Shown piece by piece: positions 1 through 64,000 of a stretch of 64,000 bases of DNA (position 1 is the stretch's first letter; every line of letters begins with the position of its first letter). The stretch is from a virus (taxonomy: Duplodnaviria; Caudoviricetes): positions 1-64,000 of the IMG/VR virus record IMGVR_UViG_3300025600_000004. One strand, 5' to 3'. The position numbers were made by a program, and so were the translations under genes. The notes under the pieces are model-generated. The model was not told the origin of the DNA. It saw only the letters and a program-made list of their open reading frames with translations, and ran no database searches.

Positions 1-2
1 GT

Positions 3-356
3 GACAAAGACATCTCATTCTCAGACATAGGCAAGCTAATGATACTCTGTGGAAGCCTTCAGAAGGACACTGGCAAAATCATTAATGCCGAGGGCAACCC
101 AATGTCAATCATACAGATGGCGAATTACATCGGTGATAGTCGTCAGAATTTCTCTAAGACCATCAAAGTATTCCTAGCACAAGACCTAGTTAAGTGCGTG
201 GGTGGAGCATACTTCATAAATCCAGAGTGTGCATTCAATGGTATCAATAGGGTAAATGTCATCCAAATGGTATTCAATGGGAACATCGGCAACAATGTGG
301 TTATTAATGTTGACCAGTCTACTAAGGTAATTAATCAAATAAGCAACTATAGTTGA
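3..356 (+). CDS. RepL-like winged-helix replication/maintenance protein, 5'-truncated by window edge
   Basis: Frame is open from position 3 (DKDISFSDIGKLMIL...). HTH-like MSIIQMANYIGDSRQNFSKTIK followed by GAYFINP..F.G resembles RepL-family proteins. Confidence 0.5.
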   Translation, partial: DKDISFSDIGKLMILCGSLQKDTGKIINAEGNPMSIIQMANYIGDSRQNFSKTIKVFLAQDLVKCVGGAYFINPECAFNGINRVNVIQMVFNGNIGNNVVINVDQSTKVINQISNYS

Positions 357-459
357 CACATTCGGCAATTATAATTGCCTATGAAAACCTGCGAAGCCAC
401 GTACTATAAGGGTTCGTCAAAACGCCCTTCTTCTTCTACTGTAAACAAAGGAGGAATCT

Positions 460-660
460 ATGAACATCAAAGACTTCATTGCACAATTCAGTGATCCATA
501 CTATGAGAACTTTGAAATCCAACTGAATACCTATGATGAACGTATATTTATCAATGGATTCGATGCTGGTCATTGTAGGCCTAGGGAGTCTATGAAGCTC
601 GAAGTTACTGACATAGGATATTCTGAGAGGGTCATTAGGTTAAGCATAGCTAAGACTTAG
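460..660 (+). CDS. hypothetical protein
   Basis: AAAGGAGG RBS, 66-aa ORF. Confidence 0.7.
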   Translation: MNIKDFIAQFSDPYYENFEIQLNTYDERIFINGFDAGHCRPRESMKLEVTDIGYSERVIRLSIAKT

Positions 661-1250
661 GAGCCTATGACAAACTTAGTCTAAATCATTGCATCTAACC
701 AATGTACCTGCTAAGACTTGCATAGAAACCTAAGAGGTGCTATGGATCGAGGTATCCAATGGTCGTTCCTAACATCTTCAATACTTTATGATAGTACATC
801 TCTATGGAGTGTAGCGACATAGACCGCTTGCGGAAGCCTCGTCGTTCTCCGTTACCTTCCATAGAATACATAGTTCAACATATCAATCATTGAACAACCT
901 ATGGACACAACCATCATAGGAAACCAATGTATCATATGAAATCTATGACTAGCTATGGACTGCTTAGTAGGAACGCTGACGCGCTTTGCTTGTCGGTCAG
1001 CTATCGCTTCCCAAACGATTATCATACAATATCATTGATAATATGTATAGTCCTCAGCACCTAAGCGTCCATCGTCCCACTAAGGCTCACATAGATTCAT
1101 TGAACACCATCCAATGTTACCTATGAAACCCTTAGTACCCGATGGTTAACTTAGAACACAAAGGAGTGATCCAATGAACATCTTAATCCTCACTGACCTT
1201 CGCATCCCAAGGCAATAATCTCCAATGGCTCCATTGTACAGCTTGGAACC
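661..1250. other. largely non-coding region, candidate replication origin
   Basis: No ORF of 60 aa or more starts here; 11 CTATG/CATAG pentamers in 665-957; hairpin at 970-1014 shared with 47803-47856. Confidence 0.35.
970..1014 (+). repeat. repeat C hairpin, copy 1
   Basis: GGAACGCTGACGC...CTTGTCGGTCAGCTATCGCTTCCCAA; GCTGAC/GTCAGC stem. Confidence 0.8.
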
Positions 1251-1666
1251 ATGTCGAGACTAATGGGCATCAGAGCATCCAAAGTCATAATCTATGAACC
1301 ACCTATGAAAGATCACATAGCAAAGCTTAGATACTATGACTGGCTTAGGAGTACAGTGATATTTGCTACAGCACACGATGTCATCTTCGTATACGTTCGA
1401 GGGAAGAACATAGTATTCACTGCAGATAGTCGTAGTCAATTCTATGAATACTCCAAGGAGGTGATCCAATGTTAACCATATGGTATTTCCATGAAGCAGA
1501 CCATAGATGGTTCAGTGACTCCTATGTCCACCTAAGCCGTTCCAAGCATCGTAGGTGGCACAATGAGCACAAAGCAGTCCATGATATCAAAGCTAAATAT
1601 GGCATATCTTAGGTGTAAAGCTATGTATGTCAGTGAAGGAACAATGTAAATACGAGGAGGAATACT

Positions 1667-3022
1667 ATGAAAGTCTATGTAGTCTACGAATCAATCCCTG
1701 TAATTCTCGGAACAACCACAGTATCATCCTATGAGCAACTTCGATTCATAGGACTAACCAGAGCATCAGCGCAGGGCTTTAGAGATGCCAATAACCACTA
1801 TGACTCAATCATCGGAACATGGGAGGTAACCCAATGATAAACCACACAGTCCAAGGCTCCATCGACACTGCCGTGAACATCACCGAGGCAATCTCAATGC
1901 TGACATCGAAGTACAAGGGTACTACTAAGTTGAACATTGAACTCAAAGAAATAACCACGACTAAGCCTAGACCACCAATGGTTGATTATGTTACGAAGCG
2001 ATTCTATGAATTTACTTTGGAATATAAGGAGGAATCCCTATGAAATTCAGAGCACTCCCACGATCCATCCCAGTATACACATTGAAAGATGCAAGGAGGC
2101 ACGTTAGGAATTCAATGGATGACAGTGAACTCTTAGAAGTCATCGTATACCTATGGTCAGCCATCGTAATAGTCCCAGCATTCCTATGCTGCTTCATTGC
2201 TCACTTTGTGAAATGTCTATGGACTGTCGTGAGGTACTGCACGTATTCATTGAGCGAAGCAGAGGAAGCTGCGGTGGCGATGGTACTAAGGAACAAGGCT
2301 ACCGAGACGACCAAGCCATCCAATGCCACAACCTAGGCAATCCTATGGACACAATGGCAACCACGCACCAGCGTCCTTCTAGGTAGGTACAATGGTAATA
2401 TAAGGAGGTAAGCGATGAACATCAGTGACATTAAATCTAAGTATAACAAGGTATCTGATAAGTATTCATGTAATCTCTATGGATACCTAAAGAAGTTTAA
2501 CACAGTAGATCTTATGCGCCATCGCGTCCTATGGGATCAAACTGATGGTAAACCGTTGCATCCAATGAATATCTATATGCTCCAGGGCGGTCACGGAACT
2601 ACCTTGTTAAACATTATGTGGAAGCAATGGAATAAATACTGGTGGCAACCAGAACGCATCAAAGGGTACATTGATATTACAGAGGAGTTCTGGAAGGACT
2701 ATATTTCCAAGGGACGTTGCATATTCGATGTCAGTCATAGTACTCACTGGGAAGGCGATGAGCAAAGGTTTACAATAATAGACGATGACACCAAGGAGTG
2801 TCAATGGTGCGGTGCAGTGCTTAGGAGAACTGTGGATACGGTGGTTACCGAGGTGGAGCATTGGGAGGTGGAACAATGAATTTCCAAGACATCATAAGAA
2901 AGCTCGACGAACACAATGACTCACTCTTGCAAATCATAGCTGACCAAGAAGAAACCATAGATAGTCTCAATGAGCGCATAGAATTCCTAGAAGAAACCGT
3001 GAGTGATCTAATGGATGAATAA
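1667..3022 (+). other. cluster of small hypothetical genes (1667-1837, 1834-2043, 2040-2336, 2415-2879, 2876-3022)
   Basis: GGAGG RBSs and ATGA overlaps; no recognised motifs. Confidence 0.7.
2366..2395 (+). repeat. repeat B copy 1
   Basis: CACCAGCGTCCTTCTAGGTAGGTACAATGG. Confidence 0.88.
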
Positions 3023-3054
3023 GGCACTACTACGCGAGTAATGACAGTTGCGAC

Positions 3055-3086
3055 CATCCATGCCCTCCCTGTTGCCCAATGTTTCC
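3055..3086 (+). repeat. repeat A copy 1
   Basis: CATCCATGCCCTCCCTGTTGCCCAATGTTTCC. Confidence 0.7.
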
Positions 3087-3195
3087 ACACTGGACACTTA
3101 GTATAGACATAGATGCCAAAGACGCACCAGCGGAGTGCTAGGATGGTTGTAGGTGATTCTAGGAGCTAAACTATGATAGACGAAGGAGATAACTT

Positions 3196-3831
3196 ATGAA
3201 TATCAAAGGATCAACACCGCCTGTTCCATCGAAGACGAAGAATCCCCTGCAAGGGTCATCGCAACACAAAGTAATAACCCTCGGCATCCAAGATGAGGTC
3301 AAGGAAGGCTTAGATGCTGGCACTGGAGTCAATGCTCTAGCGAAGACTCTGAATGCTACGATACTCAAGGATTCTAAGGTCAAGATCAGTGGCATGGGGA
3401 TTCTTAGGTGGGCTGATAAGTATTACAGTGAAGGCCAAAGGGAAACTACGGAACACGCTGTTAACCTATATAGTCACTACGTTGAAATGCTGAATCAGAT
3501 CAGTAAGCAGATGGATGTCCAGTCGGTCTGCATCCACGATTTGTCAAAGAAGTCCGAGGAGTCCGTAGATGACATTATGAACACCAGCAAAGCACTCAAC
3601 GCTTCGATGTTGACATGGGAGAAGCTGGGAGCTAGGAAAATTGTGTTGCTACAGACACTAGGTTCCATCCAAGAGAAGGTCTATGGATACATCGCTGCCT
3701 CGGAGGTCGTTGATATTACAATGAAGGCAGTGAAGGACAAGGATGCGGAGTTGTACTCGGAAATCAAGGCGATTCTTAGTACAAACGCTGAGTACATGGA
3801 GTTGTTTCGTAAGATACAACCTGAGAAGTAA
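3196..3831 (+). CDS. hypothetical coiled-coil protein, possibly terminase small subunit
   Basis: 211 aa with AAGGAG RBS; helical N-terminus then coiled coil; lies upstream of TerL, and no other TerS candidate was seen. Confidence 0.35.
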   Translation: MNIKGSTPPVPSKTKNPLQGSSQHKVITLGIQDEVKEGLDAGTGVNALAKTLNATILKDSKVKISGMGILRWADKYYSEGQRETTEHAVNLYSHYVEMLNQISKQMDVQSVCIHDLSKKSEESVDDIMNTSKALNASMLTWEKLGARKIVLLQTLGSIQEKVYGYIAASEVVDITMKAVKDKDAELYSEIKAILSTNAEYMELFRKIQPEK

Positions 3832-3990
3832 CGACACAAACTAGGTGGAGACGAGGGATAGACTAGGGACGAACCTAGGTGTGGCAAGGGTTCCTGGGTA
3901 GGGAATCAAAGTGTGCATTGTTTCTATGTAAGGTTATTTAAGCAATGGATTCCAAAGAAACAAGTGACACAACAGAATATCATTAGTAAT

Positions 3991-4058
3991 ACACAGGCAA
4001 CCTTGGAGTTATAAACCAAGGATACTCAGATGCATACCTGAGTTGCCTGTGTTTTCTT
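3991..4058 (+). terminator. branched hairpin followed by U-tract
   Basis: ACACAGGCAAC (3991-4001) pairs with GTTGCCTGTGT (4042-4052), enclosing CTTGG/CCAAG and CTCAG/CTGAG stems; TTTCTT follows. Confidence 0.55.
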
Positions 4059-4101
4059 ATGTCCATATGTATGCAAAGAATACGAAGGGTGGTATGCAAA
4101 G

Positions 4102-4947
4102 ATGGGACGCAGACTGACAATAGAACTATTACAAAGTGAATTCAAAGAAAGAGGTTATCAATTACTCGAGACAAAGTATTTAGGAACAGCAGTACCAATG
4201 AGATATTTATGTAGTACTCATGGAGAACAAACAATTAGATATACTAATTTCTATATGGGCAAAGGCTGTAGACAATGTTCAAGCGAAGATAATGGAATTA
4301 AATCTCGACTTGATTATTCTATAGTAGAGAAGGAATTTACAGATGCTAATTACGAATTATTGCCCAATCAATTATATACTGGAGTACACTGCAAACTAAA
4401 ATATATTTGCAAACAACATGGGCTCCAAGAAATTGATTATACACATCTAACACGTGGTCAAGGATGTTTTGAATGTGGTCGTGGGAAAATATCAATATTA
4501 AAATCAGGAGAAAATAACCACAACTTTGGCAAAATAGGGAAAGATTCTATAAATTGGAAAGGTGGAATCACTCAATTAAGTGAACATCTTCGTAAACTAA
4601 TAATCCCTTGGATAACTGATAGTATGAAACAATGTAATTTTAAGTGTATTATAACTAACAGTGAAGATTGGCATGTTCATCATTTAACTTCGTTCAATAT
4701 AATAGTAAGGCGAACAATGGATGAACTAAAATTGCCAATACATCAAAATATTGGAGATTATACAACACAAGAGCTTAATGATATAAATACAAGATGTTTG
4801 CAATTACATTATAAATATGGACTTGGAGTATGTTTGGACAAAACCTTACATGCTCTTTTTCATTCTCAATACAAATTTGGAGACAACACACCTGAGCAGT
4901 TCCAAGAATTCCAACAAAGGTACTTATCTGGAGAATTCAAAGAATAA
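4102..4947 (+). CDS. free-standing HNH-type homing endonuclease with Zn-finger repeats (paralog 1)
   Basis: Repeated C..HG.Q.I.Y..L..G.GC..C, NWKGGIT, HVHH...H.LFH; AT-rich; homologous to 12874 and 15298. Confidence 0.75.
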   Translation: MGRRLTIELLQSEFKERGYQLLETKYLGTAVPMRYLCSTHGEQTIRYTNFYMGKGCRQCSSEDNGIKSRLDYSIVEKEFTDANYELLPNQLYTGVHCKLKYICKQHGLQEIDYTHLTRGQGCFECGRGKISILKSGENNHNFGKIGKDSINWKGGITQLSEHLRKLIIPWITDSMKQCNFKCIITNSEDWHVHHLTSFNIIVRRTMDELKLPIHQNIGDYTTQELNDINTRCLQLHYKYGLGVCLDKTLHALFHSQYKFGDNTPEQFQEFQQRYLSGEFKE

Positions 4948-4968
4948 TAAACTTAGGGAGGAACACAA

Positions 4969-5703
4969 ATGGCAAAGAAGCAGTTTATACCTACATTCAT
5001 CAAAGAGGAAAGAAAGCCAGCACCAACAAACCACTATGATGCGCCCATACCCATCACATCGAATCATAAACTTATGCACAATATCCTAAAAGACTGGAGT
5101 AAGAAAGTTGTGCTAATTACAGGATTCGCAGGAACTGGAAAATCCATTTGTTCATGTTATTACGCAGCACAAGCTCTTAAGGAAGATAAGGTAAACGGCA
5201 TAATTATCATAAGAAGCCTCTGTGGCATCGGCAAAGACCCTGGAGCATTGCCTGGCGATGTTCTTGCTAAGAATTTACCGAAGGTTTCGCAGTTCCTTAA
5301 GTACATCTCAGCATTCACAGGTATAGATACCACGACACTTATACAGAATGACATGGTAACCATCGAGGGACTACACGACATCCAAGGACAAGATTGGTCT
5401 AATAAATATGTAATTGTGACTGAATCGCAGACTCTTGGCCCTTCTGAGATGTACATCTTGGTTTCCAGAGGTGCAGAGAAGATCGTATTTGATGGAGACA
5501 CATTGAATCGTGGACAAGCGTCGAATAAAGCAGTTAAGTATGGCAGAGATGGTCTTAGTTTTTTACTGGACGTACTCAAGGGTTTACCTTTTGTAGCTAG
5601 TGTAAAACTTAGCAACATTGATGATATAGTTCGTAAAGACTACATTAGAGATATCATTCTTAGGATTACACCTAAGTTAGATGAGTGGTTAGATTCTAAG
5701 TAA
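4969..5703 (+). CDS. phoH: PhoH-like ATPase
   Basis: Walker A GFAGTGKS, IIIRS, G.LPG, FDGD..Q and DIVR motifs. Confidence 0.85.
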   Translation: MAKKQFIPTFIKEERKPAPTNHYDAPIPITSNHKLMHNILKDWSKKVVLITGFAGTGKSICSCYYAAQALKEDKVNGIIIIRSLCGIGKDPGALPGDVLAKNLPKVSQFLKYISAFTGIDTTTLIQNDMVTIEGLHDIQGQDWSNKYVIVTESQTLGPSEMYILVSRGAEKIVFDGDTLNRGQASNKAVKYGRDGLSFLLDVLKGLPFVASVKLSNIDDIVRKDYIRDIILRITPKLDEWLDSK

Positions 5704-5773
5704 CAACCCAAAGTGTCAATTATAGGCATCCAGGGAGTCCTGAGATGACCACGGACATACAAAGGAGACTACT

Positions 5774-5962
5774 ATGAACATTACATTGAAATTTACACCA
5801 GAATACGCAGAGGCACTGTTGACAATCCTCGAAGCCTCAGCATTTCCTATGGCTTCCCTGGAACTCGAAGTAGCTCAGGAAACACACTTCGCTATCGTTG
5901 AGGCCTTAGAAGACCTTGAAGACGAGGGATTCTGCGAAGACTGCGGATGTCCACTGCATTAA
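5774..5962 (+). CDS. hypothetical protein
   Basis: AAAGGAG RBS; C-terminal CxxC..C. Confidence 0.65.
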   Translation: MNITLKFTPEYAEALLTILEASAFPMASLELEVAQETHFAIVEALEDLEDEGFCEDCGCPLH

Positions 5963-6198
5963 CAAAGCAAGCTAAGGACTCTGCGGGTTAATCCCTGCCC
6001 TCCTTGGCAAACACAATGGCGACTTAGCCATCCTAAGAATTTCATAGGTAGATTAAGATCCCATGGACTGTCATTGCGACTCCATGGGTTCTTTGCTGTG
6101 CCCGTGAGCACGAGGACTTTACATCCTTATGAGATGGAGCGATGATAGCCAGGGTATTCTCCTGGCACTCCACCATTGATATTTAAGGAGTGATCTGT

Positions 6199-7236
6199 AT
6201 TAACAATGCACTAACATTAGCAAAATCAGAGATGTTCGGTGGAATCCTATGTGACCTTTACAAAGCTGGTGAAGATATTCTTATGACTCGCAAGCAAATC
6301 GGTGAGTCACTTGGATACGCTGATCCTCAGAAGGCCATTGATAACCTGCATTCAAAACATAGAAATAGACTAGACAAATACTCAGTTACCCTCGAAGTGA
6401 GGGGAGCTGACGGAAAGTTATATGATACCGCACTATACTCAACCAAAGGAATTTATGAGGTATGCCGATGGAGCAAACAAGAGAAAGCCAATGGATTCGT
6501 TGACTGGCTTTGGGATGTCGTTGAATCTATCCGTAAGACTGGGAGCTATACATTGAATGACATTGTTCCTATGCTTGATACGATCACCAAGAGACTCGAA
6601 GCATCCGAAGCTAACAATGCCAATACTCAAGCATCCTTAGACAAACTCAATGACAATATCGCAATTCGCCGATACCAAGACCCGAAGGCAATGCTGAAAG
6701 CCCTTGATGTTCGCTATGGAGCTGTCATAGGAAACTATTACACCCGCGGATTCTATGATGCCATTGCTAACTACCTTGGAATCCCAGTACCCAAGGGTGA
6801 CGATATACCCAAAGGAATGCACCTATGGGAATACATAATTGCAAAGCTACCAATGGATCACATTGAATCATTTGTCATCGGTGTTGAGCATGGAACCATA
6901 GTTAAATCCAAAGCTAAAAACTGGGTTAATCTCAATGGATATGCTGCGGATCGACAATGGGACAAGATATTGGAATCCTTTGGTCACACCTGTGCCTACT
7001 GCGGAAAGAGCCACTATGTATCAACGCTTGTCGCGGAGCACATTGTGGCACAAAGCACTATTGCACAGTTTGACGTAGATAGTTGTCATTTACCACAGAA
7101 TATTGTACCGAGTTGTCCAGAGTGCAACCACAGCAAATACACGCATCCGATGGAACTATGGTATAAACATCAGCCATTCTATGATGAGCAGCGATATCAG
7201 AAGATATTGAGACACATTGCAAAATACCTAGTTTAA
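6199..7236 (+). CDS. Bro-N domain protein fused to C-terminal HNH endonuclease
   Basis: N-terminal MTRKQIGESLGYADPQKAI..LH (Bro-N); C-terminal CAYCG...EHI....NIVPSCPECNHSK. Start is probably ATT 6199; the ORF track uses GTG 6190. Confidence 0.8.
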   Translation: MNNALTLAKSEMFGGILCDLYKAGEDILMTRKQIGESLGYADPQKAIDNLHSKHRNRLDKYSVTLEVRGADGKLYDTALYSTKGIYEVCRWSKQEKANGFVDWLWDVVESIRKTGSYTLNDIVPMLDTITKRLEASEANNANTQASLDKLNDNIAIRRYQDPKAMLKALDVRYGAVIGNYYTRGFYDAIANYLGIPVPKGDDIPKGMHLWEYIIAKLPMDHIESFVIGVEHGTIVKSKAKNWVNLNGYAADRQWDKILESFGHTCAYCGKSHYVSTLVAEHIVAQSTIAQFDVDSCHLPQNIVPSCPECNHSKYTHPMELWYKHQPFYDEQRYQKILRHIAKYLV

Positions 7237-7282
7237 CCCACGCGAACAAAGGAAACCTCGAATCCCTCAGTCACCCACTATG

Positions 7283-7311
7283 ATAATACCACGGAATCCA
7301 CTGGAAGTCAA
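7283..7311 (-). promoter_or_regulatory. sigmaA-type promoter, antisense toward the Bro-N/HNH gene
   Basis: Minus strand TTGACT-17-TATTAT with extended TG. Confidence 0.55.
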
Positions 7312-7402
7312 GTTGTGATCGTGCCAGAGTGCCCAAGGTAATTCTTGGACATTCCCACATGACCATGAGCAATAATCCATGGTTCCTTCCAATTCCTCCT
7401 CC

Positions 7403-7478
7403 GCTGAAGTAGCTCAGTTGGCAGAGCACCTGATTTGTAATCAGGATGTCGCAGGTTCGATGCCTGTCTTCAGCTCCA
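7403..7478 (+). tRNA. trnT: tRNA-Thr(UGU)
   Basis: GCTGAAG/CTTCAGC acceptor stem, GCTC/GAGC D-arm, CCTGA-TTTGTAA-TCAGG anticodon arm, GCAGG-TTCGATG-CCTGT T-arm, encoded CCA; 76 nt. Confidence 0.97.
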
Positions 7479-7487
7479 TAAGAAACA

Positions 7488-7519
7488 AAGGAGTCTCAAT
7501 GTAATTATTGAGACTCCTT
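7488..7519. terminator. perfect hairpin, likely bidirectional terminator
   Basis: AAGGAGTCTCAAT-gtaatt-ATTGAGACTCCTT between the tRNA and a convergent gene. Confidence 0.75.
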
Positions 7520-7684
7520 ATTATATTTGGTATCCAAGAAGTCGTTAACGATCTTCTGTAGTAGGGCGTTCATGGACATTCCTCTATTCATAACTATTCT
7601 TTGAACATTATTGAATGGCTCGGGTTCTAGTCTTAGACTATACTTCTTGAAGTCCTTAGCGACCCTATGGTTTCTCGGCATCAT
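7505..7684 (-). CDS. Arc/ribbon-helix-helix DNA-binding protein (59 aa, below ORF-track cutoff)
   Basis: MMPRNHRVAKDFKKYSLRLEPEPFNNVQRIVMNRGMSMNALLQKIVNDFL; AAGGAGTGA RBS; divergent from TerL. Confidence 0.7.
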   Translation of the reverse strand: MMPRNHRVAKDFKKYSLRLEPEPFNNVQRIVMNRGMSMNALLQKIVNDFLDTKYNKESQ

Positions 7685-7751
7685 TAATCACTCCTTAGTA
7701 CCGCAATGATACCACAGTAATTAACTAATAACAATGAAAGGCGGTGATTCC

Positions 7752-9392
7752 TTGGGGTCATTCTTGGAAGAGTTGTTCAAAGATATACCTAATGATCCAC
7801 AGGGGTCACTCTCTGAATTACAAAAGCAATCCGATAAAGAACGATGTCGCTATGATCTCGTAGAATTTGTTAAGACATACCTAAGCGATACTGGAGACGA
7901 ATTAGATGCCATGTGTTCCTTCCACCTTGAGATCGCAGCTCGCCTTGAATCCGTGGCATTGGCTAAAGATAAAACTACTGAATCATGCATAATGTCGCCA
8001 AGGGGCCATGGCAAAAGTTTTTGGACATCCTATGCTTTTCCAATATGGTGTGCAGCGTATTCTCACACAAAGAATATCCTCTTAGTCACCAATGAAAATT
8101 CATTGGGTCGCCAGTTTATCATCGACATTCGGCAATTCCTTGAAGACAACGAAAAATTTATTGAAGACTTTGGTAATCTCATGGGAAGTGTCATATGGAC
8201 ATCTGAGAAATTAGCATGCTCCAATGGATTCTGTATTTCGACGAAGGGTTCTGGAGCTTCTCTACGGGGAGTTAAGATGTTCGGTGTGCGCCCTACAGCT
8301 ATAATCTGCGACGATTTGCTCAGTTCGGAAAACTCTGGGACACCTGAGCAACGCAAAAAGCTCTATGACTGGTATACCAAAGTTTTAGTCAAGTGTGCAT
8401 CAAAGTTTTGCAATCTATTTGTTATTGGGACACCCCAAGGAGATGCAGATTTGATCTCAATGATGTTTTCCTCAGAGCAGTTCAGTGATTATTACACTAA
8501 GAAATACCAAGCAGTCATGGAGTACTCAGAGAGTGACCTTTGGGATGAATGGTCTAACCGAAGGAATGACCTAAGTAATCCTAATAGAACAAAGGATGCA
8601 GATGATTTTTACTTTGCTAACAGGGAAACTATGCTACAAGGGACTTCTGTGCTCTGGGATCGATACGAAGATACTTACCTTGTTCTAATGAAGGAAAAGC
8701 AAAAGTTAGGCACTGAAGCATGGGCTTCTGAGATGATGTGCGAGGCACTCGATGAAGAATCCAGGGAATTCCAGGAAGATTGGATACAGAAATGTCTCTA
8801 TGATATCGACGACCTCCCTGAGCTCACTGATATTTACATCGGTGTCGATGCTGCTGCGACTGCCCATAGAACATCAGATGATGCTGCGATAGTCGTAGTT
8901 GGCAAAGGAATTGACCGATATCTATATGTTCTCGATGTATTTGCTAAGAAAATCAATGTGGATGGACTTAGTGATCAGATGGTCGCCTTTGGTGCTCAAT
9001 ATTATTCAAAGATCAAAAGGATACATATTGAAGACGTAGTGTTCCAAATTTTAGTCAAAGACATTATGGATAGGCGAGCGATGGATTCGGGATTATATCT
9101 ACCATTCGAAGGAATGAAAGTTGCAGGGCTTGGTAAAAAGCAAGTAAAACTAAGAAGCCTATGTGTCCCAGTTCGCAATGGTCATATACGATTCCGCAAA
9201 GATCACAGAAGGCTCATCGAAGAAATGCGAAGATTTCCAAAGGGGAAGAGCGATAATGTCCTCGATGCTCTATGGATTGCTACGGTTGGAATTATAGGTG
9301 GCAACGCACAGTCCTTCGCATTTACATCGCTATCATCGGTTCCACAGAAGAAACAAAGTAACCCACTAAACAACATATTCGCAAGGAGGTGA
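7752..9392 (+). CDS. terL: terminase large subunit
   Basis: Walker A PRGHGKS, Walker B IICDDL, nuclease YIGVD and DNVLDA; TTG start after AAAGGCGGTGA. Confidence 0.93.
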   Translation: MGSFLEELFKDIPNDPQGSLSELQKQSDKERCRYDLVEFVKTYLSDTGDELDAMCSFHLEIAARLESVALAKDKTTESCIMSPRGHGKSFWTSYAFPIWCAAYSHTKNILLVTNENSLGRQFIIDIRQFLEDNEKFIEDFGNLMGSVIWTSEKLACSNGFCISTKGSGASLRGVKMFGVRPTAIICDDLLSSENSGTPEQRKKLYDWYTKVLVKCASKFCNLFVIGTPQGDADLISMMFSSEQFSDYYTKKYQAVMEYSESDLWDEWSNRRNDLSNPNRTKDADDFYFANRETMLQGTSVLWDRYEDTYLVLMKEKQKLGTEAWASEMMCEALDEESREFQEDWIQKCLYDIDDLPELTDIYIGVDAAATAHRTSDDAAIVVVGKGIDRYLYVLDVFAKKINVDGLSDQMVAFGAQYYSKIKRIHIEDVVFQILVKDIMDRRAMDSGLYLPFEGMKVAGLGKKQVKLRSLCVPVRNGHIRFRKDHRRLIEEMRRFPKGKSDNVLDALWIATVGIIGGNAQSFAFTSLSSVPQKKQSNPLNNIFARR

Positions 9393-9396
9393 TACA

Positions 9397-10761
9397 TTGG
9401 CAAAACGCAGTAAACAACGACAAAAACTAGGTCGTCCTCGTCATACCCCAGACCAGCAAACCCAGGTGCTCCCACAGCAAAGCATCTATGGTAGCATAGT
9501 CCCATTCACGACAATCAATGGGAAAAAGCATGTACTCCCAAAGCCTAATGCCTTAGCCATCCGTAACTTCTCAAGAAATAACGCAGTAGTCCGTCGTTGC
9601 ATCAACATTATCAAGGATGCCATAGTTCGCAAGAAGTTAGTCATAGAAGACATCGATGGCAATGATAACAAAGAACTCAAGGCTATCTTCAGTAACCTTT
9701 TTGCTAGTCCTAATGACGAAGACACTGCTAGAACATTTAGATCCGCAGTAATCGAAGACTTAACTGAGGGTGACTGTGGATGCATTGAAATAGGGAAGTC
9801 TGGGAATCCTCAGAGGCCAATGTTCTTATGGACAGTCGATGGATTCAGCATGGAATTCGTCTTAGGAGCCAGTGATGGGATTAAGTTTGCACAGAAGCAG
9901 AGCATGGGGTATGGCATGGGACTCCAGACAGCACCAATGAATTACAAGTATTTCACTGGAGATCAGATATTGTACTTGAAGAAGCAATGTTTCACTCATA
10001 GTCCCTATGGACTATCTCCCATTGAAACAGCATGGGATTACATTAGAGCCTTGACTAACACTTTTAACTACTCTGCGGAAATAGCATCGAATGCATTGCC
10101 TAAATTCATGGCAAATATCAAAGGAATCCAAGGCGATGTACTTAATGCATACCGTAGTTACTTCGAGTATGAATGTATGGGAACACCGAATCTTCCATTG
10201 GTATCAGCAGAGGATATCAAAGCAGTGCAGATTGCCCCAGTATCCGAAGAGGCGACGTTCAAAGGATACCAACAGTTTGTCATGGGATTCGTAGGTATGG
10301 CATTTAATATCCCACAGGAAAAACTAGGGATAGTCAACAGTGGAGACCGAAGTACCATCGCTGAAATCAATGAGAATATGCTACAGGAATGCATTATCCC
10401 ATACTGCGATGTCTTGGAAGAAGCATTTAACAAGGTTATTTCTATGACAGGCTATGGCGACAAAGTAGTAGCTAAGTTCATCCATGAAGAAACATTGGCA
10501 CAACTTGCAGCCAAGCAAACAATGGTTGTCGAGTTATACCAGAATGACCTTAGTACAGCCAATGAAGCCCGTGGATGCCTTGGGATGGACAAAGCCACCG
10601 ATGAATACGCAGATGACAGGATAACTGAGTACAAGGCCAAGGTTAACGAAGCTCATGCACAGGCTGGCGGTGGATACAATGGTTCTGGCGATGTAAAGGC
10701 AGTGCATACCGAAGTTAAACCAAGTGGTGCTAAGACTCCACCGAAGGGAGGTGGAAAATGA
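9397..10761 (+). CDS. portal protein
   Basis: Follows TerL; V.RCI.II, YGLSPI, F.IP.EKLG and I.PY motifs of HK97-like portals. Confidence 0.9.
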   Translation: MAKRSKQRQKLGRPRHTPDQQTQVLPQQSIYGSIVPFTTINGKKHVLPKPNALAIRNFSRNNAVVRRCINIIKDAIVRKKLVIEDIDGNDNKELKAIFSNLFASPNDEDTARTFRSAVIEDLTEGDCGCIEIGKSGNPQRPMFLWTVDGFSMEFVLGASDGIKFAQKQSMGYGMGLQTAPMNYKYFTGDQILYLKKQCFTHSPYGLSPIETAWDYIRALTNTFNYSAEIASNALPKFMANIKGIQGDVLNAYRSYFEYECMGTPNLPLVSAEDIKAVQIAPVSEEATFKGYQQFVMGFVGMAFNIPQEKLGIVNSGDRSTIAEINENMLQECIIPYCDVLEEAFNKVISMTGYGDKVVAKFIHEETLAQLAAKQTMVVELYQNDLSTANEARGCLGMDKATDEYADDRITEYKAKVNEAHAQAGGGYNGSGDVKAVHTEVKPSGAKTPPKGGGK

Positions 10762-11750
10762 AGAAACAAATATTATCCCTAAGCATATCAAAGCTATCCT
10801 TTGAAGCCTCAGCAGACCGCACGAACTGGATGACATTCAAAGGCACCTGTATGTTCATAGATAAGCAAAGTGATTATATTCCGAGTGGCGGTGACAAGCC
10901 AGTGTTATTTCCCCGTGCAGACATTGAAAAAGCATTGCCGAGCTTTATAGACATGGGAGTTAACTGCTGTTTCAGTGATTGGGACACTGGTCAACTCTTT
11001 GAAGGCCATGATTCACAGTTTAAGATAGGCGTAGTGAAGACCGCAGTAATCCAAGGTAACGAGGTTATCATCACTGGAGGACTGTGGTCTTATGATTTTG
11101 CGGAACTCTGTGACAAAATCAAGTCTGCCAAAGAATCCCTTGGATGGTCTATAGAACCTCTGATGTACCTTGAAGACAAGGGTGACTACTATGAAGCATC
11201 CGAGACAGAATTCAGAGGCGTAGCACTTATGTGGGCAGACAAGGCTGCCTTTGCTTCTACGTATATGTTCGCACAAAGAAAAAACAATGGAAAAGGTGGT
11301 ATTTTATCAATGGATAAAACAGAATTACAAGCGATGCTTACGGAGTTTTCAGCAGGTATCAACAAGGCAATCAATGACAATATCGAGGGCGTTAAACTGG
11401 AATTCTCAGCACAAATCGAAGGCGTGTCAAAGGTAGTAAATGACTTCCAAGCATCCTTGGTTGCTGAGAAGGCCGAAGAAAAGGCTCAGTTAGCCCTCGC
11501 AGCCGAGGAAGCCTCAGCAAAAGCGAAGTTAGACCTAGAAGCCAAAGCAGTCTTAGATGCCGAAGTTGCTGAGAAGGCTAAACTAGCATTGGAAGCTACG
11601 GCACAACGGCAGACTATGATGTTCGGTACTCCCATTGCTAAATTTGAAGGCGACAATGATGCTTCTAAGGCAATCATGGCGAATGCACAGTTATCTCCAC
11701 AGGAACAATTTAGAGCATTGATTGATTTGAAACTCGCTGCAGCTAAGTAA
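10758..11750 (+). CDS. prohead protease/scaffold
   Basis: Between portal and capsid; N-terminal globular domain and Ala/Glu/Lys-rich coiled-coil C-terminus. Confidence 0.65.
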   Translation: MKKQILSLSISKLSFEASADRTNWMTFKGTCMFIDKQSDYIPSGGDKPVLFPRADIEKALPSFIDMGVNCCFSDWDTGQLFEGHDSQFKIGVVKTAVIQGNEVIITGGLWSYDFAELCDKIKSAKESLGWSIEPLMYLEDKGDYYEASETEFRGVALMWADKAAFASTYMFAQRKNNGKGGILSMDKTELQAMLTEFSAGINKAINDNIEGVKLEFSAQIEGVSKVVNDFQASLVAEKAEEKAQLALAAEEASAKAKLDLEAKAVLDAEVAEKAKLALEATAQRQTMMFGTPIAKFEGDNDASKAIMANAQLSPQEQFRALIDLKLAAAK

Positions 11751-11765
11751 TATAAGGTATCCCTT

Positions 11766-11797
11766 GGGCACTCACAGTATCGTGGGTGTCCTTTAGT
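11766..11797 (+). terminator. intrinsic terminator-like hairpin
   Basis: GGGCACTCAC-agtatc-GTGGGTGTCC then TTTAGTTT. Confidence 0.55.
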
Positions 11798-11834
11798 TTG
11801 CCCAAAAATAAACAATGAAAGAGGTAATGTATAA

Positions 11835-12818
11835 ATGGCTTACAACAAAACATCCCTACAATTCGGTAACATCGCGGATATTAACAATGGTCATTACTTA
11901 GTAATGCCAGAGGTAGATCCTATCATCAAATCAGTGTTAAACAAAGAGGCATCCCCGTTCTACAAACGTGTCAAACGCAAACCTGAGTCTGTAGAGACAT
12001 TCCGTTGGGTCGAAGAATCAGCACAGTCCCGCACTGCTACAATGATTGACCCTCGTGCCATTACGTCCACTGCTAACGCTGGTATTACCCGTGTTGAAAA
12101 ACTAGGCAAACTCAAAGGTATGTCCAATAGAATTAACTATGGCCTCTTTGATACTGAGTTAACCAAGAATGGCATGTTCTCCTATGTTCTCCAAGATGAC
12201 TTGCAGAATATGTATACAGACATGATCTTGCTTGAGAATGATCAGATGTTCTCTGGTAATGACACAAGCTATTCCGCATCGACCACTGTGCAATACTTTG
12301 GCGTACTCAAAGCTATTACGAATACTGCAACGATCCCTGTGAAGGCCACTGGTACTCCTACGATTGCCCAAGCTATCAAGACTCAGATTGCAGTGATGGA
12401 TGCTCGTACAGATGTTAACTGTACACCTACAGCTATCTATATGAATCCTTTAACTAAAGACAAGATGGACATTGAGGAAAACGCTGGAGTAGACAAGCTG
12501 AAACAGTATACAGTCGAATGTGTACCTGGAACCGTGGTAACTGGGATTATGACCGTGGTAGGTCTATTGCCAATCATCACTGACAAACGTATTCCTATCG
12601 ACACCTCCGATGTAGCAGTGGATAAGCATCCAATCCTTATCCTTGATGAATCCAAGATCGTAAGACATCATCTGATCGGCTACGAATCACCAGTAACATT
12701 CAAGATGGGCGAAGTTCAAACTTTGCTTACTGAGTATGTCGCAGTTCAATTCGCGAACCTTATCGTAGAATTTCCAGACCGTGCACATGTAATTATGACA
12801 AAATCATTCACTAAGTAA
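11835..12818 (+). CDS. major capsid protein (SU10/DUF5309-like)
   Basis: 327 aa after the scaffold with strong RBS; F.W.EE motif near the N-terminus. Confidence 0.85.
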   Translation: MAYNKTSLQFGNIADINNGHYLVMPEVDPIIKSVLNKEASPFYKRVKRKPESVETFRWVEESAQSRTATMIDPRAITSTANAGITRVEKLGKLKGMSNRINYGLFDTELTKNGMFSYVLQDDLQNMYTDMILLENDQMFSGNDTSYSASTTVQYFGVLKAITNTATIPVKATGTPTIAQAIKTQIAVMDARTDVNCTPTAIYMNPLTKDKMDIEENAGVDKLKQYTVECVPGTVVTGIMTVVGLLPIITDKRIPIDTSDVAVDKHPILILDESKIVRHHLIGYESPVTFKMGEVQTLLTEYVAVQFANLIVEFPDRAHVIMTKSFTK

Positions 12819-12830
12819 TTTACAGTACCT

Positions 12831-12856
12831 AGAGGGCATTTAGCCCTCTTTATTTA
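12831..12856 (+). terminator. intrinsic terminator
   Basis: AGAGGGC-attta-GCCCTCT-TTATTT. Confidence 0.75.
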
Positions 12857-12873
12857 TTTAAGGAGGGCAATGG

Positions 12874-13683
12874 ATGCGCAAACTATCCTACGAATCTGTG
12901 AAAGATGCTTTTAGCAATAGAGGATATATTCTACTAAGTACCGAGTATATAAGTAATAGAGCAAAGCTAGACTATCTATGTAATGTACATGGCAAACAAA
13001 GCATATCTTATGATAATTTAAGGCATGGCTATGGATGTCCATATTGCGCAGGAAACATCAAGCATACTTATGAATTTATCAAGAATAAATTTGAAGATCA
13101 TGGATATAGCCTAATTAGCACGAAATACATTGGAGCCCATGATATCCTAGAGTATCTTTGTAAAATCCATGGATTGCAAAAGATATCGTATGCTAATCTA
13201 AGCCAAGGTAAAGGATGTAAGTTGTGTTACTTAGATAATAACTTTGGTGTAAACAGCGGAAATTGGCGTGGCGGTATCACAGATATTAGTAGATTTCTAA
13301 GACAATCAGTGTCTCCGTGGAAAGCAGATACTATCAAAACCCAACAAGGTAAATGCGTAGTGACTGACAAAGAATCCGATGTCGTCCATCATATCTATGG
13401 ATTCAATGCAATAGTCAAAGAAGTCTTTGAATCAACTGGATTACCTGTGAAAGAAACCACAGCTCAATACTCTGATTATGAATTAGAATTACTATCAACA
13501 AAATGTCTGCAACTTCATTATAAATATGGACTTGGTGCATGTCTTGCAAAAGATGTGCATTTTTTATTTCACGAGGCTTATGGATACGGCAACAATACTC
13601 CAGAGCAATTCGAGGAATTCAAAGACTCACAAGGAGGTAACAATGGCAACAAAGAAAACACCAGAGCCAAAGACAAAGGTTAA
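12874..13683 (+). CDS. free-standing HNH-type homing endonuclease (paralog 2)
   Basis: Same C..HG.Q.ISY repeats, NWRGGIT, VVHH, LHYKYGLG.CL..H.LFH..YG.GNNT.EQF as 4102. Confidence 0.75.
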   Translation: MRKLSYESVKDAFSNRGYILLSTEYISNRAKLDYLCNVHGKQSISYDNLRHGYGCPYCAGNIKHTYEFIKNKFEDHGYSLISTKYIGAHDILEYLCKIHGLQKISYANLSQGKGCKLCYLDNNFGVNSGNWRGGITDISRFLRQSVSPWKADTIKTQQGKCVVTDKESDVVHHIYGFNAIVKEVFESTGLPVKETTAQYSDYELELLSTKCLQLHYKYGLGACLAKDVHFLFHEAYGYGNNTPEQFEEFKDSQGGNNGNKENTRAKDKG

Positions 13684-13861
13684 CATGGTCAAATCCGAAG
13701 AGCAAACATTGGTCATAGTGGAGCTAATAGGGACATTCAATGAACTCATCGGTGAACATACATTGTTCCACAGCAATTTCCATATAACATTTATTAATGG
13801 CAGCGCAGAAGTGACATCAACAACAGCGGATCAACTTAGAAAGCTAGGGATGGTGAAGTAA
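13643..13861 (+). CDS. small virion/head protein, hypothetical
   Basis: AAGGAGG RBS before ATG 13643 (MATKKTPEPK). Confidence 0.6.
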   Translation: MATKKTPEPKTKVNMVKSEEQTLVIVELIGTFNELIGEHTLFHSNFHITFINGSAEVTSTTADQLRKLGMVK

Positions 13862-13864
13862 ACT

Positions 13865-14428
13865 ATGGCTTACTTACTACCTTCAGAATACATAGCATAC
13901 TGTGGAACCGATGTAACTGTGACTGACGCAGATGTTCTATATGCCACAGGGCTTATCAATGCAATCATCGGAAAAACACTGGAACCCACTGAAGCCACAG
14001 AACTAGTGAAGCTCAAGAAGGATGACAATGGAAAGCTGAAGTATACCCCCGTAGTCAGTGTTACTACAGTAGTCGGAGTGAACATTACGCCCCACGGTGT
14101 CACTGAATCCGACCTCCCCGTAGCATCAGTGTATCTCATGGACGACTATGGACGCTTTAGATTCTTCGCTGGCATGGGTATTAATAGTATGGTCTGGGGA
14201 AGCCCTAGTAATCTCAAAGTCACATACAACTATGGATATGCAACGATTCCAGAGGATATCAAAGTAGTCTGCGGAGTCATTGCCAAGAACATAGTTAAAA
14301 TCGACAGCATCGGTGGATTATCTGGGGCTAAGAGCATTGCATCATTAGATTTTAACATTGCTATGTTCGATGATAGATTATTTAGCTCCAATGAATTAGT
14401 TATGTTGCAGAAATACAAGGTGGTGTAA
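13865..14428 (+). CDS. head-tail connector (adaptor)
   Basis: Position; Y.YGYATIPEDIK motif typical of gp15/gp6-like adaptors. Confidence 0.7.
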   Translation: MAYLLPSEYIAYCGTDVTVTDADVLYATGLINAIIGKTLEPTEATELVKLKKDDNGKLKYTPVVSVTTVVGVNITPHGVTESDLPVASVYLMDDYGRFRFFAGMGINSMVWGSPSNLKVTYNYGYATIPEDIKVVCGVIAKNIVKIDSIGGLSGAKSIASLDFNIAMFDDRLFSSNELVMLQKYKVV

Positions 14429-14431
14429 AGT

Positions 14432-14995
14432 ATGCTAGGATTCTTCCCTAAGCAAGCCGTCGCCATCCCAGAATTCACTGATGAACAATGGAGTATCACT
14501 CGTGTCGGCAAAGGTAAAATATCGACTGCGGTGAATTCTCAGTTCAAGGCATTGGTTCCGAAGAATACGAAGGCATCATTAGGTATGCTAGTAGCATCGA
14601 TGACAGAGACATACTTTGTTACAACATTGGAAAAGTCCTTTGTTAATACTGTGTGCCAGCTTAGGAAAACTAACGCATCCATCGCAGTCGTCAGAATAAC
14701 TCCGCATTACAACGCAGCAAAAGCCAACGATTATAACTATGAAGCTCCACTGTACTCCGTAGTAACAGCGTTCTACGAAGATGTCAATGCTCGCCTAGCT
14801 CAGTTCGACGCAGGACTCCTAAGCACATCCACGAGACGCTTCTTGACTCCATTGGTATCATTGAAACTCCTAGACCGCATCAAGCATGGCGATGACAACC
14901 TGCGAATCGATGGAATTAACACTAGTTCATACCCAGGATTACTATGGATACAATGTTCGCCAGACATACGACCTACGAAACCCTTAGTAGTCTAA
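14432..14995 (+). CDS. head closure/neck protein
   Basis: Position after the adaptor; 187 aa. Confidence 0.5.
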   Translation: MLGFFPKQAVAIPEFTDEQWSITRVGKGKISTAVNSQFKALVPKNTKASLGMLVASMTETYFVTTLEKSFVNTVCQLRKTNASIAVVRITPHYNAAKANDYNYEAPLYSVVTAFYEDVNARLAQFDAGLLSTSTRRFLTPLVSLKLLDRIKHGDDNLRIDGINTSSYPGLLWIQCSPDIRPTKPLVV

Positions 14996-15069
14996 GAAAG
15001 GCGGTGATTTCCATGGGCAACCATGGTCAATGATAGAACAGCTTATCGCAGAATAAATGGAGGTATCTT

Positions 15070-15240
15070 ATGGCGAATAAGTTTATCAACGAATATCCCT
15101 GTACCTACGTTGAGGAGCATAAGTTTCTCCAAGGTCAAGGCTTTAGGTACAACTTTGTAAAGGTTATTGATGGAGTTACTATATGGAAGTATCCGAAGTC
15201 ATCAAGGTTATTCGAGAAGTTAATAGAGTTCTACAAGTAG
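15070..15240 (+). CDS. small hypothetical protein (56 aa, below ORF-track cutoff)
   Basis: GGAGG RBS; MANKFINEYPCTYVEEHKFLQGQGFRYNFVKVIDGVTIWKYPKSSRLFEKLIEFYK. Confidence 0.7.
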   Translation: MANKFINEYPCTYVEEHKFLQGQGFRYNFVKVIDGVTIWKYPKSSRLFEKLIEFYK

Positions 15241-15269
15241 CACCTGAGAATATCTTGGGTGCTTTTATT
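15240..15269 (+). terminator. intrinsic terminator
   Basis: GCACCTGAGA-ata-TCTTGGGTGC-TTTTATT. Confidence 0.7.
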
Positions 15270-15297
15270 ATGCGCAAATATAGGAGGGTTATAGTAG

Positions 15298-16155
15298 ATG
15301 ATAGATATGGAACAAATGGTTGAGACTAGGTGGAGTAACAAGACTAAGACACACTATACGAACAAAGGGTATGTTTTTACGAAAAGAGGAGACACATTTA
15401 TAGTTAAAGTAGCTGATTTAACAGTAAGTTCTGCCGTAAAGGTAAAATATACCTGCGATTGTTGTGGCAAAGAAGTGATAGTAGCTTATGATTGTTATAA
15501 TAAGTTAGCAACCAATATATGCCATAGCTGTACGCTAATATCTATGCAGAAGAAGAAGATTATACCATTCTATATGGTAAAGGAAGCGTTTGAATCAGCT
15601 GGATATGCCGTCGTCGATGGAGATTATAGGATTACATCTGATAAGGTTAACTATATCTGTAGCAAGCATGGAATCCAAAGTATGAGCTATAGTAATTTTA
15701 GTCAAGGATATAGGTGCCCAGGGTGCAACATTGATAATCATCGAGGTTCCAAGAATCCATTTTGGAAAGGCGGGGTAACTGAGTTATCAAAGCACCTTCG
15801 TAGCTTACTGTCTCCATGGGCACTACAACAACTCCAACGGACTAATTACACCTGTGAGTTAACAGGTGAACAGGGAGTCCTTAATGTTCACCATATGTAT
15901 AGTTTTATCAATATTCTAAGTGACACTATGGAAGAACTAAATATGGATATCAGACCAAACATTGGTGATTATTCTGAGGATGAACTTCAGTTAATCACCA
16001 TTAACTTTTTAAAGAACAATGACCTTTATGCTAGACCCATAGTTTTGCTTGAGCAAATACATCGGAATTTTCATAGTTTCTGTGGCGGTAATTCAAAAGA
16101 TACATCACTAGAACAGCTAGAGAAATTCAAAGAATCTCTTAGGGAGGCTGTGTAG
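15298..16155 (+). CDS. free-standing HNH-type homing endonuclease (paralog 3)
   Basis: CDCCGKE, C..HG.Q.MSY, WKGGVT, NVHHMYSF...H..FH..NTS.EQL; homologous to 4102 and 12874. Confidence 0.75.
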   Translation: MIDMEQMVETRWSNKTKTHYTNKGYVFTKRGDTFIVKVADLTVSSAVKVKYTCDCCGKEVIVAYDCYNKLATNICHSCTLISMQKKKIIPFYMVKEAFESAGYAVVDGDYRITSDKVNYICSKHGIQSMSYSNFSQGYRCPGCNIDNHRGSKNPFWKGGVTELSKHLRSLLSPWALQQLQRTNYTCELTGEQGVLNVHHMYSFINILSDTMEELNMDIRPNIGDYSEDELQLITINFLKNNDLYARPIVLLEQIHRNFHSFCGGNSKDTSLEQLEKFKESLREAV

Positions 16156-16697
16156 TGATAGAGCTGGAGATTGCCAAGGTGCTGAAACTACACACAGATA
16201 TCATATGCACCCGAGTAAGAGCCCGATGGGGTTCCATGAGTACCATAGTCGGCAAAGAGGAGATCCATAGCAATCTCCCAGTGATCGTTGGAACCACTAT
16301 AATAGCATCTATAGAATCATCTGGGATGGCTGCGTTCATCAAGGAATTTGGCTCAGGGCATCTCCTAGATCCATCATCACCATACTTTGCAGAATACAAG
16401 AATTCACCTATGTGGAATAATGCCCGCACCTCAGATGGTAATGAATTCGTAGGACGCTCCGCTGGGGCAACGGTGTATAGACCAGATGGAAGTACATCGA
16501 CATCCACTGGCAAAGCTGAAGGAATGCGCCTTGAGCATCAACTTGGGAATCTCCCTGCATACAAAGCATTTTCTCCGAGCCATACAATACAGCACGAGGT
16601 ATCCGCAGAATTGCCTGAGATCATATTGCATCTACAGCAGGTCATTGAAGCCCATGTACTCGCAGAAATGTCGATGGAAGTCCAAATTTATATCTAA
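16155..16697 (+). CDS. neck/tail-completion protein
   Basis: Position in the head-tail module. Confidence 0.45.
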   Translation: MIELEIAKVLKLHTDIICTRVRARWGSMSTIVGKEEIHSNLPVIVGTTIIASIESSGMAAFIKEFGSGHLLDPSSPYFAEYKNSPMWNNARTSDGNEFVGRSAGATVYRPDGSTSTSTGKAEGMRLEHQLGNLPAYKAFSPSHTIQHEVSAELPEIILHLQQVIEAHVLAEMSMEVQIYI

Positions 16698-16711
16698 GGA
16701 GGCGATGCTTA

Positions 16712-17125
16712 TTGAAAGATACCTTCGACGTACTCGATGCAATCTTCACAGCATTCGTAGATGACACAGAATTACCAGGAATCGTCGGAATCACTGATCC
16801 CACAGACATTGCATTGGCAGACACTAAGTTCCGCAGATCCTTCGCAGACTCAACCTTAGTAACCCAAGAAGAACTGGACTTCATAGACTTCTCATTCATC
16901 CCCAGCCACAGTGAAACGCAGAATTACCTCGTCAACCGAGAAGTCCTCGAAGTCAATATCTACACTGCGAATGTTTTCCGAGCATCCCTAATCTGCAAAG
17001 CCATCCTCAGAATATTCAAAGCCACCTTCCCTGAAATGCAATGTACAACTCCATGTCAAGCAGGGTGTGCCGTAGTGGGCATAGTACGCTATAGTTTCCG
17101 AGGTAAAAACTTAGTAGGTTCTTAG
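16712..17125 (+). CDS. tail terminator-like protein
   Basis: Immediately before the major tail gene; 137 aa. Confidence 0.45.
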   Translation: MKDTFDVLDAIFTAFVDDTELPGIVGITDPTDIALADTKFRRSFADSTLVTQEELDFIDFSFIPSHSETQNYLVNREVLEVNIYTANVFRASLICKAILRIFKATFPEMQCTTPCQAGCAVVGIVRYSFRGKNLVGS

Positions 17126-17163
17126 GAGTTCTTAGTGTCCGATGGATGCCGAGGGCTCCTTTA
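17124..17163 (+). terminator. terminator-like hairpin
   Basis: AGGAGTTCT...AGGGCTCCT with inner GTCC/GGAT stem. Confidence 0.5.
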
Positions 17164-17223
17164 GTATATCAGCGAGGTACTCGATGAGACCTCCATAAAT
17201 AAACAAAGGTAGGTAATGTAAAC

Positions 17224-18003
17224 ATGGCATTAACAGCAAATACAGAGTTAGTAATCCAAGGCGTAGGTTCTGCGAATCTCATTGGAACCGATGGCACTAA
17301 GACTCCTATGGGTAAACTCCAAGACATGACAATCGAGATTTCCACAACAATGGAGAAAATCTATGGAGGCGACAGCATCTTCAATTTCTTCGAGTTCGTC
17401 AAAGAAAAATCAATGACATTCACATTTACATCCGCGATATTTAATATGAATATGCTTAAGTTGTCTCAGGGTTCTACGACAGGCGCAGGTGAACTATACA
17501 AAGACGAAGTTGTAACTGTGGATGGAACTACGCAACTAGGTATCCTTAGCGTAGTCACTGGAGTTACCCCTGCGGATATCATTGTATCTAAGACATCCGA
17601 TGGAACCATCTTTAAGTACATGACTGGCACTGTCCCCGTGGCTACCAAGTTCACCTTCGATGCTACGACTAGTACATTGAAATTCTTCGCCACAGACGTT
17701 GCAGTAGACACTGAATTCGATGTTTCCTACGCATATACCAAGGTTGGCTTGGTGTCTCAGGATATCTTGACTACCTCTGTACCAGGCTTCGTGGAACTTC
17801 GGCATACATCGAATCCAACTTTGATGCCCGATGGCAACACATACATCTTGCACACCAGGGTATACAAAGCTCGTTGCGATGGAAAACTTAGCATCAATCA
17901 CAAACGTGGTGCTGCCGAGGCTCCTAAGCTGGCGTTCAGTTCCCTCGATCCTCAACGTGCAGACAAGAAGTTCTGCAGTATCACAATGGAATTAGTGGCA
18001 TAG
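17224..18003 (+). CDS. major tail (tube) protein
   Basis: 259 aa, beta-rich, precedes chaperone and tape measure. Confidence 0.75.
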   Translation: MALTANTELVIQGVGSANLIGTDGTKTPMGKLQDMTIEISTTMEKIYGGDSIFNFFEFVKEKSMTFTFTSAIFNMNMLKLSQGSTTGAGELYKDEVVTVDGTTQLGILSVVTGVTPADIIVSKTSDGTIFKYMTGTVPVATKFTFDATTSTLKFFATDVAVDTEFDVSYAYTKVGLVSQDILTTSVPGFVELRHTSNPTLMPDGNTYILHTRVYKARCDGKLSINHKRGAAEAPKLAFSSLDPQRADKKFCSITMELVA

Positions 18004-18009
18004 AACCTT

Positions 18010-18035
18010 GGAGGGCTTCGGCTCTCCTTTGTTTT
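18010..18035 (+). terminator. intrinsic terminator
   Basis: GGAGGGC-TTCG-GCTCTCC-TTTGTTTT. Confidence 0.8.
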
Positions 18036-18101
18036 ATCTAGGTATCCAAAGACTATCCTTTGGGTGCTTAGATAAGTCAAAGAAACAGGGAGGAATTTAC
18101 A

Positions 18102-18700
18102 ATGGCAACCGACACTCGTACAGAGGAATACCTAGGAACATTGGAATATGTGTTAGACAAGGATACCAAGAAGAAACACTATGTGTATGCAATGGAGTCC
18201 AGGGATTACCTTAAAGTCCAAGCACTTTTCAAGAAGATCGATGTTGAGTATATCATAGCTAACTACCCATGTCCTTTATTGGATGACGATGGCAACCTAG
18301 CATTAAGCGAAGCTGGCGAAGAAATCATGAGCACAGAGAAATTCGATGCTATGCAAGAGCTACTTGAGATCGCACTGAAGGAGCCATGGAATATCACTGA
18401 GTCATGGATTACAATTCGGCAAATCGAAGAAGTCCTGCATATGTTTCAAGGACTCAGTGGACTACTTGTAAAAAAGCGTCGTCTGGAGCAGGAGATTTTG
18501 ACTTCTGGGTTCTCTGTGCAAGCCTAGTACAAAATACTTCGATGACTCCAGATGACGTAGGCAGACTTAGCATCCCTCATATAATAGCATTGATTGATGC
18601 CTTTGGGGAGGCGAACAAAGACTCAGATAGCCAAGGAGATTCCAAGAATTCATTACACGACAGTGATGCCTTTAAGTATCTCATGGACAATCCAATGTAA
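18102..18700 (+). CDS. tail assembly chaperone G (18102-18527) and -1 frameshifted G-T product (to 18700)
   Basis: Slippery A AAA AAG at 18470-18476 in the correct phase (GTA AAA AAG); the -1 frame is open to 18700 just before the tape measure. Confidence 0.85.
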
Positions 18701-18714
18701 AGGACGGTGATCCA

Positions 18715-21700
18715 ATGGCAGGCGACGGTATCATACGCACATCCATCGTAGTCGATAATACCTCAGTAAAATCAATGATGCAATCCATCAAAGAACTCAA
18801 AGCAGCCGTAGCAGACCTTAAAGCCCAAGGCAAAGGCTCTGCAACGATGTTCAACGGTGAACTCGCAGGTGTCAAAGAATTACAGGGAGTCATCAAGCAA
18901 CTCCAGGCTGATATGAAGGCATTGCGTAACAACGCATCCCCAGGCAAATCCAATGTCACTAAAGGCGTCAATGATGCTGTAGATGAAACCTCTGCAAAAC
19001 TAAAGACTCTCCAAGCCAAAGTCAGAGAAGCAATGGTCGCTGCGGATAAAGCATGGCAGAGTGGCAGTGGATTCAAGACAGCCAAGGATAGCTTTGGTAA
19101 TGCACTGAATCAACTCACGGCATTCAAAAGAGACCTTGGAACTCTATCGATTGGTCAAGAGAAATCATTGTACTCCAACCTTCGCAGAGGACTCGATGAG
19201 GGCTCCGCATCTGCTAAGGTGCTCACTGAGCGCATCAAAGAATTAAATGCAGAAACAGCAAGGAATAAAGCCATAGACTCTCCGAAGGTCGCCAAGGTGG
19301 AAAGCATTAATTCATCACAAATAACCGATGGAATCAAACAGGCCAAGCAAAACATCCTTGCCATTGATAGGCAAATATTTGAACAACTTCAGAAAAACAA
19401 TGGCGCAGAGACTCAAAGGACAGCGGAGTTGCGTAGACAAAAGGCAGAACTGGAGTCGCAAGTCAATGCGTTGAAAACTCCAAAGACTGTTCCAAGTTAC
19501 CAAGGGTACACTCAGCAAATCAGTGCAGCTAAAGCCAAAACTGAAGAACTATACCAAGTGATGTTAAGGACTAACAACGCACAATCCAAGTTGGATTTCG
19601 CCACTGCAAGGACAGGGCTTATGTCAACAATTAAGGAATCCAATGCGTTCAATGCATCACTTGGCATCGGTATAGATAGAGCTGGTGGACTTGGATCTCT
19701 TATGCAAAAGCTCCGTTCGCACACGAATTGGATCATCGCTGGTGGAATGATCAGCGCGGCCGTAGGAATTCCAATGGCGTACATTAGCACACTCAAAGAA
19801 ATCGAAGTAGGCATGGCGGGTATTTCTCAGGTACTCCCTGCTGTCCATGGAAACCAAGTAGCATTAAATCAAGTATCAAGGGAATTCGTAGGCATCGCAC
19901 AGGAATACGGTGAATCCGTCAATGGAGTTATCGAAGCTGGAAAATTATGGGGACGAGCGTACAAGGATATCCCAACACTCATGGCATTCACCTCAGCATC
20001 GGCAAAGTTAGCAGTTGCAGATAACTTCGGACTCGCTGAATCTAACAAAGCCCTCGAAGCAACACTCGCACAATATGAATGGAGAGCAAAGTCTGCAGCG
20101 GAGGCTACTGCGTACTCAATGAGAGTCGTGGACACATGGACTGCTGTGGCACATAATGCACAAGTATCAGCGCAGGATCTTGCAATGGCGAATGAAAGAA
20201 CCGCAGGTGTAGCAAGGATGGTTGGTGTGGAGTTCGAATTTCTCCAGGCGATGGTCGCTGCTGGCGTAAAAAATACTGGAAGATCGGGACAGGAAATCGG
20301 CAATACTTTGAAAACCGTCTTCGGATCAATTCATAGTGACAAAGCAGTCGGTGAAATCGAAGCCATCGGTGTAGCTATGAAAACCACTGCTGCCGATGGA
20401 ACTCAGAAGTGGCGTAAAGTTCAAGATGTCATCGTTGACTTAGCCATAGCTACCAGAGCAACAACTAAGGATGTCGAAGGATTATTCAAAGCTGCTGCGG
20501 GTGGGAAGTTCCAGTGGGCAAAGTTTTCCTCTATGCTTGACTATGATGAACTTATAAAAGTCTATGCTATTGCAGTAAACTCCGCTGGTACAACCGAGAA
20601 ACAAATTGCTATGCAAATGGATACAATCTCAAGGAAGGTCGAACAACTCAAAGCAACCATGGTGGGTCTCACGACAAATTCAGGTGGTACATTAGCTAAG
20701 TTCATCAAGGATGCTATTGATAACTTCTCAAGATTCATCAATATATTAAACAATGTTTCAACTACGACATATACAGTGGCATCTAAGATGCTCGGTGCTG
20801 CACTGGTAGTAGCTGCGGGTGTCAAAGTATGGCAACAGCTTGGCATAGTACTGGGAATATACAGAGGTGCTCTCTTAGCATCATCCGTAGCGACCAATGT
20901 AAATACTGCATCCCAAGCATTAAACACTGGAGCTCAGATATCTGGTGCTATGGCTCAAGGTGCTAAGACTGGGGCATCAGTGGCTAACACCGTAGCAACC
21001 AATGTAAACACTGCTGCCCAAGTAAGGAATGCCATAGCTACTACGATTGCCACTGGAGGTCTTAACCTTATCATTCCAGTTCTTGCAGCATCAGCCATAG
21101 CATTAATGGGATATTCTGCGGTGACTGGGGATGCAACGAATTCCACAGATAAACTAGGTAGATCATTGGATGACCTTGGTAAAATGCAGGAAGAAACTGG
21201 AATCAAAGAAAACCTGATCCAATCATTGAAGCAAAGGTATGACTATGTAGACACTCTTACTAATGCACACGATAAATTGACTATAGCACTATCTAAGGAG
21301 TCTGAGGGTAGTAAAGAATACAATAAATTGCAGAAGAGTCTTGGAGCAACACAAGAACAACTCGCGAACATCGTTGGTGTCACCACTGGAGAGATAGTAC
21401 AAGATGGAGTCCTTCGGATGGACTTGATTAACCAAGAGAAAACCAATATGGAAACCAAGGCAGAGGGGATCAAGAAGGAAATCTCTAATCTCAAAGTCGC
21501 ACAGATAAAATACACTGAGCAATCCATACAATCTGCTCAGGATCGCATTGATGCGTTGGGAACTGAAACTAAAGCATGGGGACTCCTTGCACAAGCTCAG
21601 ATGTGGGCAATGGAACAATATGCTGGTGTTATGGATCTACAGATAGCAGCCAAGCAATTCATCTATGATCAAACACCAGATACTTTGAAAACTGAGGCAT

Positions 21701-23403
21701 CAAGGGCAAGCATTCAGTCTGACAAAGATTATAGAGAGTCACTAAGAAACTACAAACCAACATCGGTCACCGAAGAAATCAATGCTAATGCACAGAAAAT
21801 CACTGACTTAGGACTCAAGAAAGCACAGATAGCAATGTCAAACATTGATTATGATACTACGAATTCTGGGGCAACAGTGAACCCCGACGATCCTGCAAAG
21901 CCCAAAGCAGAACCAGGACTAGGAGCCAAGGACACCGCAGAATCAACAGCGGAGAAACTTGAGCTACACACTGAAAAGCGCAAGCTCGCTGAAATTCTGC
22001 ATAATGCAAAGTTGGCAGACAATGTATTCTCAGAACTCATGGACAACATCAAGTCTTACGAAGAAATCCATGGTGAAGACTCGTACAGCATCTTAGAATA
22101 CATGAGAACAAGGGCAGACAAAGTTAAACTCCTTAAACTTCAGAATGAAACCCTAGAGAATGACATCGGTGGACTCGATGTTCTCATTGACGCATACATC
22201 GCCACCAATGCTGAACTTAGTGGTAAACTGGCTGGCAAGGATGCCAAAGGTAACACATTGGGATACGGTGATATGACTAAGAATCAAAAGACTTATCAAC
22301 GCACCATCAATGCTGACTTAGTATCCAATGACAGTAATCTTAGTGCATACACTGGGCTCCGTGATAAGGCAGAGGAGAAGCAAGGCTCCAACAATGTAGA
22401 AATTACCAAGCTAAACAATGATAATGACAGGATTGCCATAGGTGACACTCAGAATCGTTCGAAGGTTCATAGTAGAAACCTAGATGCCATAAATCTACAA
22501 AGCGATTCTAAGGATGCCAATGATTTCAGTAATGATCCCTTGGTTGCTAAAGAAGCTGCACTGAGAAAATTCAGAGTTACAGCCACAGAGAACTATAGAT
22601 ATCTAGGTGAACTTGAAAGTAACCTTCGGAAAGCTAAGTTGATAGAGGTTAACGAGGAAGATGCATTGCTAAGGGCAGCAGCTATGGAGCAGGTTAGGAT
22701 CGCACAGGAAGCCTACGACAAACAGCGACTCATCATCGACAAAGCATACAAAGAGCAAGCCAATGCAGCCCGTGCTAAAGACATGGCAATCAGAGAATCC
22801 TGGTATTCCGTAGCTGACGATATGATTGTCAAAGGAAACACACTCCGTAGCATCGTTGATGGATTATGGAAAGGCTTGGCATCCGATGCGCTCAAAGCCA
22901 TTACTGGAGTGTCTAAGAAAGGCGAAGAAGGAACAATGTTCCAAACCCTGCAGAGGCTTATGCATCCCAAGTCTGACAACGGAACCCAGGGTCGCGGTGG
23001 TAACATTCCCGTCAGCATCGGACGCTGGGAATTACCTCAAACTGGGACTAACTCAGACTGGCAGGGCATCTCAGATAAGTACTCTGTCAAACCTAAGACT
23101 AACTACTTCGGACTCGCAAGCCAGCTAGGGATATTCAAAGGGACTAACGTAGTGGCATCAGTATCTCCTCGCACTACTGCGACTGCCAATGCCATCGCGG
23201 GTAAAGGCAGTAATTATGCAGGTCAACTTAGTCAGATGCAGACACAACTTGGACAGGTAGTGCAGGTCTTGACATACATGGCAAATAACAATGCTGCCAA
23301 GTCAGCCACTGGAACCAACGTGGCAGTGCTGCAACAAGGACAGTCTAATGAATCCTTTGCTAACCAGCTTAACATAGTGAAATCCTTGGGACTGCTTGGA
23401 TAA
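18715..23403 (+). CDS. tape measure protein
   Basis: 1562 aa, Ala/Gln-rich helical; TP901-type core (E.GMA.I..V...A..YG.S...V). Confidence 0.92.
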   Translation: MAGDGIIRTSIVVDNTSVKSMMQSIKELKAAVADLKAQGKGSATMFNGELAGVKELQGVIKQLQADMKALRNNASPGKSNVTKGVNDAVDETSAKLKTLQAKVREAMVAADKAWQSGSGFKTAKDSFGNALNQLTAFKRDLGTLSIGQEKSLYSNLRRGLDEGSASAKVLTERIKELNAETARNKAIDSPKVAKVESINSSQITDGIKQAKQNILAIDRQIFEQLQKNNGAETQRTAELRRQKAELESQVNALKTPKTVPSYQGYTQQISAAKAKTEELYQVMLRTNNAQSKLDFATARTGLMSTIKESNAFNASLGIGIDRAGGLGSLMQKLRSHTNWIIAGGMISAAVGIPMAYISTLKEIEVGMAGISQVLPAVHGNQVALNQVSREFVGIAQEYGESVNGVIEAGKLWGRAYKDIPTLMAFTSASAKLAVADNFGLAESNKALEATLAQYEWRAKSAAEATAYSMRVVDTWTAVAHNAQVSAQDLAMANERTAGVARMVGVEFEFLQAMVAAGVKNTGRSGQEIGNTLKTVFGSIHSDKAVGEIEAIGVAMKTTAADGTQKWRKVQDVIVDLAIATRATTKDVEGLFKAAAGGKFQWAKFSSMLDYDELIKVYAIAVNSAGTTEKQIAMQMDTISRKVEQLKATMVGLTTNSGGTLAKFIKDAIDNFSRFINILNNVSTTTYTVASKMLGAALVVAAGVKVWQQLGIVLGIYRGALLASSVATNVNTASQALNTGAQISGAMAQGAKTGASVANTVATNVNTAAQVRNAIATTIATGGLNLIIPVLAASAIALMGYSAVTGDATNSTDKLGRSLDDLGKMQEETGIKENLIQSLKQRYDYVDTLTNAHDKLTIALSKESEGSKEYNKLQKSLGATQEQLANIVGVTTGEIVQDGVLRMDLINQEKTNMETKAEGIKKEISNLKVAQIKYTEQSIQSAQDRIDALGTETKAWGLLAQAQMWAMEQYAGVMDLQIAAKQFIYDQTPDTLKTEASRASIQSDKDYRESLRNYKPTSVTEEINANAQKITDLGLKKAQIAMSNIDYDTTNSGATVNPDDPAKPKAEPGLGAKDTAESTAEKLELHTEKRKLAEILHNAKLADNVFSELMDNIKSYEEIHGEDSYSILEYMRTRADKVKLLKLQNETLENDIGGLDVLIDAYIATNAELSGKLAGKDAKGNTLGYGDMTKNQKTYQRTINADLVSNDSNLSAYTGLRDKAEEKQGSNNVEITKLNNDNDRIAIGDTQNRSKVHSRNLDAINLQSDSKDANDFSNDPLVAKEAALRKFRVTATENYRYLGELESNLRKAKLIEVNEEDALLRAAAMEQVRIAQEAYDKQRLIIDKAYKEQANAARAKDMAIRESWYSVADDMIVKGNTLRSIVDGLWKGLASDALKAITGVSKKGEEGTMFQTLQRLMHPKSDNGTQGRGGNIPVSIGRWELPQTGTNSDWQGISDKYSVKPKTNYFGLASQLGIFKGTNVVASVSPRTTATANAIAGKGSNYAGQLSQMQTQLGQVVQVLTYMANNNAAKSATGTNVAVLQQGQSNESFANQLNIVKSLGLLG

Positions 23404-23417
23404 ACAAAAGGAGAGCC

Positions 23418-23783
23418 TTAGTTGGCTCTCTGTAGTATTGCATCGATTGACGGTTGGTTTATTCCATCGAGCCACGCAGACTTATCCTTGGGATTGTTGA
23501 TGCTTCTATGTATCATAGTCCCCTCGCTGTCAAAGCTCTCATAGGTGACACTACACCACATCTTAGTATCCTTGTTGATCATTAGTGTCATCAATGAATA
23601 TCCTCCACTTTTCGTGGGACTCTTAGTTGTTGCTTTGACTACCTCATCATAATCCACAGTCATACTCTTGATGCTGTTGACATCCACTAATGCGTAGTCG
23701 TCTATGGGCTCCCATTGAGGTGTTGTGAAGCCGATGCTTGTCCAAAGCATCCCCAGAATCACCAAAGTCACTATGCGTTTCAT
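23418..23783 (-). CDS. moron: small secreted protein
   Basis: Signal-peptide-like N-terminus; own promoter TTGCAT-18-TATGAT (23806-23835) and GGAGGG RBS; opposite strand inside the tail operon; hairpin GAGAGCC/GGCTCTC at 23411-23430. Confidence 0.75.
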   Translation of the reverse strand: MKRIVTLVILGMLWTSIGFTTPQWEPIDDYALVDVNSIKSMTVDYDEVVKATTKSPTKSGGYSLMTLMINKDTKMWCSVTYESFDSEGTMIHRSINNPKDKSAWLDGINQPSIDAILQRAN

Positions 23784-23841
23784 AGTTTACCCTCCGTTTC
23801 TTCCTATCATACCACAATTTACCACAGAAATGCAAGAGAGT

Positions 23842-23871
23842 CCATTGTACCTGCCTAAGAGGACGCTGGTG
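23842..23871 (-). repeat. repeat B copy 2
   Basis: Minus strand CACCAGCGTCCTCTTAGGCAGGTACAATGG. Confidence 0.88.
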
Positions 23872-23948
23872 GCACTTTGGCATTTCACTAAGCCTATCCA
23901 TAGGACACCTAAGATTAAACGTAGCTGTAGCGACATACGGAGGTGGTT

Positions 23949-24374
23949 ATTTCGGAGGTTTCAAAGTATACATCGATTCCCTACGTATTCAATGGCAGAT
24001 CCAAGGAAGGCTGTGATTGCCTAGGACTCATCATAGAAATATTTAAGGATGAGCAGTGGAGTCCTTCGTTTGACGATGGCAAGCTCATAGAAGAACAATG
24101 GTGGGTCAAAGAAAAGTATAGGTTGCTCAGATATCTCATGAAGACAATGACACCCATAAAAAACATAGAAGCCCTAGAACCCAATGATGTGCTTTATTTC
24201 TCCATAGGAGGCGAAGCACATCTTGGGTTCTTACTTATGTATGGCAGGGTGCTGACGACGTTTGTCCCAGGATGTAAGCATTGGGATGGCAGTGAATTCC
24301 CAAGTCGTTCAATGATCATACACAGAAATATGTGGAACCAGGGCTTCATCGCAGGGTTCCGAAGGAGGTCTTAG
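23949..24374 (+). CDS. NlpC/P60 family tail-tip protein (lambda gpK-like)
   Basis: IPY..GRS.EG.DCLGL and H.G motif. Start is probably ATT 23949; the ORF track uses GTG 23943. Confidence 0.8.
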   Translation: MSEVSKYTSIPYVFNGRSKEGCDCLGLIIEIFKDEQWSPSFDDGKLIEEQWWVKEKYRLLRYLMKTMTPIKNIEALEPNDVLYFSIGGEAHLGFLLMYGRVLTTFVPGCKHWDGSEFPSRSMIIHRNMWNQGFIAGFRRRS

Positions 24375-24375
24375 T

Positions 24376-24735
24376 ATCGACACGTTTAGTTGGAAAGCAA
24401 GGGGCACAGTGAAGCCTCGGACTCAAGCTATGAATACAAGGTTAGAATTCTCTGCTGGCAATGAACAAATCTTCCGTACATCTGTGAACCCAAAGGTGAC
24501 CTGGGAATTCACCATTGAAGGCGTAGTGGAAACAATGAATGATATCCAGGACTTCTTTGAAGCTCACTCTGATGGAACACAGTTCTACTACATTGACTAT
24601 CGAGGGGAGCAGCATAGGGTTCGCTTTGAGAAGGATGCCTTCGAACCCACTGGCAACATCGGATGGGATCAGGATGGCTTTGGTGTCAAGGGATTCAGTG
24701 TAACCATAAATCTCAGGAAGGTGTGGAGCACATGA
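24376..24735 (+). CDS. distal tail protein (lambda gpM/Dit-like)
   Basis: (M)DTFSW N-terminus after GGAGG + 7 nt; FFEAH.G..F motif. ATC start inferred. Confidence 0.65.
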   Translation: MDTFSWKARGTVKPRTQAMNTRLEFSAGNEQIFRTSVNPKVTWEFTIEGVVETMNDIQDFFEAHSDGTQFYYIDYRGEQHRVRFEKDAFEPTGNIGWDQDGFGVKGFSVTINLRKVWST

Positions 24736-25559
24736 TAATACTGCCTGTGATCATCAGTGATGCCAAAGACAAAGACATCGTTTTCTTCATTGAGCTCTAT
24801 CGCATCCAACTCGCCTCTGGAGCCATCTACTTCAACAATAGTGACATTGACATTCCCTTCTACATCCAAGGGACAGAGACTCCAGTGACATACCTATCGA
24901 ATCCCATTGAGCGCGGAGACCTCAAGCAGTCTGTGGATAACAGGGTAGACAACTGCACAATCAAAGTAAACAATGTCACCGATGATTTCACTAACTTACT
25001 CTTTGGCAGCTTCGACTTCCGAGGGAGTAACGTGGATATCCTGCAGATTAGTTACCCGAATTCCCTTGGAAATCCTACGGCATACAAGCACACCTTTGCG
25101 GGTTATATTGATACTCCCAGCTTAGACGAATCAACAAAGACCTTCGAAGCAACATTGAAAGCCCGAAGTCCAAACCTTGAAACATACAGAACAGTCAAGG
25201 GCACATGCAATGCCTGGTTCGGTGATACCGATGAATGCGGAGTTGCTCAGGAGTCCAAGGCATCCACCGTACACGCTGGATCAACACAGTACACCATATA
25301 TGACCCAGTAATTACAGAAGCATCGGGGCATTGGAACAATGGAGTCCTTACGATAGGCTTTGAATCCAAGAAGATTGTGTCGTCAGCGGTAGGCTTAGTA
25401 ACCGTAGAATTCCCGTTTTACTCAGTGCCAGCCGTGGGTACGGTGTATTCAATGGTGACAGGCTGCGATCATACAAAGAATGACTGTAAGAGACATAGTA
25501 ATCTGACGAATTTCAGCGGATTCCCTGCAGTGGTCTTCGAATACCAAGTCAAAACTTAG
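24732..25559 (+). CDS. tail-tip protein (lambda gpL / DUF2163-like)
   Basis: C...FGD..CG and GCDHT..DC..H.N..NF.GFP cysteine motifs; ATG 24732 overlaps the upstream stop. Confidence 0.75.
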   Translation: MIILPVIISDAKDKDIVFFIELYRIQLASGAIYFNNSDIDIPFYIQGTETPVTYLSNPIERGDLKQSVDNRVDNCTIKVNNVTDDFTNLLFGSFDFRGSNVDILQISYPNSLGNPTAYKHTFAGYIDTPSLDESTKTFEATLKARSPNLETYRTVKGTCNAWFGDTDECGVAQESKASTVHAGSTQYTIYDPVITEASGHWNNGVLTIGFESKKIVSSAVGLVTVEFPFYSVPAVGTVYSMVTGCDHTKNDCKRHSNLTNFSGFPAVVFEYQVKT

Positions 25560-25572
25560 GAGGTGATGAATC

Positions 25573-27762
25573 ATAGGGAAGAGCACTGGCAAAACAATTT
25601 TATCCATAGCTGGCATCGCATTCGGCTTAGGAGGCACAGGCTCCTGGGGATGGCTAGGGAAGGGCATAGCTGGCGGTGGATTGACGGGGGCAATGGCAGG
25701 ACTATCCCTCGCATCAACGATATGGTCTGCGTTGCATCCACCGACTACTACGTACAACTTCGACGCAACTAAGAATGTCATAGCCAATGATGCAATGATA
25801 CCCATAGTATATGGCACGAGGAAGTGGGGAGGCATACAAACCTGGGCATTCACAGCCTCCGATGGAGCCACGCAGACCAAGGATATCATCATATCCGAAG
25901 GTAATATCAGCGGAGTCTCTGGCATAACGGCGAATTGCCTATTACTCACCACTGGTGATACCTTGTTCTCTCTGCAGAATGCAGTGTACGCAGATGCCAC
26001 TGTTCACGTCTACGAGTCTGGGTCACCTACACCGAATGACAAGGTACTCGCATTGTATGCCAATGGAGCTACGACCAACATCGCATTACAAGGACTCTCA
26101 GATATAGCTACGGATCAATCCAATGACTTCTCGTGTTCTGGGTTAAAGCTCATGCAACACATAGAAGAACTAGGGACTGGCTGGGTAGTAACGAATAACG
26201 CTGGGGTCGATGTATCCCCAGAAGATATCTATGCGGTGGCATCGACCCCAGCGTATAAAGCCGAGGTGAATCTCTGTGGGAAAGGCATAGATAACTGCAG
26301 CTACACCTTTAGTAACGGTGGGCTCCCAGATAACTATGAAACCGTAGGCAGCTATAAGAACTGTGCATGGCTAAGGGCGAAGTTCAAGATATCAGAGAAG
26401 TTACAGGGGACAAACCCGACCATCTCCGCAGTAGTCAAAGGTAGACTTGTGTATGATCCTCGTAGCGGAGTTACCGCGTATTCTGAGAATCCAGCGTTAT
26501 GCCTAAGAGACTATGTACTCAGCAAACGCTTCGGCATGGGTCGATGGATTAAAAACACAGACCTCGATGAAGATTCATGGATGGAAGTCGCTGATCACTG
26601 TGATGGTCTAGTGAGTTACACGGATGCCTACGGGCATACAGTGACAGAACCTCGGTATCGTCTCAATATCATCTTAGCAGAGAAGCAGAAGAACATAGCT
26701 AACATCCAAGCCATCCTTGCAGTCTTTGCAGGGTTCTTAGTTTTTTCAGGGGATAAACTGAGTCTTCGCGTGGAGAAACAGGAGAGTATATCGTATTCCT
26801 TTGATCCATCGAATATCAAGAAGGATTCAGTGAAGTTTGACCAAGTAGACCTTGAGTCATCCCCAAATCGCTATGAGATTACTTACTATGATCCAGCGCA
26901 GAACTGGGTAGGAGTCAAGGTTCAAGTCGAAGACTCCGCAGACCAACATTGGCGTGGCAATGTAATTAACAAGGATGTCCAGTTGCAAGGCTGCATACAT
27001 CAAGGACAAGCATTGCGTCTAGGGCGCATCTATAAGGCGTTGAATAGGCTGTGTCCTAACATTGTAACCTTCTCCACTGGAACCCATGCGCTCCACCTGC
27101 AACCTGGGGATGTCATTGGATTCACCTATGGAATACTAACGAACATGTCGATGCGAATCCTGAGCATCAGTGAATCCAAGGGTACATGGACTATCAAGGC
27201 TCAACAGTACAATCTTAGTATTTACGACGATGCCCTGGGTTCACAGATATCTGTGAGCAACTATGTACAAGTACCCATAGCAACCTTAGTTAGTGCTAAT
27301 AATCCAATGATGTCAGGCACAGCTACAATAAACGAGGTCACAGTCGCAGTAGCCACTGACGTATCCGATGCACTGACCACAGCAAAGACATACACAGATA
27401 GTGCAGTGTCTAGCATAGTACTGCCTGACTCTGGGATCACCGCAGGAACCTATCGCAGTTTGACAGTGAATGCCAAAGGAATCGCAGTGGCAGGGAGTAA
27501 TCCCAGCACCGTAGCTGACATTGGAATAACCGATGTATATACGAAGACACAAGTGGATGCCAAGGATGGAACTAAGGCAAACTCTGCAAGCCTCGTAAGC
27601 ACTGGGCCAACGATACTAGGGTGCTCTGCGATTAGTGGCACTGGGGCATTAGCAAGCAAACAAATGAGCTTCTATGTAGATGAGACAACTAATCTTCTGT
27701 ATCTAATGTATAAAAGAAGCGATGGTGTTGTCAAATCATACTCATTAACACCATACGCATAA
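25573..27762 (+). CDS. tail-tip/central fibre protein (gpJ-like) with fibre repeat
   Basis: IPIVYG.RK.GG, NPALCLRDY, C-terminal SGITAGTY.S.TVNAKG...G.NP fibre repeat. Frame is open from 25570 and the only SD lies at 25559. Confidence 0.85.
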   Translation: MGKSTGKTILSIAGIAFGLGGTGSWGWLGKGIAGGGLTGAMAGLSLASTIWSALHPPTTTYNFDATKNVIANDAMIPIVYGTRKWGGIQTWAFTASDGATQTKDIIISEGNISGVSGITANCLLLTTGDTLFSLQNAVYADATVHVYESGSPTPNDKVLALYANGATTNIALQGLSDIATDQSNDFSCSGLKLMQHIEELGTGWVVTNNAGVDVSPEDIYAVASTPAYKAEVNLCGKGIDNCSYTFSNGGLPDNYETVGSYKNCAWLRAKFKISEKLQGTNPTISAVVKGRLVYDPRSGVTAYSENPALCLRDYVLSKRFGMGRWIKNTDLDEDSWMEVADHCDGLVSYTDAYGHTVTEPRYRLNIILAEKQKNIANIQAILAVFAGFLVFSGDKLSLRVEKQESISYSFDPSNIKKDSVKFDQVDLESSPNRYEITYYDPAQNWVGVKVQVEDSADQHWRGNVINKDVQLQGCIHQGQALRLGRIYKALNRLCPNIVTFSTGTHALHLQPGDVIGFTYGILTNMSMRILSISESKGTWTIKAQQYNLSIYDDALGSQISVSNYVQVPIATLVSANNPMMSGTATINEVTVAVATDVSDALTTAKTYTDSAVSSIVLPDSGITAGTYRSLTVNAKGIAVAGSNPSTVADIGITDVYTKTQVDAKDGTKANSASLVSTGPTILGCSAISGTGALASKQMSFYVDETTNLLYLMYKRSDGVVKSYSLTPYA

Positions 27763-27774
27763 GGAGGTAATGAC

Positions 27775-28131
27775 ATGGCAGGAATCTATGATTTACAGAT
27801 CGACCAAGGAGCCACATTCAGCCAAGGGTTCGCATGGCAGGACGGTGTAGGCAGAGGAATTAATCTCAATGGGTACACTGGGTCTTGCGTCATCCGTAGG
27901 TCTGCACAGGATGCCACAGTATTGGCTACGGCCTCCGTAGTTATCACCGATGCACTCAATGGTAGATTCATGGTGATGATGGACTTCACTGACACAGCAG
28001 GGATATCCGTAGATGGTACTAGTTGCTATGACAAGCTACAGTATGTCTTCGATGTATATTTCACCAATGGAGTTAGTAGATACAGAGTAGTCAATGGGTA
28101 TGCCTATGTATCCCCACAGGTGACACGATGA
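27775..28131 (+). CDS. baseplate/fibre attachment protein (BppU-like)
   Basis: YDL.IDQGATF...NL.GYT...IR...YV.DV motifs. Confidence 0.6.
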   Translation: MAGIYDLQIDQGATFSQGFAWQDGVGRGINLNGYTGSCVIRRSAQDATVLATASVVITDALNGRFMVMMDFTDTAGISVDGTSCYDKLQYVFDVYFTNGVSRYRVVNGYAYVSPQVTR

Positions 28132-28322
28132 GCAAAGTTAACAAGGAATATTACAGTATTGTTATGGGAGAGCCTATGAGTTCAATAGATCATATAGGAC
28201 ATCAAGGAGAACTAGGTGTATCACCTGGTATCATAGGAAATCCAGGAAATGTAGGACTTCGAGGAGCCTTGTATGATACAAGCATCCATGATACAGCAAC
28301 GAATACGGAGGTGGCGCAATGA
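28128..28322 (+). CDS. short collagen-like protein
   Basis: Gly-X-Y stretches; ATGA overlaps on both sides. Confidence 0.5.
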   Translation: MSKVNKEYYSIVMGEPMSSIDHIGHQGELGVSPGIIGNPGNVGLRGALYDTSIHDTATNTEVAQ

Positions 28323-29158
28323 GTGATTACATAGTAATATCTGAGGGTAGCATGGGGGTTCAAGGAGCTACGGGGGCTACTGGGCCTACTGGCGATATAA
28401 CCGCTGGACACGGAACTATGACTGGTGCTGAACAAGGGCCAATCCTAGTACTTAACAATGGGGTGGACTCTAATTACCTTGAATTTGCAAAGACAGGACA
28501 TACAGTCAAGGGGTCAGTTGGTGCTCTTGGGGCATTCGAGATGAATATTAGCTATAATATGGACTATAAAACTGGAATCCATAAATACTACGATTCCACC
28601 GAAAATGCCCATTGGATCGCCATGAATGACAATGGAATATATCTGCAATACGCCCCTAAGAATTATGTAACTGACGGTGATATTTGGGATGAACAAGGAA
28701 GACTTTATAACTGGCGCGTTGACCCATCAGGACATCAAACTATTGGTGGACACTTAACCATTGGGGAGCATTTGACAGATTTTGCAGTGATCGAAACGGC
28801 TAATACCACAGCAAGTTTAGCCTTAAATACTAATCAATCAATGGTATTTAACATCAATGCTATTGGGAGCAATCCTGGTACATCTTACTTTTGGGGAGTT
28901 GGCAGAAGTAGACTAACTGATGGGACAACTCTAATGAAGCTTACAAGTGATGGTCACCTTGGCTTAAAGGTAACAGATCCTCAAACTACATTGCATACTG
29001 GTGGCAATACCATTATTGGAGTAGATGGGGCTGGCGCAACGACGTCATGGTTAGGCAATAAGCAATGTTTGATATGGTTACTTGATGATACTACTTTACG
29101 CTTTAGCGTTAAAGGGTCAGATGGAGTTACAAGAGCTGCTTCACTAACGCTAGTATAA
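28319..29158 (+). CDS. tail fibre / receptor-binding protein
   Basis: N-terminal GVQGATGATGPTG collagen repeat, beta-rich body, AT-richer than the upstream tail genes. Confidence 0.7.
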   Translation: MSDYIVISEGSMGVQGATGATGPTGDITAGHGTMTGAEQGPILVLNNGVDSNYLEFAKTGHTVKGSVGALGAFEMNISYNMDYKTGIHKYYDSTENAHWIAMNDNGIYLQYAPKNYVTDGDIWDEQGRLYNWRVDPSGHQTIGGHLTIGEHLTDFAVIETANTTASLALNTNQSMVFNINAIGSNPGTSYFWGVGRSRLTDGTTLMKLTSDGHLGLKVTDPQTTLHTGGNTIIGVDGAGATTSWLGNKQCLIWLLDDTTLRFSVKGSDGVTRAASLTLV

Positions 29159-29177
29159 ATAGGAAGGGGAAATTAAA

Positions 29178-29336
29178 ATGATAGAACAAATTAAACAACG
29201 TCAAAATGCACTATTGGTAGGATTGGCTGATTTATTCGTACAGAAAGAACAACTTGAAACAAGGATTGATGGTCAGAAAATAGCAATACAAGAATTAGGG
29301 AATTTGATTAAAACAGTGGAAGAACCGAGCGTATAA
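29178..29336 (+). CDS. small coiled-coil protein (possible fibre chaperone)
   Basis: 52 aa after an AAGGGG RBS. Confidence 0.55.
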   Translation: MIEQIKQRQNALLVGLADLFVQKEQLETRIDGQKIAIQELGNLIKTVEEPSV

Positions 29337-29361
29337 CACATAGGGATGATGCAATGTTATT

Positions 29362-30099
29362 CTATTGATTTGTATATTTAGATATTGCATCTTTCCAAAA
29401 GTTATACCCTTTATCGTTTAAATGTACACCATCATTGGTTAAGTTAATATTTAATTGATCTTGATAGGACATAAGTGAATAAAGGTCGATATATGATAGA
29501 TTATATTTTTCAGATAACAGATGTATTTCTTTATTGCAAATTATAACCTTTTCATTATTTGTAAGATTTTTATTAGCGTTATATATAATTCCGTTGATTG
29601 GCAAAATACTTTGGACAAATATCTTAGTATTTGGCAACTCTTTCGTAATCTTTCCCAATATTTTATCATAATTAGATATAATTTCTTGAATAGCTACACC
29701 ATTGCTAATATCATTAATTCCTATCATTAAAAAAACCTTGTTAGGATTTGATTTTATTACATTATCCAATCTGTTCAATACGCCATAAGTTGTATCTGAA
29801 CTTATTCCGCGATTTTTGATATTTTGGTTTTGCAGTAGCTCACTCCACTCGCATCCATCTGTAATGCTATCTCCTAAAAAAATAGTGGCATTATCCGATA
29901 TTGGAAGACTTTTAAACAAATCTGTTCTGTTTTTATAGTAAGGATCACTGGTAATAGGCTGACTTTCTGACGCTCCCACCGTTGTGGTTATCCGATTTAT
30001 AATATATGTTATACCACCCTTTCTGCAGACAACAACACAAGCCATTGATAAAAATACAATATTAAAAACAATCGATAATATTAAGATTTTCTTGTTCAA
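29362..30099 (-). CDS. moron: membrane-anchored SGNH/GDSL hydrolase
   Basis: FLGDSIT (block I), NRGISSDT (II), LMIGIND (III), DGVH (V); N-terminal TM; very AT-rich; TTG start after GAGGTGG. Confidence 0.88.
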   Translation of the reverse strand: MNKKILILSIVFNIVFLSMACVVVCRKGGITYIINRITTTVGASESQPITSDPYYKNRTDLFKSLPISDNATIFLGDSITDGCEWSELLQNQNIKNRGISSDTTYGVLNRLDNVIKSNPNKVFLMIGINDISNGVAIQEIISNYDKILGKITKELPNTKIFVQSILPINGIIYNANKNLTNNEKVIICNKEIHLLSEKYNLSYIDLYSLMSYQDQLNINLTNDGVHLNDKGYNFWKDAISKYTNQ

Positions 30100-30167
30100 A
30101 CTAACCACCTCAATATCATTATATCCTATCACTTGTGCAAATATTGTCATATTTAAGGAGGCTCCCC

Positions 30168-30422
30168 ATGATCCCACAGCTAATCCAAGCCCTTCCCCTG
30201 ATACTCTCAGACTCCCAAGATCCCAAGGACATCTCAGAAACCAGAGTCATCGCAGCGTTGTTTGCGGTGGCTCTCTTAGTTTCCCTGCCCATCGTATTCC
30301 TATGGCTTCCACAGTACATCACTGAATTCAAAGGATACTGGAGCGATGCGTTGTTATTCCTCGGCTCTCTCTTAGGAGCCAATGTCATCAAGAAGTTTAC
30401 ACCGATAAAACAAGGAGGTTAA
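30168..30422 (+). CDS. holin-like membrane protein
   Basis: Two hydrophobic segments, basic C-terminus, upstream of the endolysin. Confidence 0.6.
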   Translation: MIPQLIQALPLILSDSQDPKDISETRVIAALFAVALLVSLPIVFLWLPQYITEFKGYWSDALLFLGSLLGANVIKKFTPIKQGG

Positions 30423-30424
30423 CT

Positions 30425-30733
30425 ATGGAATCACTGACACACTTAGAACAGCGTGTAGAAAGACTAGAGGATTCAATGAAATCCCTAGCCTCCCTCCCAG
30501 CACAATTCGAGATACTCATAGGATTACAAAGGGAAGCCAATGCAGACTCCAAAGAATTAACCAAGCACATCACAGAAACCTACGCATCCAAGGAACTCTG
30601 TGCTGAGAGACATAAGAATATCAATGATGATGCACAGGATAACAAAGACTTCCGCAAGTGGGTCTATGGTTCCTTGGTAGTCGGTGCTGGCACTGTAATC
30701 ATGGAATTAACAAAGTATATAGGAGGTAAATAA
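30425..30733 (+). CDS. XhlA/holin-accessory-like protein
   Basis: Coiled coil followed by a C-terminal TM segment. Confidence 0.5.
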   Translation: MESLTHLEQRVERLEDSMKSLASLPAQFEILIGLQREANADSKELTKHITETYASKELCAERHKNINDDAQDNKDFRKWVYGSLVVGAGTVIMELTKYIGGK

Positions 30734-30734
30734 G

Positions 30735-31256
30735 ATGAACAAAGTAACCTTAGTAGGTCTACAGACCCTCGCAGAGTCCGCCAAAGGTTCCATTGACCGC
30801 ATATATCTCCATTGGTCTGCAGGGCATTATACTCAGTACTTCGATGACTACCATATCAACATCAATGGTGACGGTGAAATCTATGCCAGCACCGATGATC
30901 TCACAGAGCACAAGTCTCACACATGGCACAGGAATTCCAGAGCCATCGGTGTCAGCCTTTGCTGTTGTTGCAATGCTACATCGGATGACTTAGGTTCCGA
31001 GCCACCTACGACTGCACAGATTGAATCCATGGCACAAGTCATCGCAGTACTGTGTAAATACCTCGAATTGCCCTGTGACTATTCCGTAGTACGCACCCAT
31101 GGAGAACAAGGAGACGAAGAAGATCCAGGGTATGGTCAAAGCACCACATGTGAACGATGGGACTTGGCATTGCTGAGGAACGGAGACGCATGGGGCAGCG
31201 GTGGCAATACACTGAGAGGCAAAGGTAACTACTACATTGCCCAGGGAAGTTTATGA
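30735..31256 (+). CDS. endolysin, N-acetylmuramoyl-L-alanine amidase
   Basis: IYLHWSAG, DYHINI, HTW.RNS.AIGV, PT.AQIE, THGE zinc-amidase motifs. Confidence 0.88.
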   Translation: MNKVTLVGLQTLAESAKGSIDRIYLHWSAGHYTQYFDDYHININGDGEIYASTDDLTEHKSHTWHRNSRAIGVSLCCCCNATSDDLGSEPPTTAQIESMAQVIAVLCKYLELPCDYSVVRTHGEQGDEEDPGYGQSTTCERWDLALLRNGDAWGSGGNTLRGKGNYYIAQGSL

Positions 31257-31385
31257 CTCTCACTGACTTACTCACAGTAATCTATGACAACAGGGATGCG
31301 ATGTTGGCAAAGTATCCGAGGGATACCAAGATAATCATTGATGTCCATAATAACCTAGCGTTAAACGTGGATAAACTCATAAAAT

Positions 31386-31415
31386 CCAATGTAACTGCCT
31401 AGGAGGACGCTGGTG
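31386..31415 (-). repeat. repeat B copy 3
   Basis: Minus strand CACCAGCGTCCTCCTAGGCAGTTACATTGG. Confidence 0.88.
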
Positions 31416-31495
31416 TACTTTTATGGAATCACATAGGTTCACCATAGTCCTACCTGGATTAAACGTCTGTAATCCACGACTACAAGGAGGTTTCT

Positions 31496-32059
31496 ATGAC
31501 ATCATTAGGAATTATAAAGGATTACTGGAAATACCTAGTAATCTTCGTACTCGGAGTTGCCCTTGGATGCTGGGTGACCTATCAATGGTTTCCGAGGGAA
31601 GTCACAGTTGCCCCAGTATCCGAAGTATCAGCCAATGTTGAACTCAAGGATCACACAGAAGTCAGCTATGTGCCCAAAGTTAACAACGAATCCACAGATG
31701 TCGAAGTGAACAAAGCGTTGCCTGTGGTGACAGTGAAGGTCAATGGAGTGACTACGGCAATGCCACTGATTCAAGGTGAGACTCAGAAATTTGACAAAGG
31801 CAAGATCATAGTGGATCAGAGTACTTCATTGAAAGTCGATGTGACTGCCCAGGTTCAGTCTCAGATTGAACAGGGTATTGCCGATGCTTTTGCTAAGGAG
31901 TCTAAGAAATCCAAGGTTAAGCTGGGAGTCGAAGGTTCATTGGATAGCAATGTCAAAACCGATGCACAACTGAGGCTGTCTCGGCAATCTGAGAAATTCG
32001 ACATTGACATCAGAGTAAATCAAAAGAAACAAAGTATCAGTGGAACATTGTGGTTCTAA
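31496..32059 (+). CDS. membrane-anchored protein, possible spanin-like lysis accessory
   Basis: N-terminal TM; last gene of the lysis block. Confidence 0.4.
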   Translation: MTSLGIIKDYWKYLVIFVLGVALGCWVTYQWFPREVTVAPVSEVSANVELKDHTEVSYVPKVNNESTDVEVNKALPVVTVKVNGVTTAMPLIQGETQKFDKGKIIVDQSTSLKVDVTAQVQSQIEQGIADAFAKESKKSKVKLGVEGSLDSNVKTDAQLRLSRQSEKFDIDIRVNQKKQSISGTLWF

Positions 32060-32077
32060 ATGACTCATCAGAGTCCT

Positions 32078-32120
32078 GCGGGGAATCTTAGGCTTAGGCT
32101 TAGGGTTCCCCGCTTTTCTT
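32078..32120 (+). terminator. end-of-late-operon terminator
   Basis: GCGGGGAATCTTAG...CTTAGGGTTCCCCGC then TTTTCTT. Confidence 0.8.
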
Positions 32121-32147
32121 CGTTGTATTTCTAAGAAACATTTCAAA

Positions 32148-32184
32148 GAAACATATTGACACAATGTTTCCTAGGTGGTATAGT
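32148..32184 (+). promoter_or_regulatory. early sigmaA promoter with operator-like palindrome
   Basis: TTGACA (32156)-17-TATAGT (32179); GAAACAT-N9-ATGTTTC straddles the -35. Confidence 0.8.
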
Positions 32185-32219
32185 AGGTACATAGGAAATG
32201 CGAAGGAGGCGAAGTAACA

Positions 32220-33598
32220 ATGTTTACAGAGGAATCAGAGAGGAAAACCGATGTATTCGGCAGGAAGTACATATGGATTATTACTACGACAACTACGTTC
32301 ATGTCTATGGAAATCAATGTGTATCATAGTGCCCATGATAGCTATTGGGATGCTGAGGTTTACGCAGAGGAAAGTCATTGGCTCAGAGATAGTCCATACA
32401 AGATCAAAAGAGACATAGTGAGATAAGGAGGAACAGTGATGTTCGAAGAATACAAAGCTGAATACCGAATCAACAAAGCATCCATCGATACCAAGGCTCT
32501 ATGGAATACTATGCTTGCAGTGACATTCATCACAGTACTGGTGTTGCTATGAAGAACGGAGGAACAACAATGAAACCACAGATAGGACAAAGGGTATTCT
32601 TGAAACCAGTGGGCGACGCAGCTCGCAGAGGCAACACTGTCATCAAGGAATACATCGTATCAAAGGTAGGCAGGAAATACTTTGAAGCATGGGACGGGTC
32701 ATGGAAATACTCTGCCATAAAGTTTCACATTGAAGGACTTAGGCAAGTCACAGATTACTCAGTAGACTATGAATTATACTTTGATATGCAGGAAATCATT
32801 GATGAACGAGAATGCGAGGTGCTCATTGATGATCTCAGGAAAGTCATCGGAAACTATGGGCCACCAAAGTTATCCTTAGATCAACTACGTCGTATCAATG
32901 CAATCATCAAGGAGGGGTTATGACAGTATTCATAGACAAACACAATGTAATATTCTACGTCAATTCACAGGATTCCCTGGATGCCCTGTTTTATGCTGAG
33001 GGAATGTATGTAGTGGCAATGGATGGCATTGGAGGTGTACGATGACTATAAAGATCAACTGTGTATACTGTGGCGAACCTATCAGATCATACCAAGAATG
33101 CGCTGGATATCCTAGTGCTCAATGCTTGGATTGTCTCATCAAAGCCAACATAGAATCCAAGAAGGACTATCTATGGAATCTAAGAGAATCATACAGATCC
33201 AAGAGTCTCAGTATTTCAATAGTTAACGCAGATGAATCAGTGGACAAAATCTACGATGTCTCTGGGATGTCACGTAGTAATATTCACTGGCTACTTAGTA
33301 GAATACCGATGTACTTAACCAATGGCAAATATGTAGAACTCAAGGAGGAATTACAATGATAAAACTCAGAAAGACTCAGTGCCCACACTGTCAACGTACC
33401 GTCCATGCAGTCCTAAGTCACGGTGAATGGCGAGGTGAGTGTTCAGTGTGCAGCGATGGGTTTACTATGCCTACTGTGTTGCCCGAAGTTTCCGAAGATG
33501 AACGTAGACGTGTCGATGAATTCTTTGATAACCTAAGTTTCGATGATCTCAAAGTCAAACTAGGAGAAGCAGGGTATGCGGAGGATGCCAAGGGATAA
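32220..33598 (+). other. early hypothetical genes (32220-32426, 32570-32923, 32920-33045, 33042-33359, 33356-33598)
   Basis: GGAGG RBSs and overlapping starts/stops; two ORFs carry CxxC pairs. Confidence 0.7.
33462..33493 (+). repeat. repeat A copy 2 (inside ORF)
   Basis: TTACTATGCCTACTGTGTTGCCCGAAGTTTCC. Confidence 0.9.
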
Positions 33599-33627
33599 CT
33601 ATGTCTACCTTGTTGCCCAAAGTTTCC
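33596..33627 (+). repeat. repeat A copy 3 (starts on stop codon; precedes dnaE)
   Basis: TAACTATGTCTACCTTGTTGCCCAAAGTTTCC. Confidence 0.95.
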
Positions 33628-33671
33628 TAGGGATATGGAGTGGCTTCCTAAGTAGCCGAAGGAGGGATTAG

Positions 33672-36600
33672 ATGGACAATTATGATACTTACGTACCACC
33701 ACATTTACATCTTGATTACAGTAACAATGGCATGAAGGATTCAGTGAATACCATAGATAACGTTGTGAAGAGACTCAAGGAAATCGGAGCTACTGCGTGT
33801 GCGGTGACAGACCATGGAACTACATCGGGCATCGTAGAAGCATACAAGAAGTTCAAGAAGGCAGGGATTAAGCTGATTCCAGGGTACGAAGGATATCTCA
33901 CTGGAGACCTGTCGATACAGCAAAGAGACCTAAGCCATATAACACTGTGGGCAAAGGATTCTCAGGGGCTTCGTAACCTCTATGAAATATCTACGATTGC
34001 CAATGGGGACAAAGGTCGTTCACCGAATAACTATTACTACAAACCGAGGGTGGACTTAGAATTACTGAGACGATTCTCTGCTGGCATCATGGCTGGATCT
34101 GCGTGCCTTGGTGGATGCTTGGTTACTGAGGATTACGGTGTGAACGAAGATAAACTTCAGCAACTTATTGACATCTACGGAGCTGATGATGTATTCCTTG
34201 AAATCCATACATACCAATGTCCTGAGCAATTCAAGTACAACCATGCACTCGTCAAAGCATCCAAGAAATTCAATGTGAGACTCATAGTTGCTACGGATGC
34301 CCACTTCGCGTGGAAGTACAGTGCTGAACTCAGAAAACACTTCAAGAATACATCGAAGACTCAGGAAGGCGATGAGAATATTGACGATACATTGTATATT
34401 CAAGATGTCGATGAAATACGCAGTAACCTGAGATACCTAGATGGACTCGTAATCAATGAAGCCATTGCCAATACCCATGTACTCGCAGAGAAATCCAATG
34501 TAGAAATAGCATTCAACGGTAAGCACTATCCAGAGTATAAGTGTGAAAATCCATTGACAGAGGTGAGACTCCAAGCAATCGCAGGGTGGAATAGGTTAGT
34601 CAAAGGCACTGGCGTAGATTACGATGCATACGCAGAGAGAGTCAAGTTTGAACTGAACATCCTCGATAAGCAAGACTACTGTAGTTACTTCTTGATCAAT
34701 AGTGGACTCATTAAGAAATTCATTGCAGCAGGGATTCCAGTGGGTGACGGTAGAGGATCAGTGGTGGCATCGATGGTGGCTTGGTTGCTAGGGATTACAA
34801 AATTAGATCCATATAAATACAATTTAGTCTTCGAAAGGTTTGCTCACATGGAAAGGCTTAGTCCACCCGACGTGGATACTGATATTTCTAAGAAACACAG
34901 ACATCAATGCTTAGAAATTATCAAAGAAGAATACGGTGAGACGTACCAGTGTAGAACCTTCGCCCGCTATGGTGCATCAGGGAGCATTAGGCAAGCAGGG
35001 AAGGCATTGTTCTATCCATTGGATGTCGTGGATGCCTTAGCAAAATCATTGTCTAAGTATGAATCCGATGATGAAGACGATGAAACTTCCACGTATGATC
35101 AGAAGATATGGATGTTAGACAATGTTAAAACCGATGACAACGCAGACCTCATAGAACTAGCAAAGCAATTCGTAGGCATCTGCTTTGGATATGGCAAACA
35201 CGCCTCAGCGATCATCGTACTGACAGAGGATGTTCTACAGTTTTGTTCCGTAGAGCGTCAGAAGGACAGTAAAACAGGGGATATCAATTACATCCTCGCA
35301 TGTGACTTTAAACTCCTTGAGGAAATGGGACTGATGAAACTTGATATGCTTGGACTTAAGACCCTCGATGTTATCCAAGATACATTAGATATGCTCAGTG
35401 TTCCCATTGACATTGAAACTATTCCATTGGATGACGAAGCTACTTCTCAGATGTTATGCGAAGGCAAAACCAAAGGCTGTTTCCAAATATCTTCACCTGG
35501 CATGACACAGTTAGTTAAAGGAATTCAGCCTAAGAACTTTGCTGACATGATACCTTTGGTTAGTCTGTACAGACCAGGGCCACTCGATGCCATCGTAGAA
35601 GAAACAGGGGACACAATGGTTGACACCTATGTAAAAGTCAAGAATGGCGAGATAGAAGCCACGTATCTCCATGAAAAACTGCGACCTATCCTTAGTGACA
35701 CCTACGGGATTATCTTATATCAAGAGCAAATCTTAGAAATAATCAAGGAACTATGTGGGTACTCATTGGGCGAGGCTGACATGTTTCGCAGAATTATTGG
35801 CAAGAAAAAAGTCGATGAAATGAAACCTGCGATTGAAGCGATGATTGAACGTGGAGTTATCCAAGGCATCCCTAGACCAACTATGGAATCCATCGCAGAT
35901 CGCATTGTAACCTTTGCTATGTATGGATTCAACAAGTGCTTATCAGGGGATGAGAGGCTTCATAGACCTGCCAATGGTAAATTTATGCCAACACTGAGTG
36001 AAATGTGGATGATCAAGAATAGCCTCGCATACGCCAAAGAAACCAAGCACAAAGAACTCTATGATAAATACAATGCGTATGGCTATGGGACAACGTTGTC
36101 TATGTTTGACGATGGCAATATCAAGAAAAATACTATAGTTGACATTGTACCCTCTGGAACCGCAGCCATCTATAGACTCACTACGAAGACAGGGAAGATC
36201 GTAGACTGCACAATGAATCATAAGCTCCCTACACCACAAGGTGGCAAGATACTCTATGATCTCAAAGTAGGCAGCGAAGTTTATGTCATTGGCGACTATG
36301 AAATTACATCGACCATCTATAATTTCTACAATGGTAACCCTCCAGAATCCAACGTACCCAAAGCAGGACAACAGGGCTTCCAGCGTAATCCATATGGAGC
36401 ATCGACACTCTTTGATACAGCAAGGGAATTCTTCAGTAACATCCACGCTGCCTGTGAAGACTGCGGAACCTATGATGCTAAGAAATACGAATTGCACCAT
36501 GTTAACATGAATCGCCAGGATAATTCCAATGAGAATCTAAGGTGGCTATGTGTATCGTGTCATCGGAAAGCTCATTATGCCATGGGCAGAACTAAGGTGG

Positions 36601-37628
36601 GAACAAGGGGCTCATCGGCTGCCATAGATACCATCGCAAGCATAGAATATCTAAAAACCACAGAAGTCTTTGATGTGACAATGGAGGCTCCAGCACATAA
36701 CTTCGTTAACCTAGGTGGCGTAGTAGTCTCAAATTCTCATAGTGCTGCCTATGGAAAGCTGGCGTACAAGACCTCGTATCTCAAGGCTCATTATCCTCTG
36801 CAATATATGTGTGCATGTATCAACAATGAAGAAGGTAAGCAAGACAAGATACTCCCGTTCATCAAGGAGTGCGGGAAGCTGGAGATTACAGTGTTGCCCC
36901 CTGACATCACATTGAAGAATCGCCAATGGATTATACAGGGAGATTCACTGGTGATGGGGCTTCACTATATCAAAGGTGTCGGCAATAATCTCAGGTTGGA
37001 CAATATAAATTCCTATGATGACATTGTACGCTATAATGCTAAGGATGTAACTACAGCACTTATCAAGTCTGGAGCAATGGATAGCTATGGTGATCGTGGA
37101 GTCCTACTGGATAGCTTAGAATCACTACAGGATACAATGAAACGCATCGACAACTGCATGGCGAAGGTCAAAGAGAACTCAGAATCCCTAGCACTCGCAG
37201 TATCTGACAAAGACATCAAGAAGTATGCTCGGCAGAAGGGACAATGGGAAGCCAAGTTGTCCGAAGCCAAAGCAAAGGAAGCTCAAGTATCATCCACTGA
37301 ATTCTATGATAAAGTCATAGGAGAAATCGAGGTCTTAGGTTACAGCGAAGGTGTATCTCCGACAATTAAAGTAGGTAAGGTAGTCGGTGTATTCTCTAAG
37401 GTGATAGGCAATGGTTCAACTATGGGTTGGGTCACGCTAAAGTCTCCTCATGGTGAGTTTCGATGTGCGTGTTTCTCAGATATGTGGGATATCATCAAAG
37501 ACTTAGTAGTCGTAGGGTCAACATACAAATTCGTCGTTAAATCCAATGATCGCGGTGACAACTTAGAAGAGATATCGATTAACGGAGTAACCCATAGAAA
37601 GCCTCAGAAGCAATGGGCGAAACGATGA
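33672..37628 (+). CDS. dnaE: DNA polymerase III alpha subunit (DnaE-type) containing an intein
   Basis: PHP (HLH.DYS, TDHG), catalytic PPDVDTD, K.D.LGLKTL, LYRPGP, YG..LYQEQ, FNK/SH.AAY; C-terminal OB fold. Confidence 0.95.
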   Translation: MDNYDTYVPPHLHLDYSNNGMKDSVNTIDNVVKRLKEIGATACAVTDHGTTSGIVEAYKKFKKAGIKLIPGYEGYLTGDLSIQQRDLSHITLWAKDSQGLRNLYEISTIANGDKGRSPNNYYYKPRVDLELLRRFSAGIMAGSACLGGCLVTEDYGVNEDKLQQLIDIYGADDVFLEIHTYQCPEQFKYNHALVKASKKFNVRLIVATDAHFAWKYSAELRKHFKNTSKTQEGDENIDDTLYIQDVDEIRSNLRYLDGLVINEAIANTHVLAEKSNVEIAFNGKHYPEYKCENPLTEVRLQAIAGWNRLVKGTGVDYDAYAERVKFELNILDKQDYCSYFLINSGLIKKFIAAGIPVGDGRGSVVASMVAWLLGITKLDPYKYNLVFERFAHMERLSPPDVDTDISKKHRHQCLEIIKEEYGETYQCRTFARYGASGSIRQAGKALFYPLDVVDALAKSLSKYESDDEDDETSTYDQKIWMLDNVKTDDNADLIELAKQFVGICFGYGKHASAIIVLTEDVLQFCSVERQKDSKTGDINYILACDFKLLEEMGLMKLDMLGLKTLDVIQDTLDMLSVPIDIETIPLDDEATSQMLCEGKTKGCFQISSPGMTQLVKGIQPKNFADMIPLVSLYRPGPLDAIVEETGDTMVDTYVKVKNGEIEATYLHEKLRPILSDTYGIILYQEQILEIIKELCGYSLGEADMFRRIIGKKKVDEMKPAIEAMIERGVIQGIPRPTMESIADRIVTFAMYGFNKCLSGDERLHRPANGKFMPTLSEMWMIKNSLAYAKETKHKELYDKYNAYGYGTTLSMFDDGNIKKNTIVDIVPSGTAAIYRLTTKTGKIVDCTMNHKLPTPQGGKILYDLKVGSEVYVIGDYEITSTIYNFYNGNPPESNVPKAGQQGFQRNPYGASTLFDTAREFFSNIHAACEDCGTYDAKKYELHHVNMNRQDNSNENLRWLCVSCHRKAHYAMGRTKVGTRGSSAAIDTIASIEYLKTTEVFDVTMEAPAHNFVNLGGVVVSNSHSAAYGKLAYKTSYLKAHYPLQYMCACINNEEGKQDKILPFIKECGKLEITVLPPDITLKNRQWIIQGDSLVMGLHYIKGVGNNLRLDNINSYDDIVRYNAKDVTTALIKSGAMDSYGDRGVLLDSLESLQDTMKRIDNCMAKVKENSESLALAVSDKDIKKYARQKGQWEAKLSEAKAKEAQVSSTEFYDKVIGEIEVLGYSEGVSPTIKVGKVVGVFSKVIGNGSTMGWVTLKSPHGEFRCACFSDMWDIIKDLVVVGSTYKFVVKSNDRGDNLEEISINGVTHRKPQKQWAKR
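35937..36734 (+). mobile_element. intein (266 aa) with HNH endonuclease domain
   Basis: Begins CLSGD after FNK; block B T.NH; block F VFDVTME..HNF; ends VVSN before Ser+1 (SHSAAY); internal CEDCG..LHH..N..NL..LC.SCH..H. Confidence 0.93.
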
Positions 37629-37629
37629 T

Positions 37630-37661
37630 TTCCTATGCCCACTATGTTTCCCAATGTTTCC
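37630..37661 (+). repeat. repeat A copy 4 (just after dnaE stop)
   Basis: TTCCTATGCCCACTATGTTTCCCAATGTTTCC. Confidence 0.9.
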
Positions 37662-37807
37662 TCATAGTCCATCCTAGCGTCCCAATCCAAGGTATCCTAT
37701 GCCAAACCTACGCACGACAAAGAAACCCACTGAGCGTCCTTCTAGGGTGCTTGGTGGGAAGCTACGCATAATCTTCGTAAACTCAGATTAAAACGGAGGG
37801 AATTACA

Positions 37808-37966
37808 ATGGCAAAACTGCAATACGTAGGATACACCGACGACTTAGATATCTTCATGTATCCATCAGAGGATAAACCAGAGGATTCAATGAATGTAACA
37901 TGGGATTTCCCAAACTATCTCATGGGCATCAAAGTAAGAATCACCATAGAACCAGAGGAGGACTAA
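37808..37966 (+). CDS. small hypothetical protein (52 aa)
   Basis: GGAGGG RBS; MAKLQYVGYTDDL... Confidence 0.55.
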   Translation: MAKLQYVGYTDDLDIFMYPSEDKPEDSMNVTWDFPNYLMGIKVRITIEPEED

Positions 37967-38026
37967 GGTACATGGCAAAGCCCTCAGCACACCATCGGCA
38001 TACTGAGGGTTAAGTCCTCGTATTCA

Positions 38027-38494
38027 TCATAGAGGTTTGTCCAGTGTACGATACAGTTCCGCAGTTGTCTTAGGACTCAATGTTTCAGTGTCTAACTTAG
38101 TTTGCATTGATCGTAGACCTGCGAAGTGTATTTCCTCGGCAGTCTTGGTTTTTGCTAGGTCTAACTCCATTTGAGCCAAGGCAGCTTTGATGTACTTAGT
38201 GCTGGCATGATTCTCCATGAGTTCTGCTTCGCGGTCGGTGTATCTCTTAGTGATAAACTTGTCTGACCCTAGCAACACCGCAGGATCAACTCCGAGTCTA
38301 AAGGCTATGGCTTCTATCTGCGAATGGCTAGGGAGTGACTTACGTGCTCCGTCTTCCATTTTGCATACAGCGGATCGTCCAATGTGTAATACGTCTGCAA
38401 TGGTTTGCTGGGAAAGTCCTTTGGATTCTCTAAGTCTTCTTACGTTTGCTCCGAATTCTTCTATGATGTTTGTTGTGATGCTCACGATATTCAC
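38027..38494 (-). CDS. XRE-family HTH regulator
   Basis: FG.NVRRLRESKGLSQQTIADVLHIGRSAVCKMEDG. Confidence 0.85.
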   Translation of the reverse strand: MNIVSITTNIIEEFGANVRRLRESKGLSQQTIADVLHIGRSAVCKMEDGARKSLPSHSQIEAIAFRLGVDPAVLLGSDKFITKRYTDREAELMENHASTKYIKAALAQMELDLAKTKTAEEIHFAGLRSMQTKLDTETLSPKTTAELYRTLDKPL

Positions 38495-38520
38495 CGTTCC
38501 TTCGTTTATTTCTTGGACTC

Positions 38521-38560
38521 ATTGTATCATACAAGGAAACACTGTGTCAACAAGTTTCTT
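38521..38560 (-). promoter_or_regulatory. sigmaA promoter of the XRE gene with GAAAC-N13-GTTTC palindrome
   Basis: Minus strand AAGAAACTTG-TTGACA-18-TACAAT. Confidence 0.65.
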
Positions 38561-38609
38561 GTGAGAATCAACATGTTTCTCGTCGTAATCATAAATAAAT
38601 CTTAGGAGG

Positions 38610-38798
38610 TTGACTATGAATAGTCCATTGTTTACAATAAAGGAAACCGCAGAGTACCTTAGACTCTCTGAACCCGTAGTATATGGCTTAGTTAAAATCA
38701 AAGAATTCCCCTCAGTAAAGGTAGGTGGTGCTTGGAGAATATTCAGTGACAAGCTTCAGCCATGGTTAGAGACATTATATGATAACAAAGATGAATAA
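38610..38798 (+). CDS. excisionase-like HTH_17 DNA-binding protein
   Basis: LFTIKETAEYLRLS...VY.L....FPSVKVGGAWRI; next to attP and int. Confidence 0.8.
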   Translation: MTMNSPLFTIKETAEYLRLSEPVVYGLVKIKEFPSVKVGGAWRIFSDKLQPWLETLYDNKDE

Positions 38799-39021
38799 GC
38801 ACTTATAAGCACTTTGTGAAGCATGGGAAGCCTTGACAGCCGTTGATTTCCTTGCTTCACAGACTTCTTAATATTACGTTGAAAGAGTGATGAGTCAACA
38901 TAGAAGAAACACCGAGAATCCAGCGTTTGTGCGGGTTGCTCGGTGTTTTGCTTTGGTAGATTTATAATAGTTTCTAGCACTTTTAAGCACTTTATAATAG
39001 TGTTAAGCACTTTATAAGCAC
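38796..39021. repeat. putative attP with integrase arm-type repeats
   Basis: TAAGCAC(T) at 38796, 38806, 38984, 39004 and 39015, plus TAGCAC at 38975, flank a ~150-bp non-coding core between xis and int. Confidence 0.7.
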
Positions 39022-39024
39022 CTG

Positions 39025-40158
39025 TTATTCCTTAGAAAGTCCCAGTAATTTACCCATGATTGCTGCTGCTGTTTTGTCCTGCTCAGGTACGCTGTGAACA
39101 TAGAGTTGCAGGGTAATTCCCACAGAGGAATGCCCTAGTCTCTCACTGACCATCTTGATATTACATCCCTCGGCAATCAGTTGAGTAGCATGGGTATGTC
39201 TAAGATCATGAAAGCGAACTCCCTTGATTCCAGAGAGTGCCAGGACTTCGCGATAGAGAGCTGAGGCATTCGTAGTTAACAACGGCTTCCCAGTGGCATT
39301 GTGGAACACCAATGGATTCCCTAGGTTAATACTCTGCAACTCCTCCAGCACCTTAGCATCCACAGATATCGTACGTATCGAAGAATTAGACTTAGGAGAT
39401 TCCAATGATCCTTCCTTAGATAGACTGCGGATGACTTTGACATTATCGAGTCCTACGCAATCCCACTGTAGTCCCAGCAACTCCCCAAGTCTCATCCCAG
39501 TGGCGAGGGCAAGGAGAATAAGGTAATACGCAGCCCTCAGCATCTCCCTACGAGAACTTAGGCATCCACGAGCTGCCTCAAGCAACGTTGTTATCTGTGT
39601 CTGACTGAGTATATGCATTGTCTTCATTGGGCGCTTCAGCGGGTTACTACGACTTGCAGGGTTGATTCCAATGATTCCTTCGTCCACAGCGAGGTTCAAC
39701 ATATTATGTATAGCCTCTCTATGCTTCCCTAGACTAGTCGGTGAAAGTCCATAGGCAACCTTGACATTAAAGTAATCATTGATGATGCCAGTGGTTAGCT
39801 TTTGAACCTTGTATTTACCTAGTGTCGGCTCAATGTGCTTAGTGCAGACATGGACATAACAAAGGTACGTAGACTCCCTAAGTTGCGTCTTCTTGCTCTC
39901 TAGCCATCTTTGGATGTACTGAGTTACCGTGTAGCTATTGCCTGGTTTCAGTAATCCTTTGCCATTTTGCTTCTTGAGTTCATCCAGTGCCTTCACTGCA
40001 TTCTTCTGTCCTTCTACGGTAACTGACTTTCTCCTCTGTTCTCCACCGATGCCATCTATGGTGATTTGAACTTTGTATTTACCTTTGGATATTTCTAGAA
40101 TGCTGCCATCGCCCTTGGGTCTCCGAGGTTTAGGCTTAGGTTTTTCCTTATCTTCCAT
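39025..40158 (-). CDS. int: tyrosine integrase
   Basis: GDGSI N-terminus, TGMR.GELLGL.W, RFHDLRHTHAT, LGHSS...T..LY.H; ATG 40158 after GGAGGG. Confidence 0.95.
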   Translation of the reverse strand: MEDKEKPKPKPRRPKGDGSILEISKGKYKVQITIDGIGGEQRRKSVTVEGQKNAVKALDELKKQNGKGLLKPGNSYTVTQYIQRWLESKKTQLRESTYLCYVHVCTKHIEPTLGKYKVQKLTTGIINDYFNVKVAYGLSPTSLGKHREAIHNMLNLAVDEGIIGINPASRSNPLKRPMKTMHILSQTQITTLLEAARGCLSSRREMLRAAYYLILLALATGMRLGELLGLQWDCVGLDNVKVIRSLSKEGSLESPKSNSSIRTISVDAKVLEELQSINLGNPLVFHNATGKPLLTTNASALYREVLALSGIKGVRFHDLRHTHATQLIAEGCNIKMVSERLGHSSVGITLQLYVHSVPEQDKTAAAIMGKLLGLSKE

Positions 40159-40234
40159 AACTTCCCTCCATTCGACATTAAACACTCTTGTGGTACTTTA
40201 GTCCCGATGATATACTATGTGTATATACAGTAAT

Positions 40235-40248
40235 AGAACAAACGTTTG
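40235..40248. promoter_or_regulatory. LexA (Cheo/SOS) box
   Basis: AGAACAAACGTTTG matches the Bacillus consensus CGAACRNRYGTTYG at 13 of 14 positions; lies downstream of TG-TATACT (40211-40216). Confidence 0.6.
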
Positions 40249-40266
40249 CATAAGGAGTCGATGTAA

Positions 40267-40500
40267 ATGACACTGAAAACTATAGGCACTACGCAATACA
40301 TAACTTACATATTTGATACTGTGAAAAAATGGAGCTGGACAAAGGGGATGTACTTTGTTCACCCTTCGGCAGAACAGGAATTCATCGCATACATTAGACA
40401 CAATGAATCACTTCAACAGCTCCGCGAGCTCCGAGATATCCTTAGCTTCTTTATCAGTGGGCTTACCTTTGCCTCTAGTGAATATCTCCGTATCATCTAA
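40267..40500 (+). CDS. small protein, candidate SOS-induced antirepressor
   Basis: AAGGAG RBS; follows the SOS box; 3' end overlaps the convergent repressor gene. Confidence 0.45.
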   Translation: MTLKTIGTTQYITYIFDTVKKWSWTKGMYFVHPSAEQEFIAYIRHNESLQQLRELRDILSFFISGLTFASSEYLRII

Positions 40501-40725
40501 TAGAAACACATCGATCTCGTCGTCATCAAAGAAGAAGTATCCTTTGGGCAACTCTGCGATGGCGATGAGTTCCTTTGTTTTATCCCAGCCAAGCTTCTTA
40601 GATTCATCCTTGCAGTTTTCGATGTTGGCGATGTTACGCTCTGTAGTATCTAATGCTGCAGCGAGTTCTATCCTTGAATACCCTAGTTTATTCCTAGCGT
40701 ACCGAACTCTTTCCCCGTATATCAT
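40408..40725 (-). CDS. immunity repressor (XRE HTH, no S24 domain)
   Basis: GERVRYARNKLGYSRIELAAALDTTERNIANIEN; divergent from the early genes. Confidence 0.8.
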   Translation of the reverse strand: MIYGERVRYARNKLGYSRIELAAALDTTERNIANIENCKDESKKLGWDKTKELIAIAELPKGYFFFDDDEIDVFLLDDTEIFTRGKGKPTDKEAKDISELAELLK

Positions 40726-40742
40726 TTGATCACCTCGCTATC

Positions 40743-40841
40743 ATTATATATGTAAATGAATTACAATGCAACTACCTAGGGTTACACAAAGTTTGTTTAA
40801 CGAAAATAAGTGTTGCATTCTCGGACAACCTATGATATTAT
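40743..40841. promoter_or_regulatory. divergent promoter pair (repressor / early)
   Basis: Minus: TTGCAT-17-TATAAT (40771-40743). Plus: TTGCAT-17-TATTAT (40813-40841). Confidence 0.75.
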
Positions 40842-40889
40842 AAACACATCGAAGGGCACAGAGCACACCGAGTCCTCCAAAGCCTTTCC

Positions 40890-41216
40890 ATGCAAAGCGA
40901 GGAACGTACATTGAAAACATCATACAGCGAAGACCCACAGAGGATAAGCTTAGGACAACTCCAGGATTCCTACTATGAAGCACAGCATTCCGAAGAAAGC
41001 ATCTTAGGTTCCGCGAAAGCCCATCGTAACCGACACATAGCAAGGGCAAACTCAGCATTCGAAGTATTGCTGAGGAATCACCCAGAAGGCGAAGTGTTGC
41101 TGAGGATGCTGTGGGATGAACTAAGTGATGCAGAGGATATCATAGTAGATGCAACGGTTGAACATTGTTTCGTAGAATGTCAAAAGAAACTTATTGACAC
41201 AGTGGTTGCGAGGTGA
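40890..41216 (+). CDS. hypothetical protein
   Basis: First ORF after the rightward promoter; start uncertain. Confidence 0.5.
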   Translation: MQSEERTLKTSYSEDPQRISLGQLQDSYYEAQHSEESILGSAKAHRNRHIARANSAFEVLLRNHPEGEVLLRMLWDELSDAEDIIVDATVEHCFVECQKKLIDTVVAR

Positions 41217-41222
41217 TATAGT
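41186..41222 (+). promoter_or_regulatory. early sigmaA promoter
   Basis: AGAAACTTA-TTGACA (41194)-17-TATAGT. Confidence 0.75.
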
Positions 41223-41338
41223 AAGTACATAAGAGTTAATCGCAATTAACGATTGCTCGTAGAAGGACGGTGAGCAACAATGAGATCAAGGGACAGGCCG
41301 TAGGAAGTAGCTTGGAATACTTCCTTGAAATATCCAAA

Positions 41339-41375
41339 GAAACATATTGACATAATGAATTGACTATGGTACACT
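41339..41375 (+). promoter_or_regulatory. early sigmaA promoter
   Basis: GAAACATA-TTGACA (41347)-17-TACACT. Confidence 0.7.
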
Positions 41376-41425
41376 AAGTACATAGCAAAGGTTGCACGGA
41401 CACAATGGATCAAGGGTGATCCGCA

Positions 41426-41457
41426 TTGCTATGGCTAGGGTGTTTCCCGAAGTTTCC
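41426..41457 (+). repeat. repeat A copy 5
   Basis: TTGCTATGGCTAGGGTGTTTCCCGAAGTTTCC. Confidence 0.85.
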
Positions 41458-41480
41458 ACAAGGAATAAGGAGGAAGAACA

Positions 41481-41890
41481 ATGATAAAACAAGAGCTAAC
41501 ACCAATGGAAGAACAGAGTATTTTCAATGCAGCCTTTGAATATAGGTATGCTGGCAAAGAATTATCTTGGGGCTTAATTACTGCGATAATCAATAGGCGA
41601 CTCGATGTAAAGTACAATGTCAACAAGGTTAGACAAGTATGCGGAAGACTGCACAGGGAGTTCGTTGTCAAACGAGGTAACCAATGAAGATCAACTGTAG
41701 TTATATCAATGACTGCCTAAATCGTAACAATGACTGCGATATGTGCACTAGAAACTCCCTGTATACCCACTGGACACTTGGAGATCAATATCATGCTGAG
41801 AAGTGCAATGATTGCCAAGATAACAAATACTATGAAGTCTGCGAAGACAATGTCTGCAATGAATATCACAATAATTACGAGGAGGAATAA
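41481..41890 (+). other. two small hypothetical genes (41481-41687; Cys-rich 41684-41890)
   Basis: GGAGG RBSs, ATGA overlap. Confidence 0.65.
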
Positions 41891-41892
41891 CA

Positions 41893-42129
41893 ATGGCAAA
41901 ACCAAAGGTAACTGTAGTTGTAACCTGTGAGGATTTTAATGATAAACCTAGTAGAAAGTCAAAGAGTAAATCCGACAATGAAAAGGTAACATATTACCTA
42001 GCACCAGATACTATCGACAAGGTACATGAATTAGACTTTCACGCAAAACAGCGCAGAGAGAAGACATCTTACTCCCAGATAATAAGCGAAGCTGTCAATG
42101 TATACTATGATCAGCAAACAATTTTCTAA
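41893..42129 (+). CDS. ribbon-helix-helix-like DNA-binding protein
   Basis: KVTYYL.P.TID.V...SYSQIISEAV pattern (beta strand plus two helices). Confidence 0.5.
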   Translation: MAKPKVTVVVTCEDFNDKPSRKSKSKSDNEKVTYYLAPDTIDKVHELDFHAKQRREKTSYSQIISEAVNVYYDQQTIF

Positions 42130-42168
42130 GCAATCAGAGTTTCCTAAGAATACTAAGGAGGAATTACT

Positions 42169-42783
42169 ATGACAACAATGACCAACCAAGAATTAGCCAC
42201 AGAGTTCCGCAGACTGGCTAAGGAAACCCTGGCATCCTTAGAAACCATAAAGAGTGGCAATAGACTCCTTAGCACAATGATAACAGCTAAGGCGCACGAT
42301 GAACACATGGAGCAACTGAAAGCTATGAATACAGTGATGTCTCAGCAACTCGAATCTATCAAAGCAATGGTCAATGGCACAACTATGCCCACCTTGTTTC
42401 CTAGAGTTTCCGAGATCACTCAGACTTACATCAAAGAACTCCAGGCATCCAATGACATCATGCAGACACAGTTAGAAACCATATCATCACCAGAACTACG
42501 CAAGATATGGAGCGATGCACATTCTAAGATGGCCGAAGAATACAAGTATAAACTTGCAGTACTTCTGAGTCAACCTATTTACGAAGTACACCTTGATGTC
42601 AATGCTCCAGAGTTTCCAAAGAATACGAAGGATACCATGGCATTCTATGAAGCCATGATGAAAATCCCTGAGCATCAACGGACATCCGAAGAAATCGGTG
42701 AATCACTAAGGAGAATACTTAGTAGCATCAACGAAACGGAGGAATTACAATGTATTTCACAGCCAAACACCAAGAACTCATAG
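42169..42783 (+). CDS. hypothetical coiled-coil protein
   Basis: 204 aa; contains repeat A copy 6 in frame. Confidence 0.6.
   Translation: MTTMTNQELATEFRRLAKETLASLETIKSGNRLLSTMITAKAHDEHMEQLKAMNTVMSQQLESIKAMVNGTTMPTLFPRVSEITQTYIKELQASNDIMQTQLETISSPELRKIWSDAHSKMAEEYKYKLAVLLSQPIYEVHLDVNAPEFPKNTKDTMAFYEAMMKIPEHQRTSEEIGESLRRILSSINETEELQCISQPNTKNS
42380..42411 (+). repeat. repeat A copy 6 (inside ORF)
   Basis: CAACTATGCCCACCTTGTTTCCTAGAGTTTCC. Confidence 0.9.
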
Positions 42784-43169
42784 ACCAACTACAGGAACTA
42801 TGTCCCATCGCATTTCCTAAGAAGCCCAGTCCTAAGGTCGCACTGGCACACGGGCAACACATCGACATCCAACGAATCCTAAGCATCGACAAGGCAACTT
42901 CGATAGCACTGTTGAACTTCTGGTGCAAGGGACATCGGTATGACCTCGCATGTTCCATAGAAGGTGTCCTTCGGCTGAGGTACGATGGCAGCGTAGGAGG
43001 CAAGGTGAGTCTAAGGGAATCGCAGATACATAAGAGGAAGCTGGATGGGTACTATGAGACGAGGGTGGCTCCGAAGGGTTACAAGGTTACACCAAGGGAG
43101 CCGAAGTCATTCTTTGCTACAGCTAAGGAAATGCTAAGGTCACTATGGCGCAAGGAGGTAGCTCAGTAA
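42750..43169 (+). CDS. ProQ/FinO-domain RNA-binding protein
   Basis: L.EL.P.AFP.K..PK.AL..G...DI...LL.FWC.G.RY......EG.LR...DG...GKVS aligns by eye with the FinO/ProQ consensus. Confidence 0.75.
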   Translation: MYFTAKHQELIDQLQELCPIAFPKKPSPKVALAHGQHIDIQRILSIDKATSIALLNFWCKGHRYDLACSIEGVLRLRYDGSVGGKVSLRESQIHKRKLDGYYETRVAPKGYKVTPREPKSFFATAKEMLRSLWRKEVAQ

Positions 43170-43314
43170 TGTACATAGTAATCGATGAACACAGAGCATG
43201 GTTTACACTGACGGACAAAGACAGGCTAAGGGATATCTGTGACAACATGGCAAAGCTAGGAACATCCTTTGAAGTGTTCAAAGCTGAATCAGTGAATTAT
43301 AAGGAGGAATCACA

Positions 43315-43983
43315 ATGAATAACTTAGTCACAATGACAAACGGCACAGCCACAGTAACATCTCGGCAGGTCGCGGAGAACTTTGGGAAGGAACATAGTAA
43401 GGTCAAGGCATCCATAGAAAATATCATGGAAGAATTAGGTAGCGCGGAAATCGGCGACACCTCAATGTTCACAGTGGGATGCTATGTAGATCAGTGGAAT
43501 CGCAATCAGGCAGAGTTTACAATGAATCGCGATGGCTGGACTTTGCTGACTATGGGATTTACTGGTTCCAAAGCCCTTCAATGGAAGCTCAAGTACATCG
43601 CAGCATTCAATGATATGGAGAAGCAACTTAGTACCCATGCAATTCCACAGACTCGCGCAGAGGCTCTGAGACTTGCTGCGGATGCGATGGAACAACTTGA
43701 TTCAGCCAAGACTCTCATAGAAATCATGGAGCCCAAAGCTAAAGCCTTCGACATATTCATTGACTGCCAAGGTTACTACTCAGTTGGCACAGCAGCCAAG
43801 ATGTTGAACACTGGTCGCAATAGACTCTTCGCATTCATGGCAATTCATAAAATCATCATGGATAGCAATGTTCCCTATCAATGCTATGTAGACAGAGGGT
43901 ACTTTGCGGTCAAAGGTCATAATGGAATCACCTATGTATCTCCCAAGGGTCTCCAATGGTTGTCGGAGAAACTCTTAGCTTAA
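43315..43983 (+). CDS. Rha-family regulator fused to antirepressor KilAC (ANT) domain
   Basis: TSRQVAENFGKEH, M.RDGW.LL.MGFTG.KALQWK..YI.AF; C-terminal AAK.L..GRNRLF...PYQ..RGYF. Confidence 0.88.
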   Translation: MNNLVTMTNGTATVTSRQVAENFGKEHSKVKASIENIMEELGSAEIGDTSMFTVGCYVDQWNRNQAEFTMNRDGWTLLTMGFTGSKALQWKLKYIAAFNDMEKQLSTHAIPQTRAEALRLAADAMEQLDSAKTLIEIMEPKAKAFDIFIDCQGYYSVGTAAKMLNTGRNRLFAFMAIHKIIMDSNVPYQCYVDRGYFAVKGHNGITYVSPKGLQWLSEKLLA

Positions 43984-44012
43984 CTATGCCCACACTGTTT
44001 CCCAAAGTTTCC
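43981..44012 (+). repeat. repeat A copy 7 (starts on stop codon)
   Basis: TAACTATGCCCACACTGTTTCCCAAAGTTTCC. Confidence 0.95.
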
Positions 44013-44026
44013 AAGGAGGTGATACA

Positions 44027-44697
44027 ATGGACAGCTTCAGATTCAAACTCAGTAATCCTGAGTCCCTAGGACATGACTTCGAATACCTAGCAACCAAAGT
44101 CACTCCAGGGAGGTACAAGGTATCATGGACTGACAAAGGAGTGCTACAGGCAGAGGACTTCGGACTCTTTGAGGTCAGAGACTCTATCAAGGATGGTACT
44201 TGGGTGATCGTAGAATAGTCGAAGTATAAGGAGGTAACAATGGAATTACTTAGTCAATACAATGCTATCATATGTCAAGTCTTAGTAATCATATGCATAC
44301 TGAAGTCATCATGGCATTACTGGAAAGGCGATGTAACCAAGGCAAACTTTGAGATGCTATGGGCAATCTTGTTAAACATGGGAATATAAGGAGGAATAAC
44401 ATGGAAATCAACATTAGAACAATGTCAACAATGGAGTCGCTAAAATCCAAGGAACTCAGAGTCGCAGGGTACATAGACAAATTCCTAGCTTTTGCAAAGT
44501 ACATCGAAGGTAAGGCATTGGCATTCCAGAGAAATTCCACAGAACAACTACGGGATGACCTCGCCAAACAACGATCCATCCGAGCAGACTACTTGATCAC
44601 CTTGGCACTAGAGGCTCAAAGGGTTAACGATGAAATCGATGAGATTACTGAGGCTCATGGCAGACATAGTGAGAATCTGGAGATGTACAAGGGTTAA
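44027..44697 (+). other. small hypothetical genes (44027-44218, ~44240-44390, 44401-44697)
   Basis: GGAGG RBSs. Confidence 0.6.
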
Positions 44698-44726
44698 CTA
44701 TGTGCACTGTGTTTCCAAAAGTTTCC
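44695..44726 (+). repeat. repeat A copy 8 (starts on stop codon)
   Basis: TAACTATGTGCACTGTGTTTCCAAAAGTTTCC. Confidence 0.95.
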
Positions 44727-44790
44727 TAGGAATACAAAGTTTCCTCCAAGGCGTACATCGGGACGACCACGTAGCGAAGGAGATTATAAC

Positions 44791-45408
44791 ATGGCATTTT
44801 TGAACAAAGTAAACGGTGGTAATAACTTAGTAACTCCAAAGGGTAACGTAGAATTCTCAATGATTAACACTGCTCAGGATTTCTTCAAAGAGAAATACTA
44901 CCATAATATCACAATGTCATTCGATGAAACTACGGACGCGAAGTTCACTGCAACAATGGAAGCCCTGCACAATGCCATCGAAGAACTACCAGAAAACAAA
45001 GGAAAGAAATGGATGCCTGAGCATAGACTGGGGTACTTCGAAGATAAGAACGGTAAGAAACTGTGGAAATTCAAGACCTATGCCTTCGAAGTATCCACAG
45101 ATAACACAACTCCTAAGAAACCAGTGTTCGTCGCAGATAAATTCCAGAAACCATTGCCTGATACTACGATTGGCAGAGGCTCCATCGCTCAAGTCCAGTT
45201 TACAGCTAAGTGGTCATATGAATCGAAGAACAACTGCGGAATTTCACTGTGGTTGGAGGGTGTCATGGTTCATGATTTGGTAGAAGTCGGTGGATCGAAG
45301 ATGAACTTTGCCTTCGAAGAACCTAAGATGTCCTTTGTTCCTGAAGTTGCTCCGAAGACCACTACGGCTCCATCGACCACCATCGGTGACGAAGAAATCC
45401 CATTCTAG
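44791..45408 (+). CDS. ssb: single-stranded DNA-binding protein, T7 gp2.5-like
   Basis: VTPKG...F, IG.GS, GISL.L.GV.V.DLVE, acidic C-terminal DEEIPF. Confidence 0.8.
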   Translation: MAFLNKVNGGNNLVTPKGNVEFSMINTAQDFFKEKYYHNITMSFDETTDAKFTATMEALHNAIEELPENKGKKWMPEHRLGYFEDKNGKKLWKFKTYAFEVSTDNTTPKKPVFVADKFQKPLPDTTIGRGSIAQVQFTAKWSYESKNNCGISLWLEGVMVHDLVEVGGSKMNFAFEEPKMSFVPEVAPKTTTAPSTTIGDEEIPF

Positions 45409-45438
45409 GCATAAGTGGTCGCAACCATGTTGCTCGCA

Positions 45439-45470
45439 CAACTATGTCCACCCTGTTTCCCAGAGTTTCC
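45439..45470 (+). repeat. repeat A copy 9
   Basis: CAACTATGTCCACCCTGTTTCCCAGAGTTTCC. Confidence 0.95.
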
Positions 45471-45529
45471 TACGATCACACAGGGAGCATGGAGTCATCA
45501 AACTCCACTCCCATACAAAGGAGTTAACA

Positions 45530-46474
45530 ATGAAAGTCAATGTAAGCATCGTAACAGAACGTAGATTCACATTGGATATGTCAGAGGATGAAGCTAGAAC
45601 ACTAAGAAGCCTAGCCCCTAACATCGGATACAAGCAGATCACGGGATTCGGTGGCGGTCATAGTATAGCAGAGAAAGGCGATGAGTTATTCAAGGACATT
45701 AGTGAGACTCTTAGAAGCATCCTATGAACACGCAGGACTACATCGTAATCTGCGGAAAGCCCATAGTACTCCCAGAATGGCTGAGTCCCTTAGATATGCC
45801 CAGCGATTCGCAGGACTACATGGAATACTTGGACTACAGCGAGGACATAGGTAACTTTAATTGAGCTTTGAATAGCGATGTAAGCGTAGGAGTACAAAGT
45901 TGCACCAGCGTCCTCTGAGGGCGTTACAATGAGAAACGGAGGAATATCAATGATTAGTATGTTTGTCGCAGGTGCTTTGTTCACATCGATAGCCTTAGAT
46001 GTATTGCGTAGAGATTGCAATGGATTAACAGTGTTCAATACAGTAGCTTGCATAGGGAACATATGGTGTGCGTTAAATTAAGGAGGAATAACAATGGTTA
46101 ACTCAGCAGAAACCCAGCTTGCAATGGAAACAGTGTTGCAGTCAATGAGAAACGTAGGCTCCCAGTTATCAGCATTGAAGTCCAAGGTTAGATTCTACAA
46201 TAATGCATTGGATAATCTTAGACACATCCGTGAGTTCAATGAGACTATGACTTGCTTAGAAATCTTAGATCATGACAAGGAAGTCCATCGGATTTCTAAG
46301 GAGAGGCGCGTCATCAAGGATGAGATCATGGTACTCGGTGCATTCAAAGGATTATACGATGACAACCCTGGACTTAGGGATGCGATGCAGAACGTGGTGA
46401 ATTCTATGGAGTGTGCGAAGAGGCGGGTGGGGAGTCAGAGGTATTTTCTAAAAGACACTGGTGGCGTGGTTTAA
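45530..46474 (+). other. hypothetical genes (45530-45727, small membrane ORF ~45951, 46094-46474)
   Basis: RBSs present; no motif recognised. Confidence 0.6.
45903..45932 (+). repeat. repeat B copy 4
   Basis: CACCAGCGTCCTCTGAGGGCGTTACAATGA. Confidence 0.85.
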
Positions 46475-46503
46475 CTACGCATACTGTGTTGCCCGAAGTT
46501 TCC
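46472..46503 (+). repeat. repeat A copy 10 (starts on stop codon)
   Basis: TAACTACGCATACTGTGTTGCCCGAAGTTTCC. Confidence 0.9.
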
Positions 46504-46527
46504 TGAGAATGCGGAGGAGGTGATTCA

Positions 46528-47727
46528 TTGATAATCAAAGTAATCGATGCTGGCTGTGGTGAAGGTAAGACGACCTATGCTGCTACAATGATTAACCAGA
46601 ATCCAGAGAAGAGCTATGTGTTCATTACACCGTACATCAATGAGGTCGAGAATATGAAGGACAAAAGGTGTCCTATGGCAAACTTCAAGCAGCCAACTCA
46701 GCGTGGCGAAGGTAAATTCGGTGATTTCCATAGACTCTTGGTTCAAGGAGATAACATAGCTAGTACACACGCGTTATTCCAAAGGTCAACCCAGGAAACC
46801 ATGGATCTCATTGAAAGCCATGACTATACATTGATACTCGATGAGGTCATGAATGTACTCGAAGAATTACCTTTGAAGAAAGATGATTTACCTACGATAC
46901 TTAGTCAATCATTGGCTCACGTAGATGACGGTGGATTCCTCGTATGGGATGCTAAGGAGTACGATGGCCGATACAATGATGTCAAGATCATGTGTAACAA
47001 CAAGAGCCTCTTTGTAGTCAATGATTGTGTGCTGATGTGGACATTCCCAGCAGAGGTGTTCAAGTGCTTCAGAGAAGTCTATGTTCTCACCTATATGTTC
47101 TCAGCGCAGATTCAGAGATATTACTATGACCTCCACGGCATCAGCTATGAATATTACAGTGTTGCGATGAATGCCGATGGACGCACTGCCAGTCTTATGC
47201 AATACAAAGAGAATGGCAAGGCTCCCAAGGGAACAGTGGACATATACGAAGGCAAACTGAATATCATCGGTGATGGCATGACAGCATTGAGCAAGTCTTG
47301 GTATCTGAAGAATCGCTATGCAAAGATCGAGGTGCTCAGGAATAATACATTGAATTACTTCGTTCATATCACAAAGTCTAAATCTAAGTTCAACCTATGG
47401 ACAACCTTCAAGGACTACAAGAACAAAGTGAGTGGCAAAGGATACTCCAGAGGATTCCTTGCAAGCAATGCCAGGGCAACCAATGAATATAAGGATAGAA
47501 CTACGGTTGCATATACAATCAATAAATTTCTAAGTCCAATCTTAGTATCATTCTTTGCTAGACATGGCATCAGTGTAGACCAAGACATGTTTGCTACCTC
47601 AGAGTTAGTACAGTTCATCTACAGATCAGCCCTAAGAGAAGACCAAAGAATATCATTGTACATACCAAGTGAACGTATGAGGACTTTGCTGAAACAATGG
47701 TTGTTGCAATGGAAGCAACAGAATTAA
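46528..47727 (+). CDS. SF2-like helicase / possible origin-binding protein
   Basis: Walker A DAGCGEGKT, Walker B LILDEV, motif III LTY, C-terminal Q.I.RS..R. Confidence 0.7.
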   Translation: MIIKVIDAGCGEGKTTYAATMINQNPEKSYVFITPYINEVENMKDKRCPMANFKQPTQRGEGKFGDFHRLLVQGDNIASTHALFQRSTQETMDLIESHDYTLILDEVMNVLEELPLKKDDLPTILSQSLAHVDDGGFLVWDAKEYDGRYNDVKIMCNNKSLFVVNDCVLMWTFPAEVFKCFREVYVLTYMFSAQIQRYYYDLHGISYEYYSVAMNADGRTASLMQYKENGKAPKGTVDIYEGKLNIIGDGMTALSKSWYLKNRYAKIEVLRNNTLNYFVHITKSKSKFNLWTTFKDYKNKVSGKGYSRGFLASNARATNEYKDRTTVAYTINKFLSPILVSFFARHGISVDQDMFATSELVQFIYRSALREDQRISLYIPSERMRTLLKQWLLQWKQQN

Positions 47728-47802
47728 CAATGAACCCTTGTATTCCGTGGCTTGGCGGGGTGTTACCCTTAAAAGAAACTATGAATACTTAGGGAGGGAC
47801 GA

Positions 47803-47856
47803 GGAACACTGACGCATTCGCCACGGGCTCACTTGTCGGTCAGCTACGCTTCCCAA
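47803..47856 (+). repeat. repeat C hairpin, copy 2
   Basis: GGAACACTGACGC...CTTGTCGGTCAGCTACGCTTCCCAA; 15-bp exact match to copy 1. Confidence 0.8.
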
Positions 47857-48025
47857 TCACTAACATATGATAATTGTGAGCAAAGCGAACGTTGGTAGCA
47901 TAGCGGACAACTCGTTCCTACCTCGGAACATAGGGAACCTAAGACCACCATTGACCATCTGTGTCACTGATCCACAGCAATCCCAATGTCCACTTAGTTA
48001 ACTATGAATACAAGGAGGTTAACCA

Positions 48026-51000
48026 ATGTATCAACCAATGATGCCAATGTCACCCTTCAAAGTACAGCCAACGCATGACGGTGAAAACTACAGTGCATCC
48101 ATTGAATATACAGTTCTCTATGGCTACATCTGTGAGACTATGGATGTCTTCGTAATCCGAGGGAACAATGGTCGTCCAGAGAATCTTCAGAGCCACGAAG
48201 TTACGGTGGTGTTGCTATGAAAATACAGATAACCGATAGAGTCCTATGGTTGGACAAAGTGAACCTTGAACTCCAGGAAATCTATGACACCAGAGCCACA
48301 GAGAATGCAGAGATGGAGGCGTTACCCTGGTATCGCAGTATATTCATCGGAACCTTTGACTACCCAAGCATGTACAGGTTTAATGCTAAGTATGACCTAG
48401 AACGATTTAAGACAGCATTGGAATCCGAGGGCACTGGGAATATCTATGTAGGCGCAGATGTGCTGAGGTATTTGCTATGACAACTAGGAGACCCCGAACC
48501 CAATGCACCCATAAGAAACAATGTATATCCAAGCTGTGTGGTGACTGCAAAGAAGGCTTAGGCAGCAGTGATCACTTCACTGAGAAGCCCAAGAAACAGC
48601 CATTGACACCTTTGATATTCCATGCTCTCCCACAGGCACAAAGGCTCCAACAACTAGCATTGATATACATGGCACGATGTACTACCGATGGTTTTACGAA
48701 GGCTGGTCTGTTCAAACTCAGTAGATACTTTGCCACCATTGATCCTCAGCATGTGCAGTGTTTCTTTGACTACATCTATGGGATGTCAGAGAATGCCGAA
48801 GTTAATCTCTATGACATCTATGATAAGTCGAGGGCGTGGCAGTTGAATCTTAGGTTGACTGCGAATAAGCCGACTGCCGAGGTTGCACAGTATCCAAGCC
48901 TCTTAGATTGTCTCAATGGATTATAAGGAGGAATAACAATGATAATCAAAGCCCGCATCACGTTCATCAATGGTAAGACAATGGAAATACAAGATGAAGC
49001 CAAGAACTTCCGAAGCTTTGCCAGGACACTATGTAGGACGCAATGGAGGATCTTTGGAGACAAAGCATTCAACGCTGAGACTATATGTACTATTGAGGAG
49101 GTCACAGAATGACAATGTAAACCAAAGTACCCATCGTAGTAACAAGGAGGTCACAGTTATGATAAGTAAACTACTATGTAAATTCCTAGACCACAACTTC
49201 GAGTCCATCGGATTCTACAACTCATACTATTGTAGTCGATGTAAGTCATGGGTGAAGCTATGATCCGATGGCAAACACAGAAAGTCACTGCCATTCAAGG
49301 CAAGTACAGTATCACCATTGAACGCCAAAGTTGGGACGGTAGATACGTAGGAGCCATAGATATCTGGGATGATCACAAAGGATATCAACGATTCGGTGGA
49401 TTCAGCAGTATAACTATCGAGTCAGCACAGGCTGTAGCAAAGGAACTTGTGAGACTCATGGAGGTCACCGATGAAACATAGATGTTCAAAACTGCCACGC
49501 AATGTAAACGTAGAACACGACGCATCCTGGGGATGGCTATGGACTACAAAGGATACGATGGCTGCAGTGAATTATTGCCCGATCTGCGGAGTTGAACTAA
49601 GGAAAATCAAGGAGGTAAATCAATGAAACTCATAGCAATCAAAACTAAGGATTCGGTGTATATCTCAGATAACATTGACAACTCAGGCTACTACAGTTCA
49701 GCCCTCGGAAATCTATTGTTCGACGGTGTAAAACCTGAGACAACCTATAATAGAACATGGTTCAAGCTCCCTGGCATTCCTAAGACCATCCAAAAGTTAA
49801 ACAAGGGTGGCAGAGTAAACCGCAGATTCACATTGAAGGATGGGTTTCCTGAGACTGCGAAGACTCCTCAGTTAATCACATGGCAACAGTGGAATGCAGA
49901 GGATGATGATGGTGACTATACGCTATTCACTGATGTCCGAGGGTTGTACGAAGAGCAGTACGAGATGTCTGAGGATGAACTGGTTGACGTAGAATTCTCA
50001 CTGAACATCATTGAAGAACTCGAAGAATTTACTATGACCGCAACGAAATATGTGATGACCTACAATTTCATAGATATGCTCAATACAAATCCTGTGTTAT
50101 TGCCATTGAAGCCATGTAGTCTCGATGCTCAACAAAGTTATAACATTATCAGAGCCTATGTTAAAACTCACATTGACCCAAGGTGGGCAAAGATTACCAG
50201 TGATTATGACTTCTGCTTTACTGTGAAGAAAGTCATAGCACTCACTGAGGCCGAGGAATATGCAGTGGATATCAATAATTTAGGATTTGGTAAAAAGAGG
50301 AAGCCCAAGTATGAAACTAGGTATCGTAAAACCAGGGAAACCGAGGTATACGAAGTTGCTCCTAAGTCATATCAAAGCTATTCCATAGTTCAACCCTTCG
50401 CTGGCAAGGATTACGAAGCATTGCAAAGTAACATCCAAGCATTCCTAGAAGACCTTATGAAAACCATCAATGCTCCTTTGATTGACTGCCCACATTGCAA
50501 TGGATCAGGGATTGTACAATGCTAACCATGGGACACAACCTACGGCACTCCCTAGACTTACTACGAGCTCTCATGGCAGTTCATAGAGAACATGATACCT
50601 ATGAGAACAGAGAAGTGCTGAGGCTGGCACGAGAAGAATTCGAGGAATTGAACGATGTGTTTCTTAGGATTACTGGGGAACGGAGTCCATGGAGAACGGA
50701 GGATAAACGATGATCACAATGTTAAGACCGCTGCAAATCGTAGTTAACAATGAATCCTGCGGAACATACGTGACTCCATGCAAGAAATACAATGTAGTAG
50801 CTATGGACTACAATGAGGACAACGATCTGCGCTTTGTTATCATTGATGATACCTGTGAATTGCTATGGGTAAGCAGAGGAAATTTCAGAGTATACGAGGA
50901 GGTAAGCTATGATAATCAATGACACCTATGAAATCCTAGTAGACGAACGGAACTTTGTACTCAAGAAGTACATCGAACCCGTGGAGAAGTTCAAGAAGGT

Positions 51001-51362
51001 CGAAGGTATACGTGAGTCCCAAGGGATGTCGAAGGGCTCCTGGGAGACGCAAGGGTACTACCCATCGTTAGCTGCGTGTCTCCGAGGGTATGTCAATGTG
51101 GAAACCCGCAGTGTGCCTATGGAGGTCAGTAAATTACTATGGAAACTCGATGCAATCTATGTTGCCATTGATAGGCTGGAGGTGTCCGATGCATCATAGT
51201 TGCGGTGAGATGCCTGGGGATTACTCTGTGAAAACTTGGCGACACGGGAACATAGAATACTGGGCAGTCTGGGAGTTACATAGTATTTTCAAGGAGTTCA
51301 AAGGAATCATAGCTAACAATGTATGCCCATGGTGCGAGGAGAAATTGGAGGTGGAACAATGA
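48026..51362 (+). other. array of small early hypothetical genes including a 300-aa ORF (49623-50525)
   Basis: Tightly packed ORFs with GGAGG RBSs and ATGA overlaps; no confident family. Confidence 0.65.
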
Positions 51363-52237
51363 TTAACATAGCTGAGCTCAGTGGTAGACCAAAGGACAAG
51401 CTAGTACAAAAGGTGCTCGATGTAGGCAAGGCAAATTCTAAGAAGCTGAAGTTCCCAATGCTATTCTCAGAGAAGGTCGATGGAGTATACTGCCTTGCGA
51501 TGAGAGACGATGACTTCATTAATATCTATAGTCGCACTGGTGAGCAATATACATCTATGAAACACATTGAGTCAATGCTGGGCGATGTAATGGACGATGA
51601 TGACATTGTAATCTTTGAAGCCTATGAAATCGGCAAAGAACAGTCAGTCATCAGTGGGCATTGCAGGGACACCAAGAATCAATTCCCAGACATCATCGCA
51701 AGGTGTCATCAGTACCTCACTGTATCAGAGTTTGTCAATGGTGGCACTACGACTGCCCAGGAATCCTATGAAGCCCTACTGGATATGATGGCAGACACAG
51801 ACATCTCAGTTATTCCGCAGAAGCTGGTGCATTCATTGGAAGAAGCAATGGAGTTAACTAAGGAAATCTGGGCAGGTGGTGGAGAAGGTAGTGTCCTCGT
51901 GAGTCCTCATGGAGTATTCTGTGGTGGCAAGAAGAATGCAGAGAAGGTACGGATTAAACAGAGTGTCACCTATGATCTCGAAGTAGTCGGAGTACTCATT
52001 GGCAAGAAAGGGAAGTACGAAGCCACCCTTGGGAAGCTGGTGGTTCGATGGAAGGATGGGAAGACCTTGCCAGTCTCAGGAATGACAGATGATCAGAGAC
52101 ATCTATGGTGGAATGATCCGTCGATTATCATAGGCTCCATCATTGAGGTTAAGGCAATGACAGATAGTAGCAAGGGATCACTAAGAGAGGCTAGGTTTAA
52201 GTCAGTGAGATTCGACAAGGTTACTGCGGATTATTAA
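51359..52237 (+). CDS. lig: ATP-dependent DNA ligase
   Basis: SEKVDG (adenylated Lys), IFEAY, GGEG, G.KGKY..LG.L, SLRE.RF..VR.DK. Confidence 0.88.
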   Translation: MINIAELSGRPKDKLVQKVLDVGKANSKKLKFPMLFSEKVDGVYCLAMRDDDFINIYSRTGEQYTSMKHIESMLGDVMDDDDIVIFEAYEIGKEQSVISGHCRDTKNQFPDIIARCHQYLTVSEFVNGGTTTAQESYEALLDMMADTDISVIPQKLVHSLEEAMELTKEIWAGGGEGSVLVSPHGVFCGGKKNAEKVRIKQSVTYDLEVVGVLIGKKGKYEATLGKLVVRWKDGKTLPVSGMTDDQRHLWWNDPSIIIGSIIEVKAMTDSSKGSLREARFKSVRFDKVTADY

Positions 52238-52408
52238 GGAGGCGATGAATAATGGCAGTGTATATTCAATGTGATTACACGGGAGAATGTCGGAAGTACA
52301 AAGTTGACTGCGGTGATTGCTCAAGGAATCATTTGGCAGACGAAGATGAGGATTGGGAATTAGAGGATTGTTTTGACGACTATGAATAACTAAAGGAGGC
52401 GATGAATA

Positions 52409-52804
52409 CTGAGAAATCTACTGATGACGTTAGTGCTGGTTGCTCTGATGTCACCAGTGAGTGGGCAAGGGTTGAGCAGTGAGGTCTTTGATAAGGCTAT
52501 GGAGGAGCTTAGGCAGCCAAAGTACACCGAAGTAACCATGGAAGTCTCGTACTACACTGCTGACGATGATAGCATGGACGGTCTAGGAATTACTGCGAGT
52601 GGAACAGTGGCGGTCGAGGGACGCACCGTGGCGATGGGAGCAGAGTATCCATTGGGTACAGTGATATGGATGGATGGTCATAGATATGTCTGTGAGGATC
52701 GCGGTGGGTACATTGTAGGCGATAGAGTCGATGTGTATGTTGAGGATACTGAGACGGCATTGGAGCGAGGGAGATCAATGAAGACGGTGAGAGTGGAGGA
52801 ATAG
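52409..52804 (+). CDS. secreted 3D (Asp-Asp-Asp) domain protein
   Basis: Signal peptide; YT...GITASG, VA..PLGT, EDRGG.I.G.RVDVY. CTG start inferred; ORF track uses ATG 52424. Confidence 0.85.
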   Translation: MRNLLMTLVLVALMSPVSGQGLSSEVFDKAMEELRQPKYTEVTMEVSYYTADDDSMDGLGITASGTVAVEGRTVAMGAEYPLGTVIWMDGHRYVCEDRGGYIVGDRVDVYVEDTETALERGRSMKTVRVEE

Positions 52805-53013
52805 TGATGAGTAAACTTAGTGAAATCAAGGTGGCAGTGAGTCCATTGAGCAACACAATATTCGCAGGATATGTCAAGGGTGACCGATGGACTTCTAAGG
52901 TAGACGTGACAGACCAGGTTATCAAGGCAGTCATGGAACATCTCAGTGTGGCTCAGTGCGATTACGAAGGTAAACTCGGAGTATTGACATTGAAGCTAAT
53001 TATCCGTGAATAA
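52804..53013 (+). CDS. hypothetical protein
   Basis: SPLSNTIFAG...K.DVT..VI.AV..H. Confidence 0.6.
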   Translation: MMSKLSEIKVAVSPLSNTIFAGYVKGDRWTSKVDVTDQVIKAVMEHLSVAQCDYEGKLGVLTLKLIIRE

Positions 53014-53104
53014 CACAGCGCGATACAGAGGTTTTACCTAGGTAGGACTATGGATTGCTTTGGTGGAGTGGTGGAGTATGTGTCAGCGGAGTGCTAGGGT
53101 GGTA

Positions 53105-53136
53105 TTTCTATGCCTAGATTGTTTCCTAGAGTTTCC
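53105..53136 (+). repeat. repeat A copy 11
   Basis: TTTCTATGCCTAGATTGTTTCCTAGAGTTTCC. Confidence 0.88.
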
Positions 53137-53170
53137 TGGGAGTACGAAGAATGCGAAGGAGTGGTGTAGT

Positions 53171-53827
53171 ATGGCAAAAGGTGATTCGTGCGAAGTCTGC
53201 GGAAAATCAGAAGGTAAAGTGTTTGATAGCAAAGTATTTGGAATGAAATTGTGTCAGAAACACTATAGCCAAAAACAGACACATGGCAAAACACTAAGCA
53301 GAACCTCGGCTGATCCAAACGAAATCGTAATTTACAAAGACTATGCTGAGGTTATAATGTACAACAAAAAATGTGAAGAATCAGCAAGAGCCAAGATCGA
53401 CCTGGAAGATATAGATAAAGTAAAGAAATATAAATGGAATCTTGGAAGCGATAAGTACGCAGTATCAAAAACAGATGACCAAAGAAGAGTGGCGATGCAT
53501 CGGTATCTTATGGATTGCCCAGACGACATGGTTACAGACCATAAATTTGGTGATCGTCTCGATAATCGCAAAGAACATCTGAGAAACTGCACGTTCAATG
53601 AAAATCTATTAAATCAAAAGAGAGGGTCAAGGAATACATCAGGTTGCAAAGGTGTTAGCTGGGAACAAAATAAGAGGCACAAGAATGGAGTTTGGTTAGC
53701 GAGGATAACTGTGAAGGGTAAGTATTATTTCCTTGGGTACTTTAAAAACTTCGATGACGCTGTAAGAGCAAGAAAAGCTGCTGAGACAAAATATCAGGGC
53801 GAGTTCGCATATAAGGAGGTGATTTAG
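53171..53827 (+). CDS. HNH-AP2 homing endonuclease
   Basis: MHRYLM..P..MVTDH..GDRLDNRK..LR, N.SG.KGV, AP2-like W.ARI.......LG.F..FDDAV.AR..AE. Confidence 0.88.
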   Translation: MAKGDSCEVCGKSEGKVFDSKVFGMKLCQKHYSQKQTHGKTLSRTSADPNEIVIYKDYAEVIMYNKKCEESARAKIDLEDIDKVKKYKWNLGSDKYAVSKTDDQRRVAMHRYLMDCPDDMVTDHKFGDRLDNRKEHLRNCTFNENLLNQKRGSRNTSGCKGVSWEQNKRHKNGVWLARITVKGKYYFLGYFKNFDDAVRARKAAETKYQGEFAYKEVI

Positions 53828-55870
53828 ATGGCAAGTATTATAGAAGCCTTAGAGCATAAGATTGACATTGTAGATTTAATCTCGGAGAGCGTGGAACTTC
53901 GTCAGTCATCCAGAGGGTACACAGGAAAGTGCTGCTTACACGATGGAAATGGAGAAGCGAGCCTTTGGGTCACAGGGGATAATCAACGATTCCATTGCTT
54001 TAGCTGCCATGAGTCAGGCAATGCAATATCCTGGTACGCAAAGCTAAACAACCTGCAATTCTATGAAGCCATTAATAAACTCTGCGAATTAAACAATATT
54101 GATCTCGGTAATAACCAAGCATACCAGGAAGAACGCAATTTAGTCCAAGGATTCACAGTGCAGGCTGCGAAATTACACGAGAATTCGTCGCGCATCAGAG
54201 ATTACATTGTGAATACGAGGAAGTTAACAGATGAATCCATAGCACTTCATCGCATTGGCTTTGATGAATACAAGAATGCCATATCGATACCTTTGATTGA
54301 TATCTACGGACGCACAATAGCAATGGCCTTCAGAAACATGGATGAATCCGCGAAGATGAAGTATGTCAATAGCAAGAACAATGATCTCTATGATAAATCT
54401 AACTATCTATATAACCTTGTGAATGCTAGGAAGCTCATAAAGAAAACTGGGAGACTTTGGATGGCAGAGGGTTACTTCTGTGCCATATCAGGGCAAGAGC
54501 AAGGTGAAGCCGTCGTAAGCTATAACAGTGCATCGATAAACAAGGGGCATATCTTGGAGGTAAAGAACTCACTAAGAGACCTCAAGAACATTGAAGTCAT
54601 TCTTGCTGCGGATGCCGATGAGCCAGGGCAGTCAAAGATTCAGAAGATGGCAGAAAAGTTCCGCAAGTATTTCCCTAAGTGTAACCTCAGAGTAGCTGTG
54701 CACCCAGAGGGCAAAAAGGATCTCAATGATTCCCATGTTGCAGGGTTGAAAATTGCTGATATTGAAACTGTAGCTGTCGATATGTTCGTACTGAAGCAAT
54801 TATTGTCCAAGTGCAAATCAATGGAAGAAAAATATACCACAGTGCAAGACTTTGCTCCAACTGTACCGAATCCACTGGTACTCGCTGACATCGCAGATTA
54901 CCTCGTGACTGCATTGAACAAACCCTTAGAGAAAATCGAAGCAATGCTCAGTATCAAGGTTAATTCCAAGGATGAAAAACTGAGGAAACTCGCCAGCTTC
55001 GACGAATCATACAGTGAGCTCCGAGAAAGCGTCTTGGGTGAGCAGAAAGGTCTAGGGTTCCCTCAGTTAGACTACGCTATGAATGGGACTAAGCCGAAGG
55101 AATGCCTGGTTCTCGCGGGCTATACTGGATCAGGGAAATCCACGATAGCATTGAAGATCATCGCTAATCGCATCGTAAGATACAATGAAAACGTGGCATA
55201 TTTCAGCCTCGAAATGTCTAAGGGCATGGTGATCCAAGGTGTTATCATGGAAGTCCTAGAGGTGAACCAGTATGAACTTGAGAAACTGATAAGAACCGAT
55301 GCTGGCATTGAAATATACGCGAAGGTCAAAGCGATCGTAGATAAGAGACTTCGCATTGTCGATGATCCCACGATAACAGTGCCAGAAATCAAGGAATACA
55401 TTGACCTATGTAACTCTGACATCTTTGATGAACCAGTGAATACCTTCTGTCTAGACCACTTCCATTTATTGGATGGAGCAGAGGATAATGCCATCGCAGT
55501 AACATTGGCAAACGATATAGGCAAGGTTATCAAAGAATGCAATGTCAACGCAGTGATACTCGCCCAATTCAATGAGTCATCGCAAAGCAATGTAAAAATG
55601 GGTAAATTCACTGAAGCAACGCTTGGGGATGTCAAGGGCTCCAATGCTCTCAAAGCCATCGCCCATACAATCCTGTTAGTCTGGAGGCTTCTGTACTGCC
55701 ACCCTGAGAAATCCAAGATTGAACAAGATGACTTCCAGTACATCACAAGGATTAAACTTGGCAAACACCGCAGGGGAGTCCGTGGAGGCTGCAGCTTATA
55801 CTATGACCTCCAGTACAACCCCACCACCACGAAGATGACTGAGAATAAAACATTGTACCAAATCTCCTAA
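53828..55870 (+). CDS. primase-helicase fusion (zf-CHC2 + TOPRIM + DnaB-like)
   Basis: C.LH.....FHCFSC, AEGY, ADADEPG, Walker A GYTGSGKS, LDH, AQFN, K.RRG. Confidence 0.9.
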   Translation: MASIIEALEHKIDIVDLISESVELRQSSRGYTGKCCLHDGNGEASLWVTGDNQRFHCFSCHESGNAISWYAKLNNLQFYEAINKLCELNNIDLGNNQAYQEERNLVQGFTVQAAKLHENSSRIRDYIVNTRKLTDESIALHRIGFDEYKNAISIPLIDIYGRTIAMAFRNMDESAKMKYVNSKNNDLYDKSNYLYNLVNARKLIKKTGRLWMAEGYFCAISGQEQGEAVVSYNSASINKGHILEVKNSLRDLKNIEVILAADADEPGQSKIQKMAEKFRKYFPKCNLRVAVHPEGKKDLNDSHVAGLKIADIETVAVDMFVLKQLLSKCKSMEEKYTTVQDFAPTVPNPLVLADIADYLVTALNKPLEKIEAMLSIKVNSKDEKLRKLASFDESYSELRESVLGEQKGLGFPQLDYAMNGTKPKECLVLAGYTGSGKSTIALKIIANRIVRYNENVAYFSLEMSKGMVIQGVIMEVLEVNQYELEKLIRTDAGIEIYAKVKAIVDKRLRIVDDPTITVPEIKEYIDLCNSDIFDEPVNTFCLDHFHLLDGAEDNAIAVTLANDIGKVIKECNVNAVILAQFNESSQSNVKMGKFTEATLGDVKGSNALKAIAHTILLVWRLLYCHPEKSKIEQDDFQYITRIKLGKHRRGVRGGCSLYYDLQYNPTTTKMTENKTLYQIS

Positions 55871-55978
55871 GAAACACATTGACACAACGCCCAACCTATG
55901 ATATCATTAGTACATACCCCAGTCACCAAAGAAACATTGAAGAAACTTGTTGACAAGCAATGGATAACGTGGTAAACT
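55871..55978 (+). promoter_or_regulatory. tandem early sigmaA promoters
   Basis: GAAACACA-TTGACA (55879)-17-TATCAT; GAAACTTG-TTGACA (55950)-17-TAAACT. Confidence 0.75.
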
Positions 55979-56001
55979 AAGGAAGTCAAGGAGGTAGAAC
56001 A

Positions 56002-57712
56002 ATGACAACAGAGAAAATCAAAGAAGCCATAATACTCCTAGCGTCTAAGTTTGACCAAAGGACTCAGACAGACATTGAACAAATCCTATGTGACCATGGA
56101 TGCGTAGATCAACAAGAAAGGTGCGAGGAATTCTGTGTATGTCGTAGTTGCCTAAAGAGCATCGAAGTTTCGGAGTATCGCCAAAGATTATCTATGAATA
56201 TACCAGGAATCCTGTATTTAGCCGATGGAACCAAGGAATACCGATGCAGACCAGTGTAAAGGCAGGTGAACAACAATGACGGTCAAAGAATTAATCAGAG
56301 AATTACAAAGTATGCCACAGGATGCCAAGGTAGTTACTGAGACTAACATAACATACCGAGTCAGCTTAGACTCCGAAGAAAACTTAGTGCTCATAGCGTA
56401 AGGAGGTAACCCAATGAATAGTGAGTGTTCCACACGAACTGTGCAACATCCAAAGCATATCCAAGCAGCCCTAGAAGAACTAAGCGAATACATGGAAATA
56501 AACTATGATAATATTACTGTATTTGATGCAGTCAGGGACAGTCGTATGCTCGAAGCTGCCCAAGCCGAACTCGCAGAATTACTCAGTATTCATAGTTTAG
56601 TCAAGGGATTCATCGAGGACAATGGAATCAAGTGTCGTGGCAATATCAATAGATGCGAAGTTGACGAAGTACTCAGTGCATTCAAGGATATCTGCGACAT
56701 CGTTGGGTACAAGGTTTAACTATGCCCACTTTGTTTCTCGAAGTTTCCAAGAAGAATACGAAGGAGCGATGAAGATGCTAATAGAGGTAACTGAGAATGA
56801 ATTAAAGACAATAAAGAATGCATTGTGTAATAACATTAATTCGCTTAAAGAGACCAATCATAATCTACGGGAAGATTTTGAATATGAGGCGTACAAATAC
56901 ATCGTTGTCGATGAATATAGGAGAAAAATACTAGGCAACAAAGATAAGATAGCAACAATACAAAAGTTACTAGATAACCTAAAGCCAGTCGAGATATCTA
57001 AGCCTAAACGTGGTGGCGATAGCTGTGATTACTATAATCCATCAAGGCATGACTTGGAGGAGATTTTGCACGATGGCAGTGATCGTTGGGCATCCAATGA
57101 TTTCCAAAGAGCTTGGTCAGGGTATCCTACGGGTCGAAGATTTTAACAAAGGAGCGATGAATACAATGGACATCACAGGAACCAAAGTTGAAGTAACGTG
57201 TACTATGAATGTCAGCGACGAGCATTGGGACAACATTTGGAAGACTAAGGAGCCCAGTGTTGCCGAAGAATCTAAGGAGGTAAACAATGAACATCAATGA
57301 TACATACTTAGTAGTAGACACTGAATCCAAGGAAGTCTTCGGACACTATGACACTCCAGGAAAAGCGAAGGGTCAGGTGAAACGCAAGGGTGCGAGGTAC
57401 GCTGTGTACGTGGTGACTGCGGTGGAGCCATTGGTGAAACCTAAGAAGGTCATTGAAGACCTCACGGGAGTGTCGTACCTTGACAACTTAGAAGAGTGCA
57501 AGGAATACATGAGAGAAGGCATGGTTGAAACTGCGAAGGACGAGGCTGGCTTTGCTTGCTGCGGAGACAGTGAAGTCACTGATATCTTCAAGTATCAAGG
57601 GAAATTCTATGAGATTACTGTGGAGATCGAATGGGATCGCAGAGATAAGCAGTTTTACTTTGTATATTCCAGTGAAGTTCGTAGCTGCAAGGAGGTCGAT
57701 GAACCTGAGTGA
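56002..57712 (+). other. small hypothetical genes (56002-56259, 56414-56719, 56769-57146, 57287-57712 and others)
   Basis: RBSs and overlaps; no motif recognised. Confidence 0.6.
56717..56748 (+). repeat. repeat A copy 12 (starts on stop codon)
   Basis: TAACTATGCCCACTTTGTTTCTCGAAGTTTCC. Confidence 0.95.
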
Positions 57713-58523
57713 TACTTTGCAAATCCTAATAGACGCAGACATCCAATGTTTTCTCGCAGCTTGCATAGGCGAAACCAAGACCGACTGGGGGCCGTACACA
57801 GATGAGCAAGGCATTCTCCATGAAACCAACATAGTAATAGCCTATGATCTTCCGAAGGCACTGTCAGTCTTCGAAGCCAAGGTGTCCAATGTTATCCAAG
57901 CAGTCAGAGAATACATGGGAGTAGACATGGAATACAAAGTAACTATGTGCTTGACTCATAGGAATAACTTCAGAAAGACATTGATGCCAAGTTACAAAGC
58001 AAACCGCACAGCCCCGAAGCCGAAGTTGCTCCCAGATATCAGGGCTCACTGTGAAGCGAAATATGACTGCGAGTGCTGGGAGAACTTGGAGGCCGATGAT
58101 ACATTGTCTATTTTAGGCACTACTTTGGACAACAGTGTAGTGTGCAGTATAGACAAAGATATGCTGACTATCCGCGACACCATCGTTTACAACTGGAACA
58201 AAGATAACTTTGTACACACTGACCCACAGTCTGCACAGTATCACCACTATTACCAGACACTCAAAGGCGACTCCTGTGACGGCTTCGGGGGAGCAAAGGG
58301 CATCGGTGATAAACGAGCCAGAGCCATCTTAGAAACCGATGATTCATGGGAAGCTGTGGAGTCCACGTTTATATCCAAAGGACAGACCAAAGAAGATGCA
58401 TTGTTGATGGCAAGGATGGCAAAGTTGCTAACACCAGACCTTTATGATAGAGCCATGGGTACAGTGACATACTGGAATCCACCTGGCACTCCTATGCCCA
58501 CCATGTTGCCCGAAGTTTCCTGA
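57699..58523 (+). CDS. 5'-3' exonuclease / RNase H, T7 gp6-like
   Basis: LIDAD, NFRK.L.P.YKANR, LEADD, CSIDKD, GD.CDG..G.KGIG.K. Confidence 0.88.
   Translation: MNLSDTLQILIDADIQCFLAACIGETKTDWGPYTDEQGILHETNIVIAYDLPKALSVFEAKVSNVIQAVREYMGVDMEYKVTMCLTHRNNFRKTLMPSYKANRTAPKPKLLPDIRAHCEAKYDCECWENLEADDTLSILGTTLDNSVVCSIDKDMLTIRDTIVYNWNKDNFVHTDPQSAQYHHYYQTLKGDSCDGFGGAKGIGDKRARAILETDDSWEAVESTFISKGQTKEDALLMARMAKLLTPDLYDRAMGTVTYWNPPGTPMPTMLPEVS
58489..58520 (+). repeat. repeat A copy 13 (last codons of exonuclease)
   Basis: CTCCTATGCCCACCATGTTGCCCGAAGTTTCC. Confidence 0.92.
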
Positions 58524-58559
58524 GACTACCTTCGTAAACTCAGTTAAATACGAGGAGGA

Positions 58560-59402
58560 ATGACAATGAATTTCAAAGAAGGACAACGTCTAATCGCAGT
58601 AGCCAATGGTGTAGACTTTGGTAAACCCAACGCATCCTACAGTTGGACTGAGCAAATCCATGACTACGCAGTGGGTTGGAAGGGAACCATGGGAGATAAC
58701 AATGTAATAACCTTTGATAACGGCAGAGCCATCCGAGGGTGTGACCATCGTAGCTTCGATGAATTAAAGGAGGAAACAAAGATGATCAAAGGCGACAAGG
58801 TTAAAGTCAGTGGATGCACAGGATGTAAAGAAAAGTTCAATGGTAAAACTGGGGAATACATAGAGAAGGTTGAAGACCTTTCCTTGGCACACCATAGAAT
58901 CTGCTTCGATGACACGGGGAAATCCTGCGGTTATATCTTTACAGACAATGAATTGACGGTGGTTCCAAAGGCTACAGTGCTTGGCGTGGGCTCCAAGGTC
59001 ACCTGCGTAGACGGTAGTTATTCGATGGAATTCACTGATGGAACACTGAAGGATACAGGGGATATGCGAGAACATATCTATGAAATCACAGAGATGGGAC
59101 TACGACTCCCTGCGAGTATACTGTTCTCTCCTCAGACCAACGACACCATCATACGCAGAATCAGTGATGGTAAAGTGTTCTTTGTGCAGCAACGGTTTCT
59201 TAAGGAGTTCGTGGCAGTTCCTAAGTTCAAACGAGGAGACTGGGTACAGTATGACAATGGATATTACAAAGTAGTGTCTAGTAAAACTAAGGACAGCGAA
59301 GTATCCTATAAGGTAACACAGATTCCCCAGGTATACGATGAGAATGATGGGAAATTCGGAGTTACAGCCAAAGAATCGGAGTTGTCAGAGGTGGCACAAT
59401 GA
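58560..59402 (+). CDS. multi-module SH3/KOW-like protein 1
   Basis: Four ~55-85-aa modules, e.g. KGDKVKV..GKTG..I and KFKRGDWV..ESEL. Confidence 0.55.
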   Translation: MTMNFKEGQRLIAVANGVDFGKPNASYSWTEQIHDYAVGWKGTMGDNNVITFDNGRAIRGCDHRSFDELKEETKMIKGDKVKVSGCTGCKEKFNGKTGEYIEKVEDLSLAHHRICFDDTGKSCGYIFTDNELTVVPKATVLGVGSKVTCVDGSYSMEFTDGTLKDTGDMREHIYEITEMGLRLPASILFSPQTNDTIIRRISDGKVFFVQQRFLKEFVAVPKFKRGDWVQYDNGYYKVVSSKTKDSEVSYKVTQIPQVYDENDGKFGVTAKESELSEVAQ

Positions 59403-60010
59403 ACTACATAATATGCGGTGAAATAGCCAGTGGAAAAGACACTGTAGCAGAGTTACTCCCTGGAACCCGCATGGCCTTCGCAGATGACTTCAAGGTAGTC
59501 TGCAGGTTACTTCGTATCCGTGACATCTATGGAGCCTTTAACTTCATGGAAACACTGTTCAACGGCAATGAGCCCAAGGATTACCGCAAGCAACTAAGAA
59601 AATTCATGGAATACCCAGTAGAACAAGGGAAAGACCGTAGATTATACCAAGATATAGGCATGTGGAGTCGGCAGAGTTACCCTGATATCTGGATTGATGC
59701 AGTGAAACGTCGTATCCAGCGAACCAAAGGCTCCATAGTAATCACTGATTGTCGGTTTTACAATGAACTCGCAGCCTTCCCAGACTTCCATAGTATCTAC
59801 GTCGATTGCTCAGAAGAACTGCGTATGCAACGTATGGTGGCAAGGGATGGCGAAGTTAAACAAGGCAGTTTGGGTCATGCTGCGGAACAAGAGATCCAAG
59901 GACTCAAGGAACTCTGTAATGTAGTCGTGGTGAACGAAGGCTCCCTGGATGATCTTAGAGTTGACGTTGATTCTGCACTAGCATACATGAATTTTAAAAT
60001 GACGAACTAA
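59399..60010 (+). CDS. deoxynucleoside monophosphate kinase
   Basis: ICGEIASGKDTVA, AFAD..K, IVITDCRFYNE, R..RDG..H.AE. Confidence 0.85.
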   Translation: MNYIICGEIASGKDTVAELLPGTRMAFADDFKVVCRLLRIRDIYGAFNFMETLFNGNEPKDYRKQLRKFMEYPVEQGKDRRLYQDIGMWSRQSYPDIWIDAVKRRIQRTKGSIVITDCRFYNELAAFPDFHSIYVDCSEELRMQRMVARDGEVKQGSLGHAAEQEIQGLKELCNVVVVNEGSLDDLRVDVDSALAYMNFKMTN

Positions 60011-60014
60011 GGGA

Positions 60015-60046
60015 TTACTATGTCTACGGTGTTTCCCAAAGTTTCC
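60015..60046 (+). repeat. repeat A copy 14
   Basis: TTACTATGTCTACGGTGTTTCCCAAAGTTTCC. Confidence 0.95.
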
Positions 60047-60077
60047 ACGAAGAATACGAAGATGGAGGAATGACATA

Positions 60078-60842
60078 ATGAATAAACTAAGTATAGGCGA
60101 TGAAGTCAAGGTGGTCGGAGGATGCCCAGGAAGTCTGAGTATTTACTTAGGACGCACTGGAGTCATAGAGAAAATCAAAGGCGAGCGATGGCCTTATCGT
60201 ATCAAAGGGTTCACAAATATCAATGGACACTATGCAGTGTGGTCTGAGGATGAACTAGAGTTAGTCAAAGAGGAGGCGAAGGAAATAATGGAATTCAAAG
60301 TAGATGACAAAGTAACCGTAGTGAAAAGCAGAGACCTTGGTAACAGCCATAAATCCATCGGCAAAACTGGGATAGTCCAAAGAGTTGACGATGATTCTAC
60401 TCCGTACAGAGTACACTTTGATGAACTCAATGATTACTGGTACTATCGCAGAGATGAACTTGTATTGGCTAAGTCCACCATCGAACCCAAAGATGTCCTC
60501 CGTTTACTCCTAGAAGGCAAAGACATCCGACACTCTGCAATGAGTCAAGGAAGATACATGAGATTCACCAATGGAACAATCAAGTATAACGATGGTGGAT
60601 ACTGCGATGTTACTGTATGGATAGCGAAGGATGGCGGTGAGTTCGAGGAGTACGTTGAACCTGAGTCACCACCCAAGTTCTCCAAGGACTCCCTAGTCTA
60701 CAACACTGACGGAACCATCGGCAAAGTCGTAGAAGACAAAGGATTATTCAAGGGTACGAGGAAGTATGCTGTGAAATTCAATGCAGTCAGAGAGGCTTTG
60801 AGAACAGTGGGTGAATCGGAGCTATCAGCCTATGAATCTTGA
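60078..60842 (+). CDS. multi-module SH3/KOW-like protein 2
   Basis: IGDEVKV..GRTGVI..YR, FKVDDKVTV..GKTG.V..YRV.F..EL. Confidence 0.6.
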   Translation: MNKLSIGDEVKVVGGCPGSLSIYLGRTGVIEKIKGERWPYRIKGFTNINGHYAVWSEDELELVKEEAKEIMEFKVDDKVTVVKSRDLGNSHKSIGKTGIVQRVDDDSTPYRVHFDELNDYWYYRRDELVLAKSTIEPKDVLRLLLEGKDIRHSAMSQGRYMRFTNGTIKYNDGGYCDVTVWIAKDGGEFEEYVEPESPPKFSKDSLVYNTDGTIGKVVEDKGLFKGTRKYAVKFNAVREALRTVGESELSAYES

Positions 60843-61216
60843 CAGGTTTGCCGAGGGAGTCGAAGACATCCAAGATATACCAGTGTTGAGCCACTGCTGG
60901 CGATGTGGCGACGAAATATACAATGGACACTATGCGAGCTTAGGTGTTTGCGAAGAATGCGATGAAGCCCAAGATAAAGAGGAGGATAACATAGATGATT
61001 AAAGTGTCACTTAGCAAGCCAAAGGAATCCGAGGTAACCCTAAAGATGAGCCTAAGCTCAGCCATAATATTCTCAGAATACCTACTGTATGCCATTGATC
61101 ACATAGACATCCATGGCGCAGCTATGGTCATCGTAGACACTCTGCAATGCGAAGTAACCGATGTTGACACAGTGATTGCTGAGATTACCAGTGGATTAAG
61201 GGAGGAATTAGCATAG
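60832..61216 (+). other. two small hypothetical genes (60832-61002, 60995-61216)
   Basis: Overlapping ORFs; the first has CxxC pairs. Confidence 0.55.
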
Positions 61217-61695
61217 GAACAAAGAAAGCACCGAAACCCAAAGCTCCTAAGAAAACAAAGTGGGCCAAGGGTCAACGTAGTATCAAATGTGAATACGATG
61301 GCATCAAGTTTGACAGCGAACTTGAGCGAGATTTTTTCATTGAACTCCTACGGAGGAAAGACGCGGGGGAATTCGTAAGCGTAACCTTGCAGCCTAAGCT
61401 AGTCCTGCAGCCAAAGTTCAAACGCGATGGTAAAACAGTGTTGCCTGTGACATACTCCCCAGACTTCCTCACTATTGACAAAGATGGGACAAAGGTGTAC
61501 TGGGATGCGAAGGGGCAAAGTACCCAACAAGGGGACCTAAGGCGTAAGCTGTACCTCTACCAGTATCCAGAGGAATTACGATGGATTACAAAGAGTCTGA
61601 AGTATGCTGTGGACGGTGATCCATGGGTTGACTATGATTATGTCCAGAAATGTCGTAGACAGGCGAAGAAAACTAAGAAAGGATCGGTGGCATAA
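61213..61695 (+). CDS. DUF1064-like endonuclease (PD-(D/E)xK; possible resolvase)
   Basis: DGIKFDS.LE...F, LQP.F.L, TY.PDF, D.KG. ATA start inferred because the motif lies upstream of the first canonical start. Confidence 0.8.
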   Translation: MGTKKAPKPKAPKKTKWAKGQRSIKCEYDGIKFDSELERDFFIELLRRKDAGEFVSVTLQPKLVLQPKFKRDGKTVLPVTYSPDFLTIDKDGTKVYWDAKGQSTQQGDLRRKLYLYQYPEELRWITKSLKYAVDGDPWVDYDYVQKCRRQAKKTKKGSVA

Positions 61696-61697
61696 CA

Positions 61698-62402
61698 ATG
61701 AAAATCAAAGTAACCAAAGGTAGAAACAGTTGCTGGTACAATGACTTCATAGGTGAAATCTTCGAGGTAACCAATGATCGCAGAGGTTATTATACAGTTA
61801 AGCACAATGGCACCGATGATATCTGCGTTGTTAATCATGAGGACTGCGAAGTCATCCCAGAGTTTACCATCGGCTCCAAGGTAATCGTCAGAGACAACTC
61901 AGAGGACGATGGTCGCACTGGAGTTATCATTGGCACAGACGATGTATATCCATGGAGAATCAGGTATGACAGCAATGGAGAGAATGAGCTATTCTTTGAA
62001 GGATGCTTGGAGTTAGTCCCAGAGGAACAATGGCTCACGAAGGAAGCTGCGTTATGCCTCGCAATCAAGGGAGCCAAGGTAATCAATAAAGGAACAAGGA
62101 AAGACACAACGTATGTCTATTGGAATGGCAGAGGATTCGTCGTAAATATCAAAGATGATACAGAATATCCATTGGAATCACCTAGAGCCGATGATACTCA
62201 TTGGAAGATCTGGATTCCACCGACACCTCCGAAGCCTAAGTTCTCCATCGACTCCTTCGTAATCTTCGAAGAATGCTATGTTCGCATCATTGATTCAGAG
62301 TTCAAGCATGGAAATCATAGATACTATGTGTCCAAGGGAACCTTTGCAAATGCTAAGTCAGACTGCATGGTTGCCGATGAAACTGAGTTAACAGAGGTGT
62401 AA
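61698..62402 (+). CDS. multi-module SH3/KOW-like protein 3
   Basis: FTIGSKV.V..GRTG.I..W.IRY..LELV and KFS.DS.V..ETEL. Confidence 0.55.
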   Translation: MKIKVTKGRNSCWYNDFIGEIFEVTNDRRGYYTVKHNGTDDICVVNHEDCEVIPEFTIGSKVIVRDNSEDDGRTGVIIGTDDVYPWRIRYDSNGENELFFEGCLELVPEEQWLTKEAALCLAIKGAKVINKGTRKDTTYVYWNGRGFVVNIKDDTEYPLESPRADDTHWKIWIPPTPPKPKFSIDSFVIFEECYVRIIDSEFKHGNHRYYVSKGTFANAKSDCMVADETELTEV

Positions 62403-62431
62403 CTATGCCCTCTATGTCTCCAAAAGTTTCC
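62400..62431 (+). repeat. repeat A copy 15 (starts on stop codon)
   Basis: TAACTATGCCCTCTATGTCTCCAAAAGTTTCC. Confidence 0.9.
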
Positions 62432-62454
62432 ACAAATAACGAAGGAGTGATCCA

Positions 62455-62858
62455 ATGGAAAGCGTTGCAATCAAAGTTACCGCTTGGATGATTACGATAA
62501 TCATATGGAAATGCTTTGTTGACCTTGTAACCTATGCATTCCATATTCCCTTTGATGTCACATGGATACAAGCATTGGTCGTCGCATCGGTATGGACACT
62601 AGGTATCAAAGTACTAAGAAATATCTTTGGAGGTAAACAATGAATAACTTAGAAGCAATGGTTATCAAAGTATTAACATCGTACAACGAAGGTGCTGCCG
62701 TAGACACCACCGATCCACTGACAAAGAGGGTCGTGGATAAGCTGTGGCGCAGAGGTTTGCTGGTGAAGGCTGTGAGTAACGGTGAGATGTCGGTGAGTGA
62801 CTACGGACGCAGGGTGCTACGGAAGTTTAAGGCGATGGAAGGCGAGGTGGCTCAATGA
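62455..62858 (+). other. two small hypothetical genes (62455-62643 membrane; 62640-62858)
   Basis: RBSs, ATGA overlap. Confidence 0.6.
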
Positions 62859-64000
62859 ATGTAGCACAGCGTATCGATGAATACATAGCGAGATCGGGGA
62901 GTCGTGCAAAGGAAAACGCCAATCAATCCTTTAGTTATCCAGGGATGCTAGGGTATCTACTGGGTTTCGTAACATCTGAGTATGCACTGGATCGCATATA
63001 TCCCAAGGCTGCCCAGGAACTCCATGAAAAAGCCCAAATACACATCCATGACATGTCTGGGTTATGCTGTTACTGCTATGGAATGGACTATGAGATGGCA
63101 CTGGATCAAGGAATCCAAGGGGAGTCAGAGCCTCCTAAGCATTTCGAGACTGCCTTGGGTCAGATGGATACATTGATATTCCAGATAGCAGGGCAAATCG
63201 CTGGAGCCGTAGCAATCAATAGTCCCGATGTACTCCTTGCTCCCTACATTAAAAACGATGGACTCACATACAAACAGGTGAAGCAATGTATCCAACAGTT
63301 TATCTACCGCATCAATGCAAAACTAAGGCAAAACTATGAAGCACCATTCAGCAACTTCCAGCTAGACCTCACAGTTCCTAAGAGACTACGAGGGAGAACA
63401 CCAGTCATCGCAGGGCAAGCTATGGAATTCCATTATGACGATTGCCAACAAGAGATCAACTGGTTTAACACAGCACTCATTGAAGTCATGATGGAAGCAA
63501 AGCGTATCCTGCCATTCCCAGTGTTGAACATGAGCATCACCAAAGACTTCAACTGGGACAACAAACTCGCTGAAACAATGTTTAAAGGCATCGGAAGCAT
63601 GGGATTACCAGTGATTAATAACTATGTTAACAGCGACTATGACCCTGATTCAGTGAAGTCCATGTGTTGTTCGCTAAGGCTTGACATGAGTAAACTAATG
63701 AAGTCCAATGGTTCCTTTGGCTCCAATGACAACTCTGGTTCCATAGGTGTTGTCACGATTAACCTTGCACTCATGGGTTACCTAGCAGAAGGCAGTAAAG
63801 CAATGCTTCTAGGTAATATCAGAGATAACATGTATGTAGCAGCGGAGGTCTTGGAAAACAAGCGTGAATTCATTGAACACTGGCACTCCATCGGAATGTA
63901 TCCAAGGCTTCAACAGTTCATCACAGACTTTCATAGTTTCTTCAGTACCATCGGCATCGGTGGAATGAACGAGATGTGCCTTAATTTCCTAGGGAAGGGC
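62855..64000 (+). CDS. nrdD: class III anaerobic ribonucleotide reductase, 3'-truncated by window edge
   Basis: KENAN, IHIHD....YC, PPKHFETALGQ, AGAVA, PFSN, FP, SMCC.LR, GSIGVVTINL; open to the window end. Confidence 0.92.
   Translation, partial: MNVAQRIDEYIARSGSRAKENANQSFSYPGMLGYLLGFVTSEYALDRIYPKAAQELHEKAQIHIHDMSGLCCYCYGMDYEMALDQGIQGESEPPKHFETALGQMDTLIFQIAGQIAGAVAINSPDVLLAPYIKNDGLTYKQVKQCIQQFIYRINAKLRQNYEAPFSNFQLDLTVPKRLRGRTPVIAGQAMEFHYDDCQQEINWFNTALIEVMMEAKRILPFPVLNMSITKDFNWDNKLAETMFKGIGSMGLPVINNYVNSDYDPDSVKSMCCSLRLDMSKLMKSNGSFGSNDNSGSIGVVTINLALMGYLAEGSKAMLLGNIRDNMYVAAEVLENKREFIEHWHSIGMYPRLQQFITDFHSFFSTIGIGGMNEMCLNFLGKG

Follow-up and report, generated by a model that had tools for sequence, protein, structure and literature searches.

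The phage is uncultured, temperate and derived from peat, with a genome of 79,563 bp (79.5 kb) in a circular assembly. Its only host clues are Firmicutes-type signals, namely AAGGAGG Shine-Dalgarno (SD) sequences and promoters with TRTG-extended -10 boxes. A repeated element of 32 bp marks its early (non-structural) operons, including those with dnaE, SSB, exonuclease and dNMP kinase genes. The window, which is the 64-kb stretch of this genome that was described initially, contains the following copies and associated sites.

3055-3086, + strand: most divergent element copy (CATCCATG...AATGTTTCC), PWM score 38.1; start codon at 3196, 109 nt on
33462-33493, + strand: copy within ORF 33356-33598, in the ATG frame; consensus and PWM match
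33596-33627, + strand: copy whose TAA is the stop of ORF 33356-33598; dnaE starts 44 nt on
37630-37661, + strand: copy 1 nt past the dnaE stop codon
41426-41457, + strand: copy in a 5'UTR, found by PWM; start codon at 41481, 23 nt on
42380-42411, + strand: copy within the ORFan 204-aa ORF 42169-42783, in the ATG frame; no RBS follows
43981-44012, + strand: copy whose TAA is the stop of an Ant/Rha-like gene; start codon at 44027, 14 nt on
44695-44726, + strand: copy whose TAA is the stop of ORF 44401-44697; gp2.5-like SSB gene 64 nt on
45439-45470, + strand: copy 30 nt past the SSB gene; start codon at 45530, 59 nt on
46472-46503, + strand: copy (CTACG variant) whose TAA is the stop of ORF 46094-46474; TTG start at 46528, 24 nt on
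53105-53136, + strand: copy found by PWM; HNH endonuclease gene 53171-53827 begins 34 nt on
56717-56748, + strand: copy whose TAA is the stop of ORF 56414-56719; start codon at 56775, 26 nt on
58489-58520, + strand: copy coinciding with the final 11 codons of ORF 57699-58523 (5'-3' exonuclease), past the conserved domain
60015-60046, + strand: copy 4 nt past the dNMP kinase gene; start codon at 60078, 31 nt on
62400-62431, + strand: copy whose TAA is the stop of ORF 61698-62402; start codon at 62455, 23 nt on
42136-42144, + strand: partial copy, 3' block AGAGTTTCC with shared leader and SD, ahead of gene 42169
42609-42617, + strand: partial copy within ORF 42169-42783, 3' block with decayed leader, SD and ATG
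44736-44744, + strand: extra 3' block (AAAGTTTCC), 10 nt past the end of copy 44695
32161-32172, + strand: half-site ACAATGTTTCCT, similar to block B, within the spacer of sigma-A promoter 32156-32184
38534-38545, - strand: half-site ACAGTGTTTCCT, similar to block B, within the spacer of sigma-A promoter 38550-38521; the XRE gene 38027-38494 lies downstream
41347-41375, + strand: sigma-A-type promoter (TTGACA-17-TACACT with TG) upstream of copy 41426, one of a 13-copy family

Scanning all 79,563 bp with a position weight matrix (PWM), as the preliminary description had proposed, reveals 21 gapless, near-identical copies of the full element, with scores of 36.6-49.4 compared to 17.3 for the next best match in the genome. 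All 15 copies reported initially are present: 12 match the consensus with at most three mismatches (0 expected from 100 shuffles), and those at 3055, 41426 and 53105 are recovered by PWM. Six copies lie outside the window, at 68388, 77381, 77865 and 79151 on the + strand and at 73219 and 74146 on the - strand. A degenerate 22nd copy at genome position 74763 (-) has blocks B and C only, with a 1-nt insertion, and three partial copies (42136, 42609 and 44736) carry the 3' block. With 19 copies on the + strand and two on the - strand, both within the sole long minus-strand early gene cluster (the ArdA cluster), 21 of 21 therefore point with the local genes (~5e-7 under random orientation); co-orientation, rather than + strand location as first claimed, is the rule. 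Each early transcription unit holds 2-7 copies. The 24-kb structural block has none in the whole-genome scan (chance ~5e-4), which bears out the earlier report of an empty interval at 7.7-32 kb.

The conservation of the element acts at the nucleotide level. GTTTCC is invariant in 21/21 copies, wobble positions included, and indels are absent, as initially described; GTT represents 20% of Val codons and TCC 19% of Ser codons in the phage, yet neither varies here. In total, 13 positions are invariant, positions 14-15 are random, and positions 1-3 (TAA), the least conserved, appear to be kept chiefly in copies that use them as a stop codon. In 20/21 copies a conserved G is found 3 nt 5' of the element, so that the site spans ~35 bp rather than 32. 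Its three conserved blocks are ~11 bp apart, and the conservation profile has no 3-nt periodicity (p 0.30) and a ~11-12-nt periodicity, for which the test is inflated because any blocky profile yields low-frequency power. Block B (TGTTKCC, positions 16-22) and block C (AGTTTCC, positions 26-32) are direct repeats with 10-bp spacing; the tandem GTT(T/G)C-N4-7-GTTTC occurs 22 times in the genome versus 1.4 expected, and 20 of these 22 occurrences are inside elements. The absence of a hairpin is confirmed, with a folding energy for the element alone of 0 to -5.7 kcal/mol and a mean context z-score of -0.05, and the transcribed motif is pyrimidine-rich, G-poor and unstructured.

Positions relative to genes are also regular. 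Eleven copies lie within 10 nt of an upstream stop codon and seven abut it directly; in six, as stated before, the TAA is the upstream stop (33596, 43981, 44695, 46472, 56717 and 62400), and dnaE (33672-37628) and the SSB gene (44791-45408) are indeed each bracketed by two copies (33596 and 37630; 44695 and 45439). An SD and start codon occur 14-146 nt 3' of 17 copies (mode 23 nt, six copies), and the distance from element to SD is 1 to ~135 nt, with a gap of 9-13 nt in eight copies. Four copies are inside ORFs, all in the ATG frame (chance 1/27), and two full-score copies are deep within ORFs. Intra-ORF locations and the wide range of SD distances indicate that function is independent of a nearby start codon.

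The genome also has 13 canonical promoters of the sigma-A type, a conserved family of their own, AAAGAAACATA-TTGACAC...TRTG-n-TAnAAT-AAGTACATA, from which the element is distinct as judged by sequence; none of these promoters is overlapped by a full copy. Promoters 41347-41375 and 77306 have their -10 boxes 50 and 46 nt upstream of copies 41426 and 77381, respectively, which are therefore transcribed. A 12-mer similar to block B, ACARTGTTTCCT, is found in the spacer of promoter 32156 and in that of promoter 38550(-), which drives the XRE gene, and recurs 39 nt upstream of the -35 box of promoter 75779(-). No RNA polymerase, sigma or antiterminator genes were found in the phage, and Pfam and PHROG scans of ~100 ORFs detected no MotA/AsiA-like, ArpU/RinA-like or similar recognisable transcription factors. 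The phage does encode a FinO-domain protein (31 bits versus a cutoff of 27), a ProQ-C-like domain protein and a small tyrosine-recombinase-fold protein (genome 76712-77296) that adjoins a promoter and an element; judged by eye, its catalytic residues (R, HxxR, H and Y) seem to be present.

The most probable role of the element is control of ongoing transcription through a bound protein. Our best reading, with a probability of about 0.35, places a polar, stoperator-like site for protein binding on the DNA of the early operons. The element would be a direction-specific control site of these operons, read as double-stranded DNA by at least one sequence-specific protein, and its target would be RNA polymerase already elongating from a sigma-A promoter farther upstream. 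Blocks B and C, on one helix face, may be occupied by a phage protein or by protomers in tandem, which would stop or hold polymerase coming from the 5' side. Generic transcriptional pauses follow the pattern G(-10)/Y(-1)/G(+1), with which the 5' block (G at -3, N8, YG within CTATG) agrees in a match worth only ~5 bits; this block is a candidate pause signal that would fall at the polymerase active site when the polymerase front meets protein on B and C. An order of pause signal followed by protein site would explain the strict orientation. Precedent exists in repressor sites that are asymmetric, follow the direction of transcription and block elongation depending on their orientation (PMC9283540).

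The stoperator-like network proposed in the preliminary description thus survives in part: many asymmetric, co-oriented copies occur at intra-operon gene junctions, with blocks on one helix face, downstream of sigma-A promoters and not at them. Membership in the mycobacteriophage stoperator family is rejected, since the element differs from it in site size, in distribution and in promoter overlap. Cluster A stoperators (L5, Bxb1, TipsytheTRex; PMC9283540) likewise have >20 asymmetric copies with transcription-tied orientation in short intergenic, intra-operon positions and are read in successive major grooves on one face. They are, however, 13-bp sites for one bound monomer that also act as promoter operators and occur in both genome arms (PMC9283540), whereas the element here is a 32-35-bp, three-block site with no promoter overlap and an empty structural arm, in a phage with a Firmicutes-like host and no identified homologous repressor. 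SPBRE, the 15-bp recognition site of a single protein, the master repressor MrpR of Bacillus prophage SPbeta (PMC10516654), is also a multi-copy intergenic repeat of a Firmicutes temperate phage, and the small recombinase-fold protein at 76712-77296 parallels MrpR. SPBRE lies in about 10 promoter regions (PMC10516654), in contrast to element copies that are downstream of, or far from, promoters, and the recombinase here differs in that its catalytic residues seem to be retained.

An RNA-level element is an unlikely alternative. The transcribed motif may act as a pseudo translation start whose mini-ORF (M-P/S-T-L/V/M-F/L-P-K/E-V-S) hands ribosomes on from the upstream stop, over the gap, to the next gene; RNA may be cleaved there; or an RNA-binding protein may recognise it, examples being the ProQ/FinO-domain protein of the phage and a RegA-like protein that represses translation of early mRNAs. 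The element 5' end (GGkwTAACTATG) closely resembles the phage's own translation-start context (GGAATAACAATG), with agreement at 9/12 positions of the SD-spacer-ATG arrangement; seven copies form a stop-start junction (TAA-N2-ATG), and about half have AAGG or GAGG 6-8 nt ahead of the ATG. This resemblance, the junctions, for which a DNA operator has no need, and the 9-13-nt gap to the SD kept in eight copies all count against the DNA-operator reading. Strict sense orientation, transcription of at least the two promoter-proximal copies, the shared ATG frame of intra-ORF copies and the unstructured, pyrimidine-rich motif also suit a role in RNA. Confinement to the non-structural genes, close to their starts, is also seen in the start-associated sequences (SAS/ESAS) of Cluster K mycobacteriophages, which share a single orientation and sometimes include the upstream stop codon (PMC3203893). 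SAS are 13 bp long, contain the SD and end 3-7 bp ahead of the start, and ESAS add inverted repeats (PMC3203893); the phage element stands apart from the SD and lacks inverted repeats. A mini-ORF is missing from 3/21 otherwise perfect copies (ACG twice, ATG-TAA once), SD-likeness 5' of the ATG is weak except for the G at -3, two copies have no downstream start, the distance to the real SD is variable, the GTT-TCC wobble positions are invariant and 3-nt periodicity is lacking. Many minimum-energy folds pair the 3' UUUCC with downstream GGAGG, but this pairing is trivial and weak. FinO-domain proteins bind structured 3' ends, whereas the element has no structure.

A factor-dependent middle promoter, which the preliminary description did not consider, is weakened and unlikely. 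On this reading, an unrecognised activator or sigma-like protein of the phage would redirect host RNA polymerase to start at or just past the element, giving early genes a second wave of expression, as at T4 MotA-dependent middle and T7 class II promoters. About 20 co-oriented, conserved junction copies are a classic distribution for phage-specific promoters, as in T7 class II/III and T4 MotA-dependent promoters and T4-type PeSL cassettes, in which a leader and RBS also follow the motif and small gene units are marked. Some T7 promoters overlap an upstream stop codon, as some copies do here. The start codons downstream of 17 copies, the tandem arrangement behind early promoters (41347/41426, 77306/77381), the identity of the element's first 8 nt (TAACTATG) to the TRTG '-16' region of the perfect promoter 75779(-), and the promoter-like junction repeats that distant relatives (L012 and L014 groups) have of their own are consistent with this reading. 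Against it, no polymerase, sigma or appropriator gene accompanies the element, which lacks a sigma-70-type or other recognisable promoter core and, compared to PeSL, a stem-loop. No A/T-rich, meltable -10 occurs at any fixed position, yACnnT at positions 11-16 is one bp too distant from the TG, and no common hexamer follows the element, where the SD would coincide with any -10 box or TSS. Copy 43981 leaves just 14 nt ahead of the ATG, and two intra-ORF copies have no gene to drive.

It is improbable that the repeats are cassette boundaries or recombination linkers (PeSL-like), with any regulatory role secondary, that persist mainly through gene gain, loss and shuffling by recombination between copies via the gp2.5-like annealing protein and 5'-3' exonuclease. 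These recombination genes are present, copies crowd upstream stop codons, the ORFan 204-aa ORF resembles three small units fused via a full and a partial element, and partial copies, together with subsets whose similarity extends from the core into the flanks (families D3, D8 and D12), suggest copying between sites. Homology-driven copying would, however, homogenise or decay all positions equally, and 32 imperfect bp are short for homologous exchange; 13 invariant positions against random positions 14-15 are the signature of a recognised motif, for which this linker, an alternative in the preliminary description, cannot account. An antisense promoter firing into the 3' end of the upstream early gene to shut it off is very improbable: the reverse complement GGAAAC-N16-GRCATAG resembles ECF-type promoters (TGAAAC-N16-CGTA), with the best-conserved hexamer (GGAAAC) the right 16 nt from the second-best block (CATAG) and a suitable location at gene 3' ends, but the CGT core of ECF promoters is missing from the -10 part, the phage scans detected no sigma gene, and the fixed relation to a downstream RBS and the third conserved block are left unexplained.

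Relatives of the phage are informative for the stoperator-like reading. Exonuclease homologues with 52-73% identity have C-terminal ends of Y/S-L-C-P... or A-M-P..., followed by unrelated tails, and both ends are CTATGCC in two different reading frames; as deduced from the protein tails, the 5' block is therefore kept at the exonuclease junction and the 3' blocks differ. Such a pattern fits recognition of the 3' part by a lineage-specific protein. A stoperator-like site would silence all early units, in the lysogen or late in infection, and would leave the late block, which has no copies, unaffected.

Twenty-one sites for the element, a 32–35-bp oriented motif at gene junctions, occur in the 79,563-bp genome. 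They score 36.6–49.4 in a genome-wide scan with a position weight matrix (PWM) built from the element copies; the next best match scores 17.3. The preliminary description listed 15 copies in the window: its consensus finds 12 of them at ≤3 mismatches, compared with none in 100 shuffles, and the remaining three are the same element on alignment. All copies had been placed on the plus strand, which is correct for the window but not genome-wide, where 19 sites are on the plus strand and two on the minus strand:

73219, minus strand, element copy between minus-strand genes of the cluster 70960–76513, which holds the ArdA antirestriction gene
74146, minus strand, element copy between minus-strand genes of the same cluster

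Because both minus-strand copies sit among minus-strand genes, the rule is co-orientation with the local gene, and all 21 copies follow it. None contains an indel. As previously claimed, no copy occurs in the 7.7–32 kb block of large ORFs ("structural" is a label from the preliminary description), and the element is restricted to the non-structural part and to one orientation relative to genes. The elements form a real and strong, presumably regulatory, motif network. A weak inverted match (PWM score 17.3; 45822–45853, minus strand), in a 222-nt gap without a called gene, may represent either a copy that has decayed or an antisense partner; a partner acting in trans was rejected as an explanation of the element, with this weak match as its only inverted copy. 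The record, of which the window is bases 1–64,000, carries a 99-bp terminal repeat, and the contig of the source run has 79,494 bp; the repeat seems to reflect overlapping ends of a circular assembly.

The conserved span comprises three blocks about 11 bp apart, which are, 5′ to 3′, A (CTATGCC), B (TGTTKCC) and C (AGTTTCC). Blocks B and C are direct repeats spaced by 10 bp, which block A resembles only loosely. Positions C4, A6, G8, T16–T18, C21 and G27–C32 are invariant, the last in agreement with the constant GTTTCC reported earlier, positions 14–15 are random, and a G three bases upstream of the element is kept in 20 of 21 copies. TAA at positions 1–3 is the least conserved part; in seven copies it terminates the upstream ORF. 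In a permutation test, the information profile has strong power at 11–12 nt, which the test overstates because any blocky profile yields low-frequency power, and none at 3 nt (p 0.30). A peptide-coding constraint was dropped on this lack of 3-nt periodicity. GTT and TCC are minor codons in the phage (20% and 19%, respectively) yet never vary in the element, which indicates constraint on nucleotides rather than on a peptide. RNA structure is absent (mean z −0.05), consistent with the earlier statement that the element has no hairpin, and Rfam has no match to it, with one tRNA as the only Rfam result in the window.

Translation signals lie close to most copies. Seventeen of the 21 have AAGGAGG and then a start codon downstream, which upholds the observation that most precede the next ribosome binding site. 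The full-score copies 33462 and 42380 lie deep within ORFs with no start after either. The AAGGAGG Shine–Dalgarno (SD) sequence is separate from the element and lies between it and the start codon; six copies have a 23-nt gap before the start, and the gap spans 14–146 nt overall. A function at the level of RNA or translation is unlikely but has several features in its favor. The 5′ end of the element (GGkwTAACTATG) resembles the phage's own translation-start context GGAATAACAATG (repeat families D4–D6), and TAA-N2-ATG is a normal coupled junction. The element ATG opens a mini-ORF in 18 copies, which ends directly after the element in six of these and within ≤9 codons in seven more, and the four copies that lie within ORFs all use its frame. 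However, three otherwise perfect copies have no mini-ORF, and SD-likeness upstream of the element ATG is weak except for a G at −3. One ORF without homologues (42169–42783, 204 aa) runs across a full element and also across a decayed unit of 3′ block, leader, SD and ATG; it resembles an in-frame fusion of three small gene units.

The phage's host-type promoters are a family separate from the element. They are 13 sites of the form TTGACA-17-TAnnnT, mostly with a TRTG extended −10:

Window 32156–32184, plus strand, sigma-A-type promoter
Window 41194–41222, plus strand, sigma-A-type promoter
Window 41347–41375, plus strand, sigma-A-type promoter
Window 55879–55907, plus strand, sigma-A-type promoter
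Window 55950–55978, plus strand, sigma-A-type promoter
Window 38521–38550, minus strand, sigma-A-type promoter
Genome 69894, 70419, 71772, 75303, 75751, 76648 and 77306, sigma-A-type promoters

These promoters share a AAAGAAACATA box upstream and AAGTACATA downstream (repeat family D7), and about 50 bp are conserved (AAAGAAACATA-TTGACACAGTG...cTATG-n-TAnAAT-AAGTACATA). Conservation so far beyond promoter need suggests a regulator site or recent copying. Early units delimited by the promoters contain two to seven elements each. Elements 41426 and 77381 are 50 and 46 nt downstream of two promoters and are, therefore, inside 5′UTRs, where they are not needed as promoters. No PWM match ≥8 occurs at any of the 13 promoters; the one resemblance is a block-B-like 12-mer in the spacers of two promoters, one of which drives an XRE gene, and this hints weakly at an operator counterpart. 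Tandem GTTTC pairs are limited to elements, save one at promoter 55950. A GAAAC box common to promoters and element was rejected: the single box upstream of −35 resembles an A-rich proximal UP element.

That the element is itself a promoter dependent on an additional factor is about as improbable as an RNA-level role. Pfam and PHROG scans of ~100 ORFs reveal no recognisable RNA polymerase, sigma or sigma-appropriation protein, nor any NusG-like, N-/Q-like or ArpU/RinA-type protein, although a divergent factor may have escaped these scans. In addition, no A/T-rich hexamer is shared in or after the element, and yACnnT is displaced by 1 bp relative to TG. A main role as a linker of gene cassettes, one of the alternatives initially offered, is less probable still, and as a sole account it leaves unexplained why invariant positions stand beside free ones. 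An ECF-like promoter directed antisense is very improbable. Processive antitermination sites (nut/put, ops-RfaH, qut), another early suggestion, do not fit: no N, Q or NusG-paralogue domain, hairpin or Rfam match was found. The following were also discarded: a sigma-54 promoter (−24 box GG absent; −12 box GC often TC); a sigma-A promoter in which element blocks serve as −35 or −10 (does not fit); lambda CII-type activation at TTGC-N6-TTGC (implied −10 on the SD); host transcription-factor sites (DnaA box 7/9, WalR, PhoP, Spo0A, LexA; none convincing); a rut site (element too short); and a tyrosine-recombinase core site or attC (the element has neither dyad symmetry nor a hairpin).

The same scans identify genes for DnaE, primase-helicase, ligase, 5′-3′ exonuclease, gp2.5-like SSB and NrdG-type proteins, along with an integrase, several XRE proteins, Ant/Rha and Bro-N proteins, and a FinO-domain protein. 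The FinO/ProQ-domain protein (window 42750–43169) scores 31.1 bits against a Pfam cutoff of 27, and another ORF matches the Phage_ProQ_C_like domain (E 8.9e-15). A full-length homologue of Gad1 (Gabija anti-defence 1; window 49623–50525, Pfam E 3.7e-103) and ArdA (genome 73255–73767, minus strand) together give the early region a set of anti-defence genes. A 194-aa protein (genome 76712–77296) consists of a tyrosine-recombinase catalytic domain alone, in which R, HxxR, H and Y appear to be retained. Its gene has its own sigma-A promoter, lies just upstream of a promoter and element, and is distinct from the full integrase (39025–40158, minus strand); the protein may act as an MrpR-like regulator or serve as a dimer resolvase. 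Candidate regulators for the element include this protein, the XRE proteins at 38027–38494 and 40408–40725, Ant/Rha at 43315–43983, the ProQ-like protein at 42750–43169 and a double-HTH protein (genome 70960–71715). One tRNA-Thr (anticodon TGT; window 7403–7478) occurs just upstream of the terminase region. A second repeat family, D19 (GCACCAGCG-TCCTTCTAGG-...GGT; 2365–2394, 3124–3153, 37726–37770, 45902–45931 and 53083–53104), is often ≤100 nt from an element, and a short hairpin is possible in some copies.

Oriented multi-copy junction motifs serve genome-wide control by one protein in several phage groups; to our knowledge, only mycobacteriophage stoperators among them are understood mechanistically. 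The reading that fits best here is a stoperator-like polar block, in which the element would be bound as DNA by a protein and would act on polymerase during elongation. Its orientation, nucleotide conservation on one helical face, tandem direct repeats, position within units, indifference to start codons and restriction to early units favor this reading, to which we assign a tentative probability of roughly 0.35. In its presumed working mode the element is closest to Cluster A stoperators (PMC9283540), which are likewise many asymmetric sites oriented with transcription (here 21/21), but it does not belong to that family. The analogy drawn in the preliminary description holds for asymmetry and co-orientation, fails for site size and genome distribution, and seems to fail for promoter overlap: Cluster A sites are 13 bp long, bind a monomeric two-domain immunity repressor that blocks elongation in an orientation-dependent manner, also act as operators within early promoters and occur in both arms including structural genes, whereas the element has 32–35 bp in three blocks, no PWM match ≥8 at the 13 promoters and no copy in 7.7–32 kb. 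Cluster K SAS/ESAS motifs (PMC3203893) are similarly confined to the non-structural half in one orientation, but they contain the SD and end 3–7 bp before the start, whereas the element lacks an SD and ends 14–146 nt before it. Among Firmicutes, the nearest precedent for a repressor site in many copies is SPBRE/MrpR of SPbeta (PMC10516654), although SPBRE sites are at promoters. Promoter-early stem-loop (PeSL) cassettes and phage promoters have the same junction pattern but a different anatomy; each PeSL repeat has an early sigma-70 promoter and stem-loop, whereas here the promoter family is separate and there is no hairpin.

No close relative of the phage is present in INPHARED or IMG/VR. INPHARED has no nucleotide match, its best DnaE match being ~30% identical; the best IMG/VR matches are to the phrog_2467 protein (46%) and the exonuclease (39%), with none to the primase-helicase. 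Queries of IMG/VR, GTDB genomes and JGI metagenomes with the exact element pattern gave single chance-level matches only and no locus with more than one copy. The phage occurs in one sequencing run only (DNA, peat metagenome), and no RNA run is listed for it; the DNA run contains only the source contig and no strain variants. Exonuclease homologues at 52–81% identity were found in a large protein collection. Homology stops at ...LWxP, after which four homologues have tails Y/S-L-C-P... or A-M-P..., which are CTATGCC translated in two different frames; the phage's own exonuclease ORF likewise enters its element. The sequence beyond differs and is unrelated between tails, and two homologues (P0003 and P0006) end in T-K-E-V, consistent with read-through of an AAGGAGGT SD. 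These protein tails are indirect evidence that relatives keep the element 5′ block at the exonuclease junction while their 3′ blocks differ. The protein at 61698–62402 has three homologues, two sharing its final residue and the third two residues longer (KQ), and they are uninformative on its junction. Distant relatives (40–46% identity in one protein) have their own co-oriented junction repeats beside SDs (loci L014, L015, L017, L034–L036 and L041; L012 and L013; L021 and L022), such as cATAGGTAATTT-N14-GTTAATA-N4-TAATAT and AAATATAATGAAAT before TATAAT. In this broad group, junction signals that are lineage-specific seem to be common.

A more specific version of the polar block divides the element in two. 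Elongating host RNA polymerase would pause on the 5′ half, at G-N8-YG inside ...TAACTATGCC, which would be constant across related phages; this part of the element matches the generic elemental pause consensus. The 3′ half, with its two GTTTCC repeats spaced by 10 bp, would be lineage-specific and bound by a phage repressor. The pause pattern would then be at the active site of a polymerase halted by protein on blocks B and C, which would explain both the polarity and the conserved/variable split. Acting together at 21 points, the halves would shut down every early operon, and the variable 3′ half would provide immunity specificity. Such a two-part polar stop signal would be an independent origin of stoperator-type logic, in a Firmicutes-like phage; it is doubtful, somewhat more so than an RNA-level or promoter function.

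The phage provides a clean second case of such a motif network, with 21 indel-free copies, a separate and well-defined set of 13 host-type promoters, and regulated early units clearly split from an element-free late block. There is also a hint that relatives share one half of the site and differ in the other. Should the element prove to be a promoter or to function as RNA, it would represent a new recognition class for host polymerase or the ribosome in an unexplored phage lineage. If the polar roadblock is true, the element would be a compact, orientation-dependent transcription stop module, and silencing at the level of elongation would be a general solution among temperate phages rather than an actinobacteriophage oddity.
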